Shown in pieces: positions 1 through 42,664 of a DNA stretch of 42,664 bases. Source of the DNA: an archaeon (GTDB lineage Archaea > Iainarchaeota > Iainarchaeia > Iainarchaeales > JAAZKV01); NCBI GenBank assembly GCA_037141515.1, contig JBAXCL010000001.1, positions 1 to 42,664 of the forward strand. Direction: 5' to 3'. How positions within the stretch are numbered: the first letter of the stretch is position 1; each line of letters starts with the position of its first letter. Both the position numbers and the translations under genes were made by a program. Under the pieces are notes generated by a model that did not search any database, was not told where the DNA came from, and saw only the letters and a program-made list of their open reading frames with translations.

Positions 1-2
1 GT

Positions 3-1037
3 TTAGTTTATGGTGACTATCATTTTTTGGACTACTCTTTTGACGGTGCAGAAAGCGGTGCTGAAAGTAGTGAATTTTTAAGTAGTGCCGAAGGAGTTAA
101 CTTAACGCCTATTGGCGACAATTTATATTTAAGTGCGGAAGGCAATCTTTACAGATATGTAGAAGGGGGTTATTATGATAATAACGAAGAATATTTTAGT
201 GCTGACGGGGAAAACTTCTATAACGCTAAAGGAGAAAAGGTTGGAAAAGCATTTAAGTCTGTTGGAAAAGGGATAGGCAAAGGTTTTAAAGCCATTGGAA
301 AAGGATTTGTTAAGGTTGGTAAATTTATCGGAAAGGTTGCTAAAAAAGTTGGCAGAGCCGTTGTTAAAGCGTCCAAAACGGTAGCAACAGGAGTAAAAAA
401 GACAGGTGCAAAAATAAAAGACGGTGCAAAAAAATTAGTACACCATAAAACAAAAGAAGAGAAGCAAAGCGATTGGGAAGATAGGAACATAAAGCAAGGT
501 AACAGGCAAGTAGCGAGAGATAAAAGGGTAAAAGAACATAACGAGAAGAAAGCAAAAAGAGAAAAGGAAATTGCAGACGCAAAGGCGAAAGGACAAACAC
601 CTCCACCTCCATTACCTCCGTTACCCCCTTTACCTCCGCCAACGGCAGAAGAAAAAAAAGCAGAACAAAATAAAACTCCAAACGATACAGGGAAAGACGT
701 TTTTACAAAAGAATTACCTCCCGCAACACCAAGCACACCTCCTCAAAATGTTGTAGAGGTGGCGGGGCAAAAGTTTGACGCAACCGACATACCAAAAGGC
801 AAAGAAATTGTTGAAACGGTGGACGGAAGTGGCAAAAAAATAGCGGGAGTTGAGTTTGCACCCGAAGAGGTTGTTGCCGTACAAGGTGCGGACGGTAATA
901 TTGAATACTACACACCCGAAAGTGTTAGCGGAATGAGTAAGGGTATGAAAATGGCACTTATCATTGGTGGCTCTGTGTTAGTTCTAGGTATTATTGGTTT
1001 TATTATTTATAAATCAAGAACAGGAAAAGGGAAATAA
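3..1037 (+). CDS. 5'-truncated ORF: acidic Y-x-A-[DE]-G repeats, Lys-rich centre, PPLPP tract, GMSK-type C-terminal membrane anchor
   Basis: Frame is open from nt 3 to the window edge (track ORF 27..1037 begins at a TTG). Ends GMSKGMKMALIIGGSVLVLGIIGFIIYKSRTGKGK, the same tail anchor as ORFs ending 5415, 5996, 15287, 29274. Stop overlaps next ATG (TAATG). Confidence 0.7.
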   Translation, partial: LVYGDYHFLDYSFDGAESGAESSEFLSSAEGVNLTPIGDNLYLSAEGNLYRYVEGGYYDNNEEYFSADGENFYNAKGEKVGKAFKSVGKGIGKGFKAIGKGFVKVGKFIGKVAKKVGRAVVKASKTVATGVKKTGAKIKDGAKKLVHHKTKEEKQSDWEDRNIKQGNRQVARDKRVKEHNEKKAKREKEIADAKAKGQTPPPPLPPLPPLPPPTAEEKKAEQNKTPNDTGKDVFTKELPPATPSTPPQNVVEVAGQKFDATDIPKGKEIVETVDGSGKKIAGVEFAPEEVVAVQGADGNIEYYTPESVSGMSKGMKMALIIGGSVLVLGIIGFIIYKSRTGKGK

Positions 1038-1165
1038 TGGCAGAAGAAACTAAAGACCAAAAGAAAAAAAGAAGCACAACAAAGGTAGCAATCATTGTTG
1101 GCGGACTTATCCTTGCTTTAGGGATTACTGCGTTTGTTATATTAAAATACAAGTCTAAAAAATAA
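1037..1165 (+). CDS. 42-aa single-pass membrane mini-protein
   Basis: Below track cutoff. ATG overlaps upstream stop (TAATG). MAEETKDQKKKRSTTKVAIIVGGLILALGITAFVILKYKSKK = basic N-term, one hydrophobic helix, basic end. Confidence 0.5.
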   Translation: MAEETKDQKKKRSTTKVAIIVGGLILALGITAFVILKYKSKK

Positions 1166-1171
1166 ATAAAA

Positions 1172-1270
1172 ATGGAGTTTAGAAACGACAAATTAAGAGG
1201 TAAAATTTTTGGAACTATTGTAATCTTAGGAGGTATAGGAATGTTAATTTACGGAGTAACAAAAAAATAA
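1172..1270 (+). CDS. 32-aa single-pass membrane mini-protein
   Basis: Below track cutoff. A-rich leader aaataaaaATG. MEFRNDKLRGKIFGTIVILGGIGMLIYGVTKK. Short, so tentative. Confidence 0.4.
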   Translation: MEFRNDKLRGKIFGTIVILGGIGMLIYGVTKK

Positions 1271-1277
1271 TAAAGAA

Positions 1278-1772
1278 ATGGAAACAAAAATAATCAAAGG
1301 TACAGCACAAAAAAGCAATGAACAAATAGAAGGGTATGTTTTCCCTTCTTTTTTAAAAGATTTTCCAATTCCTTCAAAAATTTTATTTGCGCCAAACTTC
1401 ACCCCTATTTTATACAAAGTAGAAAACGGTAAAATTACTTCGCAAAGCAAAGAGGTAGCCCCAAGAAGTGTTAATGTTGTAGGTGTTATTGGTAATGGAT
1501 TGTTATTAGACAATGGTTTAGCTTTAACTCAATACGACCCAACAGGCTCGTTTATGTTAATTTCTAAAGACTCAATATCAGGAAATTTATCTAACAATTT
1601 AACAGGTGAATATAAATTTAATTCTTTGTTTGGCATAATAGGGTTAGCAGGTGGAGTTTATTTTGCACATAAAAAGAAGAAGGGGAATTGGGGGTATGTA
1701 GGCTTTGGTTTACTTGGACTAATTGCAGGGAATATTATTGGCACTCAAATATCAAAACTAACAAAAAAATAA
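1278..1772 (+). CDS. hypothetical membrane protein, two C-terminal Gly-rich helices
   Basis: 164-aa track ORF. LFGIIGLAGGVYFAH and GFGLLGLIAGNIIG hydrophobic segments near the C-terminus. Overlapping antisense ORF 1244..1513 rejected. Confidence 0.7.
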   Translation: METKIIKGTAQKSNEQIEGYVFPSFLKDFPIPSKILFAPNFTPILYKVENGKITSQSKEVAPRSVNVVGVIGNGLLLDNGLALTQYDPTGSFMLISKDSISGNLSNNLTGEYKFNSLFGIIGLAGGVYFAHKKKKGNWGYVGFGLLGLIAGNIIGTQISKLTKK

Positions 1773-1779
1773 TTAAACA

Positions 1780-1851
1780 ATGGCAAAAGCAATCGGTGGA
1801 ACTAACGCTGAATTAACTAGCAACCAATACAGACAAAAAAAATTAAAATAA
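1780..1851 (+). pseudogene. 23-codon ORF (MAKAIGGTNAELTSNQYRQKKLK) duplicating a C-terminal segment of the next gene; probable recombination scar
   Basis: Good leader (taaacaATGGC), but its nt 1792-1830 are a near-exact copy of 2635-2676 inside ORF 1858..2727. Confidence 0.25.
1792..1830. repeat. direct repeat copy 1 (atcggtggaactaaCgctgaattaactagcaaCcaatac)
   Basis: Matches 2635..2676 with 2 mismatches and one 3-nt indel. The two copies bracket ORF 1858..2727. Confidence 0.85.
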
Positions 1852-1857
1852 ATAAAA

Positions 1858-2727
1858 ATGGCAAAGAAACTATTATCTAGCAAATCAAACTACGTTCCTA
1901 AACGTATGATTAACGAACTTGAAGTTGAACGCAACGGCAAGACAACATATATTGACGGGGCAGACATTTATGACGGTTTCTATGTTAAGAAAGGTGTGAA
2001 GTTTGGTAAAGGCTCTACTGTTAAAGGCGGTGGCGAATATAGGTCGTATATAAACAACATTTATAGAAACCAATCGGAACAATCTGCAAGAGAGGGGTTA
2101 ATGAATTTTGCGAGAGAACAAGGCTTTGAAATAAGTGATGTTGAAAACGCATTACAAGTTTATAAATACGATACCGAAGAAAACGCTTGGGGTGAAAATT
2201 ATTACACAAAAGTAGCAATAGCAAAAATGGTTGATATGATTTCGGGTAAATACGCTAAAGGCTCTACTGTTAAAGGTGGAGATTATAAGTTTGGCTATGA
2301 TATAACATTAAAAAAACATACGTCTAAAAATGGAACTGATATTGAATTAAGGCAAAATCCAAAAACAAAATATTATACCATATTTGTAAATGGTTTTGGT
2401 GGGACAAGCACCCCTACTGAATTTTTGCACGTTGCCGAAGATGATTACAAATACGAATTATCAAAATACGAATGGGCGGAAAAGCGAGGTGTTTTCGCTA
2501 AAGGCTCTAATGTTGAAGGTATGAGTAATAAAGAAATAATGAAGGGTAAGAACGGAAAAAAAATATCATACGCTAACGGCGGTAATATGGAAGGTTGGGG
2601 CGGAACTTCGGAAAGTAGCCAAGACGGTATGCTAATCGGTGGAACTAATGCTGAATTAACTAGCAATCAACAATACGGACACGGTGGAAGTATGGGCGGT
2701 TGGTGTTACGAGATTGGTGGATTATAA
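1858..2727 (+). CDS. Y-x-I-G-G-L tail-tag family member A (289 aa), function unknown
   Basis: Leader aaataaaaATGGC. Internal GKGSTVKGG (2005), YAKGSTVKGG (2251), FAKGSNVEG (2494) linkers. Ends GGSMGGWCYEIGGL-stop. Confidence 0.88.
   Translation: MAKKLLSSKSNYVPKRMINELEVERNGKTTYIDGADIYDGFYVKKGVKFGKGSTVKGGGEYRSYINNIYRNQSEQSAREGLMNFAREQGFEISDVENALQVYKYDTEENAWGENYYTKVAIAKMVDMISGKYAKGSTVKGGDYKFGYDITLKKHTSKNGTDIELRQNPKTKYYTIFVNGFGGTSTPTEFLHVAEDDYKYELSKYEWAEKRGVFAKGSNVEGMSNKEIMKGKNGKKISYANGGNMEGWGGTSESSQDGMLIGGTNAELTSNQQYGHGGSMGGWCYEIGGL
2635..2676. repeat. direct repeat copy 2 (atcggtggaactaaTgctgaattaactagcaaTcaacaatac)
   Basis: See 1792..1830. Encodes IGGTNAELTSNQQY inside ORF A. Confidence 0.85.
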
Positions 2728-2738
2728 AAACATAAACA

Positions 2739-2852
2739 ATGAAAAACATTTTAGGTGCTCTAGTTGTGATAGGTATTGGCGTTTTAGTTTACAACCAATA
2801 CAATAAGCACAAAAAAGAGTTAAAAAAAGTTCAAGTAAAAAAAGACAATTAG
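2739..2852 (+). CDS. 37-aa N-terminally anchored mini-protein
   Basis: Below track cutoff. MKNILGALVVIGIGVLVYNQYNKHKKELKKVQVKKDN. Fills the 2728-2854 gap exactly. Confidence 0.5.
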   Translation: MKNILGALVVIGIGVLVYNQYNKHKKELKKVQVKKDN

Positions 2853-2854
2853 CA

Positions 2855-3286
2855 ATGAATTTTAGCACAACTCATAAAGTATTAATAGGCGGAACTGCGG
2901 TTGTAGTTGTAGGCGTAATCGGTTATTTATTGTATCAAAACTACAAGAAACCAAAAATAGCAGATACAACTCCAACAGGCACTTCGGAAAAGCCTTTAGA
3001 CGCAAATGCTTTTTTAAGTCTTTTCGCTGACGCTTCAAAAAAACCGTTGACGGATACTCAAAAGAAAGCGTTTTTTGATATGTATAATACTTTATCGGAC
3101 AAAGAGAAATTTGCTTTGACGGATATTGTAAAAATACAGATAGACTGTATAAAAAGCAATCCTACTGACCCTATGAAGGCATTTGGTTGTATTGCTCAAG
3201 GCTCTCAAGGTCTAGTTGCTAAATACGGTGAAGATACACTTAAAAGCGTGGGTGAAAAAAGTAACGCTTTATTTAAAGCGAAATAA
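2855..3286 (+). CDS. hypothetical protein with N-terminal signal-anchor
   Basis: 143-aa track ORF. VLIGGTAVVVVGVIGYLLY helix at residues ~9-27, then a soluble helical-looking domain. Confidence 0.75.
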   Translation: MNFSTTHKVLIGGTAVVVVGVIGYLLYQNYKKPKIADTTPTGTSEKPLDANAFLSLFADASKKPLTDTQKKAFFDMYNTLSDKEKFALTDIVKIQIDCIKSNPTDPMKAFGCIAQGSQGLVAKYGEDTLKSVGEKSNALFKAK

Positions 3287-3302
3287 TTAAAAAAAATAAA
3301 AA

Positions 3303-3818
3303 ATGGCAGATTTCGTAGCAACCAAAGAATTTAAAACCCCGTATGTAATATCTACGGGACAACCGCACAGACCTACTGCGATTAAAACAAAGCAATTCCA
3401 AAAGGGTGACATTATATCGGGGGAAATGAAAACCTCCAAAGGTAAACCCGCTTTCGTTTTATACAAAGGCGTTATGGTTATTCCTTTGACTTGTATCAGA
3501 CAGGTTATTACCAAAGAAATTAACACTAACACTACTAGCGGTGCTGACGGAGATACAAAAACAACTACTCCTCCAAAAGAAGGAAGCGGAAGTATTAAAG
3601 TTGTAGGTAAAACAGTAAATACCGAAGAGAAAAAGAAACGCTACCTTGACGGGATAATCGTTGGTGCTTTAGCGGGTTTCGGTGCGACTTATTACGCAGA
3701 GAAAAAAGGTTGGATACCAATGCCTAGTCAAAAGAACAAAATAATCGGTGCAGTAGTAGGTGCTCTAGCGGGATTTTATGCAGTTTACCGTTTCGGATTA
3801 GATAAAACAACTAAATAA
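3303..3818 (+). CDS. hypothetical protein, two C-terminal glycine-zipper-like helices
   Basis: 171-aa track ORF. Leader aaaaataaaaaATGGC. IIVGALAGFGATYY and IIGAVVGALAGFYAVY segments. Antisense ORF 3287..3532 rejected. Confidence 0.75.
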   Translation: MADFVATKEFKTPYVISTGQPHRPTAIKTKQFQKGDIISGEMKTSKGKPAFVLYKGVMVIPLTCIRQVITKEINTNTTSGADGDTKTTTPPKEGSGSIKVVGKTVNTEEKKKRYLDGIIVGALAGFGATYYAEKKGWIPMPSQKNKIIGAVVGALAGFYAVYRFGLDKTTK

Positions 3819-3825
3819 TAAGACA

Positions 3826-3966
3826 ATGGCAGTTGAAACGTACTACACTTCGGGTGAGTTCAAACGAGATATGAAAGAAGTCGTTTGGGAAAACAGGATA
3901 CAAACTCTAGCGGTTTTGTTAGTTTTCTTTTTAGGTATTGAAACATTAAGAGATTTAAAAAAATAA
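3826..3966 (+). CDS. 46-aa mini-protein with one hydrophobic helix
   Basis: Below track cutoff. agacaATGGC start. MAVETYYTSGEFKRDMKEVVWENRIQTLAVLLVFFLGIETLRDLKK. Fills the gap before 3971. Confidence 0.45.
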   Translation: MAVETYYTSGEFKRDMKEVVWENRIQTLAVLLVFFLGIETLRDLKK

Positions 3967-3970
3967 GAAA

Positions 3971-4837
3971 ATGGATAGTGTAAAAATTTATAAGTTGGCG
4001 GAAAGTATGACTGACGCAGAATACGAAAAAAAATACAGTAAATTAACTGAAAAGCAAAAACTATCCGTTCAATCTTTGATAAGATTAGGAGATATGCCTA
4101 AATTAGCATTAGCCACTACCTTACTAAATAAAGATGATGATAGTGAAAATTCTGACACTTGGAATTTATACAAATACGCTAAAGGCTCTACTATTGATGG
4201 TGGTAAAAAGGCAGATTCGGTTGAATATAATTTTCGATTACTTGATAATGAAACTTTAAATGACGAATACTACGTTGAAAAATTACCTGACGGAAAGAAA
4301 AGAGTACATTTCAAAGCAACTTATTGGATTTTAGATAGGGAAGGAAAGAACACTTGGAATACTGATGCTTTTGTTGGATATGAAGATTTAGATAATGTTG
4401 ATAATATTGATGAAATTAAGAAACTAATTTCCGAACAAGTTTTAGAAACAGTATTGTATCATAACGCAATAGGTCATAAAACTAAAATGTCAGATATAGA
4501 TATTATTAGTAAACACGAACACAACGACTTTATAGAAGAAGCGGAAGAAGAAGAACGTGAGAAGAAGGAACGAAGAAGAAGGGGTAATGATGATGACAAT
4601 GATGAATATCGCACAGGTGGAGCGATAGGCGAAAGAGAGTACATCGTTGTTATTAGAAATAAAAAAACGGGCGAGGAGCAAGAGTTTGAGGTTTTTGCAG
4701 AAAGCAAAGCGGAGGCAAAAGATTTTGCATTAGGAATGTCAGATTATTCTCAAAATGCGAGTGTTGTGTCTGTGGAGAAATACGCTAAAGGTTCTACTAT
4801 TAAAGGCGGTTGGTGTTACTCTATTGGTGGATTATAA
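3971..4837 (+). CDS. Y-x-I-G-G-L tail-tag family member B (288 aa)
   Basis: YAKGSTIDGG (4175) and terminal KYAKGSTIKGGWCYSIGGL-stop (4781-4837). Charged EEAEEEEREKKERRRRGNDDDNDE tract. Confidence 0.88.
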   Translation: MDSVKIYKLAESMTDAEYEKKYSKLTEKQKLSVQSLIRLGDMPKLALATTLLNKDDDSENSDTWNLYKYAKGSTIDGGKKADSVEYNFRLLDNETLNDEYYVEKLPDGKKRVHFKATYWILDREGKNTWNTDAFVGYEDLDNVDNIDEIKKLISEQVLETVLYHNAIGHKTKMSDIDIISKHEHNDFIEEAEEEEREKKERRRRGNDDDNDEYRTGGAIGEREYIVVIRNKKTGEEQEFEVFAESKAEAKDFALGMSDYSQNASVVSVEKYAKGSTIKGGWCYSIGGL

Positions 4838-4850
4838 ATAAAGGACGGTT

Positions 4851-5033
4851 ATGACAACGAAAAAAAAGATTATAATAGGTGTAAGTGTAGCGTTAGGTTT
4901 AGTGGTTGCACACGCATTAATAGGCAAAGACAAAAACGAAGGCAGAAGCAAGTACGGTTTGAAAGTTTACAACTTAATTAAGCACGGTAAGTTCACGGAC
5001 AAAATGGAAATCAAAGCAATTACAAATAAGTAA
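4851..5033 (+). CDS. 60-aa N-terminally anchored small protein
   Basis: Track ORF. KIIIGVSVALGLVVAHALIG helix directly after MTTKKK. Confidence 0.6.
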   Translation: MTTKKKIIIGVSVALGLVVAHALIGKDKNEGRSKYGLKVYNLIKHGKFTDKMEIKAITNK

Positions 5034-5037
5034 GAAA

Positions 5038-5415
5038 ATGAAAATACAAACTGCATACCCTATTATCATTAATAAAAAAAGGGTTAATCCGAGAGATTAT
5101 TATTTAAACGCAAACGACACTCCCGCAACAACGCCTACACAGGCTTTAGTTGACGAGAATAAGAAAAAAGGTCTTAATTGGGACAAAGCAAAAGGCATTT
5201 GGGTAAAAGCAAATGAAAGCGGTATCGTTGATAGCGTTTTAGATATTTTTGGACTAGGTAAAAAAGACCCTACTCCTCCTCCTGTTGAAGTTACAACAAC
5301 AACAACAAAAAAAGAAGGTATGAGTAAAACTACGAAAATGATTATCGTGGTAGGTGCTCTAGCGTTAGTTGGTGGTATTATTTATTATTCAACAAAAAAT
5401 AAAAAAGGAAAGTAA
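5038..5415 (+). CDS. GMSK tail-anchored protein, paralogue of next ORF
   Basis: N-terminus MKIQTAYPIIINKKRVNPRDYYLN parallels MIVKTTYPIIVNSKRVSPKDYYLN of ORF 5415. Ends GMSKTTKMIIVVGALALVGGIIYYSTKNKKGK. TAATG overlap with next ORF. Confidence 0.78.
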   Translation: MKIQTAYPIIINKKRVNPRDYYLNANDTPATTPTQALVDENKKKGLNWDKAKGIWVKANESGIVDSVLDIFGLGKKDPTPPPVEVTTTTTKKEGMSKTTKMIIVVGALALVGGIIYYSTKNKKGK

Positions 5416-5996
5416 TGATAGTAAAGACGACATATCCGATAATCGTTAACAGTAAAAGAGTTAGTCCAAAAGACTACTACTTGAACATTGATGCCAAAAA
5501 CAAAGAGGAAGTTAAAGCCTTTCAGCGTTATGCGGTTTCAAGAGGTGTAAATTTAGACTACATTAGCAAGTCAACGAAAAAATTAGTTTCGGGTGAAAAT
5601 GCAATAGACGGTGAGTATGGTGTAAAAACCCTAAACGCATATAAAACGTATGGTGCAGAGTGGGAAAAAAGCAGAGCAACGACACCTACGCCGACACCAA
5701 CACCTACACCAACACCTACGCCGACACCAACACCAACACCTACGCCTACTGCGGACGAAACCAAAAAGGACGAGGTTAAGGTAACGAAAGACGACAAAGG
5801 AAATACTACGACAGAAACTAAAAAGGCTGACGGAACTACAACTACGGTTGTTACCGACAAAAACGGCAAGGTTATCTCTAAAAAAGAGAGTGGAATGTCA
5901 AAGAAATTAAAAATGGGACTAATTATCGGTGGCGGAGTATTAGTTCTTGGCATTATTATATTCGCCATAACAAGAGGAAGTAAAAATAAAAAATAA
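5415..5996 (+). CDS. GMSK tail-anchored protein with PG_binding_1-like segment and (Thr-Pro)n linker
   Basis: EEVKAFQRYAVSRGVNLDY...IDGEYGVKTLNAYKTYG fits the peptidoglycan-binding repeat pattern (..LQ..L...DG.[FY]G..T). 24-residue TP repeat. Anchor GMSKKLKMGLIIGGGVLVLGIIIF. Confidence 0.8.
   Translation: MIVKTTYPIIVNSKRVSPKDYYLNIDAKNKEEVKAFQRYAVSRGVNLDYISKSTKKLVSGENAIDGEYGVKTLNAYKTYGAEWEKSRATTPTPTPTPTPTPTPTPTPTPTPTADETKKDEVKVTKDDKGNTTTETKKADGTTTTVVTDKNGKVISKKESGMSKKLKMGLIIGGGVLVLGIIIFAITRGSKNKK
5679..5750 (+). repeat. coding (ACN-CCN)12 Thr-Pro microsatellite-like repeat
   Basis: acg aca cct acg ccg aca cca aca cct ... read directly. It explains the antisense (GV)n ORF 5558..5968. Confidence 0.9.
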
Positions 5997-6017
5997 CCAA
6001 AAAACCCTTGCTACACT

Positions 6018-6806
6018 ATGCACACGATATACGAAAGTGGAAACAGACCAATGACATTAAATATTACAATAACTTGTAATGGAAAGAAGCGTTTTCGTGT
6101 TTGGTCGGAAGAGTTAAATAAAAAAAATAGCAAGTACGCAAGTAGAGAGATAGACGTTGAGAACACTAGAGAGATACAATTCTCTTTCCCTGTTTCTCCA
6201 AAGAAACTTTTTATCGGGTGTATGAATGTTCAAAATCCTAATGACCAAAGTTTTGACGTTAAAATTGAAGAAACCCCACTAAAGAAATACAATATTTGGA
6301 TTGACAAAGAAACAGAAGACTTTGTTCAATTGGCTATCAATTTCAGTCAAGTTTGCGGATTTGAAATGCCTAAAGCAAAAGGCACTATTTACCAAACGCC
6401 CGACGCTAAATTCAATATTAAATATTTCCCTGTAATTAAAGATTTCGTTTCGGGACAAATATTGAGTACACCCGCTAGAATTGGACACAATTCGGGTATC
6501 ATTGAAACGAGTGCGATTAAATTTATGCCGTACACTATTCCTATGCGAATGATGATACTTTTACACGAATTTTCACACAAGTACAAAAATTCTAAAATTG
6601 GTTTACAAGTTTCTAACGAATTTGGGGCAGATATTAACGCATTATATATATATTTGGGACTTGGATTTTCAAAAATTGACGCTATCACAGTTTTTGCCAA
6701 AGTGTTCTTAAAAGCACAGACAGACGGCAACATTCAACGTATGCGTAAAATTTTGGATTACATAAACAAGTTTGAAAATAAGGAGTATGCACAATTATTA
6801 AGTTAA
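6018..6806 (+). CDS. hypothetical protein with HExxH motif (putative Zn-metallopeptidase)
   Basis: 262 aa. Only recognisable motif is MMILLHEFSHKY, with a Glu 14 residues later (SNEFGAD). 1-nt and 0-nt gaps to the next two ORFs suggest co-translation. Confidence 0.7.
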   Translation: MHTIYESGNRPMTLNITITCNGKKRFRVWSEELNKKNSKYASREIDVENTREIQFSFPVSPKKLFIGCMNVQNPNDQSFDVKIEETPLKKYNIWIDKETEDFVQLAINFSQVCGFEMPKAKGTIYQTPDAKFNIKYFPVIKDFVSGQILSTPARIGHNSGIIETSAIKFMPYTIPMRMMILLHEFSHKYKNSKIGLQVSNEFGADINALYIYLGLGFSKIDAITVFAKVFLKAQTDGNIQRMRKILDYINKFENKEYAQLLS

Positions 6807-6807
6807 A

Positions 6808-7983
6808 ATGACAGAGCCAACTAACACATACAATCAAAATAGTTATGAACAGGAGTTAAACAGTTTTGTTAACAACGGTTACGATAACTATGATAGCGAG
6901 GAATACTACGACGCAGAAGGCGACGAAGAGGACGACGACTTGTACGAGGAAGACGGTGACGGCGAAGAATATCAAGTAGTAAGTAAATTTGGTGGAGAGG
7001 TTGACCAAGAGCAAGAGGATTTAGACGACTATGTTTACGATATTGATTTTAGTCAATTTAACGGTAGCGACTTCAAGAGTTCTCTTAACGGAGTAAACAG
7101 AACGGTAAACAAAAAAAGAAGCCAAAGAACACCCGTTAAGCGAGTTATCGTACCAAAAGGTAGAAAAGTTATAGTTGAGGGAAATAAAAGACCAAGTTCA
7201 CCGAGAGTTGCACCAAGAAGTGCAAGTCCGACTAGAAGAATGGTTAAACCAATTAGAAGCGGAGGAGTGCCGAGTTCAAGACAAGTGCCTGTTCAAGAAA
7301 ATCAAAGTGCAAGAATTATCGGCAACGGTAGAGGTGGCACAACTAAACGTATTATCGTACCAAGCAGTCAGAAAGTAATCGTTGAGGGCGTAGATAAATT
7401 TATTTTAAGTAAGGGCAAACAAGAGGATAATGTAAAGAATATCGGCTACTACAAGGGTAAAAAACTACGAGAGTTGATTTTGACAATGAATAATAATTCA
7501 GCGTTAGATTTCAATGTTGAGTTATTTAACCCGTCAGAGCCTTTGGATTATTTATTCTCAACTTCGGGCAACTTAAACAACAAAATACAGGTTGCGGGTG
7601 ATATTGTTAGTTACTCTGACGTATTGTTTAATATCCTAGCAAACCCTACTCACTTAGTTAATGCGAAATTCACATTTTCGGGTGCTACATACCAAAGTCA
7701 AATCAATCAGCCGTTAATCTTCAAAAATAAGAGAATAACAGGAGAGCAACTTGTCGAGCCAATGCAATTAGCGTTGAAAGTGGATAATATGCAAGTTATT
7801 CAAGAGATTGTATTCTTTGATATTTACAACAGTTTGAACAGACCTTTTATTCCTAATGGAATGGACGTTATTCAGTATAAAGTTTTGGCGGGTAACACGG
7901 TTACTTTTGCCTTTTATTACGAACAAAAAGATTTACGAAAATTCTTTTTTAAAGAAGCAAGAGAAAGTAAAAAATTATTATAA
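6808..7983 (+). CDS. tripartite protein: acidic N-term / Arg-Lys-Pro-rich duplicated centre / beta-rich C-terminal half (structural candidate)
   Basis: 391 aa. EEYYDAEGDEEDDD. Duplicated unit KRVIVPKGRKVIVEG (aa 111-125) / KRIIVPSSQKVIVEG (aa 180-194). C-terminal ~170 aa alternate hydrophobic/polar like a beta-sandwich. Confidence 0.8.
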   Translation: MTEPTNTYNQNSYEQELNSFVNNGYDNYDSEEYYDAEGDEEDDDLYEEDGDGEEYQVVSKFGGEVDQEQEDLDDYVYDIDFSQFNGSDFKSSLNGVNRTVNKKRSQRTPVKRVIVPKGRKVIVEGNKRPSSPRVAPRSASPTRRMVKPIRSGGVPSSRQVPVQENQSARIIGNGRGGTTKRIIVPSSQKVIVEGVDKFILSKGKQEDNVKNIGYYKGKKLRELILTMNNNSALDFNVELFNPSEPLDYLFSTSGNLNNKIQVAGDIVSYSDVLFNILANPTHLVNAKFTFSGATYQSQINQPLIFKNKRITGEQLVEPMQLALKVDNMQVIQEIVFFDIYNSLNRPFIPNGMDVIQYKVLAGNTVTFAFYYEQKDLRKFFFKEARESKKLL

Positions 7984-9897
7984 ATGGGACAGTTATTCAC
8001 ACAAAAATATCCAAATAATATCCGCACCGTATCGGGGTTGATAAATATTGTTAAGCAAGACGACGTTGTTTTGCTTTGTGATACTTCTCTAGGTGCGGTA
8101 GTAATCGAATTGCTATCTATTCCCGAAAATTATTGGAGTACTCAATACAAATTATATATTATTGACAAAAGCAATAATGCTAGTGCTCACAGTATAACGG
8201 TTGTTGCACCTCTAGGATTTAAAATAAACGCAAGTTCTACGGCAGTAATAAGCACTAACGGTGGTAGTTTATATCTTTCTGTTTGTAGTAATACTGACTA
8301 TATAGGAGTTGCGGGAGGAAGCGGTGGTGGAGTAGGCACATACAACACCGTTCAAGACGAGGGAATTTCCTTACCTAGTCGTACAACTATGAACTTTGTC
8401 GGAAAGGGTGTTACCGCAACTGACGACGGAACAAAAACAGTAGTCACCGTAAATGGTGGTATTATTGCTTTGACTAATGCAAGTATGATTGCTTTGGTTG
8501 TAGCGGGTACTGTTATTGAAGGGCAATTATATCAGATTACAGACCCTTTGAACGCTGACGGTGGCGTTATCGTTCAAGGTATTGCAAATAACGGAATAAC
8601 AACAACTGCGGGTAGTGGTATATTTTTAAACGCAGACTATCAAGGCACGGGCGATTATTCGGGAGTTAGTGGTTATACGGGTTTTTTAGGTATATGGTCG
8701 GTGAATGTTTTACCTGTTGTTGTTGGAAAGGTAGTTATTTGGTATAACAGACATTATAAGAACTTAACAGGCGTTTGGGGTACTGACCCTACTTTAGACA
8801 CAACAAATTGGCAACTTTTACCAAAAACAATAACAAACGGCTACAAGCGTGTTTTTGATTTTGTGAGATATGATTTGTATTCAAATAAAGTAGTTTATAG
8901 AGCAGACGCAAATGGAAACGAGGTAGATTTTTTTGAAGGGGCAAAAGGCACAAGTGCTTTAAGGGATTTCCAATGGGGAAGAAGTGTGGTAATGTTTAAC
9001 AAGGTTTTAGGTGGTGGTTTAATGGTCGCAACTAACAGTTCTTGTTCTTATTTTTGGAATGTAGTCACTAGCGGTGGGGAAATTAAAGATACAACTCCTA
9101 CACCACCTCCCGCTCCTGTCCCGCATTTTGGGTTAATAAGTAACAATTCAGTAACCTCAAGTGGTCAGATTTTAATGATTTCTTGTTATGGAACTGTTCA
9201 AGGTAACAATGTCGCTTCGGGAGGTACAATTAATTTAAAGTGCAACATAGATTTTAATAGCGGTATTTATAATAATAATTGTTTTAGTAATTCTAAATTT
9301 GAGTTTAACGGAACTGTTATTAATACTACTATCGCAAGTTGTACGACAACGCAAGGTGGTCTATTTGGTTTTACTAACCCGCTTACGAATACTATAATCG
9401 GTACAACCGAAGTTTCAAATAATAGTATTTTGAACGCAACTATCAGTACGTTTAATATGGAACAATGCGAAGTGAATGACGAAGGTTTAATTAATTTAAC
9501 TTCGGGTAGCGTATTTCTTCGCAAAAAATATAGGACAGGTTATAGTAATTGGGAACAGGTTTTAGACTTAACTAACCCTAGTATATTTTCAGCAAATACA
9601 CTTACGATACCTACGGCATACGCTTACGTTGGAATATTCACAACTAGCGGTAGTGGATTAACTATAAATAAAATATTGAATATGCCTAGTAGTCATAAAT
9701 GCAAGTTCTTACCTAAGCCAACTGAAAACACAAGTTTCACACACACTTTGGTTGCTAGTGCAGTATCGGGAAATTTGCTTTGTGACGTACCTTCTAGTAC
9801 GAATTTAATTACAGGAAGACTTAATGGCTCTGATTTTATAGAATATGAGTTAAGTGGAGATTTGAATGTAAGAACAAATTTAGTTTTACTAGCGTAA
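7984..9897 (+). CDS. fibre/spike-like protein with N-terminal 'CDT' adaptor domain
   Basis: 637 aa. VLLCDTSLGAVVIELLSIP...KLYII matches 5 other ORFs. One copy of the VQDEG..RTTMNFVG.GV repeat (8341-8460). GGSGGGVG and TPTPPPAPVP linkers. Asn/Ser/Thr/Gly-rich C-terminal part typical of beta-helical fibres. Confidence 0.82.
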   Translation: MGQLFTQKYPNNIRTVSGLINIVKQDDVVLLCDTSLGAVVIELLSIPENYWSTQYKLYIIDKSNNASAHSITVVAPLGFKINASSTAVISTNGGSLYLSVCSNTDYIGVAGGSGGGVGTYNTVQDEGISLPSRTTMNFVGKGVTATDDGTKTVVTVNGGIIALTNASMIALVVAGTVIEGQLYQITDPLNADGGVIVQGIANNGITTTAGSGIFLNADYQGTGDYSGVSGYTGFLGIWSVNVLPVVVGKVVIWYNRHYKNLTGVWGTDPTLDTTNWQLLPKTITNGYKRVFDFVRYDLYSNKVVYRADANGNEVDFFEGAKGTSALRDFQWGRSVVMFNKVLGGGLMVATNSSCSYFWNVVTSGGEIKDTTPTPPPAPVPHFGLISNNSVTSSGQILMISCYGTVQGNNVASGGTINLKCNIDFNSGIYNNNCFSNSKFEFNGTVINTTIASCTTTQGGLFGFTNPLTNTIIGTTEVSNNSILNATISTFNMEQCEVNDEGLINLTSGSVFLRKKYRTGYSNWEQVLDLTNPSIFSANTLTIPTAYAYVGIFTTSGSGLTINKILNMPSSHKCKFLPKPTENTSFTHTLVASAVSGNLLCDVPSSTNLITGRLNGSDFIEYELSGDLNVRTNLVLLA

Positions 9898-9919
9898 TGA
9901 TAACATTTATAAAAGAAAA

Positions 9920-10342
9920 ATGGGATTAATGACAGGAAAAGCAGACGTTATTAGTGGTATGCCACAGTATAACAGTCAAGCGGAAAATTGGATACAATGG
10001 CATCAAGATTTGAAGTCCAATTTCGGTAAAAAAATAGCGAATGGCTTATGGTTAAAGGCTTGGAGAATAAGAGGAAATTCAACTGCAAACACAAGCGATT
10101 TGCGTAAATATATGACTAAACAAGGTGTTAAGATTGCCGAAAGCACTTGGGATAGTATTGTTGACGTTGGTGTTGATATTACAGACGGCGTTGGAACTAT
10201 ATTTCAAGCGACAAAATATGTAGGTATCGCACTAGGCGTTATCGTTGTTGGCGGTCTTGCTATGGTTGTTTATAACTTAGCAAAAGACCCCGCTAAAAAT
10301 ATTGGCGTTGGGGCAAGAGCATTTGTAACTAAAGGAATGTAA
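9920..10342 (+). CDS. hypothetical protein with C-terminal membrane helix
   Basis: 140-aa track ORF. YVGIALGVIVVGGLAMVVYNL near the C-terminus. Confidence 0.7.
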   Translation: MGLMTGKADVISGMPQYNSQAENWIQWHQDLKSNFGKKIANGLWLKAWRIRGNSTANTSDLRKYMTKQGVKIAESTWDSIVDVGVDITDGVGTIFQATKYVGIALGVIVVGGLAMVVYNLAKDPAKNIGVGARAFVTKGM

Positions 10343-10351
10343 AAAACGAAA

Positions 10352-10840
10352 ATGAAAAAATTAACTAAACCACAGATATACGCAATAGTAGGAGGAGTAA
10401 TGGCTTTGTCCGTTATTACTTTTGTAATTATTCGTAGAAGAAAAAATAAGAAATTAATCAAAGATATTAATGATATTTTGGACGCAAAGGTGAAAGACCC
10501 TAACGCACCGCAAGGACAAATAATACTTTCTAATGAGGAGTTAAAAAAACTTCCCGTAGGAAACTTCCCCTTAAAGGTTGGAGATAAAAACCAAAAAGTT
10601 GGTGCATTACAAACAATCCTTAACAAAAATTACGGCACTAAAATAAGTGTTGACGGAAAGTTTGGAGTGGAGTTGTATAAGATACTTTGCGACAAATATT
10701 TCAACTATGGTTGTAGTGTTTTAGGAGTTGCTAATATGTACAAAAGAACAATAACTTCATCAGACTTTGACGAAATGTCAAAACACACAAACTTTGACGG
10801 TAGTGGTTTTGACGGAGAAAAAATAGGTATGAGTTTTTAG
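10352..10840 (+). CDS. membrane-anchored peptidoglycan-binding-domain protein
   Basis: N-terminal anchor IYAIVGGVMALSVITFVII. LKVGDKNQKVGALQTILNKNYGTKISVDGKFGVELYKIL matches the PG_binding_1 consensus. Confidence 0.75.
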   Translation: MKKLTKPQIYAIVGGVMALSVITFVIIRRRKNKKLIKDINDILDAKVKDPNAPQGQIILSNEELKKLPVGNFPLKVGDKNQKVGALQTILNKNYGTKISVDGKFGVELYKILCDKYFNYGCSVLGVANMYKRTITSSDFDEMSKHTNFDGSGFDGEKIGMSF

Positions 10841-11104
10841 AAAAAAAGTAATTGTACGTTTTAGTACATTCGTATAGTAAATTAGTAGAATAAAATAAAC
10901 CTATTAAAATTAGTTGTTTTAGGTTTTAAAACAGAATTTTTTAGGACAGTAAAAAGTCGTACAGGCACTATAAACAAAGGGAAATTGTTATTTATTCATA
11001 ACAAATAAAAACAATTTATACACAAATTATAAGTATTTTTAAGCGATTTTTTATTACAAAATTTTAACAAAGAAAATAAATATAAACAATTAAAAACAAA
11101 AAAA
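10841..11104 (+). promoter_or_regulatory. 264-nt AT-rich non-coding gap upstream of the three CDT-domain paralogues
   Basis: Largest plus-strand gap in the window. No ORF in any frame. Contains TTTTAG(G) x3. No TTTG-type Bacteroidetes box seen, so the promoter class is unknown. Confidence 0.35.
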
Positions 11105-11506
11105 ATGATAAACAAAACTCTAAAAGGCGTTGTAAGACTTACAGGCGGAGAAGATTACAACTTTACGTTACCCGATAATCCTTCGGGAATACAAAATGCA
11201 CTTGCAAATATTGTACTTGAAGAAGTATTTATAGAGTGTGACACTACGCTAGGAAGTATTGGGATTTATTTACCTCAAATAGCCTTATTTAACGGCGGTT
11301 GGATACCTAAAATTTTCGTAACTTCGGTAATAGCAACAACAAACGAAATATCCATTCTTCCATATCAAGGTAGTGTAAGACCTCCTTTGGTTGCACCCGA
11401 CACAATTAACTCTCTTACAGAAATTCTTGTATTAGGTACAAGCACGGCGTATTTACACATTGTCGGTAAGAAAAATTGGGGTGCTTGGTTAACAGTAATT
11501 GAATAA
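11105..11506 (+). CDS. stand-alone 'CDT' adaptor-domain protein, paralogue 1 of 3
   Basis: 133 aa. NALANIVLEEVFIECDTTLGSIGIYLPQIALFNGGWIPKIFV aligns with ORFs 11537, 11966, 7984, 20297, 23223. Confidence 0.82.
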   Translation: MINKTLKGVVRLTGGEDYNFTLPDNPSGIQNALANIVLEEVFIECDTTLGSIGIYLPQIALFNGGWIPKIFVTSVIATTNEISILPYQGSVRPPLVAPDTINSLTEILVLGTSTAYLHIVGKKNWGAWLTVIE

Positions 11507-11536
11507 AATAATAATAAATTTAAAAAAATAAAAACA

Positions 11537-11938
11537 ATGACTATAATAAACAGAACAATAGAAGGTGCAATTACATTACTTGGCGGACAGACCTATCAAT
11601 TAAATCTTCCTAGCAATTCAGCACCAAAACAAAACGCTTTAGCGGAGTATAATTTAGAAGAAGTTTTCGTTAACTGTGATACTCAACTTGGAATAGCAAA
11701 TGTTTACTTGCCTAGTGTAGCAACATTCGGCGGTGATAGAAGCGTGAAAATTTATATTAAGTGTACGGGAACAAACAAGGTTACGGTTATTCCTTTTGTA
11801 AACGCATTAGCAGTTCCTCCAATTCAAGATACTATCAATGGTAGTGCGGGTGGTTGGACTTTATCAAACGGTCAAACAGGATATTTCCAAATCGTATCTA
11901 ACGGTAATTGGGCGTTATTCTTAACAGGTGGATTATAA
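11537..11938 (+). CDS. stand-alone 'CDT' adaptor-domain protein, paralogue 2 of 3
   Basis: 133 aa. NALAEYNLEEVFVNCDTQLGIANVYLPSVATFGGDRSVKIYI. Collinear with neighbours over full length. Confidence 0.82.
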   Translation: MTIINRTIEGAITLLGGQTYQLNLPSNSAPKQNALAEYNLEEVFVNCDTQLGIANVYLPSVATFGGDRSVKIYIKCTGTNKVTVIPFVNALAVPPIQDTINGSAGGWTLSNGQTGYFQIVSNGNWALFLTGGL

Positions 11939-11965
11939 AAAATTAACAATTTAAAATAAAAAAAA

Positions 11966-12361
11966 ATGGCAATTACTATTAACAAAGTATTACAAGGGGC
12001 GAGTACCCAAGTTTTATCGGCAGTATATATTTACTCCCTACCGAACTCAATTGCACCAACGCAAAATGCAATTGCAAATTACAACGAAGAAGAAATCTTC
12101 ATTAATTGCGACACAACAACAGGTATTCAAACTTTGAGATTACCTTTAATATCTCTTTTCGGAGGTGGTTGGTGTCCTAAAATTTACATTAGCAATATCG
12201 GTGGCGGTACTGTTGACGTTCAAGTTACTTCTAGTGAAGACGAAAACAACGACATTAACGGGTTAAACACAATCACTATCGCTAGTGCACAGACAGGTTA
12301 TTTCCATATCGTAACAAAACAAAATTACGCTTGTTGGTTAACTCCCTCCATAATTCCATAA
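11966..12361 (+). CDS. stand-alone 'CDT' adaptor-domain protein, paralogue 3 of 3
   Basis: 131 aa. NAIANYNEEEIFINCDTTTGIQTLRLPLISLFGGGWCPKIYI. Confidence 0.82.
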   Translation: MAITINKVLQGASTQVLSAVYIYSLPNSIAPTQNAIANYNEEEIFINCDTTTGIQTLRLPLISLFGGGWCPKIYISNIGGGTVDVQVTSSEDENNDINGLNTITIASAQTGYFHIVTKQNYACWLTPSIIP

Positions 12362-12401
12362 AAACAAACAAACAATTATTAACAATCTAAAAAATAAAAA
12401 A

Positions 12402-12626
12402 ATGGCTATTACATTAAAAGACACAACGTCAAAAGTAAAATCAAACTTAGTTGGTGCAATTATCGGTGCGGGTGCGGGTTTCCTTATCGCTAAAAAAGTG
12501 GTTAAAACTGAAAAAACTTGGTTGCTTATCGCTATCTCCGTAGTTGGAGGTGTTGGTGGTGCTATGGTACAATCGAATATGAAAGCAAAGGCTAGTCAGC
12601 CTACCGCAGAAACAGTTAAAAAATAA
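12402..12626 (+). CDS. 74-aa two-helix membrane protein
   Basis: LVGAIIGAGAGFLIA and WLLIAISVVGGVGGAMV Gly-rich hydrophobic segments. Leader aaaataaaaaaATGGC. Confidence 0.65.
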   Translation: MAITLKDTTSKVKSNLVGAIIGAGAGFLIAKKVVKTEKTWLLIAISVVGGVGGAMVQSNMKAKASQPTAETVKK

Positions 12627-12631
12627 TTACA

Positions 12632-13354
12632 ATGACAAAAGGAAAAGGCAGACGTGTTACAACAAACACCTCTACCTCTAAAGGCAAAAAGGCACTTATT
12701 GTGATTTTAAGTCTTTTAGCGGTTGGTGGCGTTGTAGGTTATATCCTTTGGAAGCGTAAAAAAGACAAAGACGCAGAAGCCAATACAGGTGGCGACACGG
12801 GTGGAAGCACAGGCGACACAGGTACGGGTGGAAGTAGTACAGGTGGTAGTACAGGAAGCACGGGCGGTGGCACAGGCGGAAGTACGAGTGGTAGCGGAAG
12901 TAGTTATACATTTCCTTTTACCTCTACGACTGACGGTAACGCTTTTAGAAAATGGGTGAATGACACTTACCCCTCTTACGCTAAAAGCATAAATCTTGAC
13001 AGAACGGGCGGTCTTAACTCATATTTGCAAAAGGCTTGGGATAAGTACGGAAGCGAATACCAAAAGAAAGGTACTGCAACCGTAACTGTAACAGGAACTC
13101 CATTAGACCAACTTGAAAAAAATCTTGGTCAAGGTGCTCTTCCTGTTGAAAGATATACAGACCACGTTACCGTTAGAACAACTGACGGTTATAGTGCATA
13201 TTTTTATAGTAGCGGTTTTTATTCAGTAGGAAAAGGCACTTCTTCAAAAAAAGGAAATTGGTCTGACGGCGGAAGAAAAATTGTTATGGCTAATGGGCGT
13301 GTTATTTCTTCGGGAAGTGTTTGGAGTAATATTCGTACAAGCATAACCGCTTAA
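12632..13354 (+). CDS. N-terminally anchored protein with Gly/Ser/Thr low-complexity linker
   Basis: 240 aa. Anchor ALIVILSLLAVGGVVGYILW. Linker TGGDTGGSTGDTGTGGSSTGGSTGSTGGGTGGSTSGSGSS. Globular ~145-aa C-terminal part. Confidence 0.75.
   Translation: MTKGKGRRVTTNTSTSKGKKALIVILSLLAVGGVVGYILWKRKKDKDAEANTGGDTGGSTGDTGTGGSSTGGSTGSTGGGTGGSTSGSGSSYTFPFTSTTDGNAFRKWVNDTYPSYAKSINLDRTGGLNSYLQKAWDKYGSEYQKKGTATVTVTGTPLDQLEKNLGQGALPVERYTDHVTVRTTDGYSAYFYSSGFYSVGKGTSSKKGNWSDGGRKIVMANGRVISSGSVWSNIRTSITA
12785..12904 (+). repeat. coding low-complexity (GGN-AGY/ACN) Gly-Ser-Thr tract
   Basis: Read directly. It generates the spurious antisense ORF 12696..12911. Confidence 0.8.
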
Positions 13355-13356
13355 AA

Positions 13357-14040
13357 ATGTCTTATTTTGAAACGCTAACAAAAGAGCAGAAAGACAATAT
13401 CTTCTTCATAGTTGGAAGAATGAAGCATAAGGGTATTGTCAATCCTTTAACTCAATCGGCAATTTTGTCGGTAGTTTCAAAGGAAAGTTCTTTTGTGCCG
13501 AAATCTGAAAGCGGATATTCCAAAACTTCCAATGCTCGTATCCGTCAGATTTTCGGTACTAGAGTGTCAAAGTACGACGAACAGAGTTTAACCAAACTAA
13601 AAAGTAGCGACGAAGCGTTTTTTAACGCCGTTTATGGACTAGGAAAGTTTGGTCAGACCGAAAAAGAGGGTTACTTGTACAGGGGCAGAGGACTAAACCA
13701 AGTAACCTTCAAAAGTGCCTATAAAAAGTTGGGTGAACAAATAGGCGTTGATTTGCTAAACCACCCCGATAAATTGAATGAGTTGCCCGTAGCAACGGAC
13801 TGTCTTATTCAGTTTTTTATTAACGCTTTTAAACAAGCACCAAAGGATAAATTAGCCTTGTATAACGTAACCGAAATAAACGGTTTCATAAACTTGACTG
13901 ATAGTGTTGGTGCGGTTTATCACGCTAATTCGGGGTGGGGACATACCAAAGCAAGTATTGACGCAGACCCAACGGGAGGTAAGAAAAAGGCAGACGAAAG
14001 AGCAGACGGATTTATTGAAATGGTTAAAACCGTAGTTTAA
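13357..14040 (+). CDS. GH19-like (chitinase-fold) peptidoglycan hydrolase
   Basis: VVSKESSF (catalytic-Glu context) and GYLYRGRGLNQVTFKSAYKKLGEQIGVDLLNHPDKLNE match the GH19 [FY]-x-GRG-x-[IL]-Q-[LV]-T...NP signature seen in phage endolysins. Confidence 0.75.
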   Translation: MSYFETLTKEQKDNIFFIVGRMKHKGIVNPLTQSAILSVVSKESSFVPKSESGYSKTSNARIRQIFGTRVSKYDEQSLTKLKSSDEAFFNAVYGLGKFGQTEKEGYLYRGRGLNQVTFKSAYKKLGEQIGVDLLNHPDKLNELPVATDCLIQFFINAFKQAPKDKLALYNVTEINGFINLTDSVGAVYHANSGWGHTKASIDADPTGGKKKADERADGFIEMVKTVV

Positions 14041-14756
14041 TGGCAGACAAGAGCAAATTCAATGATATGACACAGGTTGTCATAGACAAACTAGAAGGAG
14101 GATATTATAATCCTCAATGGCACAGTACAGGTGACAGTCGTTACAGTACGAGTGGCGAAACTATGTTTGGCATTGATAGAAAACGAGGTGGCTCAATAAA
14201 CGACATAACTGCGGGTAGAGAATTTTGGGGCATTATTGATAAAAACAAAACACCCGAAGTTTGGAAATGGAATTACAAAGGAGGTAGTTTAGCACCTACA
14301 TTAAAACCCCTTGTTTCCGATATGTTATACCCTCAATACGAAAGCCTTTCAACCAAATATCTTTCCCAAAAAGCAAAACAAATAGTAGATAACGACAATA
14401 GATTGTTATTTAATTTTATTTATGCCACTTGGAACGGTGCGGGTTGGTTTAAGAAGTTTGCTACGGATATGAACAAAGCAGTAGATAGCGGAGTGACTAA
14501 CACGGACGAATTGGTTAAGGTCGCTATTAAATCAAGAACAGAAGAAGGTTTAGAAACGGGAAGTCAGCCTAATTCACTTATTGCTCAAGGAGGTAACAAG
14601 ATTGCTAAATTTATTGACAGTTTAGGCGGATACGTTAGTTCGGGAACGAAAGAAGCATACAAAAAAGTAAAACAAAACCCAATAACAACGGCACTTATTA
14701 CAATAGTAGTTATTGTTGCGGGGTATTCACTATATAAAGTTTTAATAAAAAAATAG
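14040..14756 (+). CDS. GH108-like lysozyme-fold protein with C-terminal membrane helix (tentative)
   Basis: VIDKLEGGYYNP....SGETMFGIDRK resembles the GH108 N-terminal EGGY...GG.T..GI motif with an insertion. C-terminal ITTALITIVVIVAGYSLYKVL. ATG overlaps previous stop (TAATG). Confidence 0.6.
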   Translation: MADKSKFNDMTQVVIDKLEGGYYNPQWHSTGDSRYSTSGETMFGIDRKRGGSINDITAGREFWGIIDKNKTPEVWKWNYKGGSLAPTLKPLVSDMLYPQYESLSTKYLSQKAKQIVDNDNRLLFNFIYATWNGAGWFKKFATDMNKAVDSGVTNTDELVKVAIKSRTEEGLETGSQPNSLIAQGGNKIAKFIDSLGGYVSSGTKEAYKKVKQNPITTALITIVVIVAGYSLYKVLIKK

Positions 14757-14759
14757 AAA

Positions 14760-15287
14760 ATGGCAATTACAAGAAAACATTACGGAATAGACGGTGACGT
14801 ACAAAACTTTGTAGCGGTTACTTCAATGGAAAGAATTGGCGGTGGCTTCAACGAAGACGCAGAAAACGAGTACTATGACGCAGAAGGCGACAAGGACGAT
14901 TATTATGACGGAGAATACTCAAATGCGGGTGGACTTATGGGCAAAATGTTCGGTAGTGGCTATGAAAAAAGACGTAACGCCCGTGAGAAAAGAAAACTTT
15001 TGCGTGAAAAATCAAAAGGTGAAGAAAGAAAAACCAAAGCGGGTGCTAAATTAGAAACCGCAAAATCCAAAACGGCACAAGCACAGGCAACTGAAAAAAG
15101 CGTAGCGGGTGATATTGCTATGGCAGACGCATTAAAAAGTTCCGCACCGACAACTACTCCCGAAGAAGAGAAAAAAGGTATGTCTATGGGACTTAAAATT
15201 GGTATTGGAGTGGGTGTGGTAGTAGTGCTAGGGGTTGTAGGTTTTATAATTTACAAGTCAATGAAGGGTAAAAAAGCGGGTAAATAA
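14760..15287 (+). CDS. GMSK-type tail-anchored protein with Y-x-A-[DE]-G acidic motif and Lys/Arg-rich helix
   Basis: NEYYDAEGDKDDYYDGEYSNAGG; KRRNAREKRKLLREKSKGEERK. Ends GMSMGLKIGIGVGVVVVLGVVGFIIYKSMKGKKAGK. Confidence 0.78.
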   Translation: MAITRKHYGIDGDVQNFVAVTSMERIGGGFNEDAENEYYDAEGDKDDYYDGEYSNAGGLMGKMFGSGYEKRRNAREKRKLLREKSKGEERKTKAGAKLETAKSKTAQAQATEKSVAGDIAMADALKSSAPTTTPEEEKKGMSMGLKIGIGVGVVVVLGVVGFIIYKSMKGKKAGK

Positions 15288-15291
15288 AAAA

Positions 15292-15399
15292 ATGGCTTTA
15301 TCGAAAGAAGAAAAATGGGTTTTATACGGTTACGGGGCGTTAATAATTGCGTACTCCGTTCTTTTGTTTGCTAAATTTAAACACTACAAAAAAGATTAA
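15292..15399 (+). CDS. 35-aa single-pass membrane mini-protein
   Basis: Below track cutoff. aaaaaaATGGC leader. MALSKEEKWVLYGYGALIIAYSVLLFAKFKHYKKD. Its presence argues for the 15401 start of the next ORF. Confidence 0.45.
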   Translation: MALSKEEKWVLYGYGALIIAYSVLLFAKFKHYKKD

Positions 15400-15400
15400 T

Positions 15401-16846
15401 ATGAAACTAAATACGGAAAATGCAAAGTCGTTTAACGCTTCTTTAAAACAGGCATTTAAAGAGGGAGGAATGAATGGCGTAAAAGTCAGAATAATCAATT
15501 CTTACAAGTTCCCTAACTGTTGGGTAGAAGTATGGTTTCCCGATAGAACGGGAGAGTTTTCAAACGACTTTAGGTTACGAGTATTTGACGCAAGTGGGTT
15601 TAAGAGAGAAGGTCTTTTAAACGCAAGTGACGTTAGTTACGGCAATATTCAAAAGCACAGTATTTCGGCAAAAGTTTGGGAGTGGGAGAAAGTGTTTAAT
15701 AACGAAATGGCTAAAGGTGGAAGTCTTTTAGAGCAAAGAATTGAGTTGGCTAAAAAGAAATCAAAAGTCGCTAAAGGCGGAAGCGAAGTGTATTTAGTTT
15801 TGCAACATAAAACTGACCCCGAAGAAATATTTGTAATATCTCAATTTAACTACAATATTGACAAACATAATAATCAATGGAACGATTATAATATTGTTTT
15901 TAAAACTAACGAAATGGCTAATGGCGGTGGAGTTAAGGTTAAAACAATAAAAGAAGCCGATATTAAAGTAGGGGCAAAATTTGAACTTATTGACGGGCAG
16001 ATAATCGAAATAACAAGACTATTTACAGAAAATATTGACCAAGATTGGTGTGAATATATTAGAGGTGGCGAAACAAAAGAAAATAGCGTAAATGCGTTGA
16101 AAATTTTTATAAACAATTGGAGAGCAGAAAAAAAATACGGTGTTGGTGGTACATTTGACAGTAGCAGTACAGGTGAAGTTATTGGCGGAACACTAGGTAG
16201 TAGCGAAAGCGGTGAAACTATCGGTGGCACTATGGCTTCAAGTTACGCAAAAGGTGGTATGGTTGGTTATAATCCTCTGTATTTGTTATTTAACGAAGGA
16301 AATTCAGCTACTATTCGCTTGTTTTCAGAAGACCACAAAGGAAGCGGTTATTATACGGCAATAGGGGATTTGCGTTTTGGTAAATACCAACAAGATTTCA
16401 CTATGAGTAGTATTGATATGGCTATTAGTTCAGACCACAACGCACCTTTCAAATTGAAATTAATGGCAAAGGTGTCACAGTTTTTAAAAGACAAGGTTGG
16501 CTCTTATGCTTCGGTACAAGAAGTATTAGGAGTTATAGGTGGAGAAGAATTAATTGTAGCAGATATTGGCAGAAACCAAAAAACATTTTTACCTAAATCT
16601 TACATAGGGTATCACGTTTTTGAGGTTGTTCAGAAAAAGGACGGTCAAACTTATGCTAGTGTTTACGCACCAAACACTTTGAAAGCACAAAAAATGCTTG
16701 ACGAAAAAATGAAAACTCACGGAGGGTCGGGCAACTATGAACTTCATTCAACAGGAAATACCGTAAGTAACTCTAGGAGTGAGGTTAAATTCAAATTAGG
16801 CGGTAATACCGCAAGTAGTTATTCATACGAAATAGGAGGTTTGTAA
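15401..16846 (+). CDS. Y-x-I-G-G-L tail-tag family member C (481 aa)
   Basis: Internal ATG chosen over track start 15347, which overlaps mini-ORF 15292..15399. EMAKGGS, KVAKGGS, MANGGGV, SYAKGGM linkers. Ends KLGGNTASSYSYEIGGL-stop. Confidence 0.85.
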   Translation: MKLNTENAKSFNASLKQAFKEGGMNGVKVRIINSYKFPNCWVEVWFPDRTGEFSNDFRLRVFDASGFKREGLLNASDVSYGNIQKHSISAKVWEWEKVFNNEMAKGGSLLEQRIELAKKKSKVAKGGSEVYLVLQHKTDPEEIFVISQFNYNIDKHNNQWNDYNIVFKTNEMANGGGVKVKTIKEADIKVGAKFELIDGQIIEITRLFTENIDQDWCEYIRGGETKENSVNALKIFINNWRAEKKYGVGGTFDSSSTGEVIGGTLGSSESGETIGGTMASSYAKGGMVGYNPLYLLFNEGNSATIRLFSEDHKGSGYYTAIGDLRFGKYQQDFTMSSIDMAISSDHNAPFKLKLMAKVSQFLKDKVGSYASVQEVLGVIGGEELIVADIGRNQKTFLPKSYIGYHVFEVVQKKDGQTYASVYAPNTLKAQKMLDEKMKTHGGSGNYELHSTGNTVSNSRSEVKFKLGGNTASSYSYEIGGL

Positions 16847-18033
16847 TGGAAAACATTAAACAAAAAATGTCGGAAATGAATATTGCTCTAAATACAAAGA
16901 CAGGGCAAGTATATGTAGGCGGAATAAAACCTAAAAACAGAGTTTTTAAAGATGAAAAAGGATATTATCTAGTAGAAGGATATGGAAAATTTATGGGTAA
17001 AAAGTATCCAATAAAGAAGCATTTTACACCTTCCGAAAATGAGGTTTTAGACGCTTATATGCAAGATAAATACGCTAAAGGCGGTGGAGTTTTTGACGAA
17101 AACAGACAAATGGTGCTTAACAACAACAAGCAAATTCGTCACCACACAGAAGAGTTGCCTAGAGCAGTAAAAGGAAATAAACATATACCCGCTTGGGTAG
17201 TTTCAAAGGTTGGGCGTTCTGCGTCAGACCTTTCTGACGTTACACACTTCCTAGAAGGAGAAGCGGGAACAAAATACGGTGAAGGTGGCTCATTTCCTAA
17301 CAAGTGGGCGGTAGTTAGAGAACAAGTTAAGTTTGCCGTTGTAAAAATCATTGGACTTGACAGGGCGTTTAAAATGTTAAACAAGGACTTTACTATTAGT
17401 CCTTACAGTTTGCTTGAGAAAGCAGTATATTCAGACCTTTTGTTGGTTAGCGAAATAGACAGAAATGTTTGGGATAGTGCCGTTTCGGAAGCGGAAAGTA
17501 TTGACGAAACATACAGAGATAGCGGAGAAGGTATTGGAAGTAGCGATATGACTTATTTCACTAAGACTATGCTTAATGACGGCGGTATTAATGCCGAGTT
17601 TGTTAATGATAGATTACAAAGAGTTGACGCTAAAGGAAAGGTTATACAAATTAAAAACGAATTGCCTACTAAAACTCTTTTCAAAAGAGGTGGAACTACA
17701 ATAGAAAAAGAACACGAAATTGAAACCGATATTGAGGACGAAGATATAATTGTTGTTGAGTTTGTCTATACTGTATCAAAAGAAAATGACGGTATTGGCT
17801 CATACGAATTTCACGGAAGTAGAGGTTACGATAGCGGAACAGATTATATAGTTGTAGAAGATATTGAGTGGGACAAAAGTAGTCATACCGACAGGGAAAA
17901 CGAGGTTATCCAAAAGTATTTAGACAAAAACTTCTCAAGTCTAGCAGAAGATATGTCGGAGAGTTTAGACCCTCAAGATTTCGGTAAAGGTGGAACGACA
18001 AAAAGTTGGAACTATGAAATTGGCGGACTTTAA
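16846..18033 (+). CDS. Y-x-I-G-G-L tail-tag family member D (395 aa)
   Basis: TAATG overlap with C. KYAKGGGV (17071), KYGEGGS, FKRGGTT. Ends FGKGGTTKSWNYEIGGL-stop. Confidence 0.88.
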   Translation: MENIKQKMSEMNIALNTKTGQVYVGGIKPKNRVFKDEKGYYLVEGYGKFMGKKYPIKKHFTPSENEVLDAYMQDKYAKGGGVFDENRQMVLNNNKQIRHHTEELPRAVKGNKHIPAWVVSKVGRSASDLSDVTHFLEGEAGTKYGEGGSFPNKWAVVREQVKFAVVKIIGLDRAFKMLNKDFTISPYSLLEKAVYSDLLLVSEIDRNVWDSAVSEAESIDETYRDSGEGIGSSDMTYFTKTMLNDGGINAEFVNDRLQRVDAKGKVIQIKNELPTKTLFKRGGTTIEKEHEIETDIEDEDIIVVEFVYTVSKENDGIGSYEFHGSRGYDSGTDYIVVEDIEWDKSSHTDRENEVIQKYLDKNFSSLAEDMSESLDPQDFGKGGTTKSWNYEIGGL

Positions 18034-18691
18034 ATTTTCTGAAAGGTTTGTTGATTATAAAGGTGGACAGTTTTTATATCCGCCACGAATTGAAAATAGA
18101 TTAAACCCGTTGTCGCTTGACAAATTTGATAACGGTGAACATATTGGGCAACCAAAATTAAACGGTAGCAATACTTCTGTAACAATATCCGAAAGGGGAT
18201 TTGTTGCAAAAGAAAGGCACAACAAGTTCTTTGCAGTACCGCCGAAGTTTGATTTCCTTTCATTACACAGAGGACGAGGTTTTATGTGTGTGACAGGGGA
18301 GTTTATGAATAAGAGTAAAAAAGACCACACGAAAGAGCCGTTTCGTGGTTTTTGTATTTGGGATATTGTCGCTTACAATGGTAAAATACTTATTGGAAGC
18401 ACGATTGAGGAACGTATAAAGTTGATTGATTACTTATACCCTTCTATGGGTGCAATAAGTACAAAAAGTGGGATTGAATACTTGTACAAAACAGAGGTTG
18501 AGAATATATACAAAGTGAACAATTTTTTCGGTAATTTTACCGATATTTACAAAGAGTTGGTTGCCGTAGATATGGTTGAAGGATTTGTGTTAAAAAGAAA
18601 AAACGGTAGGCTAGAAATGTTAACAAGGGAACAAAACAATACGGGTTGGGCAGTAAAAGTAAGGAAACCAACCGCAAATTATTTATTTTAA
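18014..18691 (+). CDS. minimal ATP-dependent DNA/RNA ligase-like nucleotidyltransferase
   Basis: Motif I GQPKLNGSN (K-x-[DN]-G), motif III VTGEFMNK, motif IV EGFVLKRKNG, motif V AVKVRKP, in canonical order and spacing. Only ~225 aa (no OB domain). ATG lies inside the YEIGGL codons of ORF D. Confidence 0.65.
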   Translation: MKLADFKFSERFVDYKGGQFLYPPRIENRLNPLSLDKFDNGEHIGQPKLNGSNTSVTISERGFVAKERHNKFFAVPPKFDFLSLHRGRGFMCVTGEFMNKSKKDHTKEPFRGFCIWDIVAYNGKILIGSTIEERIKLIDYLYPSMGAISTKSGIEYLYKTEVENIYKVNNFFGNFTDIYKELVAVDMVEGFVLKRKNGRLEMLTREQNNTGWAVKVRKPTANYLF

Positions 18692-18704
18692 AAAAAAATA
18701 TAGT

Positions 18705-20273
18705 ATGGCAACAAAGAAAAAAGAAAGCGAAGGCGTAGATATTTTCGGGTCAGCGAAACCAAAAGGCAAATCCTCCTCCGCTAAATCGGATAAAACGGTT
18801 GTGGAAGTAAAAGGACTAGAAAAAAAGTTACTTGAGCACCAATGGTTAAGTGGCGAACAGGCTAACTTGAAAACACAAATTGATATTGTAAAAGACGAGT
18901 TAAAACAAATTGGTCTTGAAAAATACGTTGAGTTGTATAAGGAAAACAAGTCAAACCCAAACACCTTTCTTTTACAGGACGGCGAGGGTTGTGTAATGTT
19001 TATGCCTACTGACAAGTATATTACAATAGACGAAGGCAGAGCAGAAGAATTAATTGAAAGATATGGAGAAGACGCAGTTACGGTTGACGAGAAGTTTTCT
19101 TTTGATAGCAAATATTTAGAACGCAATTTAGAAGCGATAAAAAAACTTTTAAGAGAAACGAAAACAATTAGCGACGAGGATAAAAAGAATTTACTTGTAA
19201 AAGAGGTTAAGTACTCTGTATCTAAAGGCACTATTGACAAACTATACCAATACGGAAGCAAAATGGCTTCTGTGCTTGACGATGTTCAGCCTGTAATTGC
19301 TTTAAAAAACTGTGGCGGTAAAATGGAGAAAGGTGGAAATATGGACGATTTAATCGGATATGTTTACGAGGGCGAAGACGCTGACGAGAAAATAATCAAA
19401 AAGGTTGATTTGTACGCTAAAGGCTCTACTGTTCCACGTTTTAGCGGATACTCAAAATATCGAGTTGAAGGCGGAGATATGGACTTGTCTTTGAGAGATA
19501 AAATGTCTATGTATGCTTGGATTGATAACTTTTTAGAAAAATATAGCGGTGACGACAACCGTTCGCAGTCACTTGATATGTATAAAGAGTTTGCTAAAAA
19601 ATTCAAAAAAAATGAAGAGCAAACGCACGATATTATTGATAGCGGTTGGGCAAGGTCAAGAGGTTATGATAAGCGTGAAAATGGCGGTGGAGTTGGAGAA
19701 TTAAAAGTAGGCGACAAAGTTGAATTGAGAATGGGTGGAGATAGTAAGAGAGGTGTTGTAGTTTCTCCGCCAAGTAACGGCAAGGTTTCCGTAGAAATTG
19801 AATATACTGACGTATTAAGTAAGCGTTTAACTAAAATGAAAACGGCGTTTCCTGTTTCAAGTATTCACAAACTATCCACAATGGCAAAAGGGGGAGGGGT
19901 TAAACGCAAAACGGCAGAAGAAATATACGAGGAAGAGCAACAAAACGCTATGTTCAATAGCGAATACGGAAACGGCGGAAATATAGGTGATTTTTCAGAA
20001 AACGAAATATTATCAATACAACAAAAAGTTGAAAAAAGCGGTCAAAAAGTAGTAATTAGCAAAGAAGAGATTTACGAAGACGGTGAAATTTCTTATGGAA
20101 TTGATTTTGAAGAAGACGCTATGTGGTATGGTGACGATAAAGAATTAAGGGATAGTGATTATGATAAATTGTCACAATTATTGACTTTTAATTCTAGTAA
20201 ATATAGTTATGGTAAGTACGCCAAAGGCGGAAATATGTCAAGCGGATACGATTATTCAATAGGGGGATTATAA
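18705..20273 (+). CDS. Y-x-I-G-G-L tail-tag family member E (522 aa)
   Basis: MEKGGNM, LYAKGSTV (19413), ENGGGVGELKVGDKVELR (KOW-like), TMAKGGGV, YGNGGNI. Ends KYAKGGNMSSGYDYSIGGL-stop. 192-aa antisense ORF rejected. Confidence 0.88.
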   Translation: MATKKKESEGVDIFGSAKPKGKSSSAKSDKTVVEVKGLEKKLLEHQWLSGEQANLKTQIDIVKDELKQIGLEKYVELYKENKSNPNTFLLQDGEGCVMFMPTDKYITIDEGRAEELIERYGEDAVTVDEKFSFDSKYLERNLEAIKKLLRETKTISDEDKKNLLVKEVKYSVSKGTIDKLYQYGSKMASVLDDVQPVIALKNCGGKMEKGGNMDDLIGYVYEGEDADEKIIKKVDLYAKGSTVPRFSGYSKYRVEGGDMDLSLRDKMSMYAWIDNFLEKYSGDDNRSQSLDMYKEFAKKFKKNEEQTHDIIDSGWARSRGYDKRENGGGVGELKVGDKVELRMGGDSKRGVVVSPPSNGKVSVEIEYTDVLSKRLTKMKTAFPVSSIHKLSTMAKGGGVKRKTAEEIYEEEQQNAMFNSEYGNGGNIGDFSENEILSIQQKVEKSGQKVVISKEEIYEDGEISYGIDFEEDAMWYGDDKELRDSDYDKLSQLLTFNSSKYSYGKYAKGGNMSSGYDYSIGGL

Positions 20274-20296
20274 ACTAATAAATAAAACAATAAAAA

Positions 20297-21226
20297 ATGT
20301 CAACATTTCAAATAAAAGAATTATACGGGTCATTCACCCTAGCACCAATAGAGCCGACAGAGGTTTTGTTGACAGTACCAACTCCGAGTGCTTTGCAATC
20401 TAATAACGTAAACAATGTTTATATAAATTGTGATACAACGAACGGTAATCTTATCCTTGTTTTGCCAAAAATATCTAGCCTAGCGGGACTTAATACCAAA
20501 ATTTTTATTACCACTCCTTCAACGGGTGAGTTTGGTTTAGGCACAACTGCTTTAAAAAATCAGATTTATGTAGTCGGATATTATGATATGCTTAATCCTA
20601 TTTATGATAGCATTAACGGTCAATATGTTGTTACGATAGGAACACCAAATAGTGTAACTGAAATATCAATAGGCTCAAACAACAAATGGGTTGCTACGGT
20701 TGTTCCCGAAACGGTTAACACGCCTGTATATGATATTTACCCATATATAATTACTCCGAATTTAATAAAAACTCAAAACGAACTTTCGTCTTTTACGGGA
20801 TTTGGATTTTACGGTCTTGGTTTTACGGGGTATAAAATGTCGGGAACAATAGAGTTAAGTAACGATACGGATTACTCTATTTACGTTGGCTCTATCGAAA
20901 CGGAGAATTTTAATTACGGAGATTTTTTGCCTAGTAAAATTAGCGGTGTTGTTACTGCTTATGACGGAGTTAGTTATATTCAAAACGCACTTGGATATAC
21001 TATTGAATTAGTTGACAGTACTTCAACTTTAGTGCAGACGGCTTTTGAAGTAATCGCTGACCCTTATTCGTATGTTAACGGTGACGGAATTACAATTTCG
21101 GGACTTGATATTATTATAAATGTTTTTCCTCTAGGTTTATCTACGGGGAATATAACAGGCGTAATAAGTTACGAATACGATTTCTTAATGCCGTTAGGCT
21201 CAACACCAACATTTATTTTATACTAA
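20297..21226 (+). CDS. fibre/spike-like protein with N-terminal 'CDT' adaptor domain
   Basis: 309 aa. NVYINCDTTNGNLILVLPKISSLAGLNTKIFI. Remainder Ser/Thr/Gly/Tyr-rich, beta-looking. Confidence 0.8.
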   Translation: MSTFQIKELYGSFTLAPIEPTEVLLTVPTPSALQSNNVNNVYINCDTTNGNLILVLPKISSLAGLNTKIFITTPSTGEFGLGTTALKNQIYVVGYYDMLNPIYDSINGQYVVTIGTPNSVTEISIGSNNKWVATVVPETVNTPVYDIYPYIITPNLIKTQNELSSFTGFGFYGLGFTGYKMSGTIELSNDTDYSIYVGSIETENFNYGDFLPSKISGVVTAYDGVSYIQNALGYTIELVDSTSTLVQTAFEVIADPYSYVNGDGITISGLDIIINVFPLGLSTGNITGVISYEYDFLMPLGSTPTFILY

Positions 21227-21237
21227 AAACAAACAAA

Positions 21238-21435
21238 ATGGACAAAATATTTCAATTCAGAAAAGCAACATTAAAAGACACTAAAAACACAGAGGTAATG
21301 TCTTTTGACCAATCTACAAAAGTAATGTCTGCGGAAGCGGGTGAGCCTTCTTTGGCTGACGAAATTAAAGCAAAAAGACGTGCCGAGATTGAAGAAAAAA
21401 TAGAAAAAAATCGTAACAAATGTAAAAAAATCTAA
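21238..21435 (+). CDS. 65-aa charged helical small protein
   Basis: Track ORF. Leader aaacaaaATGG. KAKRRAEIEEKIEKNRNK. Confidence 0.55.
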   Translation: MDKIFQFRKATLKDTKNTEVMSFDQSTKVMSAEAGEPSLADEIKAKRRAEIEEKIEKNRNKCKKI

Positions 21436-21446
21436 ATAAAAAAACA

Positions 21447-22163
21447 ATGAAACTTACAAAAAACATTCTAGCGGGTATCGGTATCGGAGTTGTAGCGTAC
21501 CTTGTTGCAAAAAAAATGGGCAACAAAAAAACTGTAAAAATTAATGTTGACCCAAAGTCTAGTGCTGACGGTGAATTAGCAAATGGAATTACCTATGACA
21601 ATTTAGGTAACGAAGGCTTGGAAGATATTTACGGGTTAAATGAAGACAACTATTACGGAGAAATGGAAGGCGACTTTTATAGTGCTGACGGAGATTTCGT
21701 TAGTGAACAAGGCGATTTTTATGACGCTGACGGCGACTTTATGAACGCTAGTGGTACTTGTTACCATAGTGCTGACGGTGTTGCTATGAACGACGGAGAG
21801 TTTTCGGATTTAAACTTTGACGAAGGCGATACAATGTCTTTCGCTACGGGAAATACCGTTGTGGATATGAAGACTAAACAAACGCCTATAAGAGTAGCAC
21901 CTAGAGGTGCAAAGGCTCAAGCGGTAAAAGGTACACGTCCACGTCCAAAAAAGGCACGTCCAAACCCAAGAAAAAAGTTTCCTAAAGGTAAGAACGTAGG
22001 TGTTCAAAGAGCATTAGAGATTTGGAAACGCAGACTTCAAGCATTATTAAAGACTAAGGCAATCGCTATGGGAAGAATTAGACCTATTGACCGTAAAATT
22101 GCACAGGCAAGACAAAAGGTTTCTATGTTACAAAGCAGACTTAACGCACCTCAAAACCGATAG
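21447..22163 (+). CDS. N-terminally anchored protein: dense [FY]-x-A-D-G-D acidic repeats followed by strongly basic C-terminal region
   Basis: Anchor ILAGIGIGVVAYLVA. DFYSADGDFVSEQGDFYDADGDFMNASGTCYHSADG, then RPRPKKARPNPRKKFPKGK and a helical KRRLQALLK...RQKVSMLQSRL. Confidence 0.75.
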   Translation: MKLTKNILAGIGIGVVAYLVAKKMGNKKTVKINVDPKSSADGELANGITYDNLGNEGLEDIYGLNEDNYYGEMEGDFYSADGDFVSEQGDFYDADGDFMNASGTCYHSADGVAMNDGEFSDLNFDEGDTMSFATGNTVVDMKTKQTPIRVAPRGAKAQAVKGTRPRPKKARPNPRKKFPKGKNVGVQRALEIWKRRLQALLKTKAIAMGRIRPIDRKIAQARQKVSMLQSRLNAPQNR

Positions 22164-22166
22164 AAA

Positions 22167-22325
22167 ATGAAACTAGAGGAAATGACAGATAGTCAAAAGT
22201 TAGACGATATAGGTAAGCGTATTAGGAGAATAGAGATAAACTCCCACATACACTTGGCTATTATTGTTCTCGGTTTTGTTGGTTTGGCTTCTTTAAAAGA
22301 AGTTATAAAAAAAGCAAAAGGATAA
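22167..22325 (+). CDS. 52-aa tail-anchored mini-protein
   Basis: Below track cutoff. MKLEEMTDSQKLDDIGKRIRRIEINSHIHLAIIVLGFVGLASLKEVIKKAKG. Confidence 0.45.
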   Translation: MKLEEMTDSQKLDDIGKRIRRIEINSHIHLAIIVLGFVGLASLKEVIKKAKG

Positions 22326-22398
22326 TGAAAACATTAATAGGTGTTGCCGTTGGAATAGCACAAGGAACAGGCTATTTAGATTAATATAAAAGAAGCAA

Positions 22399-22902
22399 AT
22401 GAAAATAAAAGGAAAATACATTATTGCGGGTGCTTTAGGCGTTATCAGTATTGCTTTGGCAATTGGCTATTTGCAATACAAAAAACTTATGAACTACACG
22501 CTAAGTTTTAAGGGAATTAAACTGAAAAAAGCGTCGGCGACAGAGTTAAATTTTGATTTGTTTTTAAATTTTGTTAACAAATCCAACTTGAAATTTGACA
22601 TTGTTGAGCAAGATTACAGTATCTACATTAACGACGTTTTTTTAACGAAAGCAGTTAATTATTCAACGAACACGGTATTGCCTACTTCGGCTTCCATAAT
22701 GGGCGTTAACATAAATTTCAATCCCACACAGGCTTACAAGAACTTAAAAGGTGGGTTTGCTAGTATGCTTTTAAGTCCGCAAATGTTGAAACTAAAAATT
22801 GATATGAAATTAAAGGTAAAACTTTATGGTATTAAAATATCAATTCCGTTTGTTTACGAAACTACACTCAAGGAAATATTGACACCCGCACCGACGACGT
22901 AG
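22399..22902 (+). CDS. N-terminally anchored beta-sandwich-like protein (LEA_2/NDR1-like pattern, weak)
   Basis: Anchor YIIAGALGVISIALAIGYL. The alternating pattern NFDLFLNFVNKSN...YSIYINDVFL...LKIDMKLKVKLYG recalls LEA_2/WHy domains. This is from memory and not verified. Confidence 0.65.
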   Translation: MKIKGKYIIAGALGVISIALAIGYLQYKKLMNYTLSFKGIKLKKASATELNFDLFLNFVNKSNLKFDIVEQDYSIYINDVFLTKAVNYSTNTVLPTSASIMGVNINFNPTQAYKNLKGGFASMLLSPQMLKLKIDMKLKVKLYGIKISIPFVYETTLKEILTPAPTT

Positions 22903-22903
22903 T

Positions 22904-22934
22904 TTTGATATTAATACAAAATTAAGTAGTTTTG
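22904..22934 (+). promoter_or_regulatory. Bacteroidetes-type sigma-A promoter (-33 TTTG / -7 TAGTTTTG, 19-nt spacer)
   Basis: TTTG at 22904-22907, 19-nt spacer, TAGTTTTG (TAnnTTTG) at 22927-22934, 27 nt upstream of the ATG at 22961. Confidence 0.5.
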
Positions 22935-22960
22935 TGCCATAACCTTTAAAAAAAATAAGT

Positions 22961-23212
22961 ATGTTCGGAAAAATGTTAGGCGGTTTCTTTGATAAAGAAG
23001 CCATTGTAAGAGAAACGATACAAGGCACGTTAGTAAATGTATCGGAAGAGTTAGGGTGCGACCACAATGAATTGTTCATTATGATTAAGCCTTTTAACGC
23101 AGAATTTGATTTTAAATGCTACATATACAAAGTAGCGAAAGGGTCTAGTCCCGCATTAGTGAGAGAGATTTCATTAAAGGAAATACTAGGTGACGAAGAA
23201 GATAAAACTTAA
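22961..23212 (+). CDS. 83-aa hypothetical protein
   Basis: Track ORF downstream of the predicted promoter. No motif recognised. Confidence 0.6.
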   Translation: MFGKMLGGFFDKEAIVRETIQGTLVNVSEELGCDHNELFIMIKPFNAEFDFKCYIYKVAKGSSPALVREISLKEILGDEEDKT

Positions 23213-23222
23213 TTTTAAATAA

Positions 23223-24707
23223 ATGCTATTAAAGGTATCGGGTACATATAACGTATTAGCCAATTTAGGCTTCACTCAACTCCAACAAAATGAGTTGTAT
23301 TTTGAGTGCGATACTTCGGTAGCACCCGTAACAATTATAATCCCTCAAATTTCTGACTTTGGCGGGTACTTAAATACAAAAATTTATGTATCCGACTTGT
23401 CTAATAACGCCTTTAATAATAATATCACAATAATACCTTCGGGTGGCGATACTATTAATCAAGGTGGCGGGGTTGTTATTGACATAAACAATGGCACGTT
23501 TGCTTTTTGGATTGCTAGTACAAGTCAATGGATAGGATTAGATAGTCATACCTATACTTCTACCGCTTACTACACTATTGAGGACGAGGGAACTCCCGTA
23601 GTACAAAGAACAACAATGAACTTTGTAGGTGACGGCGTTTCCGTTTCTGACGTTAGTGGAAAAACGCAGATTGACATTCCTATTCAACCCGCATACGCTA
23701 CAATTCAAGAAGAGGGCGTTTCAGTTACCCAAAGAACTACAATGAATTTTGTTGGTGACGGCGTTACAGTTTCCGACAATGGCGGTAAAACGCAAGTTAA
23801 TGTTCCTATTCAACAAGCATATACAACAGTTCAAGACGAAGGCACGTCTGTTACGCAACGAAGCACACTAAATTTCGTTGGTGACGGTGTTACTGTTTCC
23901 GACGTTGGTGGTAAAACGGAGGTTAATATGCAATCGTATTACACTACCGTTCAAGAGGGGGGTGTTTCGGTTACTCAAAGAAGCACAACTAATTTCGTTG
24001 GCGACGGCGTTACTGTTTCTGACGTTGGCGGTAAAACGCAAGTTAATGTCCCTATTCAACCCGCATACGCTACAATTCAAGACGAAGGTGTGGCTTTGCC
24101 ACAAAGACAAATCATAGATTTTCAAGGATTAGGTGTTCAAGCACAAGACGTTGGCGGAAAAACGGTTGTTACTGTTTTATCGGGACTTCCCGCTACTGTT
24201 TATGGATTATATTCACAAACCGCAAACAGTTTTCCTGTCACGGCGACAATAGTGGAGGGAACTCTAATAGGTGCGGGTGTAGGAACATTATCAGTACCCG
24301 CAAATGGCTTTTTTGTTGGTGGAAGTTTTAACGCTAAATTGAATGGTCATATTTCTTGCGTTGGAAGTGCTACCATACAAGTAAAAATTAAGGCAAATTC
24401 AGTAGTTTTGGGCGATACGGGTATTATCGCACTTGATACAACAACTAATAAACATTGGCAACTTGACTTAAATTTTACAATTAGAAGTATTGGTGGTGTT
24501 GGTGTAGGGTCAATAGTATCATCGGGATTTTTTGGTTATATTAAAAATGCGGGAACTAATTTTGAAGGTGCAAATTTTATTACAATAAATAATACCACAT
24601 TTGATACTACTATATTAAACACACTAGTTGTAACGGCTCAATGGAATACAACCAATGCGGGGAACTCAATTTATTCTGATATTTTCGTATTAAATAAAAT
24701 ATATTAA
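23223..24707 (+). CDS. fibre/receptor-binding-like protein: 'CDT' adaptor domain + five 40-42-aa tandem repeats + C-terminal beta-rich domain
   Basis: 494 aa. LYFECDTSVAPVTIIIPQISDFGGYLNTKIYV. Repeats Y-x-T-[IV]-[QE]-[DE]-[EG]-G-x-x-[VL]-x-Q-R-[ST]-T-x-N-F-V-G-D-G-V-[ST]-V-S-D-x-[SG]-G-K-T-[QE]-[IV]. Confidence 0.88.
   Translation: MLLKVSGTYNVLANLGFTQLQQNELYFECDTSVAPVTIIIPQISDFGGYLNTKIYVSDLSNNAFNNNITIIPSGGDTINQGGGVVIDINNGTFAFWIASTSQWIGLDSHTYTSTAYYTIEDEGTPVVQRTTMNFVGDGVSVSDVSGKTQIDIPIQPAYATIQEEGVSVTQRTTMNFVGDGVTVSDNGGKTQVNVPIQQAYTTVQDEGTSVTQRSTLNFVGDGVTVSDVGGKTEVNMQSYYTTVQEGGVSVTQRSTTNFVGDGVTVSDVGGKTQVNVPIQPAYATIQDEGVALPQRQIIDFQGLGVQAQDVGGKTVVTVLSGLPATVYGLYSQTANSFPVTATIVEGTLIGAGVGTLSVPANGFFVGGSFNAKLNGHISCVGSATIQVKIKANSVVLGDTGIIALDTTTNKHWQLDLNFTIRSIGGVGVGSIVSSGFFGYIKNAGTNFEGANFITINNTTFDTTILNTLVVTAQWNTTNAGNSIYSDIFVLNKIY
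23565..24176 (+). repeat. five tandem ~126-nt (42, 42, 40, 42 aa period) coding repeats
   Basis: Units start near aa 116, 158, 200, 239/240, 282 of ORF 23223. The last unit is the most diverged (IIDFQGLGVQAQD). Confidence 0.9.
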
Positions 24708-24742
24708 ACAAAAACAAAAACAAAAAACAAACAGAAAAAGTT

Positions 24743-25087
24743 ATGGCAACTTCAACAATAGATAGTGCAGTACTAGAAAGGCACTTAAAAAGAACAACAC
24801 TTGTGAGTAACGTCGTAAGTGTTATTATCGCACTAGCAGTTTCTTTATCTGCGGGGTACGGGTTTTATTACAAAACGACAAACACATTACAAATTCACAC
24901 AACTCAAATTGAAGAGGTGAAAACAAATGTAGAAACATTGACCGATAAGGTTAATAATTCGGCAATTTTTCAAGGTGCGAGTGCAGAGCAAATGAAATCT
25001 TTAGAAACGCAAGTTACTGACGTTAAAAGTTCTCAAGTTCGTATTGAAGAGAAGTTAGACCGACTTATTATGAAAAGTGCAAAGTAG
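24743..25087 (+). CDS. membrane-anchored coiled-coil protein
   Basis: 114 aa. LVSNVVSVIIALAVSLSAGYGFYY helix, then heptad-like TQIEEVKTNVETLTDKV...VTDVKSSQVRIEEKLDRL. Followed by a strong terminator. Confidence 0.7.
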   Translation: MATSTIDSAVLERHLKRTTLVSNVVSVIIALAVSLSAGYGFYYKTTNTLQIHTTQIEEVKTNVETLTDKVNNSAIFQGASAEQMKSLETQVTDVKSSQVRIEEKLDRLIMKSAK

Positions 25088-25112
25088 GAAATTATTTTTG
25101 CCTGTGGTAATT

Positions 25113-25140
25113 AAAGGCGGTAGTACGCCTTTTTTATTTT
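25113..25140 (+). terminator. rho-independent terminator
   Basis: AAAGGCG-gtagta-CGCCTTT stem-loop followed by TTTTATTTT, 26 nt after the stop at 25087. Confidence 0.75.
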
Positions 25141-25151
25141 AAACAAAAAAG

Positions 25152-26444
25152 TTGAAAAAAGATAGAGATATATTTTTACCCGACACTACTGTAAAATTAA
25201 GTAGTTTGAAGCGAGTGTTGAACGAAGTGTACGAATTGGATATTATAGAATTAAATAAAATGGATAAAAAAATGGAAGGTGGAACTCTTAACAGTAGCGT
25301 TATGAGTTTTACTCAAGACGATTATAACAGGCTAATGGATAGCAATATTTTTTCTTCTAACAAAGGCGAAAGGGTATTCACTATTTTCCCTAAAGGCGGA
25401 GGAAGGCACTTGGCTAAATACAATCCCGACAAACAATATATATTCGTTATAGGCAAAAAAGACTTGTCAAATCCAATAGTGAAGTGGTTATCTGAAAATT
25501 CGTATATATCAGACAACGAGAACTACAAACTTGCTGACGGCGGAACTATTGACAATCAAATGGAAAATAAATTGTGGTACGATATAGAAAAAGGAATACC
25601 ACATTCGTTCAAATACGGTGGCGACATTGGGTACGAAAACTATATTGTAGAGTTAAAAAAAGGTAGCGAAACTAGGAGAATAGGCATATTGGCTCACAGT
25701 CAACAGGAAGCGGTTTCTAAAGCCAAAAAAATGATTGGCAAGGGTTATAGCACACAAGGAGTTTTTAAATACGGACTAGGCGGTACTTTAGTGTTTTTAG
25801 GATTAGGCGTGGCGAACGAATATAAAGTAAAGTTGTATAAAAAAGGCACTTTACAAGATACTTATATTTTCAGCGAAGGGTATGTAGATAAGGCTACGCA
25901 AGACTTTAAGAAATTAGGTTATGTAGTTAGAGTTGCTAAAATAAAAACAATGGCAGAAGGCGGTAATATAGCGGTTGAAAATGCTCAAATAGGAAAAACA
26001 TATTGGAAGAAAAATCATAAAAACAAGTGGACTGAATATGTATTTAGGGGAAAAGACGATAGCGGAAATTTTTTGCTTGAAACAACCGAAACTTTATACG
26101 GTATTCCAAAAGGAAGTGACTATGTTTTAGGAAAAACATTTTTATACTTTAACGAGCCTAAACATATTAAAAATTCAGTATATCATTTGGCTAAAGGCGG
26201 TGGAGTTGACAACGAGGTTTACATTGAATTTTTAAATAAAGACAAAGGGTTTAAAAAAGACGTAAAACATTTCAAATCTTACGAAGAAGCGGTTAAGTGG
26301 GCGAGAGAAAACTTTGAAAGGTTTAATCCCGATATGATTAAATACCAAATGGCAAAAGGTGGCTCTTGCGGTTGCGGTAGTAAATTTGAAAAAGGTGGCA
26401 ACACTAATTGTGGTTGTTGGCATTATGAAATAGGTGGTTTATAA
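25152..26444 (+). CDS. Y-x-I-G-G-L tail-tag family member F (430 aa from TTG 25152; 394 aa if ATG 25260)
   Basis: TTG behind aaacaaaaaag leader. The alternative start aaataaaATGG at 25260 is equally plausible. MEGGT, LADGGT, KYGGD, GLGGT, MAEGGN, LAKGGGV (26187) linkers. Ends MAKGGSCGCGSKFEKGGNTNCGCWHYEIGGL-stop. Confidence 0.8.
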   Translation: MKKDRDIFLPDTTVKLSSLKRVLNEVYELDIIELNKMDKKMEGGTLNSSVMSFTQDDYNRLMDSNIFSSNKGERVFTIFPKGGGRHLAKYNPDKQYIFVIGKKDLSNPIVKWLSENSYISDNENYKLADGGTIDNQMENKLWYDIEKGIPHSFKYGGDIGYENYIVELKKGSETRRIGILAHSQQEAVSKAKKMIGKGYSTQGVFKYGLGGTLVFLGLGVANEYKVKLYKKGTLQDTYIFSEGYVDKATQDFKKLGYVVRVAKIKTMAEGGNIAVENAQIGKTYWKKNHKNKWTEYVFRGKDDSGNFLLETTETLYGIPKGSDYVLGKTFLYFNEPKHIKNSVYHLAKGGGVDNEVYIEFLNKDKGFKKDVKHFKSYEEAVKWARENFERFNPDMIKYQMAKGGSCGCGSKFEKGGNTNCGCWHYEIGGL

Positions 26445-26455
26445 AACATAAAAAA

Positions 26456-28003
26456 ATGAAAAAAACAGTATTCACAAAAGACGGTGTTGAAGTAGAAAAA
26501 GGCACTAACAAGTACAAAGGACATATCTTCTATGACGAAGACGGTGGCAAATATAAATGTTTAGGATACTTCCCGAAACTAGACGATTGCGTTTATGAAA
26601 ACTTGCAAACAGGCAAAGAAGTTGTTGGTTGTATGGACGGGTTTTATTTTAAAGACCCTAAAAAATTCGCTAAAGGCTCTACTATAAAGGGTAATTCAGC
26701 GTTTACTTTTCAAGGACTAGACAAACGCTTTCAAAAACTTGATTGGAGAGATACGACAGAAGCGTACTACGGTTTAGATTTTACTCCATTTATGAGTGTT
26801 GTTGAGGAATACATAGAACAAAGCGGTAAAAGTTCACAGGGACTAAATAGCCACTTTGAAAAACTTGATTGGAGAGATACGACAGAAGCGTACTACGGTT
26901 TAGATTTTACGCCTTTTATGAGTGAAATTGAGAATTATGCTACTTCAAAATTTGCTAAAGGCACTACAATAAGCGTAGGTCGTGCATTGAAAGGTGGATT
27001 TAAGTTTCACAATTTGTCAAGCGGAGATAAGGTTATTTATGGAAAAAAAGAATTGGTTATTTCTGTCGTTGGACAAGACTTTTTGTATGGAGTAGATAAG
27101 TTTGGAAAACAATATAAAATAACTTCAATTAAAGACATAAAGCCTAGCGAAGAATTGTCTAAAAAATTAATGAAAAATGGCGGTGGATTTAAGTTAGGCG
27201 ACAAAGTTAAAGTCGTAAGAGGTGCAAATAAAGGAGAAAAAGGGGTTGTGTCAAACACGGATAGCGACTTTTTTGGAGATTACACTATTGATGTTAGAGG
27301 GCATAAATTATGGGGATTTAAAGCAGACGATTTGATTAAATACGCTAAAGGCTCTACCGTTAAAGGTGGTGGCGTTGGAAAATTTAAGGTTGGCGACAAG
27401 GTTATAATAGAGTACATAAATGACGGTAATGAGCATAATGGAGAAATCGGAACAATAACTTACCTTAATGAATACAATTACTACCCTAAAGGAGATAAGT
27501 CAGTTGTTGAGAGAAAAACTCAAGGAGAAATCACTTATCATAATGGCGAGGTAGAAGAAGTTTCGGACTTTTATCGTGAAGGAAGTGGTTTGGTTTCACC
27601 TATTCAAAAAGTAATATTAAGAAAAGCCAAAGAATATGTGAATACCGACTTAATAAAAAAAGAATGGCAAGAAAAAAATAAATACGCTAAAGGCTCTACT
27701 ATAAAAGGAAATAGTAATTACAGAAAATTCGGAGCAGAAAATTCAAGATTAGCGAAATTTAATATTGATGATTTAGATGATTTTGAATCAATGCAATATA
27801 ACCAATTTAGTAAGTCAATGGATAAAGCAAGTGCATTACAAATTTTGATTAACAACGTAGAGGGAGATTACTCTCAATTAAATGAGCAACTTTCTGAAAT
27901 TGCAGAAGAGCAATTTCCATCTGTTGAGTTTTTTGAAGATAATAGACAATACAAAAAAGGAGGCGCAATAAAAGGTTTCTGTTACACAATAGGTGGATTA
28001 TAA
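26456..28003 (+). CDS. Y-x-I-G-G-L tail-tag family member G (515 aa) with KOW-like barrels and an internal 42-aa duplication
   Basis: FAKGSTIKG (26666), FAKGTTIS (26951), YAKGSTVKGG (27341), YAKGSTIKG (27683). GDKVKVVRGANKGEKGVV is a good KOW motif. Ends YKKGGAIKGFCYTIGGL-stop. Confidence 0.88.
   Translation: MKKTVFTKDGVEVEKGTNKYKGHIFYDEDGGKYKCLGYFPKLDDCVYENLQTGKEVVGCMDGFYFKDPKKFAKGSTIKGNSAFTFQGLDKRFQKLDWRDTTEAYYGLDFTPFMSVVEEYIEQSGKSSQGLNSHFEKLDWRDTTEAYYGLDFTPFMSEIENYATSKFAKGTTISVGRALKGGFKFHNLSSGDKVIYGKKELVISVVGQDFLYGVDKFGKQYKITSIKDIKPSEELSKKLMKNGGGFKLGDKVKVVRGANKGEKGVVSNTDSDFFGDYTIDVRGHKLWGFKADDLIKYAKGSTVKGGGVGKFKVGDKVIIEYINDGNEHNGEIGTITYLNEYNYYPKGDKSVVERKTQGEITYHNGEVEEVSDFYREGSGLVSPIQKVILRKAKEYVNTDLIKKEWQEKNKYAKGSTIKGNSNYRKFGAENSRLAKFNIDDLDDFESMQYNQFSKSMDKASALQILINNVEGDYSQLNEQLSEIAEEQFPSVEFFEDNRQYKKGGAIKGFCYTIGGL
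26733..26924 (+). repeat. intragenic tandem duplication (two 66-nt near-identical cores, period 126 nt)
   Basis: aaaaacttgattggagagatacgacagaagcgtactacggtttagattttac.cc.tttatgagtg at 26733-26798 and 26859-26924 (KLDWRDTTEAYYGLDFTPFMS twice). Confidence 0.9.
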
Positions 28004-28384
28004 ATGACACGAAGAGCAAAAATAGTATTAGGGATAACGATTGCCGTCATAGTCGGAGGAATATTCGGCTACAAAGCCTACAAGAAAAAGAAAGACGAAA
28101 AGAAAGCGGAAGAGGACAATTCGCCTAAAGTTGAAGTGCCTAACGCATACGAAGTGGCTAAAAAAACTTTGCCTAACGGTAAAGAAGTAAATGATAGTTA
28201 TGTTGTTTCGGTTGCTAACGAGGGTAAAGACCCTATTGCTTTGCGTTTTTACAAGAACAACAGGGTTGCTTTCTCCATAAAAGGTAAACTAGAAAGTATG
28301 GGTACTTACTCTGACGGCGGTAAAACAAAGCCAACAATTAAGATTAAGTTTGATAATGGTAAAACAATGAATTTCGGACTATGA
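28004..28384 (+). CDS. N-terminally anchored hypothetical protein
   Basis: 126 aa. ATG immediately follows the stop of G. IVLGITIAVIVGGIFGY anchor. ATGA overlap with next ORF. Confidence 0.7.
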   Translation: MTRRAKIVLGITIAVIVGGIFGYKAYKKKKDEKKAEEDNSPKVEVPNAYEVAKKTLPNGKEVNDSYVVSVANEGKDPIALRFYKNNRVAFSIKGKLESMGTYSDGGKTKPTIKIKFDNGKTMNFGL

Positions 28385-28770
28385 GAAAAAAAATAGAAAA
28401 GCGTTCGTCAAGAGAGTTGTTGGCTGACAAAACATTTAAGGCACTTGCTAGTGGAAGTCGTAAGTCAAAAAAATATGCAACAATAGAACTTGCAAACGGC
28501 ACGAAGTTTCGCCGTAGAAACGCAAATCAAACGGGTGACGTAGAAGGCGGTATTGTTTACTCTGAAAAAAGACCGAACAGGACTGATAGAAAGGGTAGTT
28601 CAAAGCCTACTCAAAGCACTCAAGGTAAAAGTAGAAGCACTCGGACTACTCGGACTACTCGTACCCGTAGAGCACCCAATACGACTACAAAAGCACCCAA
28701 TATGTCAAACACTTTGAGGTTTTTAGGAGTAGAATTTAAAAAATATAACTATACAATAGGAGGTTTATAA
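28381..28770 (+). CDS. Y-x-I-G-G-L tail-tag family member H: small, extremely basic protein
   Basis: 129 aa rich in R/K/T/S. STRTTRTTRTRR is encoded by a 9-nt repeat (28639-28668). Ends VEFKKYNYTIGGL-stop. Confidence 0.78.
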   Translation: MRKKIEKRSSRELLADKTFKALASGSRKSKKYATIELANGTKFRRRNANQTGDVEGGIVYSEKRPNRTDRKGSSKPTQSTQGKSRSTRTTRTTRTRRAPNTTTKAPNMSNTLRFLGVEFKKYNYTIGGL

Positions 28771-28937
28771 TGGACGAAACAAAAGAGCAATACAGAAAAG
28801 CATACGAACTAGCACAAGACCCTAAGAAACAAAAAGAAGCAGAAGATAAAATGAATGCTTTTTGGGTTACGTTAAAAAAGAAATATCCTAATGCGGATAT
28901 GGTTAAGGTTAAAGGATTTATGGACGGAGTTTATTAA
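28770..28937 (+). CDS. 55-aa soluble small protein
   Basis: Below track cutoff. TAATG overlap with H. MDETKEQYRKAYELAQDPKKQKEAEDKMNAFWVTLKKKYPNADMVKVKGFMDGVY. Confidence 0.45.
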   Translation: MDETKEQYRKAYELAQDPKKQKEAEDKMNAFWVTLKKKYPNADMVKVKGFMDGVY

Positions 28938-28959
28938 TAACAATCAAACAAAAACAAAA

Positions 28960-29274
28960 ATGGCAAAATATGAATTTATTAAGAAGGTTGGCTCTTTTAA
29001 AATAGGAGAAATTGTTGATGGGACTGAAATCAACAATAAGTGGGGAACGGGAATTAATTTTTCTAATAGGGACGGCTCAAAGGCATTTGCTCAACTTACG
29101 TCAAGTGAACCTAATTATCCTCCAACAGTAAAAAAAATCGAAGAAAAAAAGGCAGAGGATACCACTTCCGATAGTGATAAAATAATGGGAATGAATAAAA
29201 AACTGTTCTATGGATTGGTTGGAATAACAGTTTTGGTTGGTGGGTATTTTATTTACAAGAAATTTAAAAAGTAA
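28960..29274 (+). CDS. tail-anchored protein (GMN variant of the GMSK anchor)
   Basis: Start moved from 28891 to aaaacaaaaATGGC at 28960, because the extension overlaps ORF 28770. Ends IMGMNKKLFYGLVGITVLVGGYFIYKKFKK. Confidence 0.7.
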   Translation: MAKYEFIKKVGSFKIGEIVDGTEINNKWGTGINFSNRDGSKAFAQLTSSEPNYPPTVKKIEEKKAEDTTSDSDKIMGMNKKLFYGLVGITVLVGGYFIYKKFKK

Positions 29275-29279
29275 AAAAA

Positions 29280-29360
29280 ATGGCAAAGTATACTATAAAA
29301 AGAGGACTTTTGGTTGTTCTGATACTAACAATATTAGTAATATTCACAACTAGGCTTTAA
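29280..29360 (+). CDS. 26-aa hydrophobic mini-protein
   Basis: aaaaaaaATGGC leader. MAKYTIKRGLLVVLILTILVIFTTRL. Ends 1 nt before next ATG. Very short, so tentative. Confidence 0.35.
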   Translation: MAKYTIKRGLLVVLILTILVIFTTRL

Positions 29361-29361
29361 A

Positions 29362-30393
29362 ATGGCAGTAAAAACGGTAAATAAAAAAACAAAAGACGTT
29401 ACAAAAACACAGGCGTTCAAAGATTGGTTTGGCGACAGTAAGGTTGTTGACAAAAAGGGGAAGCCTTTGGTTGTTTATCACGCTACTACCCAAAAATTCT
29501 TTGAGTTTGACCGTGAGAGAGGTAACGCAGAGGGGTGGTTTGGTTTGAGTTTTTATTTTACAGACAGTTTATTGGACGCTACTAACAACTACTTGTCTAG
29601 CGGTGCTGATTTAACTAACCGAATAGAAAGGTTAACCGACAGGTATTCAAGTAAACTAGAGGACGAATACGACGATATTATTGACGATAAAAAAAGTATT
29701 GCAAAAGAGTACGGATTAACACCTAATCAAGTTACCGCTTTAGGCGACTTTAGGAGTTTAGCGAAACACCTTGCAAAAAAGGAATTAAAAGGCGAATACG
29801 AATTAACGCTACCGTTCTATTTGAGTTTACAAAACCCTTTGGATTTAAGACGTACTTATTACGACGCACAGGAGGTTTATAACGAAGAGGACGATAGTTA
29901 CGAGGATAACGGAGATAGTTTACCTAACAGACTGTATGAAGCAATAAGGGTTATTTCGTATGACGATTATTTTAACGAGTACAACAATATAGACTTTCAA
30001 GAGGTATTTGACGATATTGCTAGTGGTATAGATTATCAATGGGACGGGACAAGTGCCTACTCTGTTGACAAATCTTTTAGAAGTTCTAATGCTTTGGCGG
30101 ATATTGGCGACGAATATGGCAACTCTGTTTCGTATGAATTTATAAGAAGAGTTTACGAGGAAATGGGTTTTGACGGTATTGTTATGGACGCAGACCTTGA
30201 GTTCGGAAGTCGTAAAAAAATGGGTAAAAGTATGGTTATGGACGAGGGGACAACGCATTACATAGCGTTTGAGCCAAATCAAATGAAACTAGCAGACGGA
30301 ACAAATATTTCTTTCAATAAAGACACTAACGATTTCCGTTATGAAAAAGGCGGAAAAATGACTACTTTTGTATATGAAATTGGCGGACTATAA
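29362..30393 (+). CDS. Y-x-I-G-G-L tail-tag family member I: ADP-ribosyltransferase-like domain of the polyvalent-protein type (ART-PolyVal-like)
   Basis: FKDWFGDSKVVDKKGKPLVVYHATTQKFFEFD ... WFGLSFYFTDS ... MGFDGIVMD ... HYIAFEPNQMK matches my recollection of the ART domain of phage/conjugative-element polyvalent proteins. Ends YEKGGKMTTFVYEIGGL-stop. Confidence 0.85.
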   Translation: MAVKTVNKKTKDVTKTQAFKDWFGDSKVVDKKGKPLVVYHATTQKFFEFDRERGNAEGWFGLSFYFTDSLLDATNNYLSSGADLTNRIERLTDRYSSKLEDEYDDIIDDKKSIAKEYGLTPNQVTALGDFRSLAKHLAKKELKGEYELTLPFYLSLQNPLDLRRTYYDAQEVYNEEDDSYEDNGDSLPNRLYEAIRVISYDDYFNEYNNIDFQEVFDDIASGIDYQWDGTSAYSVDKSFRSSNALADIGDEYGNSVSYEFIRRVYEEMGFDGIVMDADLEFGSRKKMGKSMVMDEGTTHYIAFEPNQMKLADGTNISFNKDTNDFRYEKGGKMTTFVYEIGGL

Positions 30394-30403
30394 AATAATA
30401 AAA

Positions 30404-30562
30404 ATGGAAAAATCAACTAGAAACTTATTAATAATTATTGGAGTGGTTGCGGTAGGTGTTACTGCGTACTATTTTTACGATAAAAATAAAAAGAAAAAAA
30501 ACCTGTCTTTAGGTGTAACGGCTGACAGTAAAAAAAATACAGTAACATTCACTAGAAGTTAA
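30404..30562 (+). CDS. 52-aa N-terminally anchored mini-protein
   Basis: Start moved from 30368 (inside the tag codons of I) to ataaaaATGG at 30404. LLIIIGVVAVGVTAYYFY helix. Confidence 0.5.
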   Translation: MEKSTRNLLIIIGVVAVGVTAYYFYDKNKKKKNLSLGVTADSKKNTVTFTRS

Positions 30563-30681
30563 TAAACCTTTATTTTATGAATGTTGTTGGTCAAACGAGT
30601 TATCCTTTGGGACAATACGAACTCTATCATATAGTTGATAATAATTTTTGGGGAGTTCTTGGTAATTAAAAATAAAAAAAA

Positions 30682-31347
30682 ATGGCAGAAACTAACATAA
30701 AAATACCCTCAATTAACAAGTCTTTCTACGATACAGTTTCGGCAAAGGCTAACCAAGAAAAGATTAAGAACGTCATACGTCCTAAATTCGGTGAGATAAT
30801 CAAAAGAATGTCGGGGTATTCTAACGTGCCTACCGAATTAATTGAAAGTTTTATTTTCATTGAGAGTGGCGGAAACGCAAATGCACAATCTCCCTATGCA
30901 ACGGGGTTAATGCAATTAAACGGTGCTACCGCTTCCGACACAATAGTTAAGGAAAAAGGTGCGGGACGGCTTTCGGCGGAAGAGGGTGCAATCCTTAAAA
31001 AGTATTTAGGTAGTCGTTACACTATGGTTGAGGGCGTTAAACCTAAACAAACTTCTCTAGGAAAAACATTCATAACGAACGACGACTTATTGAAACCCGA
31101 ATTTAATGTTTTAGTAGGAACAATGCTTCTGAAACAATTAATGGACGAGTTCACGGGTGCTGACGGAAAAATCCGTATGGACAAGGTTATCGTTATTTAC
31201 AACGGTGGTCGCTACGGTAAAGTTGCAAAAAAAGTAATCCCGTTTCAAGGCACAACAGAGGACTTAATAACCCAAGTTCCAAAAGAAACTTCTTCATACA
31301 TTTTGAAGTTGTTAGGAACGCAAGGTATTTTAGATACAATGGTATAA
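30682..31347 (+). CDS. SLT-domain lytic transglycosylase
   Basis: ELIESFIFIESGGNANAQSPYATGLMQLNGATASD = catalytic E-S ... G-L-M-Q signature of soluble lytic transglycosylase domains. YNGG further downstream. Confidence 0.82.
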   Translation: MAETNIKIPSINKSFYDTVSAKANQEKIKNVIRPKFGEIIKRMSGYSNVPTELIESFIFIESGGNANAQSPYATGLMQLNGATASDTIVKEKGAGRLSAEEGAILKKYLGSRYTMVEGVKPKQTSLGKTFITNDDLLKPEFNVLVGTMLLKQLMDEFTGADGKIRMDKVIVIYNGGRYGKVAKKVIPFQGTTEDLITQVPKETSSYILKLLGTQGILDTMV

Positions 31348-31361
31348 TAAAAAATAAAAAA

Positions 31362-31610
31362 ATGAAATTGAAAAACTATTACAAGCCAACCCCTAAAAAG
31401 TGGAGAAAGTTTGGCGACGCAATTTTGGTTACAGGTACTTTTATTACAGGTATCGTATTGGTTGAATTTGACAAATTGAAAGAGGTTTACTCTATCGAAA
31501 TGTTGAGGTGTATGATTGGTGGTGCTATGGTATTAGGTGTGGCGGGTAAATTCCTGTCAAACTTCTTTGCCGACGACACAGTTCCAACTCCAACTGATAA
31601 TGAAAAGTAG
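31362..31610 (+). CDS. two-helix small membrane protein (holin candidate)
   Basis: 82 aa. ILVTGTFITGIVLVEF and MIGGAMVLGVAGKFL helices. Charged C-terminus. Sits between SLT and the endolysin and overlaps the endolysin start by 11 nt. Confidence 0.6.
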   Translation: MKLKNYYKPTPKKWRKFGDAILVTGTFITGIVLVEFDKLKEVYSIEMLRCMIGGAMVLGVAGKFLSNFFADDTVPTPTDNEK

Positions 31611-32205
31611 CGATTGGCTTTACAAATACAGATTTGCTATTGGCGGTGGATTAGCACTCGCAATAGTTGGTGTTGTTGTTTATTTAAACAGAAGACGAAT
31701 TAGAAAACTAGGAAGCGACGTTATGGAATATGCACAAAATAAAGTATGGGACACGGTGTCGGAAAGAAATATTGAACGATTGCACCCCAAAGTAAGAGAT
31801 AAAGCAAGAGAGTTTATTAACAGAGTTGAGAAAGAACTAGGTATTAAACTTCGTGCGACAAGTACGCTTCGTACATACGCAGAACAGGACGAATTGTATG
31901 CTCAAGGACGAACGAAAAAAGGCGGTATTGTAACTAACGCAAGAGGAGGTCAAAGTAATCATAACTTCGGTACGGCGTTGGACGTTGTGCCTATTGTGAA
32001 CGGTCAAGCGGATTGGAAAACAAGTGCCGACACTTGGAGTAAGATTGCAAAAGTAGGCAAGGCGGTAGGATTTGATTGGGGCGGTGATTGGAAGTCAATT
32101 GTTGATAAACCTCACTTTGAAATGAATTTTGGAAACTCGTTGGCTCAAATGCGTCAGAAATACGAAAGCGGTCAGCGTGACGGAGATTATATAAAACTAG
32201 CGTAA
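31600..32205 (+). CDS. peptidase M15 (VanY / L-Ala-D-Glu peptidase-type) endolysin with N-terminal signal-anchor
   Basis: LHPKVRDKAREFI...TSTLRTYAEQDELYAQGR...GQSNHNFGTALDVVP...WGGDW...DKPHFE = Zn ligand set H..D / H of the M15 family. N-terminal FAIGGGLALAIVGVVVYL suggests SAR-like export. Start moved from 31537 to ATG 31600. Confidence 0.85.
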   Translation: MKSSDWLYKYRFAIGGGLALAIVGVVVYLNRRRIRKLGSDVMEYAQNKVWDTVSERNIERLHPKVRDKAREFINRVEKELGIKLRATSTLRTYAEQDELYAQGRTKKGGIVTNARGGQSNHNFGTALDVVPIVNGQADWKTSADTWSKIAKVGKAVGFDWGGDWKSIVDKPHFEMNFGNSLAQMRQKYESGQRDGDYIKLA

Positions 32206-32540
32206 TGAATATAGATAAAAAAACAATAGCGATAATCGTACTTTCAATTGCTTTGGCAGTTGTTTCGTGGATTGCTTACAAACCGCAACCTACATACGAT
32301 AATAGTTTAATAGAAAGTCAATTACAGGAACTTAAAGATAAGAATAGACTTATGGGCGGTTATATTCTTTACGTTGAGAAAACGGCGTTTTTGAAGCAAC
32401 AAAAGATTGACAGTTTAGAAAGTTTAAAACCAAAAATAGAAATAATATATGTTAACAAATTCAAAGAAATTGACAACGCTAGTGCTAATGTTATTGCTAG
32501 TGAGTTCAAAGGTATTTTCGCAAAAAGTAATGTTAAATGA
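32205..32540 (+). CDS. i-spanin-like protein (N-terminal TM + coiled coil)
   Basis: 111 aa. IAIIVLSIALAVVSWIAY, then LIESQLQELKDKNRL...KQQKIDSLESLK. TAATG overlap with the endolysin stop. Confidence 0.65.
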   Translation: MNIDKKTIAIIVLSIALAVVSWIAYKPQPTYDNSLIESQLQELKDKNRLMGGYILYVEKTAFLKQQKIDSLESLKPKIEIIYVNKFKEIDNASANVIASEFKGIFAKSNVK

Positions 32541-32886
32541 TAAAGGCGACACGACGATTTGCTTCACGGTTGGTCAGAGTAAGTACCTTTTAAAAGAACA
32601 CTACGCACTAGAAAAATGCGATACCTTAAAAAGTATCTGTGAGCAACAAAGGTCGCTTTGCGATAGTGTTATTGCTGATAAAAACAAAATAATTAATGCT
32701 AAAAATTTTATGCTAGATAATCAAAACACAATGCTCAAACTAAAACAGTATGAGGTTGATAAATTAACGGAACAATTGAATGTTTGCAATAAGGAAGTCA
32801 AAAAACAGAAGACTTACAAATGGATTGCAATAGGTAGCGGTATTGCCGTTTCTTTATTTTCGGGGTATTACATTTTAACACACTAA
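32449..32886 (+). CDS. Cys-containing coiled-coil protein with C-terminal TM, overlapping previous ORF out of frame (spanin-partner / u-spanin-like topology)
   Basis: From ATG 32449 the N-terminus KKLTTLVLMLLLVSSKVFSQ looks like a signal peptide, but there is no lipobox Cys. Alternative start ATG 32530 gives an 11-nt overlap only. C-terminal WIAIGSGIAVSLFSGYYIL. Confidence 0.6.
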   Translation: MLTNSKKLTTLVLMLLLVSSKVFSQKVMLNDKGDTTICFTVGQSKYLLKEHYALEKCDTLKSICEQQRSLCDSVIADKNKIINAKNFMLDNQNTMLKLKQYEVDKLTEQLNVCNKEVKKQKTYKWIAIGSGIAVSLFSGYYILTH

Positions 32887-32888
32887 AT

Positions 32889-33206
32889 ATGAATTTTTCA
32901 GAATATTCAAATGACGCTTTAGCCGATATGATTGTTAACCTTTCAAGGTATGAAAACACCGAAGACAGTATTCAAACGGTAAAAGAGGAATTAAAAAACC
33001 GAAAACAGGGTACAACTTATTCCGTAAGTAAAAGAGGTAACGAATACGTTTATAAAATAAAGGGCGAAAACTTTGGCGGATACGAATTGACGCACGTTAG
33101 TAAGCATAAACTTTCCGATAACGAAATAAACGAAATAGGTAAAAGCAACGAGTATAAAAACGGTGGCGTAGTGCCAACATTTAATTACACAATAGGCGGA
33201 TTATGA
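32889..33206 (+). CDS. Y-x-I-G-G-L tail-tag family member J (105 aa)
   Basis: Ends NEYKNGGVVPTFNYTIGGL-TGA. ATGA overlap with next ORF. Confidence 0.8.
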   Translation: MNFSEYSNDALADMIVNLSRYENTEDSIQTVKEELKNRKQGTTYSVSKRGNEYVYKIKGENFGGYELTHVSKHKLSDNEINEIGKSNEYKNGGVVPTFNYTIGGL

Positions 33207-33580
33207 AATACTCAACAAACGCAATAAGACGGTGGGAAGCCAACTTTAACACTAAAAACTTAAAGGGTATTATAGATAGTTATAGTCCTAAAGCAGTTTT
33301 TCTAGGCACTTTTGCTAAAAACATTAAGCAAGGTAGGGAACTAATATCAACCTATTTCGTAAACCTATTTAAAAAGGACGGGTTAAAGGTTGTTTTTGAG
33401 CCTAAAATCTATGTAAATGAACTAGAGGACGGGTATATCATTTCGGGTATTTATGTATTTGAATACAAAGAAAACGGCGAACTAAAAAAAGTCAAGTCTA
33501 GGTACTCTTTTACCTGTGAGTATATCGGAGGTATTTTGTATATTGTTAATCACCACTCTTCGGTAGTACCAATGCAATAA
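33203..33580 (+). CDS. NTF2-like / SnoaL-DUF4440-like fold protein (tentative)
   Basis: AIRRWEANFNTKNLKGIIDSYSPKAVFLGTFAKNIKQGRELISTYF fits the W..A.N..D...LY..DAVF.GT....G...I..YF pattern of DUF4440/CaMKII-association-type NTF2 folds. Confidence 0.7.
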   Translation: MKYSTNAIRRWEANFNTKNLKGIIDSYSPKAVFLGTFAKNIKQGRELISTYFVNLFKKDGLKVVFEPKIYVNELEDGYIISGIYVFEYKENGELKKVKSRYSFTCEYIGGILYIVNHHSSVVPMQ

Positions 33581-33626
33581 AATGATAAAATAAGTAATAA
33601 TTAATAACAAATAAAAAACAAAAACT

Positions 33627-33758
33627 ATGGCAAACGAGTATTTTACAAAAATGAACAAGGCACGAAAAGAAGGTGCAAAATCATTCACTTACAATGGTAA
33701 AACCTATGTAGCGACAAAGACGAAAACGGGTATGGTTGTTTACAAAGAAAGTAAATAA
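33627..33758 (+). CDS. 43-aa basic small protein
   Basis: Below track cutoff. aaaaacaaaaactATGGC leader. MANEYFTKMNKARKEGAKSFTYNGKTYVATKTKTGMVVYKESK. Confidence 0.4.
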   Translation: MANEYFTKMNKARKEGAKSFTYNGKTYVATKTKTGMVVYKESK

Positions 33759-33765
33759 AGCCTTA

Positions 33766-33903
33766 ATGGAATTATTAGCACCCAACGGTAAACATAGCAA
33801 TCTTACGCCCGAACAATACCGTTTGGTGCGAACTTCTGCATTTAGGAGGATTATAGTAAAAGCCGTACCTTTGCATAAAATATTATTATGCACATATCAG
33901 TAA
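33766..33903 (+). CDS. 45-aa ORF carrying an orphan polyvalent-protein-type leader (LLAPNGK.SNLT.EQY.LVRT..F)
   Basis: MELLAPNGKHSNLTPEQYRLVRTSAF then unrelated RRIIVKAVPLHKILLCTYQ. It overlaps the next ORF start and may be a gene remnant. Confidence 0.3.
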   Translation: MELLAPNGKHSNLTPEQYRLVRTSAFRRIIVKAVPLHKILLCTYQ

Positions 33904-34367
33904 AAACAAAGGATAGAGTTTTCGGAGAAACATTTAACGTAAGTGAATTGATTTCGGCGTTACAAAATGACGTTTTCAAAGAAGGGTTATCTCCTGTAAC
34001 AATACAGACAGAAAATTATCAAGGTCGGTTAATAGGTATTTATACACCTAAAAATACCAACGAAATTCATTTATTAGGCAACAACTATAATTTGCTAGGA
34101 AAGTTGCTTTACGATAAAACAGAAGCGATTTCATTGATTTCCCAAATAGCGGGAAAGGTTTACTTGTTCAATGACGTTGTTGGAAGAGGTGACGTTATAA
34201 GGTCGCTAAAAGAAGTGCCTAAAGATATGAAGGTGTTTATGGAAACTATTGCTGATTTGCAAGAGGGTATGAGATACACACTAACGGGCGTTTTTAAATG
34301 CTCGGAAGAATGTCCCGCAGTTCACTTAGATAGTTCTTATCAAAGGGATAGTTTCTTAATGAATTAG
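33888..34367 (+). CDS. hypothetical protein, last plus-strand ORF
   Basis: 159-aa track ORF. No motif recognised. The poor leader (tattattATG) lowers confidence. Confidence 0.6.
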   Translation: MHISVKTKDRVFGETFNVSELISALQNDVFKEGLSPVTIQTENYQGRLIGIYTPKNTNEIHLLGNNYNLLGKLLYDKTEAISLISQIAGKVYLFNDVVGRGDVIRSLKEVPKDMKVFMETIADLQEGMRYTLTGVFKCSEECPAVHLDSSYQRDSFLMN

Positions 34368-34652
34368 TGATTTAATCCACAATATAAAACGCTTCCACCA
34401 ACTCAATTTTTGAATTGAAACGGGCGTTTCTGTTAATTGGAACGTCCCAACCGAACATAAATAGTTTTCCTGTGTCCTTTCACTTGGATATTTCAACTTA
34501 CAATCAGTCGAATATCTATCATACCATTGTCGAAAATTCATTTTAAACCCCCTTATTTTATTGTTGTCGCCCATCTTTGCGCCTAGCAGGTCAGCTAATC
34601 CATCGCTCAGAATAATTCCACACCACAATCCGAAAGTCCTTTGGTATATCAA
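34356..34652 (-). pseudogene. possible remnant of a tyrosine-recombinase N-terminal (SAM-like) segment
   Basis: KMNFRQWYDRYSTDCKLKYPSERTQENYLCSVGTF resembles the F..[WY]L....[YL]S..T...Y...[VL]..F opening of integrase/Xer proteins, but the ORF stops ~45 aa later with no catalytic domain. It lies in the convergence zone. Confidence 0.2.
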
Positions 34653-34720
34653 ATTGTGCTAATCTATTTTTTGATAATGGGAATGATACTTCTCGTATTT
34701 CTGTTTTATCATTATCCACA

Positions 34721-34945
34721 TTAGAACACCCAAGCCACTTTACGTTTTTGATACATTTTACCATTCAAAATATATTCATCGTATATTGATGTTCGTCTAT
34801 CAAAACCTCTCTCCCAATTTGTATCAAATGGTATTTTTTGTTTCAATATTAATACACCATTCAAAAAATAGGATATGTAATTTCTGTCAGCACCATCTTT
34901 ATCGTGGTGTGAATATTGTCTATTTGTTGTTAATTTATAATCCAT
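34721..34945 (-). CDS. 74-aa hypothetical protein
   Basis: Track ORF. Repeated Y.LNG. motifs (YFLNGVL, YILNGKMY). Terminal gene of the minus block. Confidence 0.5.
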   Translation of the reverse strand: MDYKLTTNRQYSHHDKDGADRNYISYFLNGVLILKQKIPFDTNWERGFDRRTSIYDEYILNGKMYQKRKVAWVF

Positions 34946-35036
34946 AAAATACGTTTGCAGTTAAGAGTTTACTTTAATTTTATTGTTTAGTTCTCGTTTT
35001 ACGGCACGAGAACATAGCCGTAGCCGTTAGCACCAA

Positions 35037-35795
35037 TTAGCCAACGCTCGGTGGTAGTGGTAATTCAGCCCAATGCGTTAATATATCTCTTACGGTTGCA
35101 TAATACCCCCAAATATACCCATCATAATAACTTACTTTTATGCAATCATTGTCTTTGTTGTAAGTTAAGTATTCACCTTCTTTTGGGGGTTGTTCTACTT
35201 TTTTATCAACCCACCGCACAATAACAGGTGCTAACACTGTATTGCCAAAAGTGGGGGTTTCGTTTTTCAAATCAACAAGACCTCCGTCTTTGCCGTCATT
35301 TGTTTTTTTAATTTTAGTCATTTTCATTTTTGTCAGTTTTATTTTGTGTTTCAATTTTTTAAAGAACGAAGGCTTATCATCGTAATCGTTGGTGTATTCA
35401 ATGCTTTTTTTACTGAACACTATATACGAACTGTTCCCTTTATCCTCTTCTAAATTCGCATACTCAATGCCATCATATCCCTTTTTTTGTAGTAGCAACC
35501 TTAATTCCGAAAGCGAACTGAAATTATTAATTTCTTTTTTTGTAACCGCTTTTGTTTTTAATAAGTACTTTGATGTTACCTTAAAGTCTTTCCCAATGTC
35601 ATCGTTGCATTTTAGCGGTTTTTTTAATGTTATTTTTGCCGAAATGATATGTGGCACTTCCAAATCCTCTTTTATCAATGTAGTCAAAGTTTCGCATCTT
35701 TCTTTGGCACTATTCTCTGTACCCCAATGTTCGCCAAGCCCTCCTTCTATAAAAGACATACCTGTTTTTGTACATCTGTAAAGTTTTTTTTTCAT
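35037..35795 (-). CDS. ART-like N-terminal domain (paralogue of ORF 29362 core) fused to DUF551-like C-terminal domain
   Basis: KKGYDGIEYANLEEDKGNSSYIVFSKKSIEY parallels MGFDGIVMD...HYIAFEPNQMK of ORF I. N-terminal KLYRCT...GEHWGT. The C-terminal W...EGEYLTY...VSYYDGYIW...THWAELPLPP matches the DUF551 pattern (..hW.pLP.pP). Confidence 0.75.
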   Translation of the reverse strand: MKKKLYRCTKTGMSFIEGGLGEHWGTENSAKERCETLTTLIKEDLEVPHIISAKITLKKPLKCNDDIGKDFKVTSKYLLKTKAVTKKEINNFSSLSELRLLLQKKGYDGIEYANLEEDKGNSSYIVFSKKSIEYTNDYDDKPSFFKKLKHKIKLTKMKMTKIKKTNDGKDGGLVDLKNETPTFGNTVLAPVIVRWVDKKVEQPPKEGEYLTYNKDNDCIKVSYYDGYIWGYYATVRDILTHWAELPLPPSVG

Positions 35796-35810
35796 TTTTT
35801 TTATTTTTTT

Positions 35811-36593
35811 TTAATTGTTCTCGTTTAATTCTTTTTTAGCGTTTCTAATATATCCACTTTTAGTAAACTCTGCTATGTAAATTAGTTTCCTATTTGCTCT
35901 GCCCTCGCCAACAGGTTGAAGTCGCAAGTGTCCGCTTACTCCAAATTCGCCTACACGAATTACCGTCTTGTTCCAAGTACTGTCAACAATCACAATATTT
36001 TCCTTGCTATCGTTGAAGTATTGACCTTCACGCTTTGTTCCGATTTTCATAGTCGGCTTTAGCGTTACCGTTTCTAGTTCCGAAAACTCTAGGAAAGTCA
36101 AGTGCTGAATAAAACTTTTGAATAGTTCTTTGTTTTCGGGTTTATCCTTTTCGGGCAAATTAACGAAGCCGTTATCTGTATCAATACGAAACGTAGTGTA
36201 TCGCATATACATTTCTTGCCGTCCCTCGTACATTATAGGCTCGGTAGTCACCCAAATACACAGGATACCACGTTCGGTAATCATATAGCGGTAAAACAGT
36301 TTGTCGTTGACTAAAATGGTAATCTTTTTACCTCGCTTTAATCCCTTGTAAATAGTCCCGTCAAACTTATCCTCGTCAATCTTTATTTTCTTTGATATTT
36401 CAAGACTAGGTGCGGTCATTAGGTAATTTATATTGCCTTCCGTTACAAGTAAGTCGTACACTTCTTTTTCAAAGTATTTTCTCTCGCTTTCTATTGGGTG
36501 TTTATCAATAGTCTTTTTCTGCATATTATATATATTCATTTGCATATCTGAATTGAATATAAGACCTAGATAGTTGTGTGGCTTGATTTTCAT
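35811..36593 (-). CDS. hypothetical protein (260 aa)
   Basis: Track ORF. 4-nt overlap with the upstream ORF 36590. C-terminal VSGHLRLQPVGEGRANRKLIYIAEFTKSGY motif is recurrent in phage ORFans as far as I recall. Confidence 0.8.
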   Translation of the reverse strand: MKIKPHNYLGLIFNSDMQMNIYNMQKKTIDKHPIESERKYFEKEVYDLLVTEGNINYLMTAPSLEISKKIKIDEDKFDGTIYKGLKRGKKITILVNDKLFYRYMITERGILCIWVTTEPIMYEGRQEMYMRYTTFRIDTDNGFVNLPEKDKPENKELFKSFIQHLTFLEFSELETVTLKPTMKIGTKREGQYFNDSKENIVIVDSTWNKTVIRVGEFGVSGHLRLQPVGEGRANRKLIYIAEFTKSGYIRNAKKELNENN

Positions 36594-36793
36594 TTGCGAA
36601 TAATCTGATTTTTGTTATGCAATAAAACGTAATATAAATAATCGGGTAATACTCCTTTTCTCTCTAGGTTTTGTGACTGTTTTGGCTCGTTGAGGTATCT
36701 CTTCAACTCTTCGTTTTTGCCCTGTTGCAATAGTGTTTTTACTTGTTTTAATTCGGCGTTGTCGAACAACTCTCCTAAACTTTTTGTCTGCAT
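36590..36793 (-). CDS. 67-aa helical small protein
   Basis: Start moved from 36820 to ATG 36793, because 36820 lies in the loop of the terminator hairpin. MQTKSLGELFDNAELKQVKTLLQQGKNEELKRYL. Confidence 0.6.
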   Translation of the reverse strand: MQTKSLGELFDNAELKQVKTLLQQGKNEELKRYLNEPKQSQNLERKGVLPDYLYYVLLHNKNQIIRK

Positions 36794-36805
36794 ATTTGTA
36801 CGTTT

Positions 36806-36836
36806 AAAAACCACCGTCAACTTTCGCTAACGGTGG
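36806..36836 (-). terminator. rho-independent terminator / attenuator (minus strand)
   Basis: Minus strand reads CCACCGT-tagcgaaagttg-ACGGTGG-TTTTT, starting 9 nt after the stop at 36846. Confidence 0.6.
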
Positions 36837-36845
36837 CTTGATTGA

Positions 36846-38186
36846 CTAAAGATAAATACCTGTTTTGTCCTCTAAAGCGGTTACATACTTACGGATAAAG
36901 TGATTTTGAAACGCCCTAGTTTCGTCAGCAAAGTCTGTTATAAGGTGCTCTTGCTCTTCGATAATACACGATACTAATTCCTTTCTACCCATTTCAAAAA
37001 GTTTGTGAGAAAGTAAGATAGTGTTGTCTTTTGCCTGTCCTAGTCTTTCGGGTTGAACAAAGTCAACAACTTTGATTTCATACTTGATTAAGTAGTCTGC
37101 CGAAGCCAAAAACGTCCGTGCGTCATTAAGTAACGCTTCCTGTTTTCTGTTAAGTTTTTCAAATACTCGCATATCGCCACGATTACTCAATCCGCTAACG
37201 TCACCGATTACCTTAACTTCGTCTAAGAAACGTGCTTTAAGTCCCTCTATTAAGTTTGACGGAAGTATTAAAAAGTCTTTTGGTGAGTACTTAACCTCTT
37301 CCGCCCAATATCCCGCATTTTCATTAGGTACAAGTATTTTACCGTTTAAGCAAGTAAGCCACTCGTCAGAGAAACTGTGTGTCCCTGTGTCCCAACTTAT
37401 ATACCTTTCCATTGTTTCGCAAATAGTGTTGTATAAGTGTGTTATTACCTTTTTGTCGGTACATTTTTGTAAGTACGTTCTTAATTTCCACTTGAAGTCC
37501 CACTCGTCCTTGATAGTACGACTTTCGTTAATTACAACCCAACTCATATCGTAATTGAAAGAACATTTTTGGTTTTCTGCATAGTGACAACGAATACCTT
37601 TTCTGTACACTATATATTGGTCGCCACCCGCATAAATTTGATTACACTCGTTATCGTAATACACAATATCCTTGCGGTTTTCAGAGAAGTACAAGTCCCA
37701 ATTGTCAATGATTTTGTCAAACTCTTTATTGCACTCAATATAGAATACTGTTTTGTCCTCTACGGGAACACACTCCTTTTCGTCAATTACAGTAATACTA
37801 CTTTCTCCCTCGTCTAGTGCATTACAATAGATTTCACGCACTACAAACCACGCTTCCCAATCTAACCCCATTTCGGTAGTCATAGAGGTTTTCTCGCCGT
37901 TTATACTGATTACGTCAAACGAATTGTCACGGAACGGCGTAGGTGTTGTTTCAAAAATTATTTCTTTGTAGTCTGCAAATACCTTGAATGGTATCCCGTT
38001 TCGCAACAGGTAAGCAATTGAGTACTTTAGTCCGCTTCCAAAGAAGCCGATTTTACTATTGTCTGCTCGTTTTGTACTTGCACCTAGCAAGATAAACGCT
38101 TGTGGGTCAATAATACCCTTGCTCTCGATTTTGATATACTTTTTCATACTTATTTGTTTGCCGATAATGTTTTGTGTCTTTTTCAT
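36846..38186 (-). CDS. large early hypothetical protein (446 aa)
   Basis: Longest minus-strand ORF. Contains IGFFGSGLKYS and REIYCNALDEG, which individually resemble GHKL G2 and N boxes but occur in reversed order, so no call is made. Confidence 0.85.
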   Translation of the reverse strand: MKKTQNIIGKQISMKKYIKIESKGIIDPQAFILLGASTKRADNSKIGFFGSGLKYSIAYLLRNGIPFKVFADYKEIIFETTPTPFRDNSFDVISINGEKTSMTTEMGLDWEAWFVVREIYCNALDEGESSITVIDEKECVPVEDKTVFYIECNKEFDKIIDNWDLYFSENRKDIVYYDNECNQIYAGGDQYIVYRKGIRCHYAENQKCSFNYDMSWVVINESRTIKDEWDFKWKLRTYLQKCTDKKVITHLYNTICETMERYISWDTGTHSFSDEWLTCLNGKILVPNENAGYWAEEVKYSPKDFLILPSNLIEGLKARFLDEVKVIGDVSGLSNRGDMRVFEKLNRKQEALLNDARTFLASADYLIKYEIKVVDFVQPERLGQAKDNTILLSHKLFEMGRKELVSCIIEEQEHLITDFADETRAFQNHFIRKYVTALEDKTGIYL

Positions 38187-38190
38187 TTTT

Positions 38191-38391
38191 TTAAAGTTCG
38201 CAATAGTCCGACATAATACTCAACGCTTCGTTATAACTTCCGCTTTTGAAGATACGTTCTTGCATTTCTTTTACCTTATCTCTTTGTCCCGCCTTTTTTA
38301 AGGCTTGGCTACAAATACCAATTAGGTTGAAAACATTACCGTCTTGTCCGATAAGTCTTGCTTTTGGTTTTTTGATTTCTGTTTTTGTCAT
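38191..38391 (-). CDS. small conserved phage protein (66 aa)
   Basis: ARLIGQDGNVFNLIGICSQALKKAGQ...SGSYNEALSIMSDYCEL matches a widespread small phage family (L.GQDGNAF.I.G....AL..AG......SGDYDHLL.....YV) of unknown function. Preceded by the conserved leader. Confidence 0.75.
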   Translation of the reverse strand: MTKTEIKKPKARLIGQDGNVFNLIGICSQALKKAGQRDKVKEMQERIFKSGSYNEALSIMSDYCEL

Positions 38392-38489
38392 TTTTTCTAG
38401 CGTTTAAAGGGTTTGTTTGTTATTTATGGTACAAATATACAGGTAATACAAATACGCCCGACATTTATTTTATAAAGTTATTAACAAAT
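38387..38489 (-). promoter_or_regulatory. early promoter + conserved leader, copy 1 (long form)
   Basis: Minus strand: TTGTTAATAACTTT ... TATATTTG (-7 box TAnnTTTG, plus coords 38432-38439) ... AAACCCTTTAAACGCTAGAAAAAATGAC. ~100 nt alignable with 42053..42154. Confidence 0.5.
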
Positions 38490-38528
38490 AGGGTTAAATG
38501 TTTCATTTTCAGTTAATTAAATTTAACA

Positions 38529-39029
38529 TTATTCTGAAAATTGTATTGATTTCATAGCCGTAAGGCAGTCAATAATGTTGTCAGAATAAAAATCACCACG
38601 TTCAACCTTTTGTCCGTCCCAAATCTTTCTCATATAATCCACGCTAGGAATACCGCTAGGGAACATTAGCGTCAGCGTGTCAAGGTTTAGTTCTCTTACG
38701 TTACGCTTCTTACATAGGTATTGTAAAAGGGTTAGATACATAGCAATATCGCCAAAAGAGTTACACCAAGAGCATAGCAATAACTTCGCTTTTGTGTCCA
38801 TTTTGAAAGTAAACATACCTTCCAAACGCTTTTGTATTGCGGGATAGAAAAAATAACACTTGATAAAATCCTGTTCAAACTCGTCAACTTCGCCCTCTGT
38901 GAGCATATATATTACAATCATTAGTTTTGATTGGTCTTCCGATAGTGGCGTTGGTTTGTACTCGCTTAACGGTTTACAGAAATATAACTCTACCGCTTCG
39001 GGGTTATTTTGTTCTTCTTTTTTTAGCAT
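38529..39029 (-). CDS. hypothetical protein (166 aa)
   Basis: Track ORF. ATG overlaps the upstream stop. No motif recognised. Confidence 0.75.
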   Translation of the reverse strand: MLKKEEQNNPEAVELYFCKPLSEYKPTPLSEDQSKLMIVIYMLTEGEVDEFEQDFIKCYFFYPAIQKRLEGMFTFKMDTKAKLLLCSWCNSFGDIAMYLTLLQYLCKKRNVRELNLDTLTLMFPSGIPSVDYMRKIWDGQKVERGDFYSDNIIDCLTAMKSIQFSE

Positions 39030-39295
39030 TAGTTTTCATTTTTTGATTGTTCCATTTTTGCTACATAGTTAATAAAAGCCAATTCTACGATTTCCGCTAC
39101 ACGGCTATCTTTCATCATTGTTTCAATTAGCATAATTACAACGTCGTCACGCTTACCTCTAGCCGTTATTAATACGTTGTGTCCCCCGTCTTCCTCAATA
39201 TCTGCAATAATTATTGCGGTAGTGCAATTGTGAATGTGGTCGCCTATCTGAACTAACTCTTCGATAGTGTAATTTTCTATACCTCTGTCTGACAT
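39029..39295 (-). CDS. hypothetical protein (88 aa)
   Basis: Track ORF, tightly packed. Confidence 0.7.
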   Translation of the reverse strand: MSDRGIENYTIEELVQIGDHIHNCTTAIIIADIEEDGGHNVLITARGKRDDVVIMLIETMMKDSRVAEIVELAFINYVAKMEQSKNEN

Positions 39296-39306
39296 ATTTT
39301 TATTTT

Positions 39307-39777
39307 TTATTTTACTATTAAATCGTATTCGTTAAATCTTTCTTGAGTACTCTCTGCTCTATCTAGTTCGTAATACACAATCGGGTTAAACTTTGCAAAG
39401 ACGGGGTATGGATTAGTTTTCATAATCTTGTTGTGGTGATTAAATCCTGTCACGAACATACCGTTTTCGGGTAATGTAAGGGTATATACTTTTGGGTGAT
39501 TATACAATACCAACCACTCCAATATCTGCGGTAGCAAAACCTCCAAATCCATATTATTTATAGGCTTTAGGCGAATGTCTAGGTGTACCTCGTCGCTAGT
39601 ACCTTTTGTGAGTATTAAATGGAAGTTTTTAACGTACCCCGATAACTGTATAGTGTAGTCTGCACTTAACATTTTTGGCTTGTGAGGTAAATCAATGATA
39701 TGAATACCTAAATTGATAGTACTAATGAACTCAATCAACAGTCCGTTTCTTTCTGAAATTTCTTCGTTTGTTAGCAT
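39307..39777 (-). CDS. hypothetical protein (156 aa)
   Basis: Track ORF, tightly packed. Confidence 0.75.
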   Translation of the reverse strand: MLTNEEISERNGLLIEFISTINLGIHIIDLPHKPKMLSADYTIQLSGYVKNFHLILTKGTSDEVHLDIRLKPINNMDLEVLLPQILEWLVLYNHPKVYTLTLPENGMFVTGFNHHNKIMKTNPYPVFAKFNPIVYYELDRAESTQERFNEYDLIVK

Positions 39778-39805
39778 TTTTGTTTTTTTTAGTTAATTAA
39801 TTCTG

Positions 39806-40465
39806 TTACCACCAACCGCCACTACGCTTTTCTTTTGCTCGTTCTTTTTGGAAGTGGCTCTTTAGCCAAGCGTCAGAAAACGCCTTTGGGTTATCCCTGT
39901 TAACATACTTGCTGAACTTTCTAGTCAACTTCTTTTGCTCTTCGTAATTGTCGTCACAAATATCCCTCCAAATATCAAAGTAAATGGTATCGTATTTTGC
40001 CCCTTTTTCGGGCGTGTAATCAAAACAATCTCCTTGAACGACCTTTAACTTGTTTTGGGTGTCAAAAGGCTTTAAAAACGGCGTAATCGTGTCAATTAAA
40101 TCTTGATACAATTCTACTACCGTTACGCTTTTAACCGAAGCGTCAGCAAGTATTGGTATAATAATCATACCTAAACCTAGACCGAACACAATAACGTCGC
40201 CATTTGCGTTCTCTATGAAGTGCCTGTTTGTATTCCTCTCCATTGGAGTATCCGACATCATAACGCCCTTTCCTTTCTGTATCAAATTAACGTACTCAAA
40301 ATTTGCTTGAAGTCCCGCTACACACCAATAGTCACGGAAGTTTCTAATCTTTTCCCACTTAACTTGGTCTTCGGTCAACGAAACTCTGTTTATTGCGTAG
40401 TTCTCGCTTTCAATTCTATGTTTTGGGTAGATTTTGTTTAAATCTACATACTGTCTTTGTATCAT
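39806..40465 (-). CDS. class I SAM-dependent methyltransferase fold (spermidine-synthase-like)
   Basis: Motif I VIVFGLGLGMI, acidic post-I VTVVELYQDLID, then KLKVVQGDCFDY...YDTIYFDIW, in the canonical Rossmann-MTase order. Confidence 0.78.
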   Translation of the reverse strand: MIQRQYVDLNKIYPKHRIESENYAINRVSLTEDQVKWEKIRNFRDYWCVAGLQANFEYVNLIQKGKGVMMSDTPMERNTNRHFIENANGDVIVFGLGLGMIIIPILADASVKSVTVVELYQDLIDTITPFLKPFDTQNKLKVVQGDCFDYTPEKGAKYDTIYFDIWRDICDDNYEEQKKLTRKFSKYVNRDNPKAFSDAWLKSHFQKERAKEKRSGGWW

Positions 40466-40482
40466 ACTTATTTGTGTTTTTA

Positions 40483-40785
40483 TTAATTAATGTTGTCTTC
40501 GTAATCCTCTCTTATTGTTCTTTTTATGTACCTGTGTCCTCGTTCCGCTTCGTCCCACGTTGAGTACTGTTGAGAATATCCGTCACGTTCTCCGCCTAGT
40601 ACATTCGTTTCAAAGAAAATAGGATTTTCCTTGTCCGTGCTTCGGTTGTCACCTAAAAACACGGTAGATATTGTACACTCGCCACCAACTCTGTCAATGG
40701 CTACTTGTCTGTTGTCTTCAAGCGATTTAGACCACTCGTTAACGTCTGTTGTTTTTACGGGTTTCTTCCCTTCTAGTATATACAT
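40483..40785 (-). CDS. conserved small phage protein (100 aa)
   Basis: ISTVFLGDN....NPIFFETNVLGGERDGY...YSTWDEAERGH matches a recurrent phage family (STVFLG.dH....P.LFETMVFGG....RY.T..EA..GH), function unknown. Confidence 0.8.
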   Translation of the reverse strand: MYILEGKKPVKTTDVNEWSKSLEDNRQVAIDRVGGECTISTVFLGDNRSTDKENPIFFETNVLGGERDGYSQQYSTWDEAERGHRYIKRTIREDYEDNIN

Positions 40786-40910
40786 TTGTTTTCTTTTTTA
40801 ATTCCGTTTTTTAATAATTCTTCTAATTCCCATTCTGTATATTTATCCTTGTAGGAGTTAAAAACTACATAAAATACTTTGTTTTGAAAAACTGTTGTTT
40901 GCTCTTTCAT
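40773..40910 (-). CDS. 45-aa small protein
   Basis: Below track cutoff. ATG 4 nt after the stop of ORF 40915. 13-nt overlap with ORF 40483 start. MKEQTTVFQNKVFYVVFNSYKDKYTEWELEELLKNGIKKENKCIY. Confidence 0.5.
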   Translation of the reverse strand: MKEQTTVFQNKVFYVVFNSYKDKYTEWELEELLKNGIKKENKCIY

Positions 40911-40914
40911 TGTG

Positions 40915-41223
40915 TTATCTAAAAAGGGTTGTTAAATCGCCTACCACAATACTCTCCTTAGCTTTGCGTTCCTTATAATTATCTCCACGAAGTTCGGGGT
41001 ACTCTTCTTGCCATTTGGCTCTGCAACGACGGATACTTTCAAAGTGTGTTAAGTCGCCGTTTGAGAAGGCGAATAGAAACGGGTTGAGGTCTGTTATATT
41101 AAGCCTTTCGCACTCCTCTCTCCATATAAGAGTTGCTAGGTGTGTGTCGCTATTGCGTGAGTGTTCGTTGTTTTCTAACATTGTCTTAACCACGTCTTTT
41201 ACCTTTTTTATATCTACTTCCAT
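40915..41223 (-). CDS. hypothetical protein (102 aa)
   Basis: Track ORF. NSDTHLATLIW...FESIRRCRAKWQEEYPEL resembles a common phage ORFan pattern (sD..L...W....esI.R.RRK.Q). Confidence 0.75.
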   Translation of the reverse strand: MEVDIKKVKDVVKTMLENNEHSRNSDTHLATLIWREECERLNITDLNPFLFAFSNGDLTHFESIRRCRAKWQEEYPELRGDNYKERKAKESIVVGDLTTLFR

Positions 41224-41224
41224 T

Positions 41225-41410
41225 TTAGTTATATTTTACAGAGTTTATAAGTATTCTAACTGCGGTGTCCCAATCACGTTTCCTGTTGAGGTTTAATCCC
41301 CACTCGGTAGCGATATGGTTAAGAATTGGTAAGTTATCGCTTACGGGTGTACTCATTACGTTTTGTCTTACTATCTTATCGAATAGTGAACGGTCTGTTT
41401 TTTGTGTCAT
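41225..41410 (-). CDS. 61-aa small protein behind conserved leader copy 2
   Basis: Starts MTQKT. Preceded by AATAACCCCGTTAAAACTAGAAAAAATGAC. Confidence 0.65.
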   Translation of the reverse strand: MTQKTDRSLFDKIVRQNVMSTPVSDNLPILNHIATEWGLNLNRKRDWDTAVRILINSVKYN

Positions 41411-41437
41411 TTTTTCTAGTTTTAACGGGGTTATTAA
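41406..41437 (-). promoter_or_regulatory. conserved dyad-containing leader, copy 2 (short form)
   Basis: Plus strand gtcattttttctagttttaacggggttattaa. Includes the ATG of ORF 41225..41410. Confidence 0.45.
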
Positions 41438-41453
41438 TTTAACTGATTTTCCA

Positions 41454-41834
41454 CTAAAGATGATTGCGAACTCTATACCTGTGGTCGTATTTATCCTTTA
41501 TTTCACACATTTCGCTTCCTATTGTATCAACAACAACGCACAATTCGTTGTTTACTATTTTACCGAGCATTTCTCCATTAAAATAAACCTTGTCTTTTAT
41601 TTTTACAGAAACGGGTACTACTTTTTTTACCTCGTCAAAGTATAGCGTTAATGCTCTATTGTCGCCTGTGACGATATTTATATTGTTGCTACCTATTTCA
41701 TACTTTGCACCCGACTGAACTAATTTTTTTGCTTTCTGTAAGCGTTTTAAGTTTAATTGGTCGTTCACTTCACTACGAGGGTTATTATGGTAAGACGTTG
41801 CGGTGTATTCGCCCTTGCAACCGCACCTACACAT
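41454..41834 (-). CDS. hypothetical protein (126 aa) with N-terminal Cys cluster
   Basis: Track ORF. Begins MCRCGCKGEY. ATG overlaps the stop of mini-ORF 41827..41904 (ATGTGTAG). Confidence 0.75.
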   Translation of the reverse strand: MCRCGCKGEYTATSYHNNPRSEVNDQLNLKRLQKAKKLVQSGAKYEIGSNNINIVTGDNRALTLYFDEVKKVVPVSVKIKDKVYFNGEMLGKIVNNELCVVVDTIGSEMCEIKDKYDHRYRVRNHL

Positions 41835-41904
41835 AAGATTGAGATACTTGATTAAGAGTAATTTCTAAAAACTCTTTTTTGGTCATTGGATTTGAATTTG
41901 TCAT
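41827..41904 (-). CDS. 25-aa mini-ORF behind conserved leader copy 3
   Basis: MTNSNPMTKKEFLEITLNQVSQSYV. Supported mainly by the conserved leader and by coupling to ORF 41454. Confidence 0.35.
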   Translation of the reverse strand: MTNSNPMTKKEFLEITLNQVSQSYV

Positions 41905-41930
41905 TTTTTCTAGGTATTAACGGTTATTAC
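41900..41930 (-). promoter_or_regulatory. conserved dyad-containing leader, copy 3 (short form)
   Basis: Plus strand gtcattttttctaggtattaacggttattac = minus GTAATAACCGTTAATACCTAGAAAAAATGAC. Confidence 0.45.
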
Positions 41931-41979
41931 TATTTTTGATTTTCAATTAATTTTTGTTTCTCCATTTTTTCACATCATT

Positions 41980-42057
41980 TTACCGCCTAAATAAAGGTGG
42001 ATTTGCTAATTTATTTGCTATGTCAACTGTTTGGTTTTGATTTTCTGAATTTGTCAT
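41980..42057 (-). CDS. 25-aa mini-ORF behind conserved leader copy 4
   Basis: MTNSENQNQTVDIANKLANPPLFRR. Same MTNS opening as ORF 41827..41904. Confidence 0.35.
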   Translation of the reverse strand: MTNSENQNQTVDIANKLANPPLFRR

Positions 42058-42154
42058 TTTTCTAGTATTAACGGGTTATTTGATTGATTTATAGCACAAA
42101 TGTACAACATATTTCAATACGTCCAACAAAAATAATTAAAAAGTTATTAACAAT
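42053..42154 (-). promoter_or_regulatory. early promoter + conserved leader, copy 4 (long form)
   Basis: Minus strand: TTGTTAATAACTTT ... TTTG-N22-TACATTTG (-7 box, plus coords 42097-42104) ... AATAACCCGTTAATACTAGAAAAATGAC. Confidence 0.5.
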
Positions 42155-42314
42155 TTGCATAAAGCGTTGAAAGTGAGTAGTTTAAATAGTAGCACAGTCA
42201 TTCATAACAACATCATTCCTATATTAAAGAAGAATGTTATTTACTTCAAGTAACAGAACTAGTATCTGATAAATCTACTGTTGAACTACTGTCAATCTCA
42301 ACCTCTTTAATTAT

Positions 42315-42392
42315 TTAATTTGTTTTAATGTTGTTTAAACACCATTCATTGTAATCTCTTAAATCATCAGTGTCTAATGTTAAGTATTTCAT
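42315..42392 (-). CDS. 25-aa mini-ORF
   Basis: MKYLTLDTDDLRDYNEWCLNNIKTN. Leader AAAAACAAATAGAAAAATGAAA is shared with ORF 42397..42573. Confidence 0.3.
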   Translation of the reverse strand: MKYLTLDTDDLRDYNEWCLNNIKTN

Positions 42393-42396
42393 TTTT

Positions 42397-42573
42397 CTAT
42401 TTGTTTTTAAATTGTTTAATCATTGGAATTACAAATGTTATCAAAACTGATATTGAATAAAATATAATTATCATAGGTTTCCATAATATTTTACCATCAG
42501 TATAACACATACCCCAAAATAAAATATAAAATAACGTCTGAAAAACAAGCAGTTTAAAGTAAAACATTTTCAT
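42397..42573 (-). CDS. 58-aa two-helix membrane protein
   Basis: Below track cutoff. MKMFYFKLLVFQTLFYILFWGMCYTDGKILWKPMIIIFYSISVLITFVIPMIKQFKNK. Stop is 4 nt before the next ATG. Confidence 0.5.
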   Translation of the reverse strand: MKMFYFKLLVFQTLFYILFWGMCYTDGKILWKPMIIIFYSISVLITFVIPMIKQFKNK

Positions 42574-42664
42574 TTTTCTATTTGTTTTTATTTGTTAATG
42601 TTCTTTTTAAATAAAGGAGTAACGACAGTTTGTTAATATGTATGTTATTAGCCACCTATAGTAC

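Follow-up and report, generated by a model that had tools for sequence, protein, structure and literature searches.

What does it mean when about half of the genes on one strand encode small membrane proteins? The question is raised by the window, the whole 42,664-nucleotide stretch of DNA analysed here. A first-pass annotation estimated that about 30 of its some 60 plus-strand open reading frames (ORFs) are of membrane type, called this density unusual for a tailed phage and proposed a virion with an internal lipid membrane, as in PRD1 or PM2. In our manual list of plus-strand ORFs from position 27 to 34367, 28 of 57 (49%) have at least one predicted membrane helix, in good agreement with that estimate. 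The calls were made with two home-made hydropathy predictors: 19 ORFs pass a strict rule (19-residue window, Kyte-Doolittle mean of at least 1.6, Hessa sum of at most 2, at most one core charge) and nine more a lenient one (17-residue window, Kyte-Doolittle mean of at least 1.5, zero charge in the core). Eight are mini-ORFs of 26-52 aa, the number given before. The 29 examples named by the annotation stood for the most part, 18 passing the strict and 26 the lenient rule, with those at 3303, 3826 and 21447 failing. The helices of the last two are short or weak; the product of 3303 is below the thresholds, though its two Gly-zipper-like, amphipathic C-terminal helices suggest that it is membrane-associated.

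Controls were run with one automatic ORF caller and the same predictors, and are given as strict/lenient shares of membrane ORFs. Treated in this way, the window yields 31%/43% on its plus strand and 7%/14% on its minus strand, and the syntenic module of a related contig, G5 (67-104 kb), 35%/48% compared with 7-11% outside it. Lambda (5%/11%) and Flavobacterium phage 11b (10%/14%) span just 5-14%, which bears out that the density is unusual for a tailed phage. The remaining contigs of the host bin reach 19%/22%, PM2 14%/23%, and PRD1 18%/29% overall with 57%/100% in its late membrane-protein cluster. After residue shuffling of the window ORFs (n = 200), a mean of 1.7/4.1 of 51 were called as membrane proteins, with a maximum of 5/8. 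Shuffles, tailed-phage controls and the sequence outside the module therefore establish that the density is real, far over chance, higher than in the tailed-phage controls and confined to the module. The membrane share of the window (31-49% of ORFs) falls within the range of the PRD1 late cluster. Conservation follows the same division: 15 of the 28 membrane ORFs recur in at least three of 11 related contigs, versus 4 of the 29 non-membrane ORFs. The membrane proteins are the conserved backbone of the module, which is more in keeping with structural components than with a rapidly evolving set of weapons against the host envelope.

The window forms the central part of a larger phage genome, which also includes two further contigs of the bin, C46 and C2. 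Relatives are found on contigs of 51-235 kb (the largest read over 21 kb), in bins of Saprospiraceae, Chitinophagales and Flavobacterium; synteny of the module extends to seven contigs of IMG/VR, where related contigs are listed as viral, and to contigs of metagenome-assembled genomes. The host is bacterial, given four peptidoglycan enzymes, Shine-Dalgarno sites equally rare in phage and bin (9% each) and the binning of the relatives with Bacteroidota. An inverted copy of one contig end lies near the other end in G5 (146 kb, 48 nt) and G7 (65 kb, 111 nt); these repeats could be assembly artefacts. Several related contigs end at one shared syntenic point, and, as in PRD1, transcription proceeds from either end towards the interior. 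CheckV completeness is 74% for G5 and 27-74% among the related contigs. A DNA polymerase was found in none of the contigs, and parts of the genome may therefore be missing.

Searches for tailed-phage hallmarks covered about 550 kb of related sequence. Large terminase subunit, portal, HK97 capsid, sheath, tube and tape measure are absent from PHROG and Pfam matches in the window and bin, and baseplate genes were likewise undetected. PHROG scans of three relatives (G1, G2 and G5, the last among the best 25 families listed) gave no hallmark, six hallmark Pfam families had no match in the seven IMG/VR records (530 kb), and precomputed Pfam annotation lists none for 1.6-69.7 kb of a close relative, its left arm. 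In the right arm of G5, hardly any ORF is of the size that a head-tail module would require.

The most conserved gene of the lineage encodes a P-loop ATPase of 275-285 aa without a nuclease domain. The copy in the window's own genome (C2:1068-1895, minus strand, 275 aa) is 81% identical to that of relative G3, and the family comprises 512 proteins with 62-81% identity to the modelled G5 member. Its motifs are a Walker A GxQGVGKT, a HerA-like LIFDTNGEY and LVLED. Pfam matches to HerA/DUF87 (7e-4) and TrwB (0.011) are both below cut-off, Pox_A32 gives none, and a PHROG labelled terminase large subunit is matched weakly (4e-6). In a Foldseek search of the PDB with the AlphaFold model of the G5 protein (pLDDT 84), the top 12 matches are all B204 of STIV or STIV2 (E 3e-8 to 6e-7, TM 0.60-0.67 on target), followed by Zot and HerA, and terminase is absent from the top 50. 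On the strength of this model, the ATPase is assigned to the FtsK/HerA fold class, as a predicted B204-like packaging type. FtsK/HerA ATPases also have roles beyond packaging.

The second most conserved gene of the lineage (61-84% identity) encodes a capsid-protein candidate of about 250 aa and is preceded by the ATPase gene, 2-10 kb upstream; four tail-anchored membrane proteins and then the window genes follow it. This family, located on C46 in the phage studied here, has no sequence match in the PDB or in PRD1 or PM2. For the remainder of the genome, the annotation had suggested a search for a double-jelly-roll capsid protein with an FtsK/HerA-type packaging ATPase, versus terminase, portal and HK97 capsid. 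The ATPase is present and the tailed-phage set undetected; the capsid candidate is of single-jelly-roll size, and no double jelly roll was found. Within the window, the family of 6808 is a distant paralogue of the capsid candidate (hhalign probability 82%, E 1e-5). Its domain model is jelly-roll-like, with fold matches that are all weak (best PDB E 3e-3) and as much lectin-like or C1q-like as capsid-like. The features of the window are collected in Table 1.

Table 1. Features of the window, with coordinates, strand and supporting observations (anchors and helices as predicted).
Position	Strand	Feature	Observations
3..1037	+	Tail-anchored membrane protein	5' end cut by contig start; C-terminal helix
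1037..1270	+	Two mini-ORFs, 42 and 32 aa	Scarcely more than one membrane helix each
2739..3286	+	37-aa mini-ORF; 143-aa protein with N-terminal anchor	Mini-ORF kept in 4 relatives
3303..3818	+	Conserved 171-aa protein, two Gly-zipper-like C-terminal helices	In 10/11 related contigs
4851..5996	+	60-aa N-anchored ORF; two tail-anchored proteins (125, 193 aa)	Pro/Thr linkers, GMSK pre-anchor motif
6018..6806	+	Candidate zinc metalloprotease	Invariant HEFSH motif
6808..7983	+	Candidate vertex or minor capsid protein	Acidic disordered N-terminus; conserved ~210-aa beta-rich C-terminal domain
7984..9897	+	Fibre or spike protein	N-terminal ~130 aa common to 11105, 11537, 11966, 20297, 23223
9920..10840	+	C-anchored 140-aa protein; N-anchored 162-aa protein (10352)	
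11105..12361	+	Three tandem copies, 131-133 aa	Fibre N-terminal domain only
12402..13354	+	74-aa two-helix Gly-zipper protein; 240-aa N-anchored protein	First in 8/11 relatives; second with Gly/Ser/Thr-rich linker
13357..14040	+	Soluble GH19-like muramidase or endolysin	PHROG endolysin 9e-21; Pfam Glyco_hydro_19 5e-6
14040..15399	+	C-anchored conserved 238-aa protein (14040); tail-anchored 175-aa protein; 35-aa mini-ORF	
15401..20273	+	Lineage-specific soluble cassette genes	Non-membrane; absent from relatives
20297..25087	+	Second fibre block: 20297, 23223	Membrane proteins interleaved
28004..30562	+	N-anchored 126 aa (28004); tail-anchored 104 aa (28960); 26-aa mini-ORF (29280); N-anchored 52 aa (30404)	
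29362, within 28004..30562	+	Tagged ART-PolyVal enzyme	Soluble
30682..31347	+	Soluble lytic transglycosylase, SLT domain	Pfam SLT 1.9e-11; PHROG lytic tail protein 4e-10
31362..32886	+	Probable lysis cassette	Holin-like ORF, M15/VanY peptidase, spanin-like pair
34400..42664	-	Opposite-strand arm	Methyltransferase, 446-aa ATP-binding-type protein, small ORFs

The first protein of the window runs from an acidic N-terminus through a basic Gly/Lys region, a poly-Pro linker and the pre-anchor motif GMSKGMK to its C-terminal helix; the 5' part of its gene continues on C46 and in relative L013. G5, G7 and L011 each carry a homologue of the mini-ORF at 1037. The candidate metalloprotease is the most conserved protein of the module, with 52-70% identity to 10 more distant related contigs and no match in Pfam, PHROG or PDB. 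Of the soluble cassette products, those of 15401, 16846 and 18705 end in YxIGGL and that of 18014 is ligase-like. The second fibre block contains the membrane proteins 21447 (weak), 22167, 22399 (N-anchored, LEA_2-like) and 24743, together with a conserved 83-aa ORF at 22961. The opposite-strand arm, with few membrane proteins, lies outside the module and marks its right border.

The soluble lytic transglycosylase is 69% identical to its G5 counterpart. The annotation had described 10352, 14040 and 31600 as membrane-anchored peptidoglycan proteins. This holds for 31600, an M15/VanY peptidase (Pfam 1.5e-16) with an N-terminal helix as anchor. The peptidoglycan identity of the other two was not confirmed: 10352 has an N-terminal helix and a non-significant PG_binding_1 match (E 0.069), and for 14040, with its C-terminal helix, no hydrolase domain was detected, Pfam, GH108 and PDB sequence comparisons all giving no match. 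Next to the peptidase lie an 82-aa two-helix holin-like ORF and the overlapping ORFs 32205 and 32449, each with an N-terminal helix or signal and a coiled coil and arranged like a spanin pair; holin and spanin roles are suggested by layout alone.

Taken together, the ATPase fold, the lack of detected hallmarks and the conserved membrane proteins support the internal-membrane interpretation. We think it probable that the genome is that of a large non-tailed dsDNA phage of Bacteroidota on the PRD1/STIV plan, in which a protein shell encloses a lipid vesicle, and that the window is its central 'virion and exit' region, with a module devoted to membrane, vertex and spike, entry and lysis. We infer the presence of lipid, the incorporation of the membrane proteins into the particle and the capsid fold. 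The vesicle proteins would be the dense set with one or two helices, comprising tail-anchored proteins with long Pro/Thr linkers, N-anchored proteins, Gly-zipper hairpins and the mini-proteins of 26-52 aa. By analogy with PRD1 (PMC6356626), they would enter the host cytoplasmic membrane, and an enriched patch would pinch off as a scaffold for the capsid proteins (the ~250-aa C46 family and its paralogues, including 6808-7983). Vertex and spike proteins with the common N-terminal anchor domain (7984, 20297, 23223) would then attach, the small ATPase from C2 would pump the linear genome through a membrane-spanning vertex, and the peptidoglycan enzymes 13357, 30682 and 31600 would serve entry and, together with the cassette 31362-32886, lysis. 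If true, this would be a previously undescribed tailless phage, exceeding all known phages of that build several-fold in size.

The lineage might instead be a tailed jumbo phage with head and tail genes unassembled or too divergent, the B204-like ATPase otherwise employed and the membrane proteins an envelope-acting set for superinfection exclusion, lysis control, membrane remodelling or receptor masking. The CheckV values and the missing DNA polymerase, which hints at missing sequence, speak for this, as do weak matches of the fibre-like proteins to 'tail fibre' PHROGs, the terminase-labelled PHROG match of the ATPase and a spanin- and holin-like cassette that is ordinary in tailed phages. 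We nevertheless regard it as unlikely: the ~550 kb in which no hallmark was found include a 146-kb contig with inverted end repeats, whose right arm nearly lacks ORFs of head-tail module size, the ATPase is small, nuclease-free and folded like B204 rather than terminase, and the membrane proteins are the conserved core, not the variable part.

Less likely again is that the membrane proteins build or remodel an intracellular compartment or assembly platform, with a lipid-free virion of any build. Density and conservation are silent on where these proteins end up, and the tail-anchored ones with long linkers would suit tethering; against this, their genes share one co-oriented block with those for fibres or spikes, the capsid candidate and the packaging ATPase, among which they are interspersed. 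To our knowledge, an internal membrane is common to all bacterial and archaeal viruses described with a B204/P9-type ATPase, which also counts against the idea. A non-viral nature, with the small membrane proteins, transglycosylase and FtsK/HerA ATPase making up the DNA-transfer pore of a conjugative or other mobile element, seems highly improbable. Type IV systems do bring together ATPases of the FtsK/HerA family, an SLT transglycosylase and numerous small membrane proteins, and the polyvalent-protein domains ART-PolyVal and LPD23 are known from conjugative elements too. However, Pfam finds no VirB4, coupling protein, relaxase or Bacteroidota Tra family on any large ORF, and the ATPase falls far short of VirB4 or VirD4 in size. 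Phage-like features include endolysins, fibres, homing endonucleases, thymidylate synthase and NAMPT, and the contigs are linear with inverted ends, with relatives viral according to IMG/VR.

Among known systems, jumbo tailed phages (Caudoviricetes >200 kb, including those of Bacteroidota) resemble the lineage in genome size class, auxiliary genes (here NAMPT, PRPP synthetase, thymidylate synthase and RNA ligase), homing endonucleases and multiple fibre genes, but differ in the terminase, portal, HK97 capsid, sheath, tube and baseplate undetected here and in a packaging-type ATPase that here comes from the other superfamily. STIV and STIV2 provide the best structural match of the ATPase, and STIV has an internal membrane and turret-like vertices as proposed here; its host is archaeal, its genome circular and of 16-17 kb, and B204 shares just 11-17% sequence identity with the lineage ATPase, which has an extra helical C-terminal part of ~70 aa. 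The membrane-containing Helvetiavirae (Sphaerolipoviridae and Matsushitaviridae, for example P23-77) have two single-jelly-roll capsid proteins. The lineage likewise has several paralogous candidates of that size, a likeness based on size, adjoining an FtsK/HerA-type ATPase and many small membrane proteins, in genomes 4-10 times larger.

PRD1 and PM2 (Tectiviridae, Corticoviridae) share with the lineage many small one-helix proteins in the late region (57-100% in the PRD1 late cluster), a small FtsK/HerA-class packaging ATPase, spike proteins with a common N-terminal anchor, and a transglycosylase and muramidase among virion or lysis genes; PRD1 also shares the linear genome with inverted terminal repeats and inward transcription from both ends (here G5 and G7). 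In contrast, their genomes measure 10-15 kb compared with at least 65-146 kb here (one relative on a 235-kb contig), and in the lineage neither a protein-primed DNA polymerase nor, outside the Walker A region, any sequence similarity to P3, P31, P9 or PM2 P2/P9 was found. Its capsid candidate is of single- rather than double-jelly-roll size, and it carries a DnaB helicase, clamp, RecT, Sno-type helicase and polyvalent-protein genes (ART-PolyVal, LPD23). On the reading of a membrane-containing phage that we prefer, the virus is not family kin of PRD1 and PM2, but shares their build at 5-15 times the genome size.

On balance, the data are most economically explained by a large phage that lacks a tail and has an internal membrane; the window probably encodes the proteins of this membrane, the set of vertex and spike proteins, and the enzymes for entry and lysis. 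By analogy with PRD1 (PMC6356626), from which we infer the whole assembly route, the phage membrane proteins would insert into the cytoplasmic membrane, a vesicle would pinch off and scaffold the shell, and the ATPase would package the genome through a membrane-spanning vertex.

The reading starts from the density of membrane proteins, which the first-pass annotation had put by eye at about 30 of about 60 plus-strand ORFs. All translated plus-strand ORFs were scored with two home-made hydropathy rules, strict (19-residue windows) and lenient (17-residue windows), and the estimate held: in the manual list 28 of 57 ORFs carry a helix, 19 by the strict rule and nine more by the lenient one. The 29 examples it had named were largely recovered (18 strict, 26 lenient), except for the ORFs starting at 3303, 3826 and 21447, which fail. 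With one automatic pipeline used throughout, membrane proteins account for 31% (strict) and 43% (lenient) of the window's plus strand, compared with 5% and 11% in lambda and 10% and 14% in Flavobacterium phage 11b, in agreement with the earlier claim of a density above that of tailed phages. The corresponding shares are 7% and 14% for the window's minus strand, 19% and 22% for other contigs of the bin, 14% and 23% for PM2, 18% and 29% for the whole PRD1 genome, and 57% and 100% for the late membrane-protein cluster of PRD1. Residue shuffles of the window ORFs yielded a mean of 1.7 strict and 4.1 lenient calls out of 51. From these control shares and shuffles we therefore conclude that the density is real, local and far above the tailed-phage controls. 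Similarly, the syntenic module of the related IMG/VR contig G5 (67-104 kb) consists to 35-48% of membrane proteins, and the remainder of G5 to 7-11%.

The window makes up the whole of one contig, C1, in a bin that is fragmented (270 contigs, 1.30 Mb in total, 86% complete). Its GC content is about 36%; plus-strand genes occupy 3 to 34,367, and minus-strand genes the remainder. Start codons follow A-rich leaders without Shine-Dalgarno sites (SD-like in 9% of cases both in the window and in the rest of the bin), which is the Bacteroidota pattern. Stop-codon recoding was considered as the source of the many short ORFs and rejected: under the standard code the plus strand is already about 98% coding, and treating TGA, TAG or TAA as sense codons makes little difference and fails to join the short ORFs. 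The window agrees with the standard genetic code. No tRNAs or direct terminal repeat were found in it, nor any CRISPR-spacer-like link between window and bin, which share only low-complexity 20-mers. Searching the bin with the relatives' proteins (tblastn) revealed that two further contigs, C46 and C2, are parts of the window's own phage. C46 (7.9 kb) encodes a protein of about 250 aa and four tail-anchored proteins with 92-98% identity to a close relative in ENA; it ends in the gene preceding the window's truncated first ORF and abuts the window's left end. C2 (27.7 kb) encodes a small P-loop ATPase, a Sno-type helicase of 1508 aa and two paralogues of the ~250-aa protein, both shorter than that protein; it was recognised as phage because a large ORF on it turned out to be a phage helicase. 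Since C1, C2 and C46 belong to the same phage, the bacterial bin contains at least 78 kb of phage DNA. Another contig of the bin, C198, contains a second gene resembling ORF 6018 (ORFs are named by start position) with only 40-46% identity to the relatives' copies, which points to another phage of this lineage, more distantly related, in the sample.

Features of the window and of related contigs (positions refer to the window unless a contig is named; single numbers are ORF starts)
Feature	Position	Strand	Remarks
Tail-anchored proteins	3-1037, 5038, 5415, 14760, 28960	+	Pro/Thr linkers and GMSK pre-anchor motif
N-anchored proteins	2855, 4851, 10352, 12632, 22399, 24743, 28004, 30404, 31600, 32205	+	
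Gly-zipper hairpins	3303, 12402, 1278	+	
Mini-ORFs, 26-52 aa		+	little beyond one helix each
Lysis-cassette-like set	31362-32886	+	two-helix 82-aa ORF, N-anchored M15 peptidase, two overlapping ORFs
Carriers of [FY]-x-A-[DE]-G-[DE]	27-1037, 6808-7983, 14760-15287, 21447-22163; capsid candidate on C46		
GH19-like lysin	13357	+	PHROG/Pfam match
SLT transglycosylase	30682	+	PHROG/Pfam match
M15 peptidase, N-anchored	31600	+	PHROG/Pfam match
ART-PolyVal domain	29362	+	PHROG/Pfam match
Methyltransferase; one family of unknown function		-	PHROG/Pfam match
446-aa protein	36846-38186	-	homologues of 28-35% identity; one record says ATP-binding
Ligase-like ORF, KLNGSN motif	18014-18691	+	weak DNA_ligase_A_M match (E 0.011)
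Ten ORFs ending YxIGGL	1858-33206		
Contig C46	1-7897		
Contig C2	1-27720		
ATPase gene	C2, 1068-1895	-	
6018-like gene on contig C198	2-514		
Large untagged proteins with [YF]AKG[GS] linkers	G5, 111576-115536		
Inverted end copies, G5	L024:1-48 vs L031, G5 146152-146199		
Inverted end copies, G7	L068:1-111 vs L071, G7 64052-64162		

Relatives of this phage were studied in seven IMG/VR contigs of 51-146 kb and in parts of the 87-kb ENA contig and of a 235-kb NCBI contig. One gene order is common to all of them: replication and recombination genes; large acidic or polyvalent-type proteins; the small ATPase; the very conserved ~250-aa protein; four tail-anchored membrane proteins; the window genes 3303, 5038/5415, 6018, 6808, a fibre, 9920, 12402, 12632, 14040, 22167, 22399, 22961, 24743, 30404, 30682 and 32449; and finally genes transcribed in the opposite direction. 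Both the 6018 family and the 6808 family are large, with 670 proteins in that of 6808, some of them named as coming from Flavobacterium and Chitinophagales MAGs. None of the ten YxIGGL-terminated ORFs is present in the relatives, and within the bin they occur on C1 only; they are lineage-specific inserts between conserved membrane genes. [YF]AKG[GS] linkers are also found in large untagged proteins of G5, and neighbouring genes of the relatives carry the polyvalent-protein domains LPD23 and DUF6496. The conserved HEFSH protein 6018 is a candidate cutter of these linkers; a profile search of its family against PDB sequences returned nothing. Another relative of 19 kb (L037, IMGVR_UViG_GVMAG-S-1045057-15_000001) lies inside a published giant-virus MAG bin, which is probably mis-binning and may contaminate eukaryotic giant-virus gene catalogues.

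Database searches explain little of the gene content. Almost all of 30 window proteins lacked a match in PHROGs and Pfam. The earlier claim of membrane-anchored peptidoglycan hydrolases stands for the M15 peptidase, and the GH108 identity proposed for 14040 found no support in the searches. At the DNA level the window matched none of 50,697 GenBank phage records, and at the protein level (tblastn) these records had no match to 6018, 6808, the ATPase or the capsid candidate. The only window product with homologues in GenBank phages is the 446-aa minus-strand protein, which occurs in YuA-like Pseudomonas and Bordetella siphoviruses and in a 462-kb uncultured phage. The ligase-like ORF, whose KLNGSN motif resembles motif I of RNA/DNA ligases, sits between two YxIGGL-tagged genes.

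The strongest conservation in the lineage is that of the ATPase family (512 proteins with 62-81% identity to the modelled G5 member), with the motifs GxQGVGKT, LIFDTNGEY and LVLED, the second of which resembles the HerA DPHGEY motif. Its AlphaFold (AF2) model (pLDDT 84) retrieved B204, the packaging NTPase of STIV and STIV2, as all top 12 Foldseek PDB matches (E 3e-8 to 6e-7, TM 0.60-0.67 on target, probability 1.0), followed by the Zot N-domain and then HerA, with no terminase among the best 50. In Pfam the family's matches to HerA/DUF87 and TrwB are sub-threshold and a Pox_A32 match was not found; the profile search of the family against PDB sequences gave nothing, and hhalign against PRD1 P9, P3 and P31 and PM2 P9 and P2 aligned the Walker A region only. 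Judged by its predicted structure, the enzyme is of the class that packages the genomes of membrane-containing icosahedral viruses and differs from the class used by tailed phages. On C2, the window's genome has a small FtsK/HerA-superfamily packaging ATPase of the P9/B204/A32 type, a feature of the PRD1-STIV-adenovirus lineage (Varidnaviria-type morphogenesis module). A distant homologue (28% identity) on a 22.8-kb contig of a CPR bin (L054, Candidatus Woesebacteria MAG, LCET01000007.1) indicates that the family may reach beyond Bacteroidota viruses.

The first-pass annotation had proposed a hallmark search of the rest of the genome, and this returned the B204-type ATPase and no terminase, portal or HK97 capsid, on contigs none of which is proven complete. 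If the phage were instead a tailed jumbo phage, its head and tail genes would have to be hidden. Terminase, portal, HK97 capsid, sheath, tube, baseplate and tape measure were found neither in the window nor in the bin, and none of these families is among the PHROG matches listed for G1, G2 and G5. Six hallmark Pfam families are missing across the seven contigs, and the precomputed Pfam hits for genes at 1.6-69.7 kb of the ENA relative include no such gene either; the bin and/or the seven related contigs lack Terminase_6N, Terminase_6C and TerL_ATPase. The single hint of a terminase comes from the 284-aa ATPase, which weakly matches (4e-6) a PHROG labelled terminase large subunit and has no nuclease domain. 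Neither a terminase nor a portal with an HK97-fold capsid, which would place the phage in Caudoviricetes, was found (Pfam Phage_portal, Portal_T4 and Phage_capsid included) in the searched sequences, no genome among them being proven complete, and we regard a tailed jumbo phage as unlikely.

About four of the membrane proteins look like an ordinary cassette of holin, anchored endolysin and spanin-like proteins, its two overlapping ORFs each combining an N-terminal helix or signal with a coiled coil in a spanin-like layout. The membrane ORFs outside this cassette need another explanation. That the membrane proteins are non-structural we consider quite improbable. Homologues in at least three of 11 related contigs were detected for 15 of the 28 membrane ORFs versus 4 of the 29 others, by BLAST without composition correction, in which some low-identity tail-anchor matches may be inflated. 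A non-viral transfer element is hardly credible: neither a VirB4-type ATPase nor a coupling protein or relaxase was found by Pfam on the large window ORFs or the ENA relative (1.6-69.7 kb), leaving the type IV secretion genes of conjugative elements unrepresented there.

Viruses of the PRD1-STIV-adenovirus lineage have a vertical jelly-roll major capsid protein (one double or two single barrels) over a lipid bilayer with membrane proteins of their own. For the preferred tailless phage, the best capsid candidate is the ~250-aa family, which adjoins the ATPase and combines an acidic, aromatic-rich N-terminus with a conserved core of about 150-190 aa. Its members share 61-84% identity among the relatives, and its profile collected 829 clusters among 1.84 billion representatives, most of 170-280 aa. 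A few members (P0382, P0408, P0426, P0433, P0442, P0471, P0498; 320-574 aa) contain the ~150-aa core two or three times in tandem, possibly as fused double or triple barrels. The family matched neither PDB sequences nor the PRD1 and PM2 capsid proteins. The 6808 product is its distant paralogue (hhalign probability 82%, E 1e-5) and is modelled as a beta-sandwich with weak fold matches throughout (best PDB E 3e-3), among them satellite and plant virus coats, PRD1 P3 (rank 33), lectins and C1q-like domains; against viral models, Foldseek gave uninformative matches to collagen/C1q-type proteins, through the disordered part and the beta-sandwich. Acidic N-terminal stretches with a short aromatic motif, [FY]-x-A-[DE]-G-[DE] (e.g. 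YDAEGD, YSADGD), recur in membrane-anchored and jelly-roll-like proteins, where they may represent a shared assembly or binding signal.

Beyond the window itself, there is about an even chance that the contigs stem from an undescribed lineage of high rank and wide distribution, made up of large (65 to >200 kb) non-tailed membrane-containing Bacteroidota phages with a B204/P9-type ATPase and a new single-jelly-roll-sized capsid-protein family, of which double and triple tandem fusions exist as well. Full-text literature searches brought up no description of large non-tailed Bacteroidota phages. To our knowledge, all known phages with genomes above about 35 kb are tailed; the known membrane-containing phages have genomes of 10-20 kb. 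Jumbo phages are introduced as Caudoviricetes in the abstract of a 2026 review (PMC13359090). If the lineage is real, it would comprise the first 'jumbo' phages outside the tailed phages, gigantism would have arisen in bacterial viruses of the PRD1/STIV build as in their eukaryotic relatives, and there might be a living series that leads from single to double jelly-roll capsids. It would also explain why abundant contigs stay 'dark' in pipelines that need terminase, portal and capsid markers, imply that chloroform-based virome protocols may lose such phages, and bring a large number of new objects of study, namely small membrane proteins, anchored cell-wall enzymes and families of spikes.

The first 48 nt of G5 recur inverted 17 nt from its other end and the first 111 nt of G7 recur inverted 622 nt from the other end; the copies are identical and the two contigs come from different samples, which fits linear genomes with inverted terminal repeats or an assembly artefact. 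Contigs of different samples end at the same syntenic point, and genes run inward from both ends in the G5/G7 lineage as in PRD1. Because of the inverted ends, the common stop point and the inward genes, we suggest linear genomes with inverted terminal repeats, of which G5 (146 kb) and G7 (65 kb) would be nearly whole; against this stand CheckV estimates of 74% for G5 and 57% for G7, and the failure to find a family A, B or protein-primed DNA polymerase in the seven contigs (G001-G007) and the ENA relative (L073-L075). Replication genes in the lineage include a DnaB helicase, a clamp-like fusion, clamp-loader-type ATPases, RecT, RusA and exonucleases. Tectiviridae have a linear genome of about 15 kb with inverted terminal repeats, a terminal protein and a protein-primed family B DNA polymerase. 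The lineage departs from this plan, although G5 and G7 have inverted end repeats: its genomes measure 65-146 kb or more, and its seven contigs lack DNA_pol_B_2. The proposed build is a known one, and what is new is the genome size, the family of capsid candidates and the host group.

Follow-up and report, generated by a model that had tools for sequence, protein, structure and literature searches.

Ten mosaic proteins share one strictly C-terminal peptide, a possible virion address tag

Ten genes in the window, i.e., the whole 42,664-nucleotide stretch of DNA that was analyzed, encode otherwise dissimilar proteins that end in the same short peptide, Y-x-I-G-G-L followed directly by a stop codon. 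Built like beads on a string, these proteins are mosaics whose modules also occur in other genomes, and they are related to polyvalent proteins, a structure that the first-pass annotation missed. On sequence grounds the tail is still best read as a shared address or processing signal; our leading explanation, to which we give a little less than an even chance, is that it acts as a C-terminal address tag loading interchangeable effector cargo into the virion.

A six-frame scan recovered exactly ten stop-to-stop ORFs with this ending, all on the forward strand, with the tails and end coordinates that the first-pass annotation had listed (Table 1). The back-translated tail pattern TAYNNNATHGGNGGNYTNTRA had 10 matches in the window and none in 100 dinucleotide-preserving shuffles; a chance origin of the ten shared tails is excluded. 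Together the ORFs comprise approximately 3,515 codons, or about 25% of the window as had been estimated, and outside the terminal module and the punctuation described below they show no mutual BLAST similarity, in keeping with the dissimilarity first judged by eye. The ADP-ribosyltransferase (ART)-like call was borne out by Pfam (PF18760, E = 4e-17), as was the extremely basic character of the RTT-repeat protein by its pI, but the KOW-like call is borderline only (22.5 bits against a cut-off of 22.3). No transmembrane segments were predicted in the ten proteins, whereas many neighboring proteins have them.

Table 1. Tail-bearing genes, punctuation elements and the candidate peptidase gene in the window.
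Feature	Coordinates	Strand	Details
Tagged mosaic protein 1	1858..2727	+	289 aa; tail ...YGHGGSMGGWCYEIGGL; terminal module about 2671-2727
Tagged mosaic protein 2	3971..4837	+	288 aa; tail ...YAKGSTIKGGWCYSIGGL
Tagged mosaic protein 3	15347..16846	+	499 aa (TTG 15347) or 481 aa (ATG 15401), start uncertain; tail ...FKLGGNTASSYSYEIGGL
Tagged mosaic protein 4	16846..18033	+	395 aa; tail ...FGKGGTTKSWNYEIGGL
Tagged mosaic protein 5	18705..20273	+	522 aa; tail ...YAKGGNMSSGYDYSIGGL
Tagged mosaic protein 6	25152..26444	+	430 aa (TTG 25152) or 394 aa (ATG 25260), start uncertain; Cys-rich tail region ...FEKGGNTNCGCWHYEIGGL
Tagged mosaic protein 7	26456..28003	+	515 aa; KOW-like module (borderline); tail ...YKKGGAIKGFCYTIGGL
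Tagged, very basic RTT-repeat protein	28381..28770	+	129 aa; pI 11.4; tail ...EFKKYNYTIGGL; no K-G-G element upstream
Tagged ADP-ribosyltransferase, ART-PolyVal	29362..30393	+	343 aa; PF18760; tail ...RYEKGGKMTTFVYEIGGL
Tagged single-module protein	32889..33206	+	105 aa; tail ...YKNGGVVPTFNYTIGGL
Reference copy of the DNA-conserved punctuation TAAATACGCTAAAGGCTCTACTGTTAAAGGTGG	2247..2279	+	K-Y-A-K-G-S-T-V-K-G-G; repeat families D3, D14
Further punctuation copies	1998-2030, 2490-2522, 4171-4203, 4777-4809, 19409-19441, 26662-26694, 27337-27369, 27679-27711
-GG- punctuation variant	15913-15937, 17070-17094, 19880-19904, 26186-26210, 27169-27193
Conserved backbone protein, candidate zincin-type metallopeptidase	6018..6806	+	262 aa

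The tail is conserved as a peptide. Its codons vary in the window as first described (Tyr TAC/TAT 5:5; Ile ATT/ATA; four Gly codons; Leu TTA/TTG/CTT/CTA), and across 82 loci they include all three Ile, four Gly, five Leu and both Tyr codons, with TAA, TGA and TAG stops, in synonymous proportions that match background usage. It is also strictly C-terminal: among 887 distinct related proteins, 279 occurrences were terminal and 0 internal, and I-G-G-L was exact in 267 of 272 endings. Of the 159 proteins examined in an exhaustive profile search, 150 ended in the tail; in four large ART proteins (P0060, P0112, P0119 and P0146) the best match was internal and covered the upstream part of the profile only. 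Tails were found in 152 protein clusters (of 1.84 billion) and 81 metagenomic loci, the related loci being low-GC and mostly from JGI environmental metagenomes, on contigs commonly of 50-110 kb. Across diverged genomes with GC contents of 26-43%, the tail keeps its position.

The terminal module spans about 18 residues, i.e., one punctuation element followed by x-[TM]-x-G-[FW]-[CN]-Y-[STE]-I-G-G-L-COOH, and its last eight residues form an amphipathic beta-strand-like peptide and then G-G-L. One related locus (L130) contains a 22-codon mini-ORF made solely of this module. No known family in Pfam or PHROG covers the module, and with only these residues in common, no known shared domain supplies the tail as its last strand. 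Since position is conserved in homologues and related genomes and no known domain supplies the tail, neither result refuted the tag reading. In the AlphaFold model of the ART protein, residues 327-343 have a pLDDT of approximately 35 and are unpacked from the ART body; this is weak evidence, because the model is only moderate (mean pLDDT 62, 19-sequence alignment). The tail has the sequence properties of a short linear motif, and selection at the peptide level, restriction to free C-termini and lack of packing on the body suggest that it would be recognized in trans.

A second element, [YF]-x-[KNDE]-G-[GS], separates small modules inside the tagged proteins and is here called punctuation. The first-pass annotation had treated [YF]-x-K-G-G as part of the tail module. 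An element [YF]-x-[KNL]-G-G does lie 8-10 residues upstream of the tail in nine of the ten ORFs, the exception being the basic ORF, but it is not tail-specific, with about 30 internal occurrences in the same proteins. Unlike the tail, punctuation is fixed as DNA too (TAC GCT AAA GGC TCT), with codon fixation against background, and it marks recombination breakpoints, as seen from breakpoint enrichment. The earlier statement, not a recently copied DNA block, thus holds for the tail and fails for the upstream half, because punctuation there is conserved at the DNA level. Between the gene of tagged protein 2 and the related locus L164, DNA homology (92-93%) breaks at the first punctuation, about position 4199, and resumes at 4842, immediately past the stop codon. 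Within a conserved backbone, the tagged genes make up the mosaic part: backbone genes are 90-98% identical between related loci while tagged genes are swapped.

Each protein consists of 1-12 small modules in a row, which include ART-PolyVal, ArdA, KOW-like and many of no known kind, and punctuation forms the junctions where recombination exchanges them. The modules fall into 261 families, with as many as 18 types of neighbor on the left and 17 on the right. Depending on the search pattern, five or six punctuation elements lie inside protein 1, and its modules are reused in 20 homologues that are themselves mosaics; one module of protein 4 belongs to a 20-member family; protein 7 has seven punctuation elements and an internal 126-nt duplication (repeat family D9); and the N-terminal module of the RTT-repeat protein recurs in P0008, P0009 and L043. 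Conserved glycine-rich motifs between variable segments, with exchanges within or near them, are known from T-even gp38 adhesins (PMC3157838) and follow the logic seen in the punctuation. The gp38 motifs, however, form the structural core of a single domain, whereas the punctuation, with its fixed codons, stands between independent modules of many different genes.

Cargo of this kind is typical of proteins injected to act against the host. Of 138 tagged cluster representatives, 18 carry ART-PolyVal and one carries ArdA, the latter on a 1.4-kb contig without genomic context, and the very basic member appears to resemble DNA-associated internal proteins. The tagged genes are co-oriented and interleaved with genes for fibre-like proteins and three peptidoglycan hydrolases; co-orientation with such fibre-like and lysis-type genes is the sole basis for labeling the region late or structural. 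Many neighbors are tail-anchored membrane proteins, which is unusual for a tailed-phage structural module. Searches with Pfam, PHROGs, NCBIfam, PDB sequences and tblastn recognized no capsid, portal, scaffold, terminase or prohead protease in the window or related loci. The 262-aa protein combines an N-terminal beta-sandwich with a C-terminal domain bearing the motif ILLHE[FY]SHK...NE[FI]GADIN, which does not vary among 15 locus copies and 38 database homologues; homologues of the protein number at least 1,203. From this motif it is possibly a zincin-type metallopeptidase and processing partner of the tagged proteins, with which it co-occurs commonly, not strictly. Its AlphaFold model is confident (pLDDT 92.6), and fold searches gave no confirmation of a peptidase fold.

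As an address tag, the tail would dock any module string bearing it onto one partner in the assembling virion, and the effectors, once packaged, would be injected alongside the genome. The tail would be a C-terminal counterpart of the N-terminal capsid-targeting sequence of phage T4 and of encapsulin targeting peptides. The T4 sequence is removed by the prohead protease. Speculatively, the tag may be trimmed later, with the conserved zincin-like protein as a possible agent. The internal proteins of T4 are a varied set of defence proteins with only the capsid-targeting sequence in common (PMC3012670). The resemblance is that a short peptide is the sole common feature of diverse, fast-evolving anti-host proteins (IPI-III and Alt), an ADP-ribosyltransferase among them; the T4 proteins are head-packaged and injected (PMC3012670), as those of the window would be. 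The T4 peptide differs in being N-terminal and binding the scaffolding core, while the tail is at the extreme C-terminus and unrelated in sequence.

In encapsulin systems, short disordered C-terminal cargo peptides such as GSLxIGSLK bind the shell interior (PMC10960027). Family 1 peptides (GSLxIGSLK, LTVGSLRR and TVGSLIQ) are likewise short, usually C-terminal, disordered, preceded by a flexible linker and carried by unrelated cargo, and their hydrophobic-x-I-G-S-L core resembles x-I-G-G-L (PMC10960027). They dock inside an HK97-fold shell, while no HK97-fold partner was recognized for the tail; they usually have basic ends, can vary in sequence and are found on one or a few kinds of cargo per operon, whereas the tail ends in Leu-COOH, is near-invariant, contains aromatic residues and occurs on roughly ten proteins per 40 kb. 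Polyvalent proteins of phages and conjugative elements, inferred to be injected with DNA and with the T4 Alt ADP-ribosyltransferase as prototype (Iyer, Burroughs, Anand, de Souza and Aravind, 2017; PMC5512222), are likewise strings of several effector domains, ART-PolyVal and ArdA among them, are highly mosaic and are encoded among virion-type genes. The same punctuation ([YF]-x-x-G-G after domains) occurs in ART-PolyVal polyvalent proteins of 1,095-1,233 aa, although neither punctuation nor tail is mentioned in Iyer et al. (2017; PMC5512222). Packaging of the classical polyvalent proteins is attributed to fused MuF, portal or peptidase domains; the tagged proteins are shorter (105-901 aa), lack such domains and have the short tail instead. 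In the phage literature we found no description of such a C-terminal address signal. Counting against an address tag, the searches named above recognized no capsid or scaffold protein, and tail-anchored membrane proteins abound. In addition, the near-invariance of I-G-G-L exceeds, in our judgement, that of usual docking peptides and is more typical of enzyme-recognized signals.

The main rival, which we consider unlikely, is that the tail and perhaps the punctuation are recognition or processing sites read by one virus-encoded peptidase, e.g., the 262-aa candidate. Cleavage after G-G would remove the Leu, or the whole tag would be lost, to mature, activate or separate modules with no addressing role. 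I-G-G-L is all but invariant and requires a free end; tail and punctuation share an aromatic-x-x-G-G form, so that one enzyme could read both; and a conserved HExxH...ExxAD protein is encoded in the same operon and frequently co-occurs. Core proteins of adenovirus, ASFV and poxvirus are cleaved at G-G/X or A-G/X, which also favors processing, and G-G lies near the end or between virion-core polyprotein units in the systems of the adenovirus protease, ASFV pS273R, poxvirus I7 and ubiquitin-like termini. The window tail has its hydrophobic residue at P3, not P4, however, and no clan CE or deubiquitinase-like protease or beta-grasp fold was found. Iyer et al. propose that zincin-like peptidases autoproteolytically process polyvalent proteins (PMC5512222), again in favor of processing. 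Against it, the peptidase fold is unconfirmed by fold searches, the 262-aa family is far larger than that of the tail, and in one diverged genome no tagged ORF lies within 20 kb of the 262-aa homologue. The strong DNA-level fixation of punctuation favors a recombination role over a purely proteolytic one, and loss of a single Leu serves no evident purpose unless coupled to another step.

Three further readings give the peptide another function. That the tail has a structural role instead of an addressing one, closing a small shared fold or serving in self-association, e.g., as a beta-hairpin oligomerizing the proteins or anchoring them to a fibre or membrane protein, is improbable: the alternating hydrophobic [FW]-x-Y-x-I resembles a beta-strand and AlphaFold draws a four-residue strand at 338-341 of the ART protein, but the shared part comprises about 18 residues only, follows unrelated modules, matches no family model and is modeled at low pLDDT and unpacked. 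A covalent sorting or ligation signal, comparable to sortase LPXTG, GlyGly-CTERM or ubiquitin-like G-G ends, would entail cutting the tail and attaching the new C-terminus to a virion component, lipid or host target. The near-invariant, strictly terminal motif with its G-G and the many membrane proteins nearby fit this; it is nevertheless very doubtful, as the scanned ORFs included no E1/E2-like, sortase-like, rhombosortase-like or transpeptidase-like gene and neither a beta-grasp nor a transmembrane segment precedes the tail. Peptide-level selection, the required terminal position directly before the stop codon and the mini-ORF consisting of the module alone would suit a turnover, timing or nascent-chain signal, such as a C-terminal degron for a host protease or an arrest peptide at termination. 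We regard this as highly improbable: tagging a quarter of the coding region for degradation or stalling is hard to rationalize, five of the ten tagged ORFs have no downstream gene within 100 nt, and we know of no precedent.

Finally, a DNA-level artefact without peptide function, i.e., the ribosome-binding site of the next gene (AGGAGG in the I-G-G codons) or the right-hand recombination scar of a cassette, is effectively refuted by the survey of leaders and start spacing and by codon variation: two tails do read AGGAGG, three lie 1-12 nt from the next start codon and L164 homology resumes directly past the stop, but leaders are A-rich without Shine-Dalgarno sequences (SD-like in 4 of 42 genes, two of the four being tail codons), five tails lie more than 100 nt from the next start, and Gly third positions use all four bases while the peptide is invariant.

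The ten ORFs are best explained as a soluble effector family of an uncultured low-GC virus lineage, and the proteins sharing the tail are rapidly reshuffled and are probably injected, anti-host proteins. Because the tail always follows punctuation, any module could gain or lose the address by recombination at a junction, and such gain and loss would explain the very fast cargo turnover in an otherwise conserved backbone.

A six-frame scan of the 42,664-base window (35.7% GC) showed that exactly ten stop-to-stop ORFs, all on the + strand, end in Y-x-I-G-G-L-stop, the same ten at the same places as in the first-pass annotation. The back-translated pattern TAYNNNATHGGNGGNYTNTRA matched ten times in the window and not once in 100 dinucleotide-preserving shuffles. 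Among 887 distinct proteins from related loci and searches, the tail was terminal in 279 and internal in none, with V-G-G-L and L-G-G-L as rare variants. In agreement with the earlier description, the bodies of the ten ORFs are otherwise dissimilar, BLAST similarity among them being confined to the terminal module and to the glycine-containing elements that separate modules (hereafter punctuation). They include an ART-like enzyme (PF18760, E=4e-17), a very basic RTT-repeat protein (pI 11.4) and a KOW-like barrel, for which the match is present but weak; all three had been recognized from the sequence.

Tagged proteins, i.e., those bearing the tail, extend well beyond this contig. A profile of the last 45 residues, used in an exhaustive HMMER search of 1.84 billion cluster representatives, matched 152 clusters (E<=0.001); exhaustive searching was required, a word-indexed profile search for the tail having returned one match only. 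In a set of 159 proteins, made up of the listed HMMER matches and earlier homologues, the match reached the last residue and the protein ended in Y-[STED]-I-G-G-L in 150. A specific DNA pattern led to 99 metagenomic loci, most from JGI environmental samples and mostly of 26-43% GC. Genuine tagged ORFs were found in 81 of these, with two or more in 34 and up to six per 13 kb in some, and locus L125 carries seven (271-901 aa) within 21 kb. Tagged genes account for 150 of 647 called genes, a share biased by selection since the loci were picked for having a tail. IMG/VR contains two related contigs; a first scan of it with a loose pattern gave nearly all chance matches (locus L043 being the sole true one), and three window proteins used as queries retrieved no related loci there. 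A genome-collection scan for the tail yielded 11 single matches versus ~15 expected by chance, and only one looks genuine: an intergenic 22-codon mini-ORF in locus L130, MLVINYAKGGIFINFVYKIGGL followed by a stop, that amounts in essence to a bare terminal module of punctuation and tail. It sits between cellular genes of a DPANN (Woesearchaeota) MAG (JACPJP010000017.1, 37% GC).

The first-pass annotation had placed [YF]-x-K-G-G ahead of the tail in a terminal module, but the same element recurs throughout the tagged ORFs: ~30 copies of [YFM]-[AGE]-[KN]-G-[GS]-x-[VIM] lie inside the ten and almost none in the other 40-odd ORFs. The terminal module consists of one punctuation followed by x-[TM]-x-G-[FW]-[CN]-Y-[STE]-I-G-G-L; K-G-G would precede nearly every tail because the punctuation is the site where the tail is joined on. 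These two parts differ in how they are conserved. Tail codons vary, as had been reported, with both Tyr, all three Ile, four Gly, five Leu and all three stop codons in use while the peptide is invariant. In contrast, among [YF]-A-[KN]-G-[GS] elements of 82 loci, the punctuation favors TAC (79% vs 34% background, p=1e-22), GCT (71% vs 35%), GGC (41% vs 19%) and TCT (98% vs 22%, p=4e-32), and this codon fixation is seen again when the window is taken by itself, as well as in L125, a diverged relative. The codon spectra rule out that the tail is a recently copied DNA block or DNA scar; the earlier claim to this effect thus stands for the tail and fails for the punctuation upstream, which is fixed as DNA. 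Fixed codons in the one and free codons in the other indicate that the punctuation acts as recombination junction and linker, and the tail as a peptide-level signal. A ribosome-binding-site artefact was also rejected, given that leaders lack a Shine-Dalgarno sequence and the next starts are too far away.

The punctuation is a recombination junction, and cargo turns over rapidly within a conserved backbone. Homologues of ORF 1858-2727 are mosaics: their modules reappear, 80-94% identical, in otherwise very different proteins, and in every case punctuation marks the module boundaries. Of these 20 homologues, 16 end in the tail. Cutting 176 distinct proteins at punctuation gave 584 modules in 261 families, with recurrent modules flanked by as many as 18 different neighbors on the left and 17 on the right. 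For partial matches of at least 70% identity, 53% of breakpoints fell within 5 residues of punctuation compared to 12% of random positions, and the median distance was 5 versus 23.5 residues, the pairs not being independent. The window and related locus L164 are 92-93% identical in DNA on both flanks of gene 3971-4837, a tagged gene; homology ends at its first punctuation (~4199) and restarts at 4842, just past the stop codon, and the replacing 1.6 kb includes a 103-nt stretch matching a module from a different window gene at 97% identity. Backbone proteins are 90-98% identical to those of loci L122 and L123, whereas the tagged genes found at corresponding positions resemble each other only in part. 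Two homologues of ORF 1858-2727, P0010 and P0015, are punctuation-rich mosaics that end in ...EKCFL[RL]P[HY]YK[VI]K in place of the tail; this may be an alternative C-terminal ending, perhaps a second address.

We found no Pfam or PHROG family covering the tail. In an AlphaFold model of the ART protein, which provides moderate structural evidence (19-sequence alignment, mean pLDDT 62), the terminal 17 residues had a pLDDT of ~35 and were unpacked from the body save for a 4-residue strand. Together with the lack of BLAST similarity between bodies, these results argue against the tail being simply the last strand of a known or shared domain, an explanation that the first-pass annotation had singled out as fatal to its proposal. 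The tail is a short linear motif that occurs only at the terminus, is selected at the peptide level and is common to otherwise unrelated soluble effector strings. Position -7 is Cys in about half of all tails, and Cys-rich stretches directly precede some of them (SCGCGSKFEKGGNTNCGCWHYEIGGL in one window ORF and GGSTCGCSGCKH... in locus L240); these cysteines could serve in metal binding or a disulphide.

With respect to content, the closest known system is that of polyvalent proteins, which Iyer et al. (2017, PMC5512222) describe as mosaic effectors of several domains that enter the host by injection along with the DNA. In that account, fusion to MuF or portal domains packages these proteins, and zincin-like peptidases embedded in them sometimes carry out processing. 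Pfam recognized ART-PolyVal in 18 of 138 tagged representatives, ArdA in one (P0007), KOW-like domains in three, and a few DUFs; their remaining domain content went unrecognized by Pfam. Hallmark polyvalent domains are therefore present (ART-PolyVal in the window, ArdA in P0007), and disparate domains are drawn from a shuffled pool, disparate activities being seen only for the ART, ArdA and KOW-like modules. Classical ART-PolyVal polyvalent proteins (1,095-1,233 aa) carry the same [YF]-x-x-G-G punctuation after each domain, reading ...DIR[YF]E[KD]GG / LIAPNGK..., and have no tail. Neither the glycine punctuation nor a C-terminal tail is mentioned by Iyer et al. (2017, PMC5512222). The shared punctuation and the ART-PolyVal/ArdA content suggest that the tagged proteins of the window are short, tail-bearing relatives of polyvalent proteins. 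For the punctuation itself, gp38 offers the closest likeness: exchanges take place near its glycine-rich motifs (PMC3157838).

The genome lies very far from annotated phages. A megablast search with 20 kb matched none of 50,697 phage records, and PHROGs, Pfam and NCBIfam recognized only three peptidoglycan hydrolases, a methyltransferase and the minus-strand phrog_8203. No capsid, portal, terminase or protease was found among ~50 backbone ORFs of the window and L122 using Pfam, PHROGs and NCBIfam, nor by tblastn against phage records or by PDB sequence searches; no prohead protease or scaffold protein was recognized. Genes for fibre-like proteins and peptidoglycan hydrolases are interspersed with the tagged genes. 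The last two of the three hydrolases sit among tagged genes, and the VanY/M15 peptidase has an N-terminal membrane anchor. Two proteins of 637 and 494 aa have a fibre-like look: they share repeats and an N-terminus of ~150 residues, each being 33-35% identical to homologues of the other. Probably they are a pair of fibres or spikes that use the same anchor. The 225-aa ORF listed in the table begins at an ATG that arises within the codons for the tail of ORF 16846-18033 and is read in a different frame. It carries D-Y-K-G-G near its N-terminus and K-L-N-G...EGFVLK...WxVKxRK, reminiscent at the sequence level of ligase/nucleotidyltransferase motifs I, IV and V, and an NCBIfam search of it gave no match. 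Of three adjacent ORFs (131-133 aa), at least the last two are paralogous, and one ends in ...LTGGL by chance.

Coordinates of features in the window and related loci
Feature	Locus	Coordinates
Endolysin-like peptidoglycan hydrolase (phrog_181)	Window	13357-14040
SLT-type transglycosylase	Window	30682-31347
VanY/M15 peptidase	Window	31600-32205
ART-PolyVal ORF	Window	29362-30393
ORF with Cys-rich stretch before tail	Window	25152-26444
ORF with Cys-rich stretch before tail	L240	7958-8263
Mini-ORF	L130	1766-1834
225-aa ORF	Window	18014-18691 (+)
262-aa zincin-like protein	Window	6018-6806 (+)
637-aa fibre-like ORF	Window	7984-9897
One related repeat unit in 637-aa ORF	Window	8383-8438
494-aa fibre-like ORF	Window	23223-24707
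Five tandem 126-nt (42-aa) repeats in 494-aa ORF	Window	23555-24173
Three adjacent 131-133-aa ORFs	Window	11105-11506, 11537-11938, 11966-12361
Proteins with helix and basic end	Window	27-1037, 5038-5415, 5415-5996, 9920-10342, 14040-14756, 14760-15287
Homologous families with helix and basic end	L122	6485-7786, 7795-8496
Repeat family D15	Window	38384-38427, 41403-41446, 41897-41940
Repeat family D12	Window	35297-35340, 38361-38395, 42027-42061

Transmembrane segments occur in ~17 of 43 + strand ORFs, many of them tail-anchored with acidic or low-complexity N-terminal parts. So many would be out of the ordinary in the structural region of a tailed phage, and could point to a membrane-containing particle or a large ejection/lysis apparatus. 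A second shared C-terminal ending comprises a transmembrane helix and then a basic end (...IIYKSRTGKGK, ...YYSTKNKKGK, ...ITRGSKNKK, ...YKSMKGKKAGK), preceded by acidic or low-complexity N-terminal parts such as TPTPTP, PPLPPLPPLPPP and SGSDSGS. Start codons follow A-rich leaders without a Shine-Dalgarno sequence, and + strand genes share the start context AAAATAAAAAAAATGGCA. The starts of minus-strand genes carry a repeated element, TTTGTCATTTTTTCTAG... as read on the + strand (families D15 and D12), which is probably a shared promoter or leader of this oppositely oriented, presumably early, gene block. The window contig was deposited at NCBI in an 'archaeon' MAG, one homologous contig was binned as Chitinophagales, and both GH108/PG_binding_3 and phage-lysozyme genes occur in relatives; the host is more likely to be a bacterium with peptidoglycan.

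We judge the most likely role of the tail, at slightly less than an even chance, to be that of an address tag loading effectors into the virion for co-injection. This reading draws on cargo of polyvalent type (an ART resembling T4 Alt, together with ArdA, which has to work upon entry), on a basic member that looks DNA-binding, on the placement among fibre and lysis genes, and on two precedents, namely the capsid-targeting sequence of T4 and the C-terminal peptides that target encapsulin cargo. These two are the closest functional analogues. The T4 sequence binds the scaffold core and is then cleaved off by the prohead protease; the tail falls outside its class because it is C-terminal (279 of 279 cases) whereas the T4 signal is N-terminal. 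In T4, the targeting sequence is the sole feature shared by diverse internal defence proteins (PMC3012670). Encapsulin targeting peptides, e.g., GSLxIGSLK, are disordered and dock on the interior of an HK97-fold shell (PMC10960027). Like those of Family 1, the tail is a short conserved C-terminal peptide on unrelated cargo with a flexible region before it, but [FW]-[CN]-Y-[STE]-I-G-G-L-COOH departs from the consensus (L/I)-x-(V/I)-G-S-L-(K/R), with only I-G-x-L overlapping (PMC10960027); no HK97-fold shell or other capsid protein was recognized in the window or related loci. The tail would serve as a short peptide that targets virion-associated effectors or marks them for processing. Literature searches on the motif strings and on C-terminal phage cargo signals found no description of it.

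The tail is probably read in trans by one partner. We hold more tentatively that a new, strictly C-terminal eight-residue peptide, ...[FW]-x-Y-x-I-G-G-L-COOH, packages interchangeable effectors into the particle, with the DNA-conserved punctuation as a coupled recombination grammar. One crossover at punctuation would then turn any module or module string into injected cargo.

The main rival is that the tail is a recognition signal for a protease or ligase, roles that, even combined, we consider rather unlikely; they are compatible with an address, the T4 targeting sequence being cleaved off as well. The near-absolute invariance of I-G-G-L and a nearby zincin-like gene speak in their favor. The 262-aa product of this gene belongs to one of the families most often co-occurring with tagged genes. 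ILLHE[FY]SHK...(14)...NE[FI]GADIN is invariant in 15 + 38 sequences of the family, providing a zincin motif of HExxH and a downstream Glu ligand (E-x-x-A-D or N-E-x-x-x-D). An AlphaFold model (pLDDT 92.6) has a beta-sandwich at the N-terminus and a C-terminal domain in which the elements come in an order that fits a zincin (beta-sheet, active-site helix, Glu helix). Foldseek gave no significant peptidase match for this model (best, a phage 'Peptidase M48', E=9e-3, TMq 0.34), and neither did Pfam, NCBIfam or PDB sequence searches with the protein. Motif and model make it a plausible candidate processing enzyme. It is not a strict partner of the tail, since its family (at least 1,203 members, on contigs up to 235 kb) is far larger than that of the tail and, of three diverged loci bearing the zincin-like gene, two show tagged ORFs at up to 10 kb and the third none in the 20 kb around the gene. 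A degron or arrest peptide is unlikely, no support for either having been found. The tail does not fit a ubiquitin-like or Pup-like G-G terminus, for which a beta-grasp or Pup-like body and cognate ligase and protease genes would be expected: the bodies are unrelated modules, and no scanned ORF matched an E1/E2, JAB, PafA or Dop-like gene.

Should the tail prove to address proteins to the virion, it would be, among the literature found, the first cargo-loading peptide at a C-terminus reported from a phage. It would provide a ready-made handle of 8-18 residues for loading foreign proteins into particles and imply plug-and-play evolution of the injected proteome. The rule 'ends in Y-x-I-G-G-L' would also single out several hundred proteins that lack annotation as effectors probably injected for anti-defence or host takeover, a rich hunting ground because most of their modules have no known function. 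Whatever the tail does, the punctuation is a clear natural case of a protein-coding recombination grammar: with codons fixed at linker positions, effector modules can be shuffled inside a gene or from one gene to another, and the viral backbone remains unchanged.

Follow-up and report, generated by a model that had tools for sequence, protein, structure and literature searches.

A glycine-rich linker with near-fixed codons as a putative domain-exchange junction in tagged proteins of an uncultured virus

Tagged modular ORFs and their linkers

Why should a short glycine-rich peptide be encoded by nearly the same nucleotides at many separate domain junctions? This question is raised by the window, here the whole 42,664-nucleotide stretch analysed, which belongs to an uncultured bacterial virus. 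It contains ten tagged ORFs, which end in x-Y-x-I-G-G-L and are built from small domains and short glycine-rich linkers (Table 1). The original prediction had counted about 23 linker motifs, a fair figure since 26 of the 35 K-G-[GST] motifs in ORFs A-G and I carry a hydrophobic-[AGEK] linker prefix; untagged ORFs contain nine K-G-[GST] in 6448 residues. Each of the examples that it listed is an in-frame motif in an ORF ending in IGGL. The segments between linkers are mostly 25-200 aa, and no clear linker was found in ORF H (129 aa). Two linker classes were distinguished, Y-A-K-G-S-T-[VI]-K-G (K-G-S; 10 copies) with near-fixed codons, versus [YMF]-A-x-G-G (G-G) with synonymous variation. In the AlphaFold model of ORF G, all five linkers fall in stretches with pLDDT<50 between confident domains, which predicts an exposed, disordered state. 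The domain strings resemble polyvalent effector proteins, with an ART-PolyVal domain in ORF I and ArdA, RelA/SpoT and DUF2958 domains in relatives; the tagged proteins may be packaged effectors.

The 11-mer TACGCTAAAGG is present seven times in the window (2251, 4175, 4781, 17071, 19413, 27341 and 27683), against 0.01 copies expected from shuffles, always on the plus strand, in frame and within ORFs with the x-Y-x-I-G-G-L ending. Exact copies of the 16-mer CGCTAAAGGCTCTACT lie at 2253, 4177, 19415, 26668 and 27685, and four extra copies with 1-2 mismatches map to 2004, 2496, 4783 and 27343, where none are expected. Both repeated words were therefore confirmed, and the signal is stronger than had been reported. 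A search with the 15-mer core (≤2 mismatches) detected no minus-strand, out-of-frame or intergenic copy in the window, bearing out the claim that all copies lie on the plus strand and in the coding frame; across 1.42 Mb of related loci, all 70 exact copies follow the same rule.

Table 1. Tagged ORFs, linkers and a conserved protein in the window; L-numbers are related loci, and percentages are identities of the matches.
Feature	Positions	Strand	Remarks
Tagged modular ORF A	1858..2727	+	289 aa, ends WCYEIGGL
Tagged modular ORF B	3971..4837	+	288 aa, ends WCYSIGGL; relative L048 diverges right after linker 4175-4199
Tagged modular ORF C	15347..16846	+	499 aa, ends YSYEIGGL
Tagged modular ORF D	16846..18033	+	395 aa, ends WNYEIGGL
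Tagged modular ORF E	18705..20273	+	522 aa, ends YDYSIGGL
Tagged modular ORF F	25152..26444	+	430 aa, ends WHYEIGGL
Tagged modular ORF G	26456..28003	+	515 aa, ends FCYTIGGL; AlphaFold: folded domains, disordered linkers
Tagged ORF H	28381..28770	+	129 aa, ends YNYTIGGL
Tagged ORF I	29362..30393	+	343 aa, ends FVYEIGGL; N-terminal ART-PolyVal domain, one terminal linker
Tagged ORF J	32889..33206	+	105 aa, ends FNYTIGGL; absent from the original list
Conserved 262-aa protein	6018..6806	+	beta-sandwich and helical domain; invariant H183-E184-x-x-H187, E201, D205
K-G-S F-G-K-G-S-T-V-K-G-G	2002..2031	+	TTT GGT AAA GGC TCT ACT GTT AAA GGC GGT; L010 match (94.5%) starts 2007
K-G-S Y-A-K-G-S-T-V-K-G-G	2251..2280	+	TAC GCT AAA GGC TCT ACT ...; L010 match ends 2279
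K-G-S variant F-A-K-G-S-N-V-E-G-M	2494..2523	+	
K-G-S Y-A-K-G-S-T-I-D-G-G	4175..4204	+	L048 breakpoint at 4199
K-G-S Y-A-K-G-S-T-I-K-G-G	4781..4810	+	GGT TCT variant; directly 5' of ORF B tag; L009 match starts 4798
K-G-S core Y-A-K-G-S-T	19413..19430	+	L109 match (97.7%) ends 19433
K-G-S F-A-K-G-S-T-I-K-G-N	26666..26695	+	match ends: L010 26660, L011 26690, L089 26692
K-G-T variant F-A-K-G-T-T	26951..26968	+	GCT AAA GGC ACT ACA
K-G-S Y-A-K-G-S-T-V-K-G-G	27341..27370	+	L004 match (88.5%) starts 27337; L005, L009 end 27377, 27378
K-G-S Y-A-K-G-S-T-I-K-G-N	27683..27712	+	L004 match ends 27711; L007 match starts 27679
G-G Y-A-N-G-G-N-M	2569..2589	+	L009 matches start 2568, 2575
G-G Y-G-H-G-G-S-M, terminal	2674..2694	+	16 residues before ORF A end
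G-G M-A-K-G-G-S-L	15707..15727	+	
G-G V-A-K-G-G-S-E	15767..15787	+	
G-G M-A-N-G-G-G-V	15914..15934	+	
G-G Y-A-K-G-G-M-V	16244..16264	+	Ala = GCA; L005 match ends 16267
G-G F-K-L-G-G-N-T, terminal	16790..16810	+	ORF C
G-G Y-A-K-G-G-G-V	17071..17091	+	TAC GCT AAA GGC GGT GGA GTT; L005 match (96.4%) ends 17091; L003, L109 matches start 17068, 17066
G-G Y-G-E-G-G-S-F	17275..17295	+	
G-G F-K-R-G-G-T-T	17680..17700	+	
G-G F-G-K-G-G-T-T, terminal	17980..18000	+	ORF D
G-G M-E-K-G-G-N-M	19323..19343	+	
G-G R-E-N-G-G-G-V	19674..19694	+	L005 match ends 19673; K-G-S linker there in L005
G-G M-A-K-G-G-G-V	19881..19901	+	L009, L048, L109 matches start 19881-19887
G-G Y-G-N-G-G-N-I	19965..19985	+	match ends 19968, 19984
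G-G Y-A-K-G-G-N-M, terminal	20217..20237	+	ORF E; Ala = GCC
G-G L-A-D-G-G-T-I	25530..25550	+	
G-G F-K-Y-G-G-D-I, loose	25608..25628	+	breakpoints 25610, 25616, 25617
G-G M-A-E-G-G-N-I	25950..25970	+	match ends at 25964
G-G L-A-K-G-G-G-V	26187..26207	+	match starts 26191-26203
G-G M-A-K-G-G-S-C	26349..26369	+	L005 match ends 26362
G-G F-E-K-G-G-N-T, terminal	26385..26405	+	ORF F
G-G M-K-N-G-G-G-F	27170..27190	+	L005, L009 matches start 27182
G-G Y-K-K-G-G-A-I, terminal	27950..27970	+	ORF G; relatives' identity resumes 27957-27982
G-G Y-E-K-G-G-K-M, terminal	30340..30360	+	ORF I
Terminal linker	33153..33173	+	ORF J, residue 89, 16 residues from end

Codon usage at the linkers

The near-invariance of linker nucleotides proved to be a property of the K-G-S class, in which the ten window copies use TAC for Tyr (6/6), GCT for Ala (9/9), TCT for Ser (9/9) and GGC for Gly (9/10), but not of the G-G class, including the linkers at 15708, 15769, 20217 and 26187, where GCT, GCA and GCC all occur for Ala, and GGT, GGC, GGA and GGG for Gly. 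The contrast drawn with the terminal tag was correct: the IGGL tags drift at synonymous sites, using TAC/TAT, ATT/ATA, all four Gly codons and TTA/CTT/CTA/TTG.

A set of 61 unique K-G-S junctions from 40 multi-linker ORFs was assembled, most of the K-G-S junctions coming from a metagenome scan blind to wobble positions. The frozen spelling was TAC in 52/55, GCT in 58/59, AAA in 60/61, GGC in 60/61, TCT in 61/61 and ACT in 54/60, and the bias fades across the next four 3' codons (GTT 32/34, AAA 40/46, GGT 35/46, GGT 15/25). In the same scan, unrelated proteins encode this peptide with GCA/GCC/GCG, GGA/GGT and TCC/TCG/TCA/AGC, and in relatives the K-G-S linker stays frozen while flanking codons drift. 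The same 17-20 nt thus recur at more than 60 domain junctions, spread over many viral contigs, some related and some not. The junctions are largely independent, a module being shared on even one side in only 24 of ~2200 pairs; median exact identity is 20 nt between K-G-S pairs with unrelated flanks and 5 nt between G-G linkers. TAC also encodes Tyr in 52/57 G-G linkers, though little else is identical there.

Several ordinary causes of the freeze were rejected. The conserved peptide alone does not explain it, since the IGGL tags are equally conserved as peptides, yet drift at synonymous sites. Background and context-specific codon use (TAC 0.44, GCT 0.34-0.42, TCT 0.18-0.23, ACT 0.33) is also insufficient, and the putative structural genes lack any such preference. 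The window has no tRNA genes, and no signal of RNA structure was detected. Part of the freeze is nevertheless mundane, because every alternative Gly codon before TCT creates a near-completely avoided word (GGTTC, GATC, GTCTAC), and GCG and ACA-G are excluded likewise. The extreme avoidance of restriction sites accounts only for the GGC adjoining TCT.

Breakpoints and shared modules

The relatives compared are all metagenomic sequences, and their mosaicism breakpoints map to the linkers. Within tagged ORFs, 22 of 46 homology end-points are ≤20 nt from a strict linker (10.6% expected), and the remainder are mostly at looser linkers (25608, 27170, 19674). Some matches run from linker to linker, as in 2007-2279 with L010 and 27337-27711 with L004, and the linker at 2251 shares 30-32 nt at 100% identity with L004 and L007, in unrelated flanks. 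L048 and the window are collinear (~92.5% identity), but all similarity is lost after the linker at 4175-4199 and returns at 4842; the replacement segment contains parts of window ORFs A and E.

Modules are also shared across viruses with unrelated tags, at 91-98% identity. The 2029-2277 module has 91% identity in both L014 (tag FLKSIFGV) and L026 (tag FLKPFYKI), and 97.8% in L078, although the 262-aa protein of L014 is only 31% identical to that of the window. Similarly, for L004, L005 and L007, identity to the window is 65-73% in core genes and 84-96% in shared modules.

Explanations for the frozen linker

The results speak neither for nor against the suggestion that the linkers are protease sites in polyprotein-like cargo. 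Exposure and disorder are predicted for the linkers, and the structural block includes a conserved protein (6018..6806) in which an HExxH...E...D signature is invariant; this is a candidate metallopeptidase only, without a significant fold match to any peptidase. The data give no support to a free-standing site in DNA for a nickase or modification enzyme, as the block is confined to the A-K-G-S-T frame; moreover, it lacks dyad symmetry, and higher-G+C contigs spell the same kind of linker with other codons. No nuclease, recombinase or annealing protein was recognised among the window ORFs scanned, several small ORFs being outside the scan.

The suggested DNA-level shuffling junction is supported by the frozen codons in relatives and by the breakpoints at linkers, but exact identity is not required: breakpoints are equally frequent on G-G linkers, with only ~5 nt of exact identity, and therefore nucleotide identity is unnecessary for locating a junction. 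Chimeras joined at domain boundaries could be the viable ones, so that selection sets the breakpoints with no role for sequence identity. A recent single origin of the K-G-S linker is a further possibility, given that mean synonymous diversity of its core (~0.06 per codon) is within the 0.02-0.17 by which copies of one module differ across contigs; a direct test, itself weak, gave four differences against ~10 expected.

The reading that we favour, at slightly better than even odds, is an inter-domain linker that doubles as an in-frame cassette-exchange junction, with K-G-S uniformity kept by recombination. The motif would be a flexible linker with the consensus [KE]-[YFM]-A-[KNDE]-G-[GS], stringing together small, independently folding domains of ~60-110 aa, each string carrying x-Y-x-I-G-G-L as a putative address tag at a fixed 16-18 residues past the last linker. 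Crossovers probably use linker identity, and their use of it would in turn maintain that identity. For RecA-type recombination a stretch of 17-20 nt is short, and the TAC of the G-G linkers is not obviously predicted by a drive model.

In such an exchange system, domain cassettes would be swapped at the linker boundary, from gene to gene and from virus to virus, with recombinants joining strings inside or at the linker so that the reading frame is kept and domains stay intact. The TAC GCT AAA GGC TCT ACT allele (Y-A-K-G-S-T) offers 17-20 nt, and up to 36 nt, of exact identity between otherwise unrelated junctions, and could be kept uniform by the exchange itself. If a new junction requires two matching linkers to pair, and the block is copied by heteroduplex repair, intact versions would spread through the pool of modules and drifted versions would be lost from circulation, a form of concerted evolution, or molecular drive.

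Linker classes and C-terminal tags

The original prediction held that short linkers punctuate the tagged ORFs of the window and that their DNA is nearly invariant. The 11-mer TACGCTAAAGG was found in seven copies, all on the plus strand, versus 0.01 expected, and the 16-mer CGCTAAAGGCTCTACT in five exact copies, or nine at two mismatches or fewer, with none expected. Translation placed every copy in frame within ORFs ending in [WFY]-x-[YE]-x-I-G-G-L, as anticipated. These tagged ORFs (A-J) number ten and not nine, the additional one (32889-33206) ending in FNYTIGGL. K-G-[GST] motifs number 35 across ORFs A-G and I (3281 residues) and nine across the untagged ORFs (6448 residues); 26 of the 35 are preceded by a hydrophobic residue plus [AGEK]. 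The last linker of the tagged ORFs lies at a constant distance of 16-18 residues from the C-terminus.

Two linker classes were distinguished, and the near-invariance of the DNA held for one of them only. The K-G-S class, [YF]-[AG]-K-G-S-[TN]-[VI]-x-G-x, has 10 copies in the window, spelled almost without exception TAC GCT AAA GGC TCT ACT. The G-G class, [YMFL]-[AGEK]-x-G-G-x-[VIM], has about 27 copies and is variable at synonymous sites, with Ala as GCT, GCA or GCC, the first Gly as GGC, GGT or GGG and the second as GGT, GGA or GGC.

The tag codons drift, unlike those of the K-G-S linker and as had been proposed: both Tyr, two Ile, all four Gly and four Leu codons are used in the IGGL tags. 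Viral groups with the same linkers carry other C-terminal tags, including FLKPFYKI, QKLYLQPFYVIA, GWKHKKK (Pfam DUF6496) and GWGINLNW. The tag resembles an address signal, the IGGL form recalling the G-S-L cargo peptides of encapsulins. A common C-terminal tag is no more than suggestive of packaging into the virion and delivery with the DNA.

Domain organization of the tagged ORFs

BLASTP comparisons showed that stretches of ~65-110 aa recur in other proteins at N-terminal, internal or C-terminal positions, with ends that coincide with linkers in both partner proteins; homology mosaics delimit modules of ~60-110 aa. The AlphaFold model of ORF G contains four separate folds (confident domains at residues 11-64, 181-240, 310-375 and 425-490), and its five linkers (residues 71, 166, 296, 410 and 499) all fall in segments with pLDDT below 50. 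A fold search with this model gave weak matches only, of KOW/SH3-like type. Pfam identified an ART-PolyVal domain in ORF I, and ArdA, RelA/SpoT (RelA_SpoT), DUF2958 and KOW modules in relatives, all of them families characteristic of polyvalent proteins (PMC5512222). A tandem duplication lies within one module of ORF G (residues ~86-159, window 26711-26932), where the unit K-L-D-W-R-D-T-T-E-A-Y-Y-G-L-D-F-T-P-F-M-S is present in two copies 42 residues apart.

Probable module exchange between related loci

All the relatives compared are metagenomic assemblies. BLASTN of the window against these loci (numbered with the prefix L) revealed a mosaic: identity to L004, L005 and L007 is 65-73% in core genes, whereas single modules reach 84-96%. 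Several matches run from linker to linker, or start or end at one.

Positions in the window of homology matches bounded by linkers and of the C-terminal tags of the ten tagged ORFs
Positions	Feature	Related locus	Identity
2007-2279	Linker-to-linker match	L010	94.5%
27337-27711	Linker-to-linker match	L004	88.5%
19887-19968	Linker-to-linker match	L009	90.6%
16842-17091	Match ending at linker	L005	96.4%
27679-28003	Match starting at linker	L007	84%
2701-2727	C-terminal tag		
4811-4837	C-terminal tag		
16820-16846	C-terminal tag		
18007-18033	C-terminal tag		
20247-20273	C-terminal tag		
26418-26444	C-terminal tag		
27977-28003	C-terminal tag		
28744-28770	C-terminal tag		
30367-30393	C-terminal tag		
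33180-33206	C-terminal tag		

The suggestion that module breakpoints coincide with linkers was borne out, since 22 of the 46 homology end-points in tagged ORFs lie within 20 nt of a strict linker, versus 10.6% expected (nominal P 2e-10, the end-points not being independent of each other). Most other end-points map to looser linkers (25608, 27170 and 19674). The locus L048 is collinear with the window (~92.5%), but similarity is lost just after 4175-4199 and returns at 4842; the intervening segment of L048 includes pieces that match ORFs A and E of the window at 97% and 89% identity. The same kind of whole-module difference was found in L089 and L109.

Modules are also shared across tag types. 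The module at 2029-2277 recurs at 91% identity in L014 (tag FLKSIFGV) and L026 (tag FLKPFYKI), and at 97.8% in L078. The L014 homologue of the conserved 262-aa protein of the window is just 31% identical. Assembly chimeras were rejected by reasoning as a source of these mosaics: the repeat is shorter than the usual final assembly k-mers, the mosaics recur in independent samples, and the reading frame is always kept.

Only 24 of ~2200 K-G-S junction pairs share a module on at least one side, and one pair does so on both, indicating that junction turnover is fast relative to point substitution. Diversity of the K-G-S core is ~0.06 per codon, versus a divergence of 0.02-0.17 for shared modules. 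Synonymous divergence of linkers amounted to four differences where modules predicted ~10, a weak comparison as nearly no junction pairs share flanks.

Codon conservation at linkers beyond the window

A protein search with ORF G returned 69 multi-module metagenome proteins with the same linkers and several C-terminal tags (IGGL, WKHKKK, QKLYLQPFYVIA, AGQQLK and others). The DNA of the relatives was retrieved via the protein match, and selection was thus blind to codons. IMG/VR, JGI metagenomes and GTDB genomes were scanned with patterns open at every wobble position, and in the last two of these scans the entire Ser codon was left open too. In contigs of 29-38% G+C, matches to Y-A-K-G-S-T-[VI]-K-G in multi-linker ORFs contained GCT AAA GGC TCT in 32 of 32 cases. 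Unrelated single-motif proteins picked up by the same scan used GCA, GCC or GCG, GGA or GGT, and TCC, TCG, TCA or AGC, indicating that codon variants were detectable. All non-redundant sites were pooled into 61 unique K-G-S junctions.

Codon use at the 61 unique K-G-S junctions
Residue	Codon	Count	Background
Tyr	TAC	52/55	0.42
Ala	GCT	58/59	0.38
Lys, first	AAA	60/61	0.80
Gly	GGC	60/61	0.22
Ser	TCT	61/61	0.24
Thr	ACT	54/60	0.39
Val	GTT	32/34	0.56
Lys, second	AAA	40/46	0.80
Gly, after second Lys	GGT	35/46	0.42
Gly, last of ten codons	GGT	15/25	0.42

The expectation that these codons would stay frozen in relatives was confirmed for the K-G-S core, while codons farther 3' vary. Beyond the ten codons bias is at background level, and by 9-15 nt 3' of the core synonymous diversity is about ten-fold higher, although the residues are equally conserved. 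In G-G linkers of the same ORFs, Tyr is TAC in 52 of 57 and the remaining codons vary. Between junctions with unrelated flanks, exact identity across the K-G-S core has a median of 20 nt (at least 17 nt in 75% of pairs, maximum 36 nt), versus a median of 5 nt across G-G linkers. A drifted K-G-S copy was found in a Raineyaceae MAG, spelled TAT GCA AAA GGC TCT ACC GTA AAG GGA.

G-G linkers are also present in contigs of 46-60% G+C, where their codons match local composition, indicating that the linker peptide is old, has a protein-level role and is not bound to one DNA spelling. Relatives of the window were not found among deposited phage genomes searched by DNA and protein, and an IMG/VR protein search yielded no close relatives. 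Uncultured records gave tag-like matches only, one of them in an ordinary tailed phage. In the literature collection searched, the linker peptide strings gave nothing relevant.

Avoided words and other causes of codon conservation

Translational optimisation was rejected as the cause of the freeze, because the frozen codons have frequencies of 0.18-0.45 whether counted over the whole window, in tagged ORFs, in putative structural genes or by codon context. The IGGL tag, as conserved in peptide as the linker, drifts in its codons, which speaks against both translational optimisation and peptide conservation alone. The window contains no tRNA genes, so tRNA supply offers no explanation. RNA structure at the linkers was likewise rejected (mean z -0.14), core accessibility being no higher than that of the flanks.

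Restriction-type words are extremely avoided in the window: GATC, CATG, CCGG, CGCG, GGCC and CCAG/CTGG have zero occurrences versus ~100-170 expected on both strands, AGCT and GCGC are near zero, and dozens of 5- and 6-mers are absent or almost so, including GTCTC, GCWGC, GCSGC (GCCGC/GCGGC), GGWCC, GGATG, GANTC, GAATTC, GATATC and AACGTT. This avoidance is a constraint on synonymous sites across the whole window genome and suggests that the DNA is unmodified and strongly exposed to restriction, in keeping with the anti-restriction modules of relatives. Gly-Ser dipeptides throughout the window follow a codon-pair rule, GGA or GGT with AGT or AGC, and GGC or GGG with TCN, largely because GATC and GGTTC are avoided.

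At the linker, any other Gly codon before TCT creates an avoided word (GGTTC, GATC or GTCTAC), Ala GCG creates CGCG, and ACA before G creates CTACAG. Restriction-site avoidance therefore explains GGC given TCT, and the lack of GCG and of ACA before G, but it is a partial explanation only. The GGC of the K-G-S linker agrees with the genome-wide Gly-Ser rule and is not an independent observation, because the other Gly codons beside TCT make avoided words. About 34% of the possible encodings of K-Y-A-K-G-S-T-V-K-G are free of avoided words, including ones with TAT, GCA, GCC, AAG, TCA, TCG, AGT, ACC and ACG, and these permitted alternatives are almost unused in K-G-S linkers of the surveyed multi-linker ORFs.

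The 262-aa HExxH protein and the identity of the virus

The 262-aa protein (6018-6806, plus strand) is the group's most conserved gene. It has more than 1200 homologues, 62-97% identical, and H183, E184, H187, E201 and D205 are invariant. Its confident model (pLDDT 91.6) consists of an N-terminal beta-sandwich and a helical domain. It was not assigned to any Pfam or PHROG family, and fold and sequence searches gave beta-sandwich matches only, with no significant fold match and no peptidase.

The window encodes GH19, SLT and M15 peptidoglycan hydrolases as lysis genes (13357-14040, 30682-31347 and 31537-32205) and shares a conserved gene block with contigs of 35-40 kb. The window is a complete contig of 42,664 bp, deposited as part of an archaeal MAG; MAGs of Chitinophagales, Flavobacteriaceae and Raineyaceae also contain homologues. 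Most likely the contig belongs to a Bacteroidota virus that was mis-binned, with the host phylum probable from the MAG labels and freshwater Flavobacteriia or Chitinophagales as likely hosts. Terminase, portal, HK97-type capsid and tail genes were not recognised by Pfam or PHROGs in the window (6808-12361, 20297-21226 and 23223-24707), and the virion may be non-tailed.

Several other ORFs share features among themselves. Those starting at 7984, 11105, 11537, 11966, 20297 and 23223 have a common N-terminal segment with C-D-T-x-x-G-x(5-7)-L-P. The 494-aa ORF at 23223-24707 contains five tandem units of ~35-39 aa, of the form ...Y-x-T-[IV]-Q-[DE]-[EG]-G-x-x-[VL]-x-Q-R-x-x-x-[ND]-F-x-G-x-G-V...G-G-K-T-x-V. 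Another group of ORFs (27-1037, 5038-5415, 5415-5996, 14760-15287 and 28891-29274) shares a C-terminal anchor made of G-M-S-K/M-x-x-K-M, one hydrophobic helix and a short Lys-rich end. In several of them the middle is of low complexity, either acidic or rich in Pro and Thr (PTPTPT..., PPPLPPLPPLPPP), and the set looks like tail-anchored membrane proteins. The ORF at 17990-18691, which overlaps the end of ORF D, has a weak RNA ligase PHROG match, a K-L-N-G resembling ligase motif I, and a 98% identical copy in L109. The ORF at 36846-38186 (minus strand) is the sole window ORF with clear relatives in cultured phages, being 28-35% identical to a protein (PHROG 8203) of YuA-like Pseudomonas, Bordetella and Stenotrophomonas phages once annotated as ATP-binding.

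A proposed cassette-boundary model for the linker

From the sequence comparisons we conclude that the linker probably is a cassette boundary, cassettes moving by recombination whose junctions fall on the linker. Pairing would make use of the 17-36 nt of identity that the K-G-S allele offers, and such use would maintain the identity: if every new junction arises from two matching linkers, intact blocks would multiply and drifted ones would cease spreading. The steep climb of synonymous diversity just 3' of the core favours such an active process over passive hitch-hiking. Three observations count against pairing by identity. Breakpoints are also found at G-G linkers, so that selection for intact domains can place junctions without long identity. 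The core is about as diverse as shared modules are divergent, which would fit a recent origin of the K-G-S allele. Finally, a recombinase, nuclease or annealing protein was not recognised by Pfam and PHROGs among the ~50 window ORFs scanned.

The linker could instead be mainly a site for a viral or host protease that releases single domains after packaging or delivery. Selection would then act on the peptide, the uniform K-G-S DNA reflecting a recent sweep of a better-cut allele. We consider this plausible but less likely than not as the main role, and it is compatible with a cassette junction. Cleavage at Gly-Gly is known for the proteases of adenovirus and ASFV and for ubiquitin-like proteases, but the K-G-S class has no Gly-Gly pair at its core, and no cysteine protease was recognised in the window by Pfam or PHROGs. 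The linkers are predicted to be exposed and disordered between folded domains, and the modules they join include enzymes and inhibitors (ArdA, RelA/SpoT, ART) that are normally separate small proteins. Strong conservation of the peptide in contigs of 29-60% G+C points to a protein-level role beyond mere spacing. A candidate enzyme is the 262-aa protein, which, with its invariant HExxH, E and D, adjoins putative structural genes in all IGGL-type relatives, although it has no significant peptidase match in fold or sequence. Processing by zincin-like peptidases has already been proposed for polyvalent proteins (PMC5512222). Proteolysis leaves unexplained, however, the contrast between one linker class with fixed synonymous positions and another in which they vary freely.

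It is unlikely, in our estimation, that the DNA has no role at all and that a young K-G-S allele has hitch-hiked on mobile modules, its uniformity due to little time plus restriction-site avoidance, and the linker breakpoints seen merely since chimeras broken within domains are lost. The similarity of core diversity to module divergence, the breakpoints at G-G linkers of little identity, the drifted Raineyaceae copy and the loss of several synonymous options through avoidance of GATC, GGTTC, GTCTAC, CGCG and CTACAG are all in its favour, yet the third of encodings that avoidance leaves open is almost never used. A passively pasted block would also not show the ten-fold diversity step, and a 17-nt block between more than 60 different unrelated module pairs needs recombination ending in or beside the block. 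Far less probable still is recognition of the 17-mer itself, as DNA or RNA, whether by a modification enzyme, by a regulator of cargo mRNA or by a nuclease or nickase initiating the exchange. In its favour, the conserved block is strand-specific and short, with sharp limits, TAC is kept for Tyr in G-G linkers too, and a methyltransferase-like gene is present at 39806-40465. The original prediction had listed a DNA site for a sequence-specific factor as one possibility, but a free-standing site finds no support in the 1.42 Mb surveyed, where all 70 exact 15-mer copies are in the A-K-G-S-T frame of long ORFs, with no copy between genes, in another frame or on the opposite strand. The reverse complement of TACGCTAAAGGCTCTACT is AGTAGAGCCTTTAGCGTA, hence the site lacks dyad symmetry; no antisense partner with three mismatches or fewer and no near-copy elsewhere was found in the window; RNA folding gave no signal (mean z -0.14); the window ORFs scanned yielded no recognisable nuclease or recombinase; and linkers in higher-G+C relatives are spelled otherwise.

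Comparison with known systems

The gp38 adhesins and gp37 His boxes of T-even phages likewise have short, conserved, glycine-rich in-frame motifs between variable segments, with exchange points in or near the motifs. However, in gp38 a single receptor-binding domain with variable loops is built around the motifs as its structural core, so that the window linkers, disordered between autonomous domains, are an analogue and not a member of this group. The linkers have no sequence relationship to gp38, and here modules also pass from one gene to another and among viruses whose tags are unrelated. Cassettes exchanged by gene conversion are bounded by 17-bp direct repeats in the vlsE/vls silent cassettes of Borrelia, and by conserved segments in Neisseria pilS. 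These too are in-frame, nucleotide-conserved blocks of similar length that bound variable cassettes, but they serve one expressed gene with silent copies in one genome, whereas here every cassette is in an expressed position, and exchange is among about ten genes per genome and across viral lineages.

In the modular theory of phage evolution (Susskind and Botstein 1978; boundary sequences of lambdoid phages), short conserved stretches bordering otherwise unrelated modules were reportedly proposed as sites of homologous recombination. The linkers of the modular theory lie between genes or gene blocks, whereas the junction described here is intragenic, preserves the reading frame and doubles as a conserved peptide. 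Adenovirus protease cuts at (M/I/L)-X-G-G|X, and ASFV pS273R at G-G|X, at the borders of precursor units. These sites similarly have a hydrophobic residue a few positions before Gly-Gly at unit borders; the spacing here is aromatic, Ala, x, Gly, Gly, and [YMF]-A-x-G-G thus has one residue more before Gly-Gly than the adenain type. A clan CE protease was not found in the window with Pfam or PHROGs. Shufflon sfx and integron attC sites are dyad or inverted, frame-independent and accompanied by a cognate recombinase nearby, in contrast to the direct copies on one strand and in one frame found here, with no tyrosine or serine recombinase in the ~50 ORFs scanned (Pfam, PHROGs).

Polyvalent proteins, for which delivery with the DNA and processing by zincin-like peptidases were proposed (Iyer, Burroughs, Anand, de Souza and Aravind 2017; PMC5512222), also combine many unrelated small domains in one polypeptide of a mobile element, and share the ART-PolyVal and ArdA families with the window group. 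The tagged ORFs likewise have several disparate domains per polypeptide and a phage-type encoding element, with lysis genes and a conserved block. The word 'linker' does not occur in PMC5512222. The strings of the window are shorter (~130-520 aa), each has the common C-terminal tag, and the candidate peptidase is a separate gene, in contrast to a domain of the string in polyvalent proteins. The principle is known; the system, in which effector-domain cassettes of a pool that spans lineages meet at an in-frame junction with frozen codons, is not.

Significance

The tagged multi-domain phage proteins described here, with their anti-restriction and ADP-ribosyltransferase domains, make up a large class that lacks annotation, in which splitting at the linker is a simple rule that yields candidate effector domains. 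The invariant block is a handy probe for such genes and, being protospacer-sized and common to many viruses, a potential weak point for host CRISPR targeting. The modular theory holds that conserved linkers guide recombination of unrelated modules, and clear natural examples in coding sequence are few. Here a 17-20-nt block is fixed synonymously at more than 60 domain junctions in contigs from many samples, with observed breakpoints on the block, and provides a recodable sequence for testing whether micro-homology drives domain shuffling.

A broader proposal, speculative and probably not correct in full, is that diverse phages, probably of Bacteroidota, draw on one common cassette pool, with the junction DNA TACGCTAAAGGCTCTACT as recombination handle, the C-terminal tag (x-Y-x-I-G-G-L here, other tags elsewhere) loading the strings into the virion, and the HExxH protein cutting at the linkers to set the domains free. 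If this were true, a single short element would be spacer, cleavage site and recombination site at once, a natural assembly standard for viral effector proteins.
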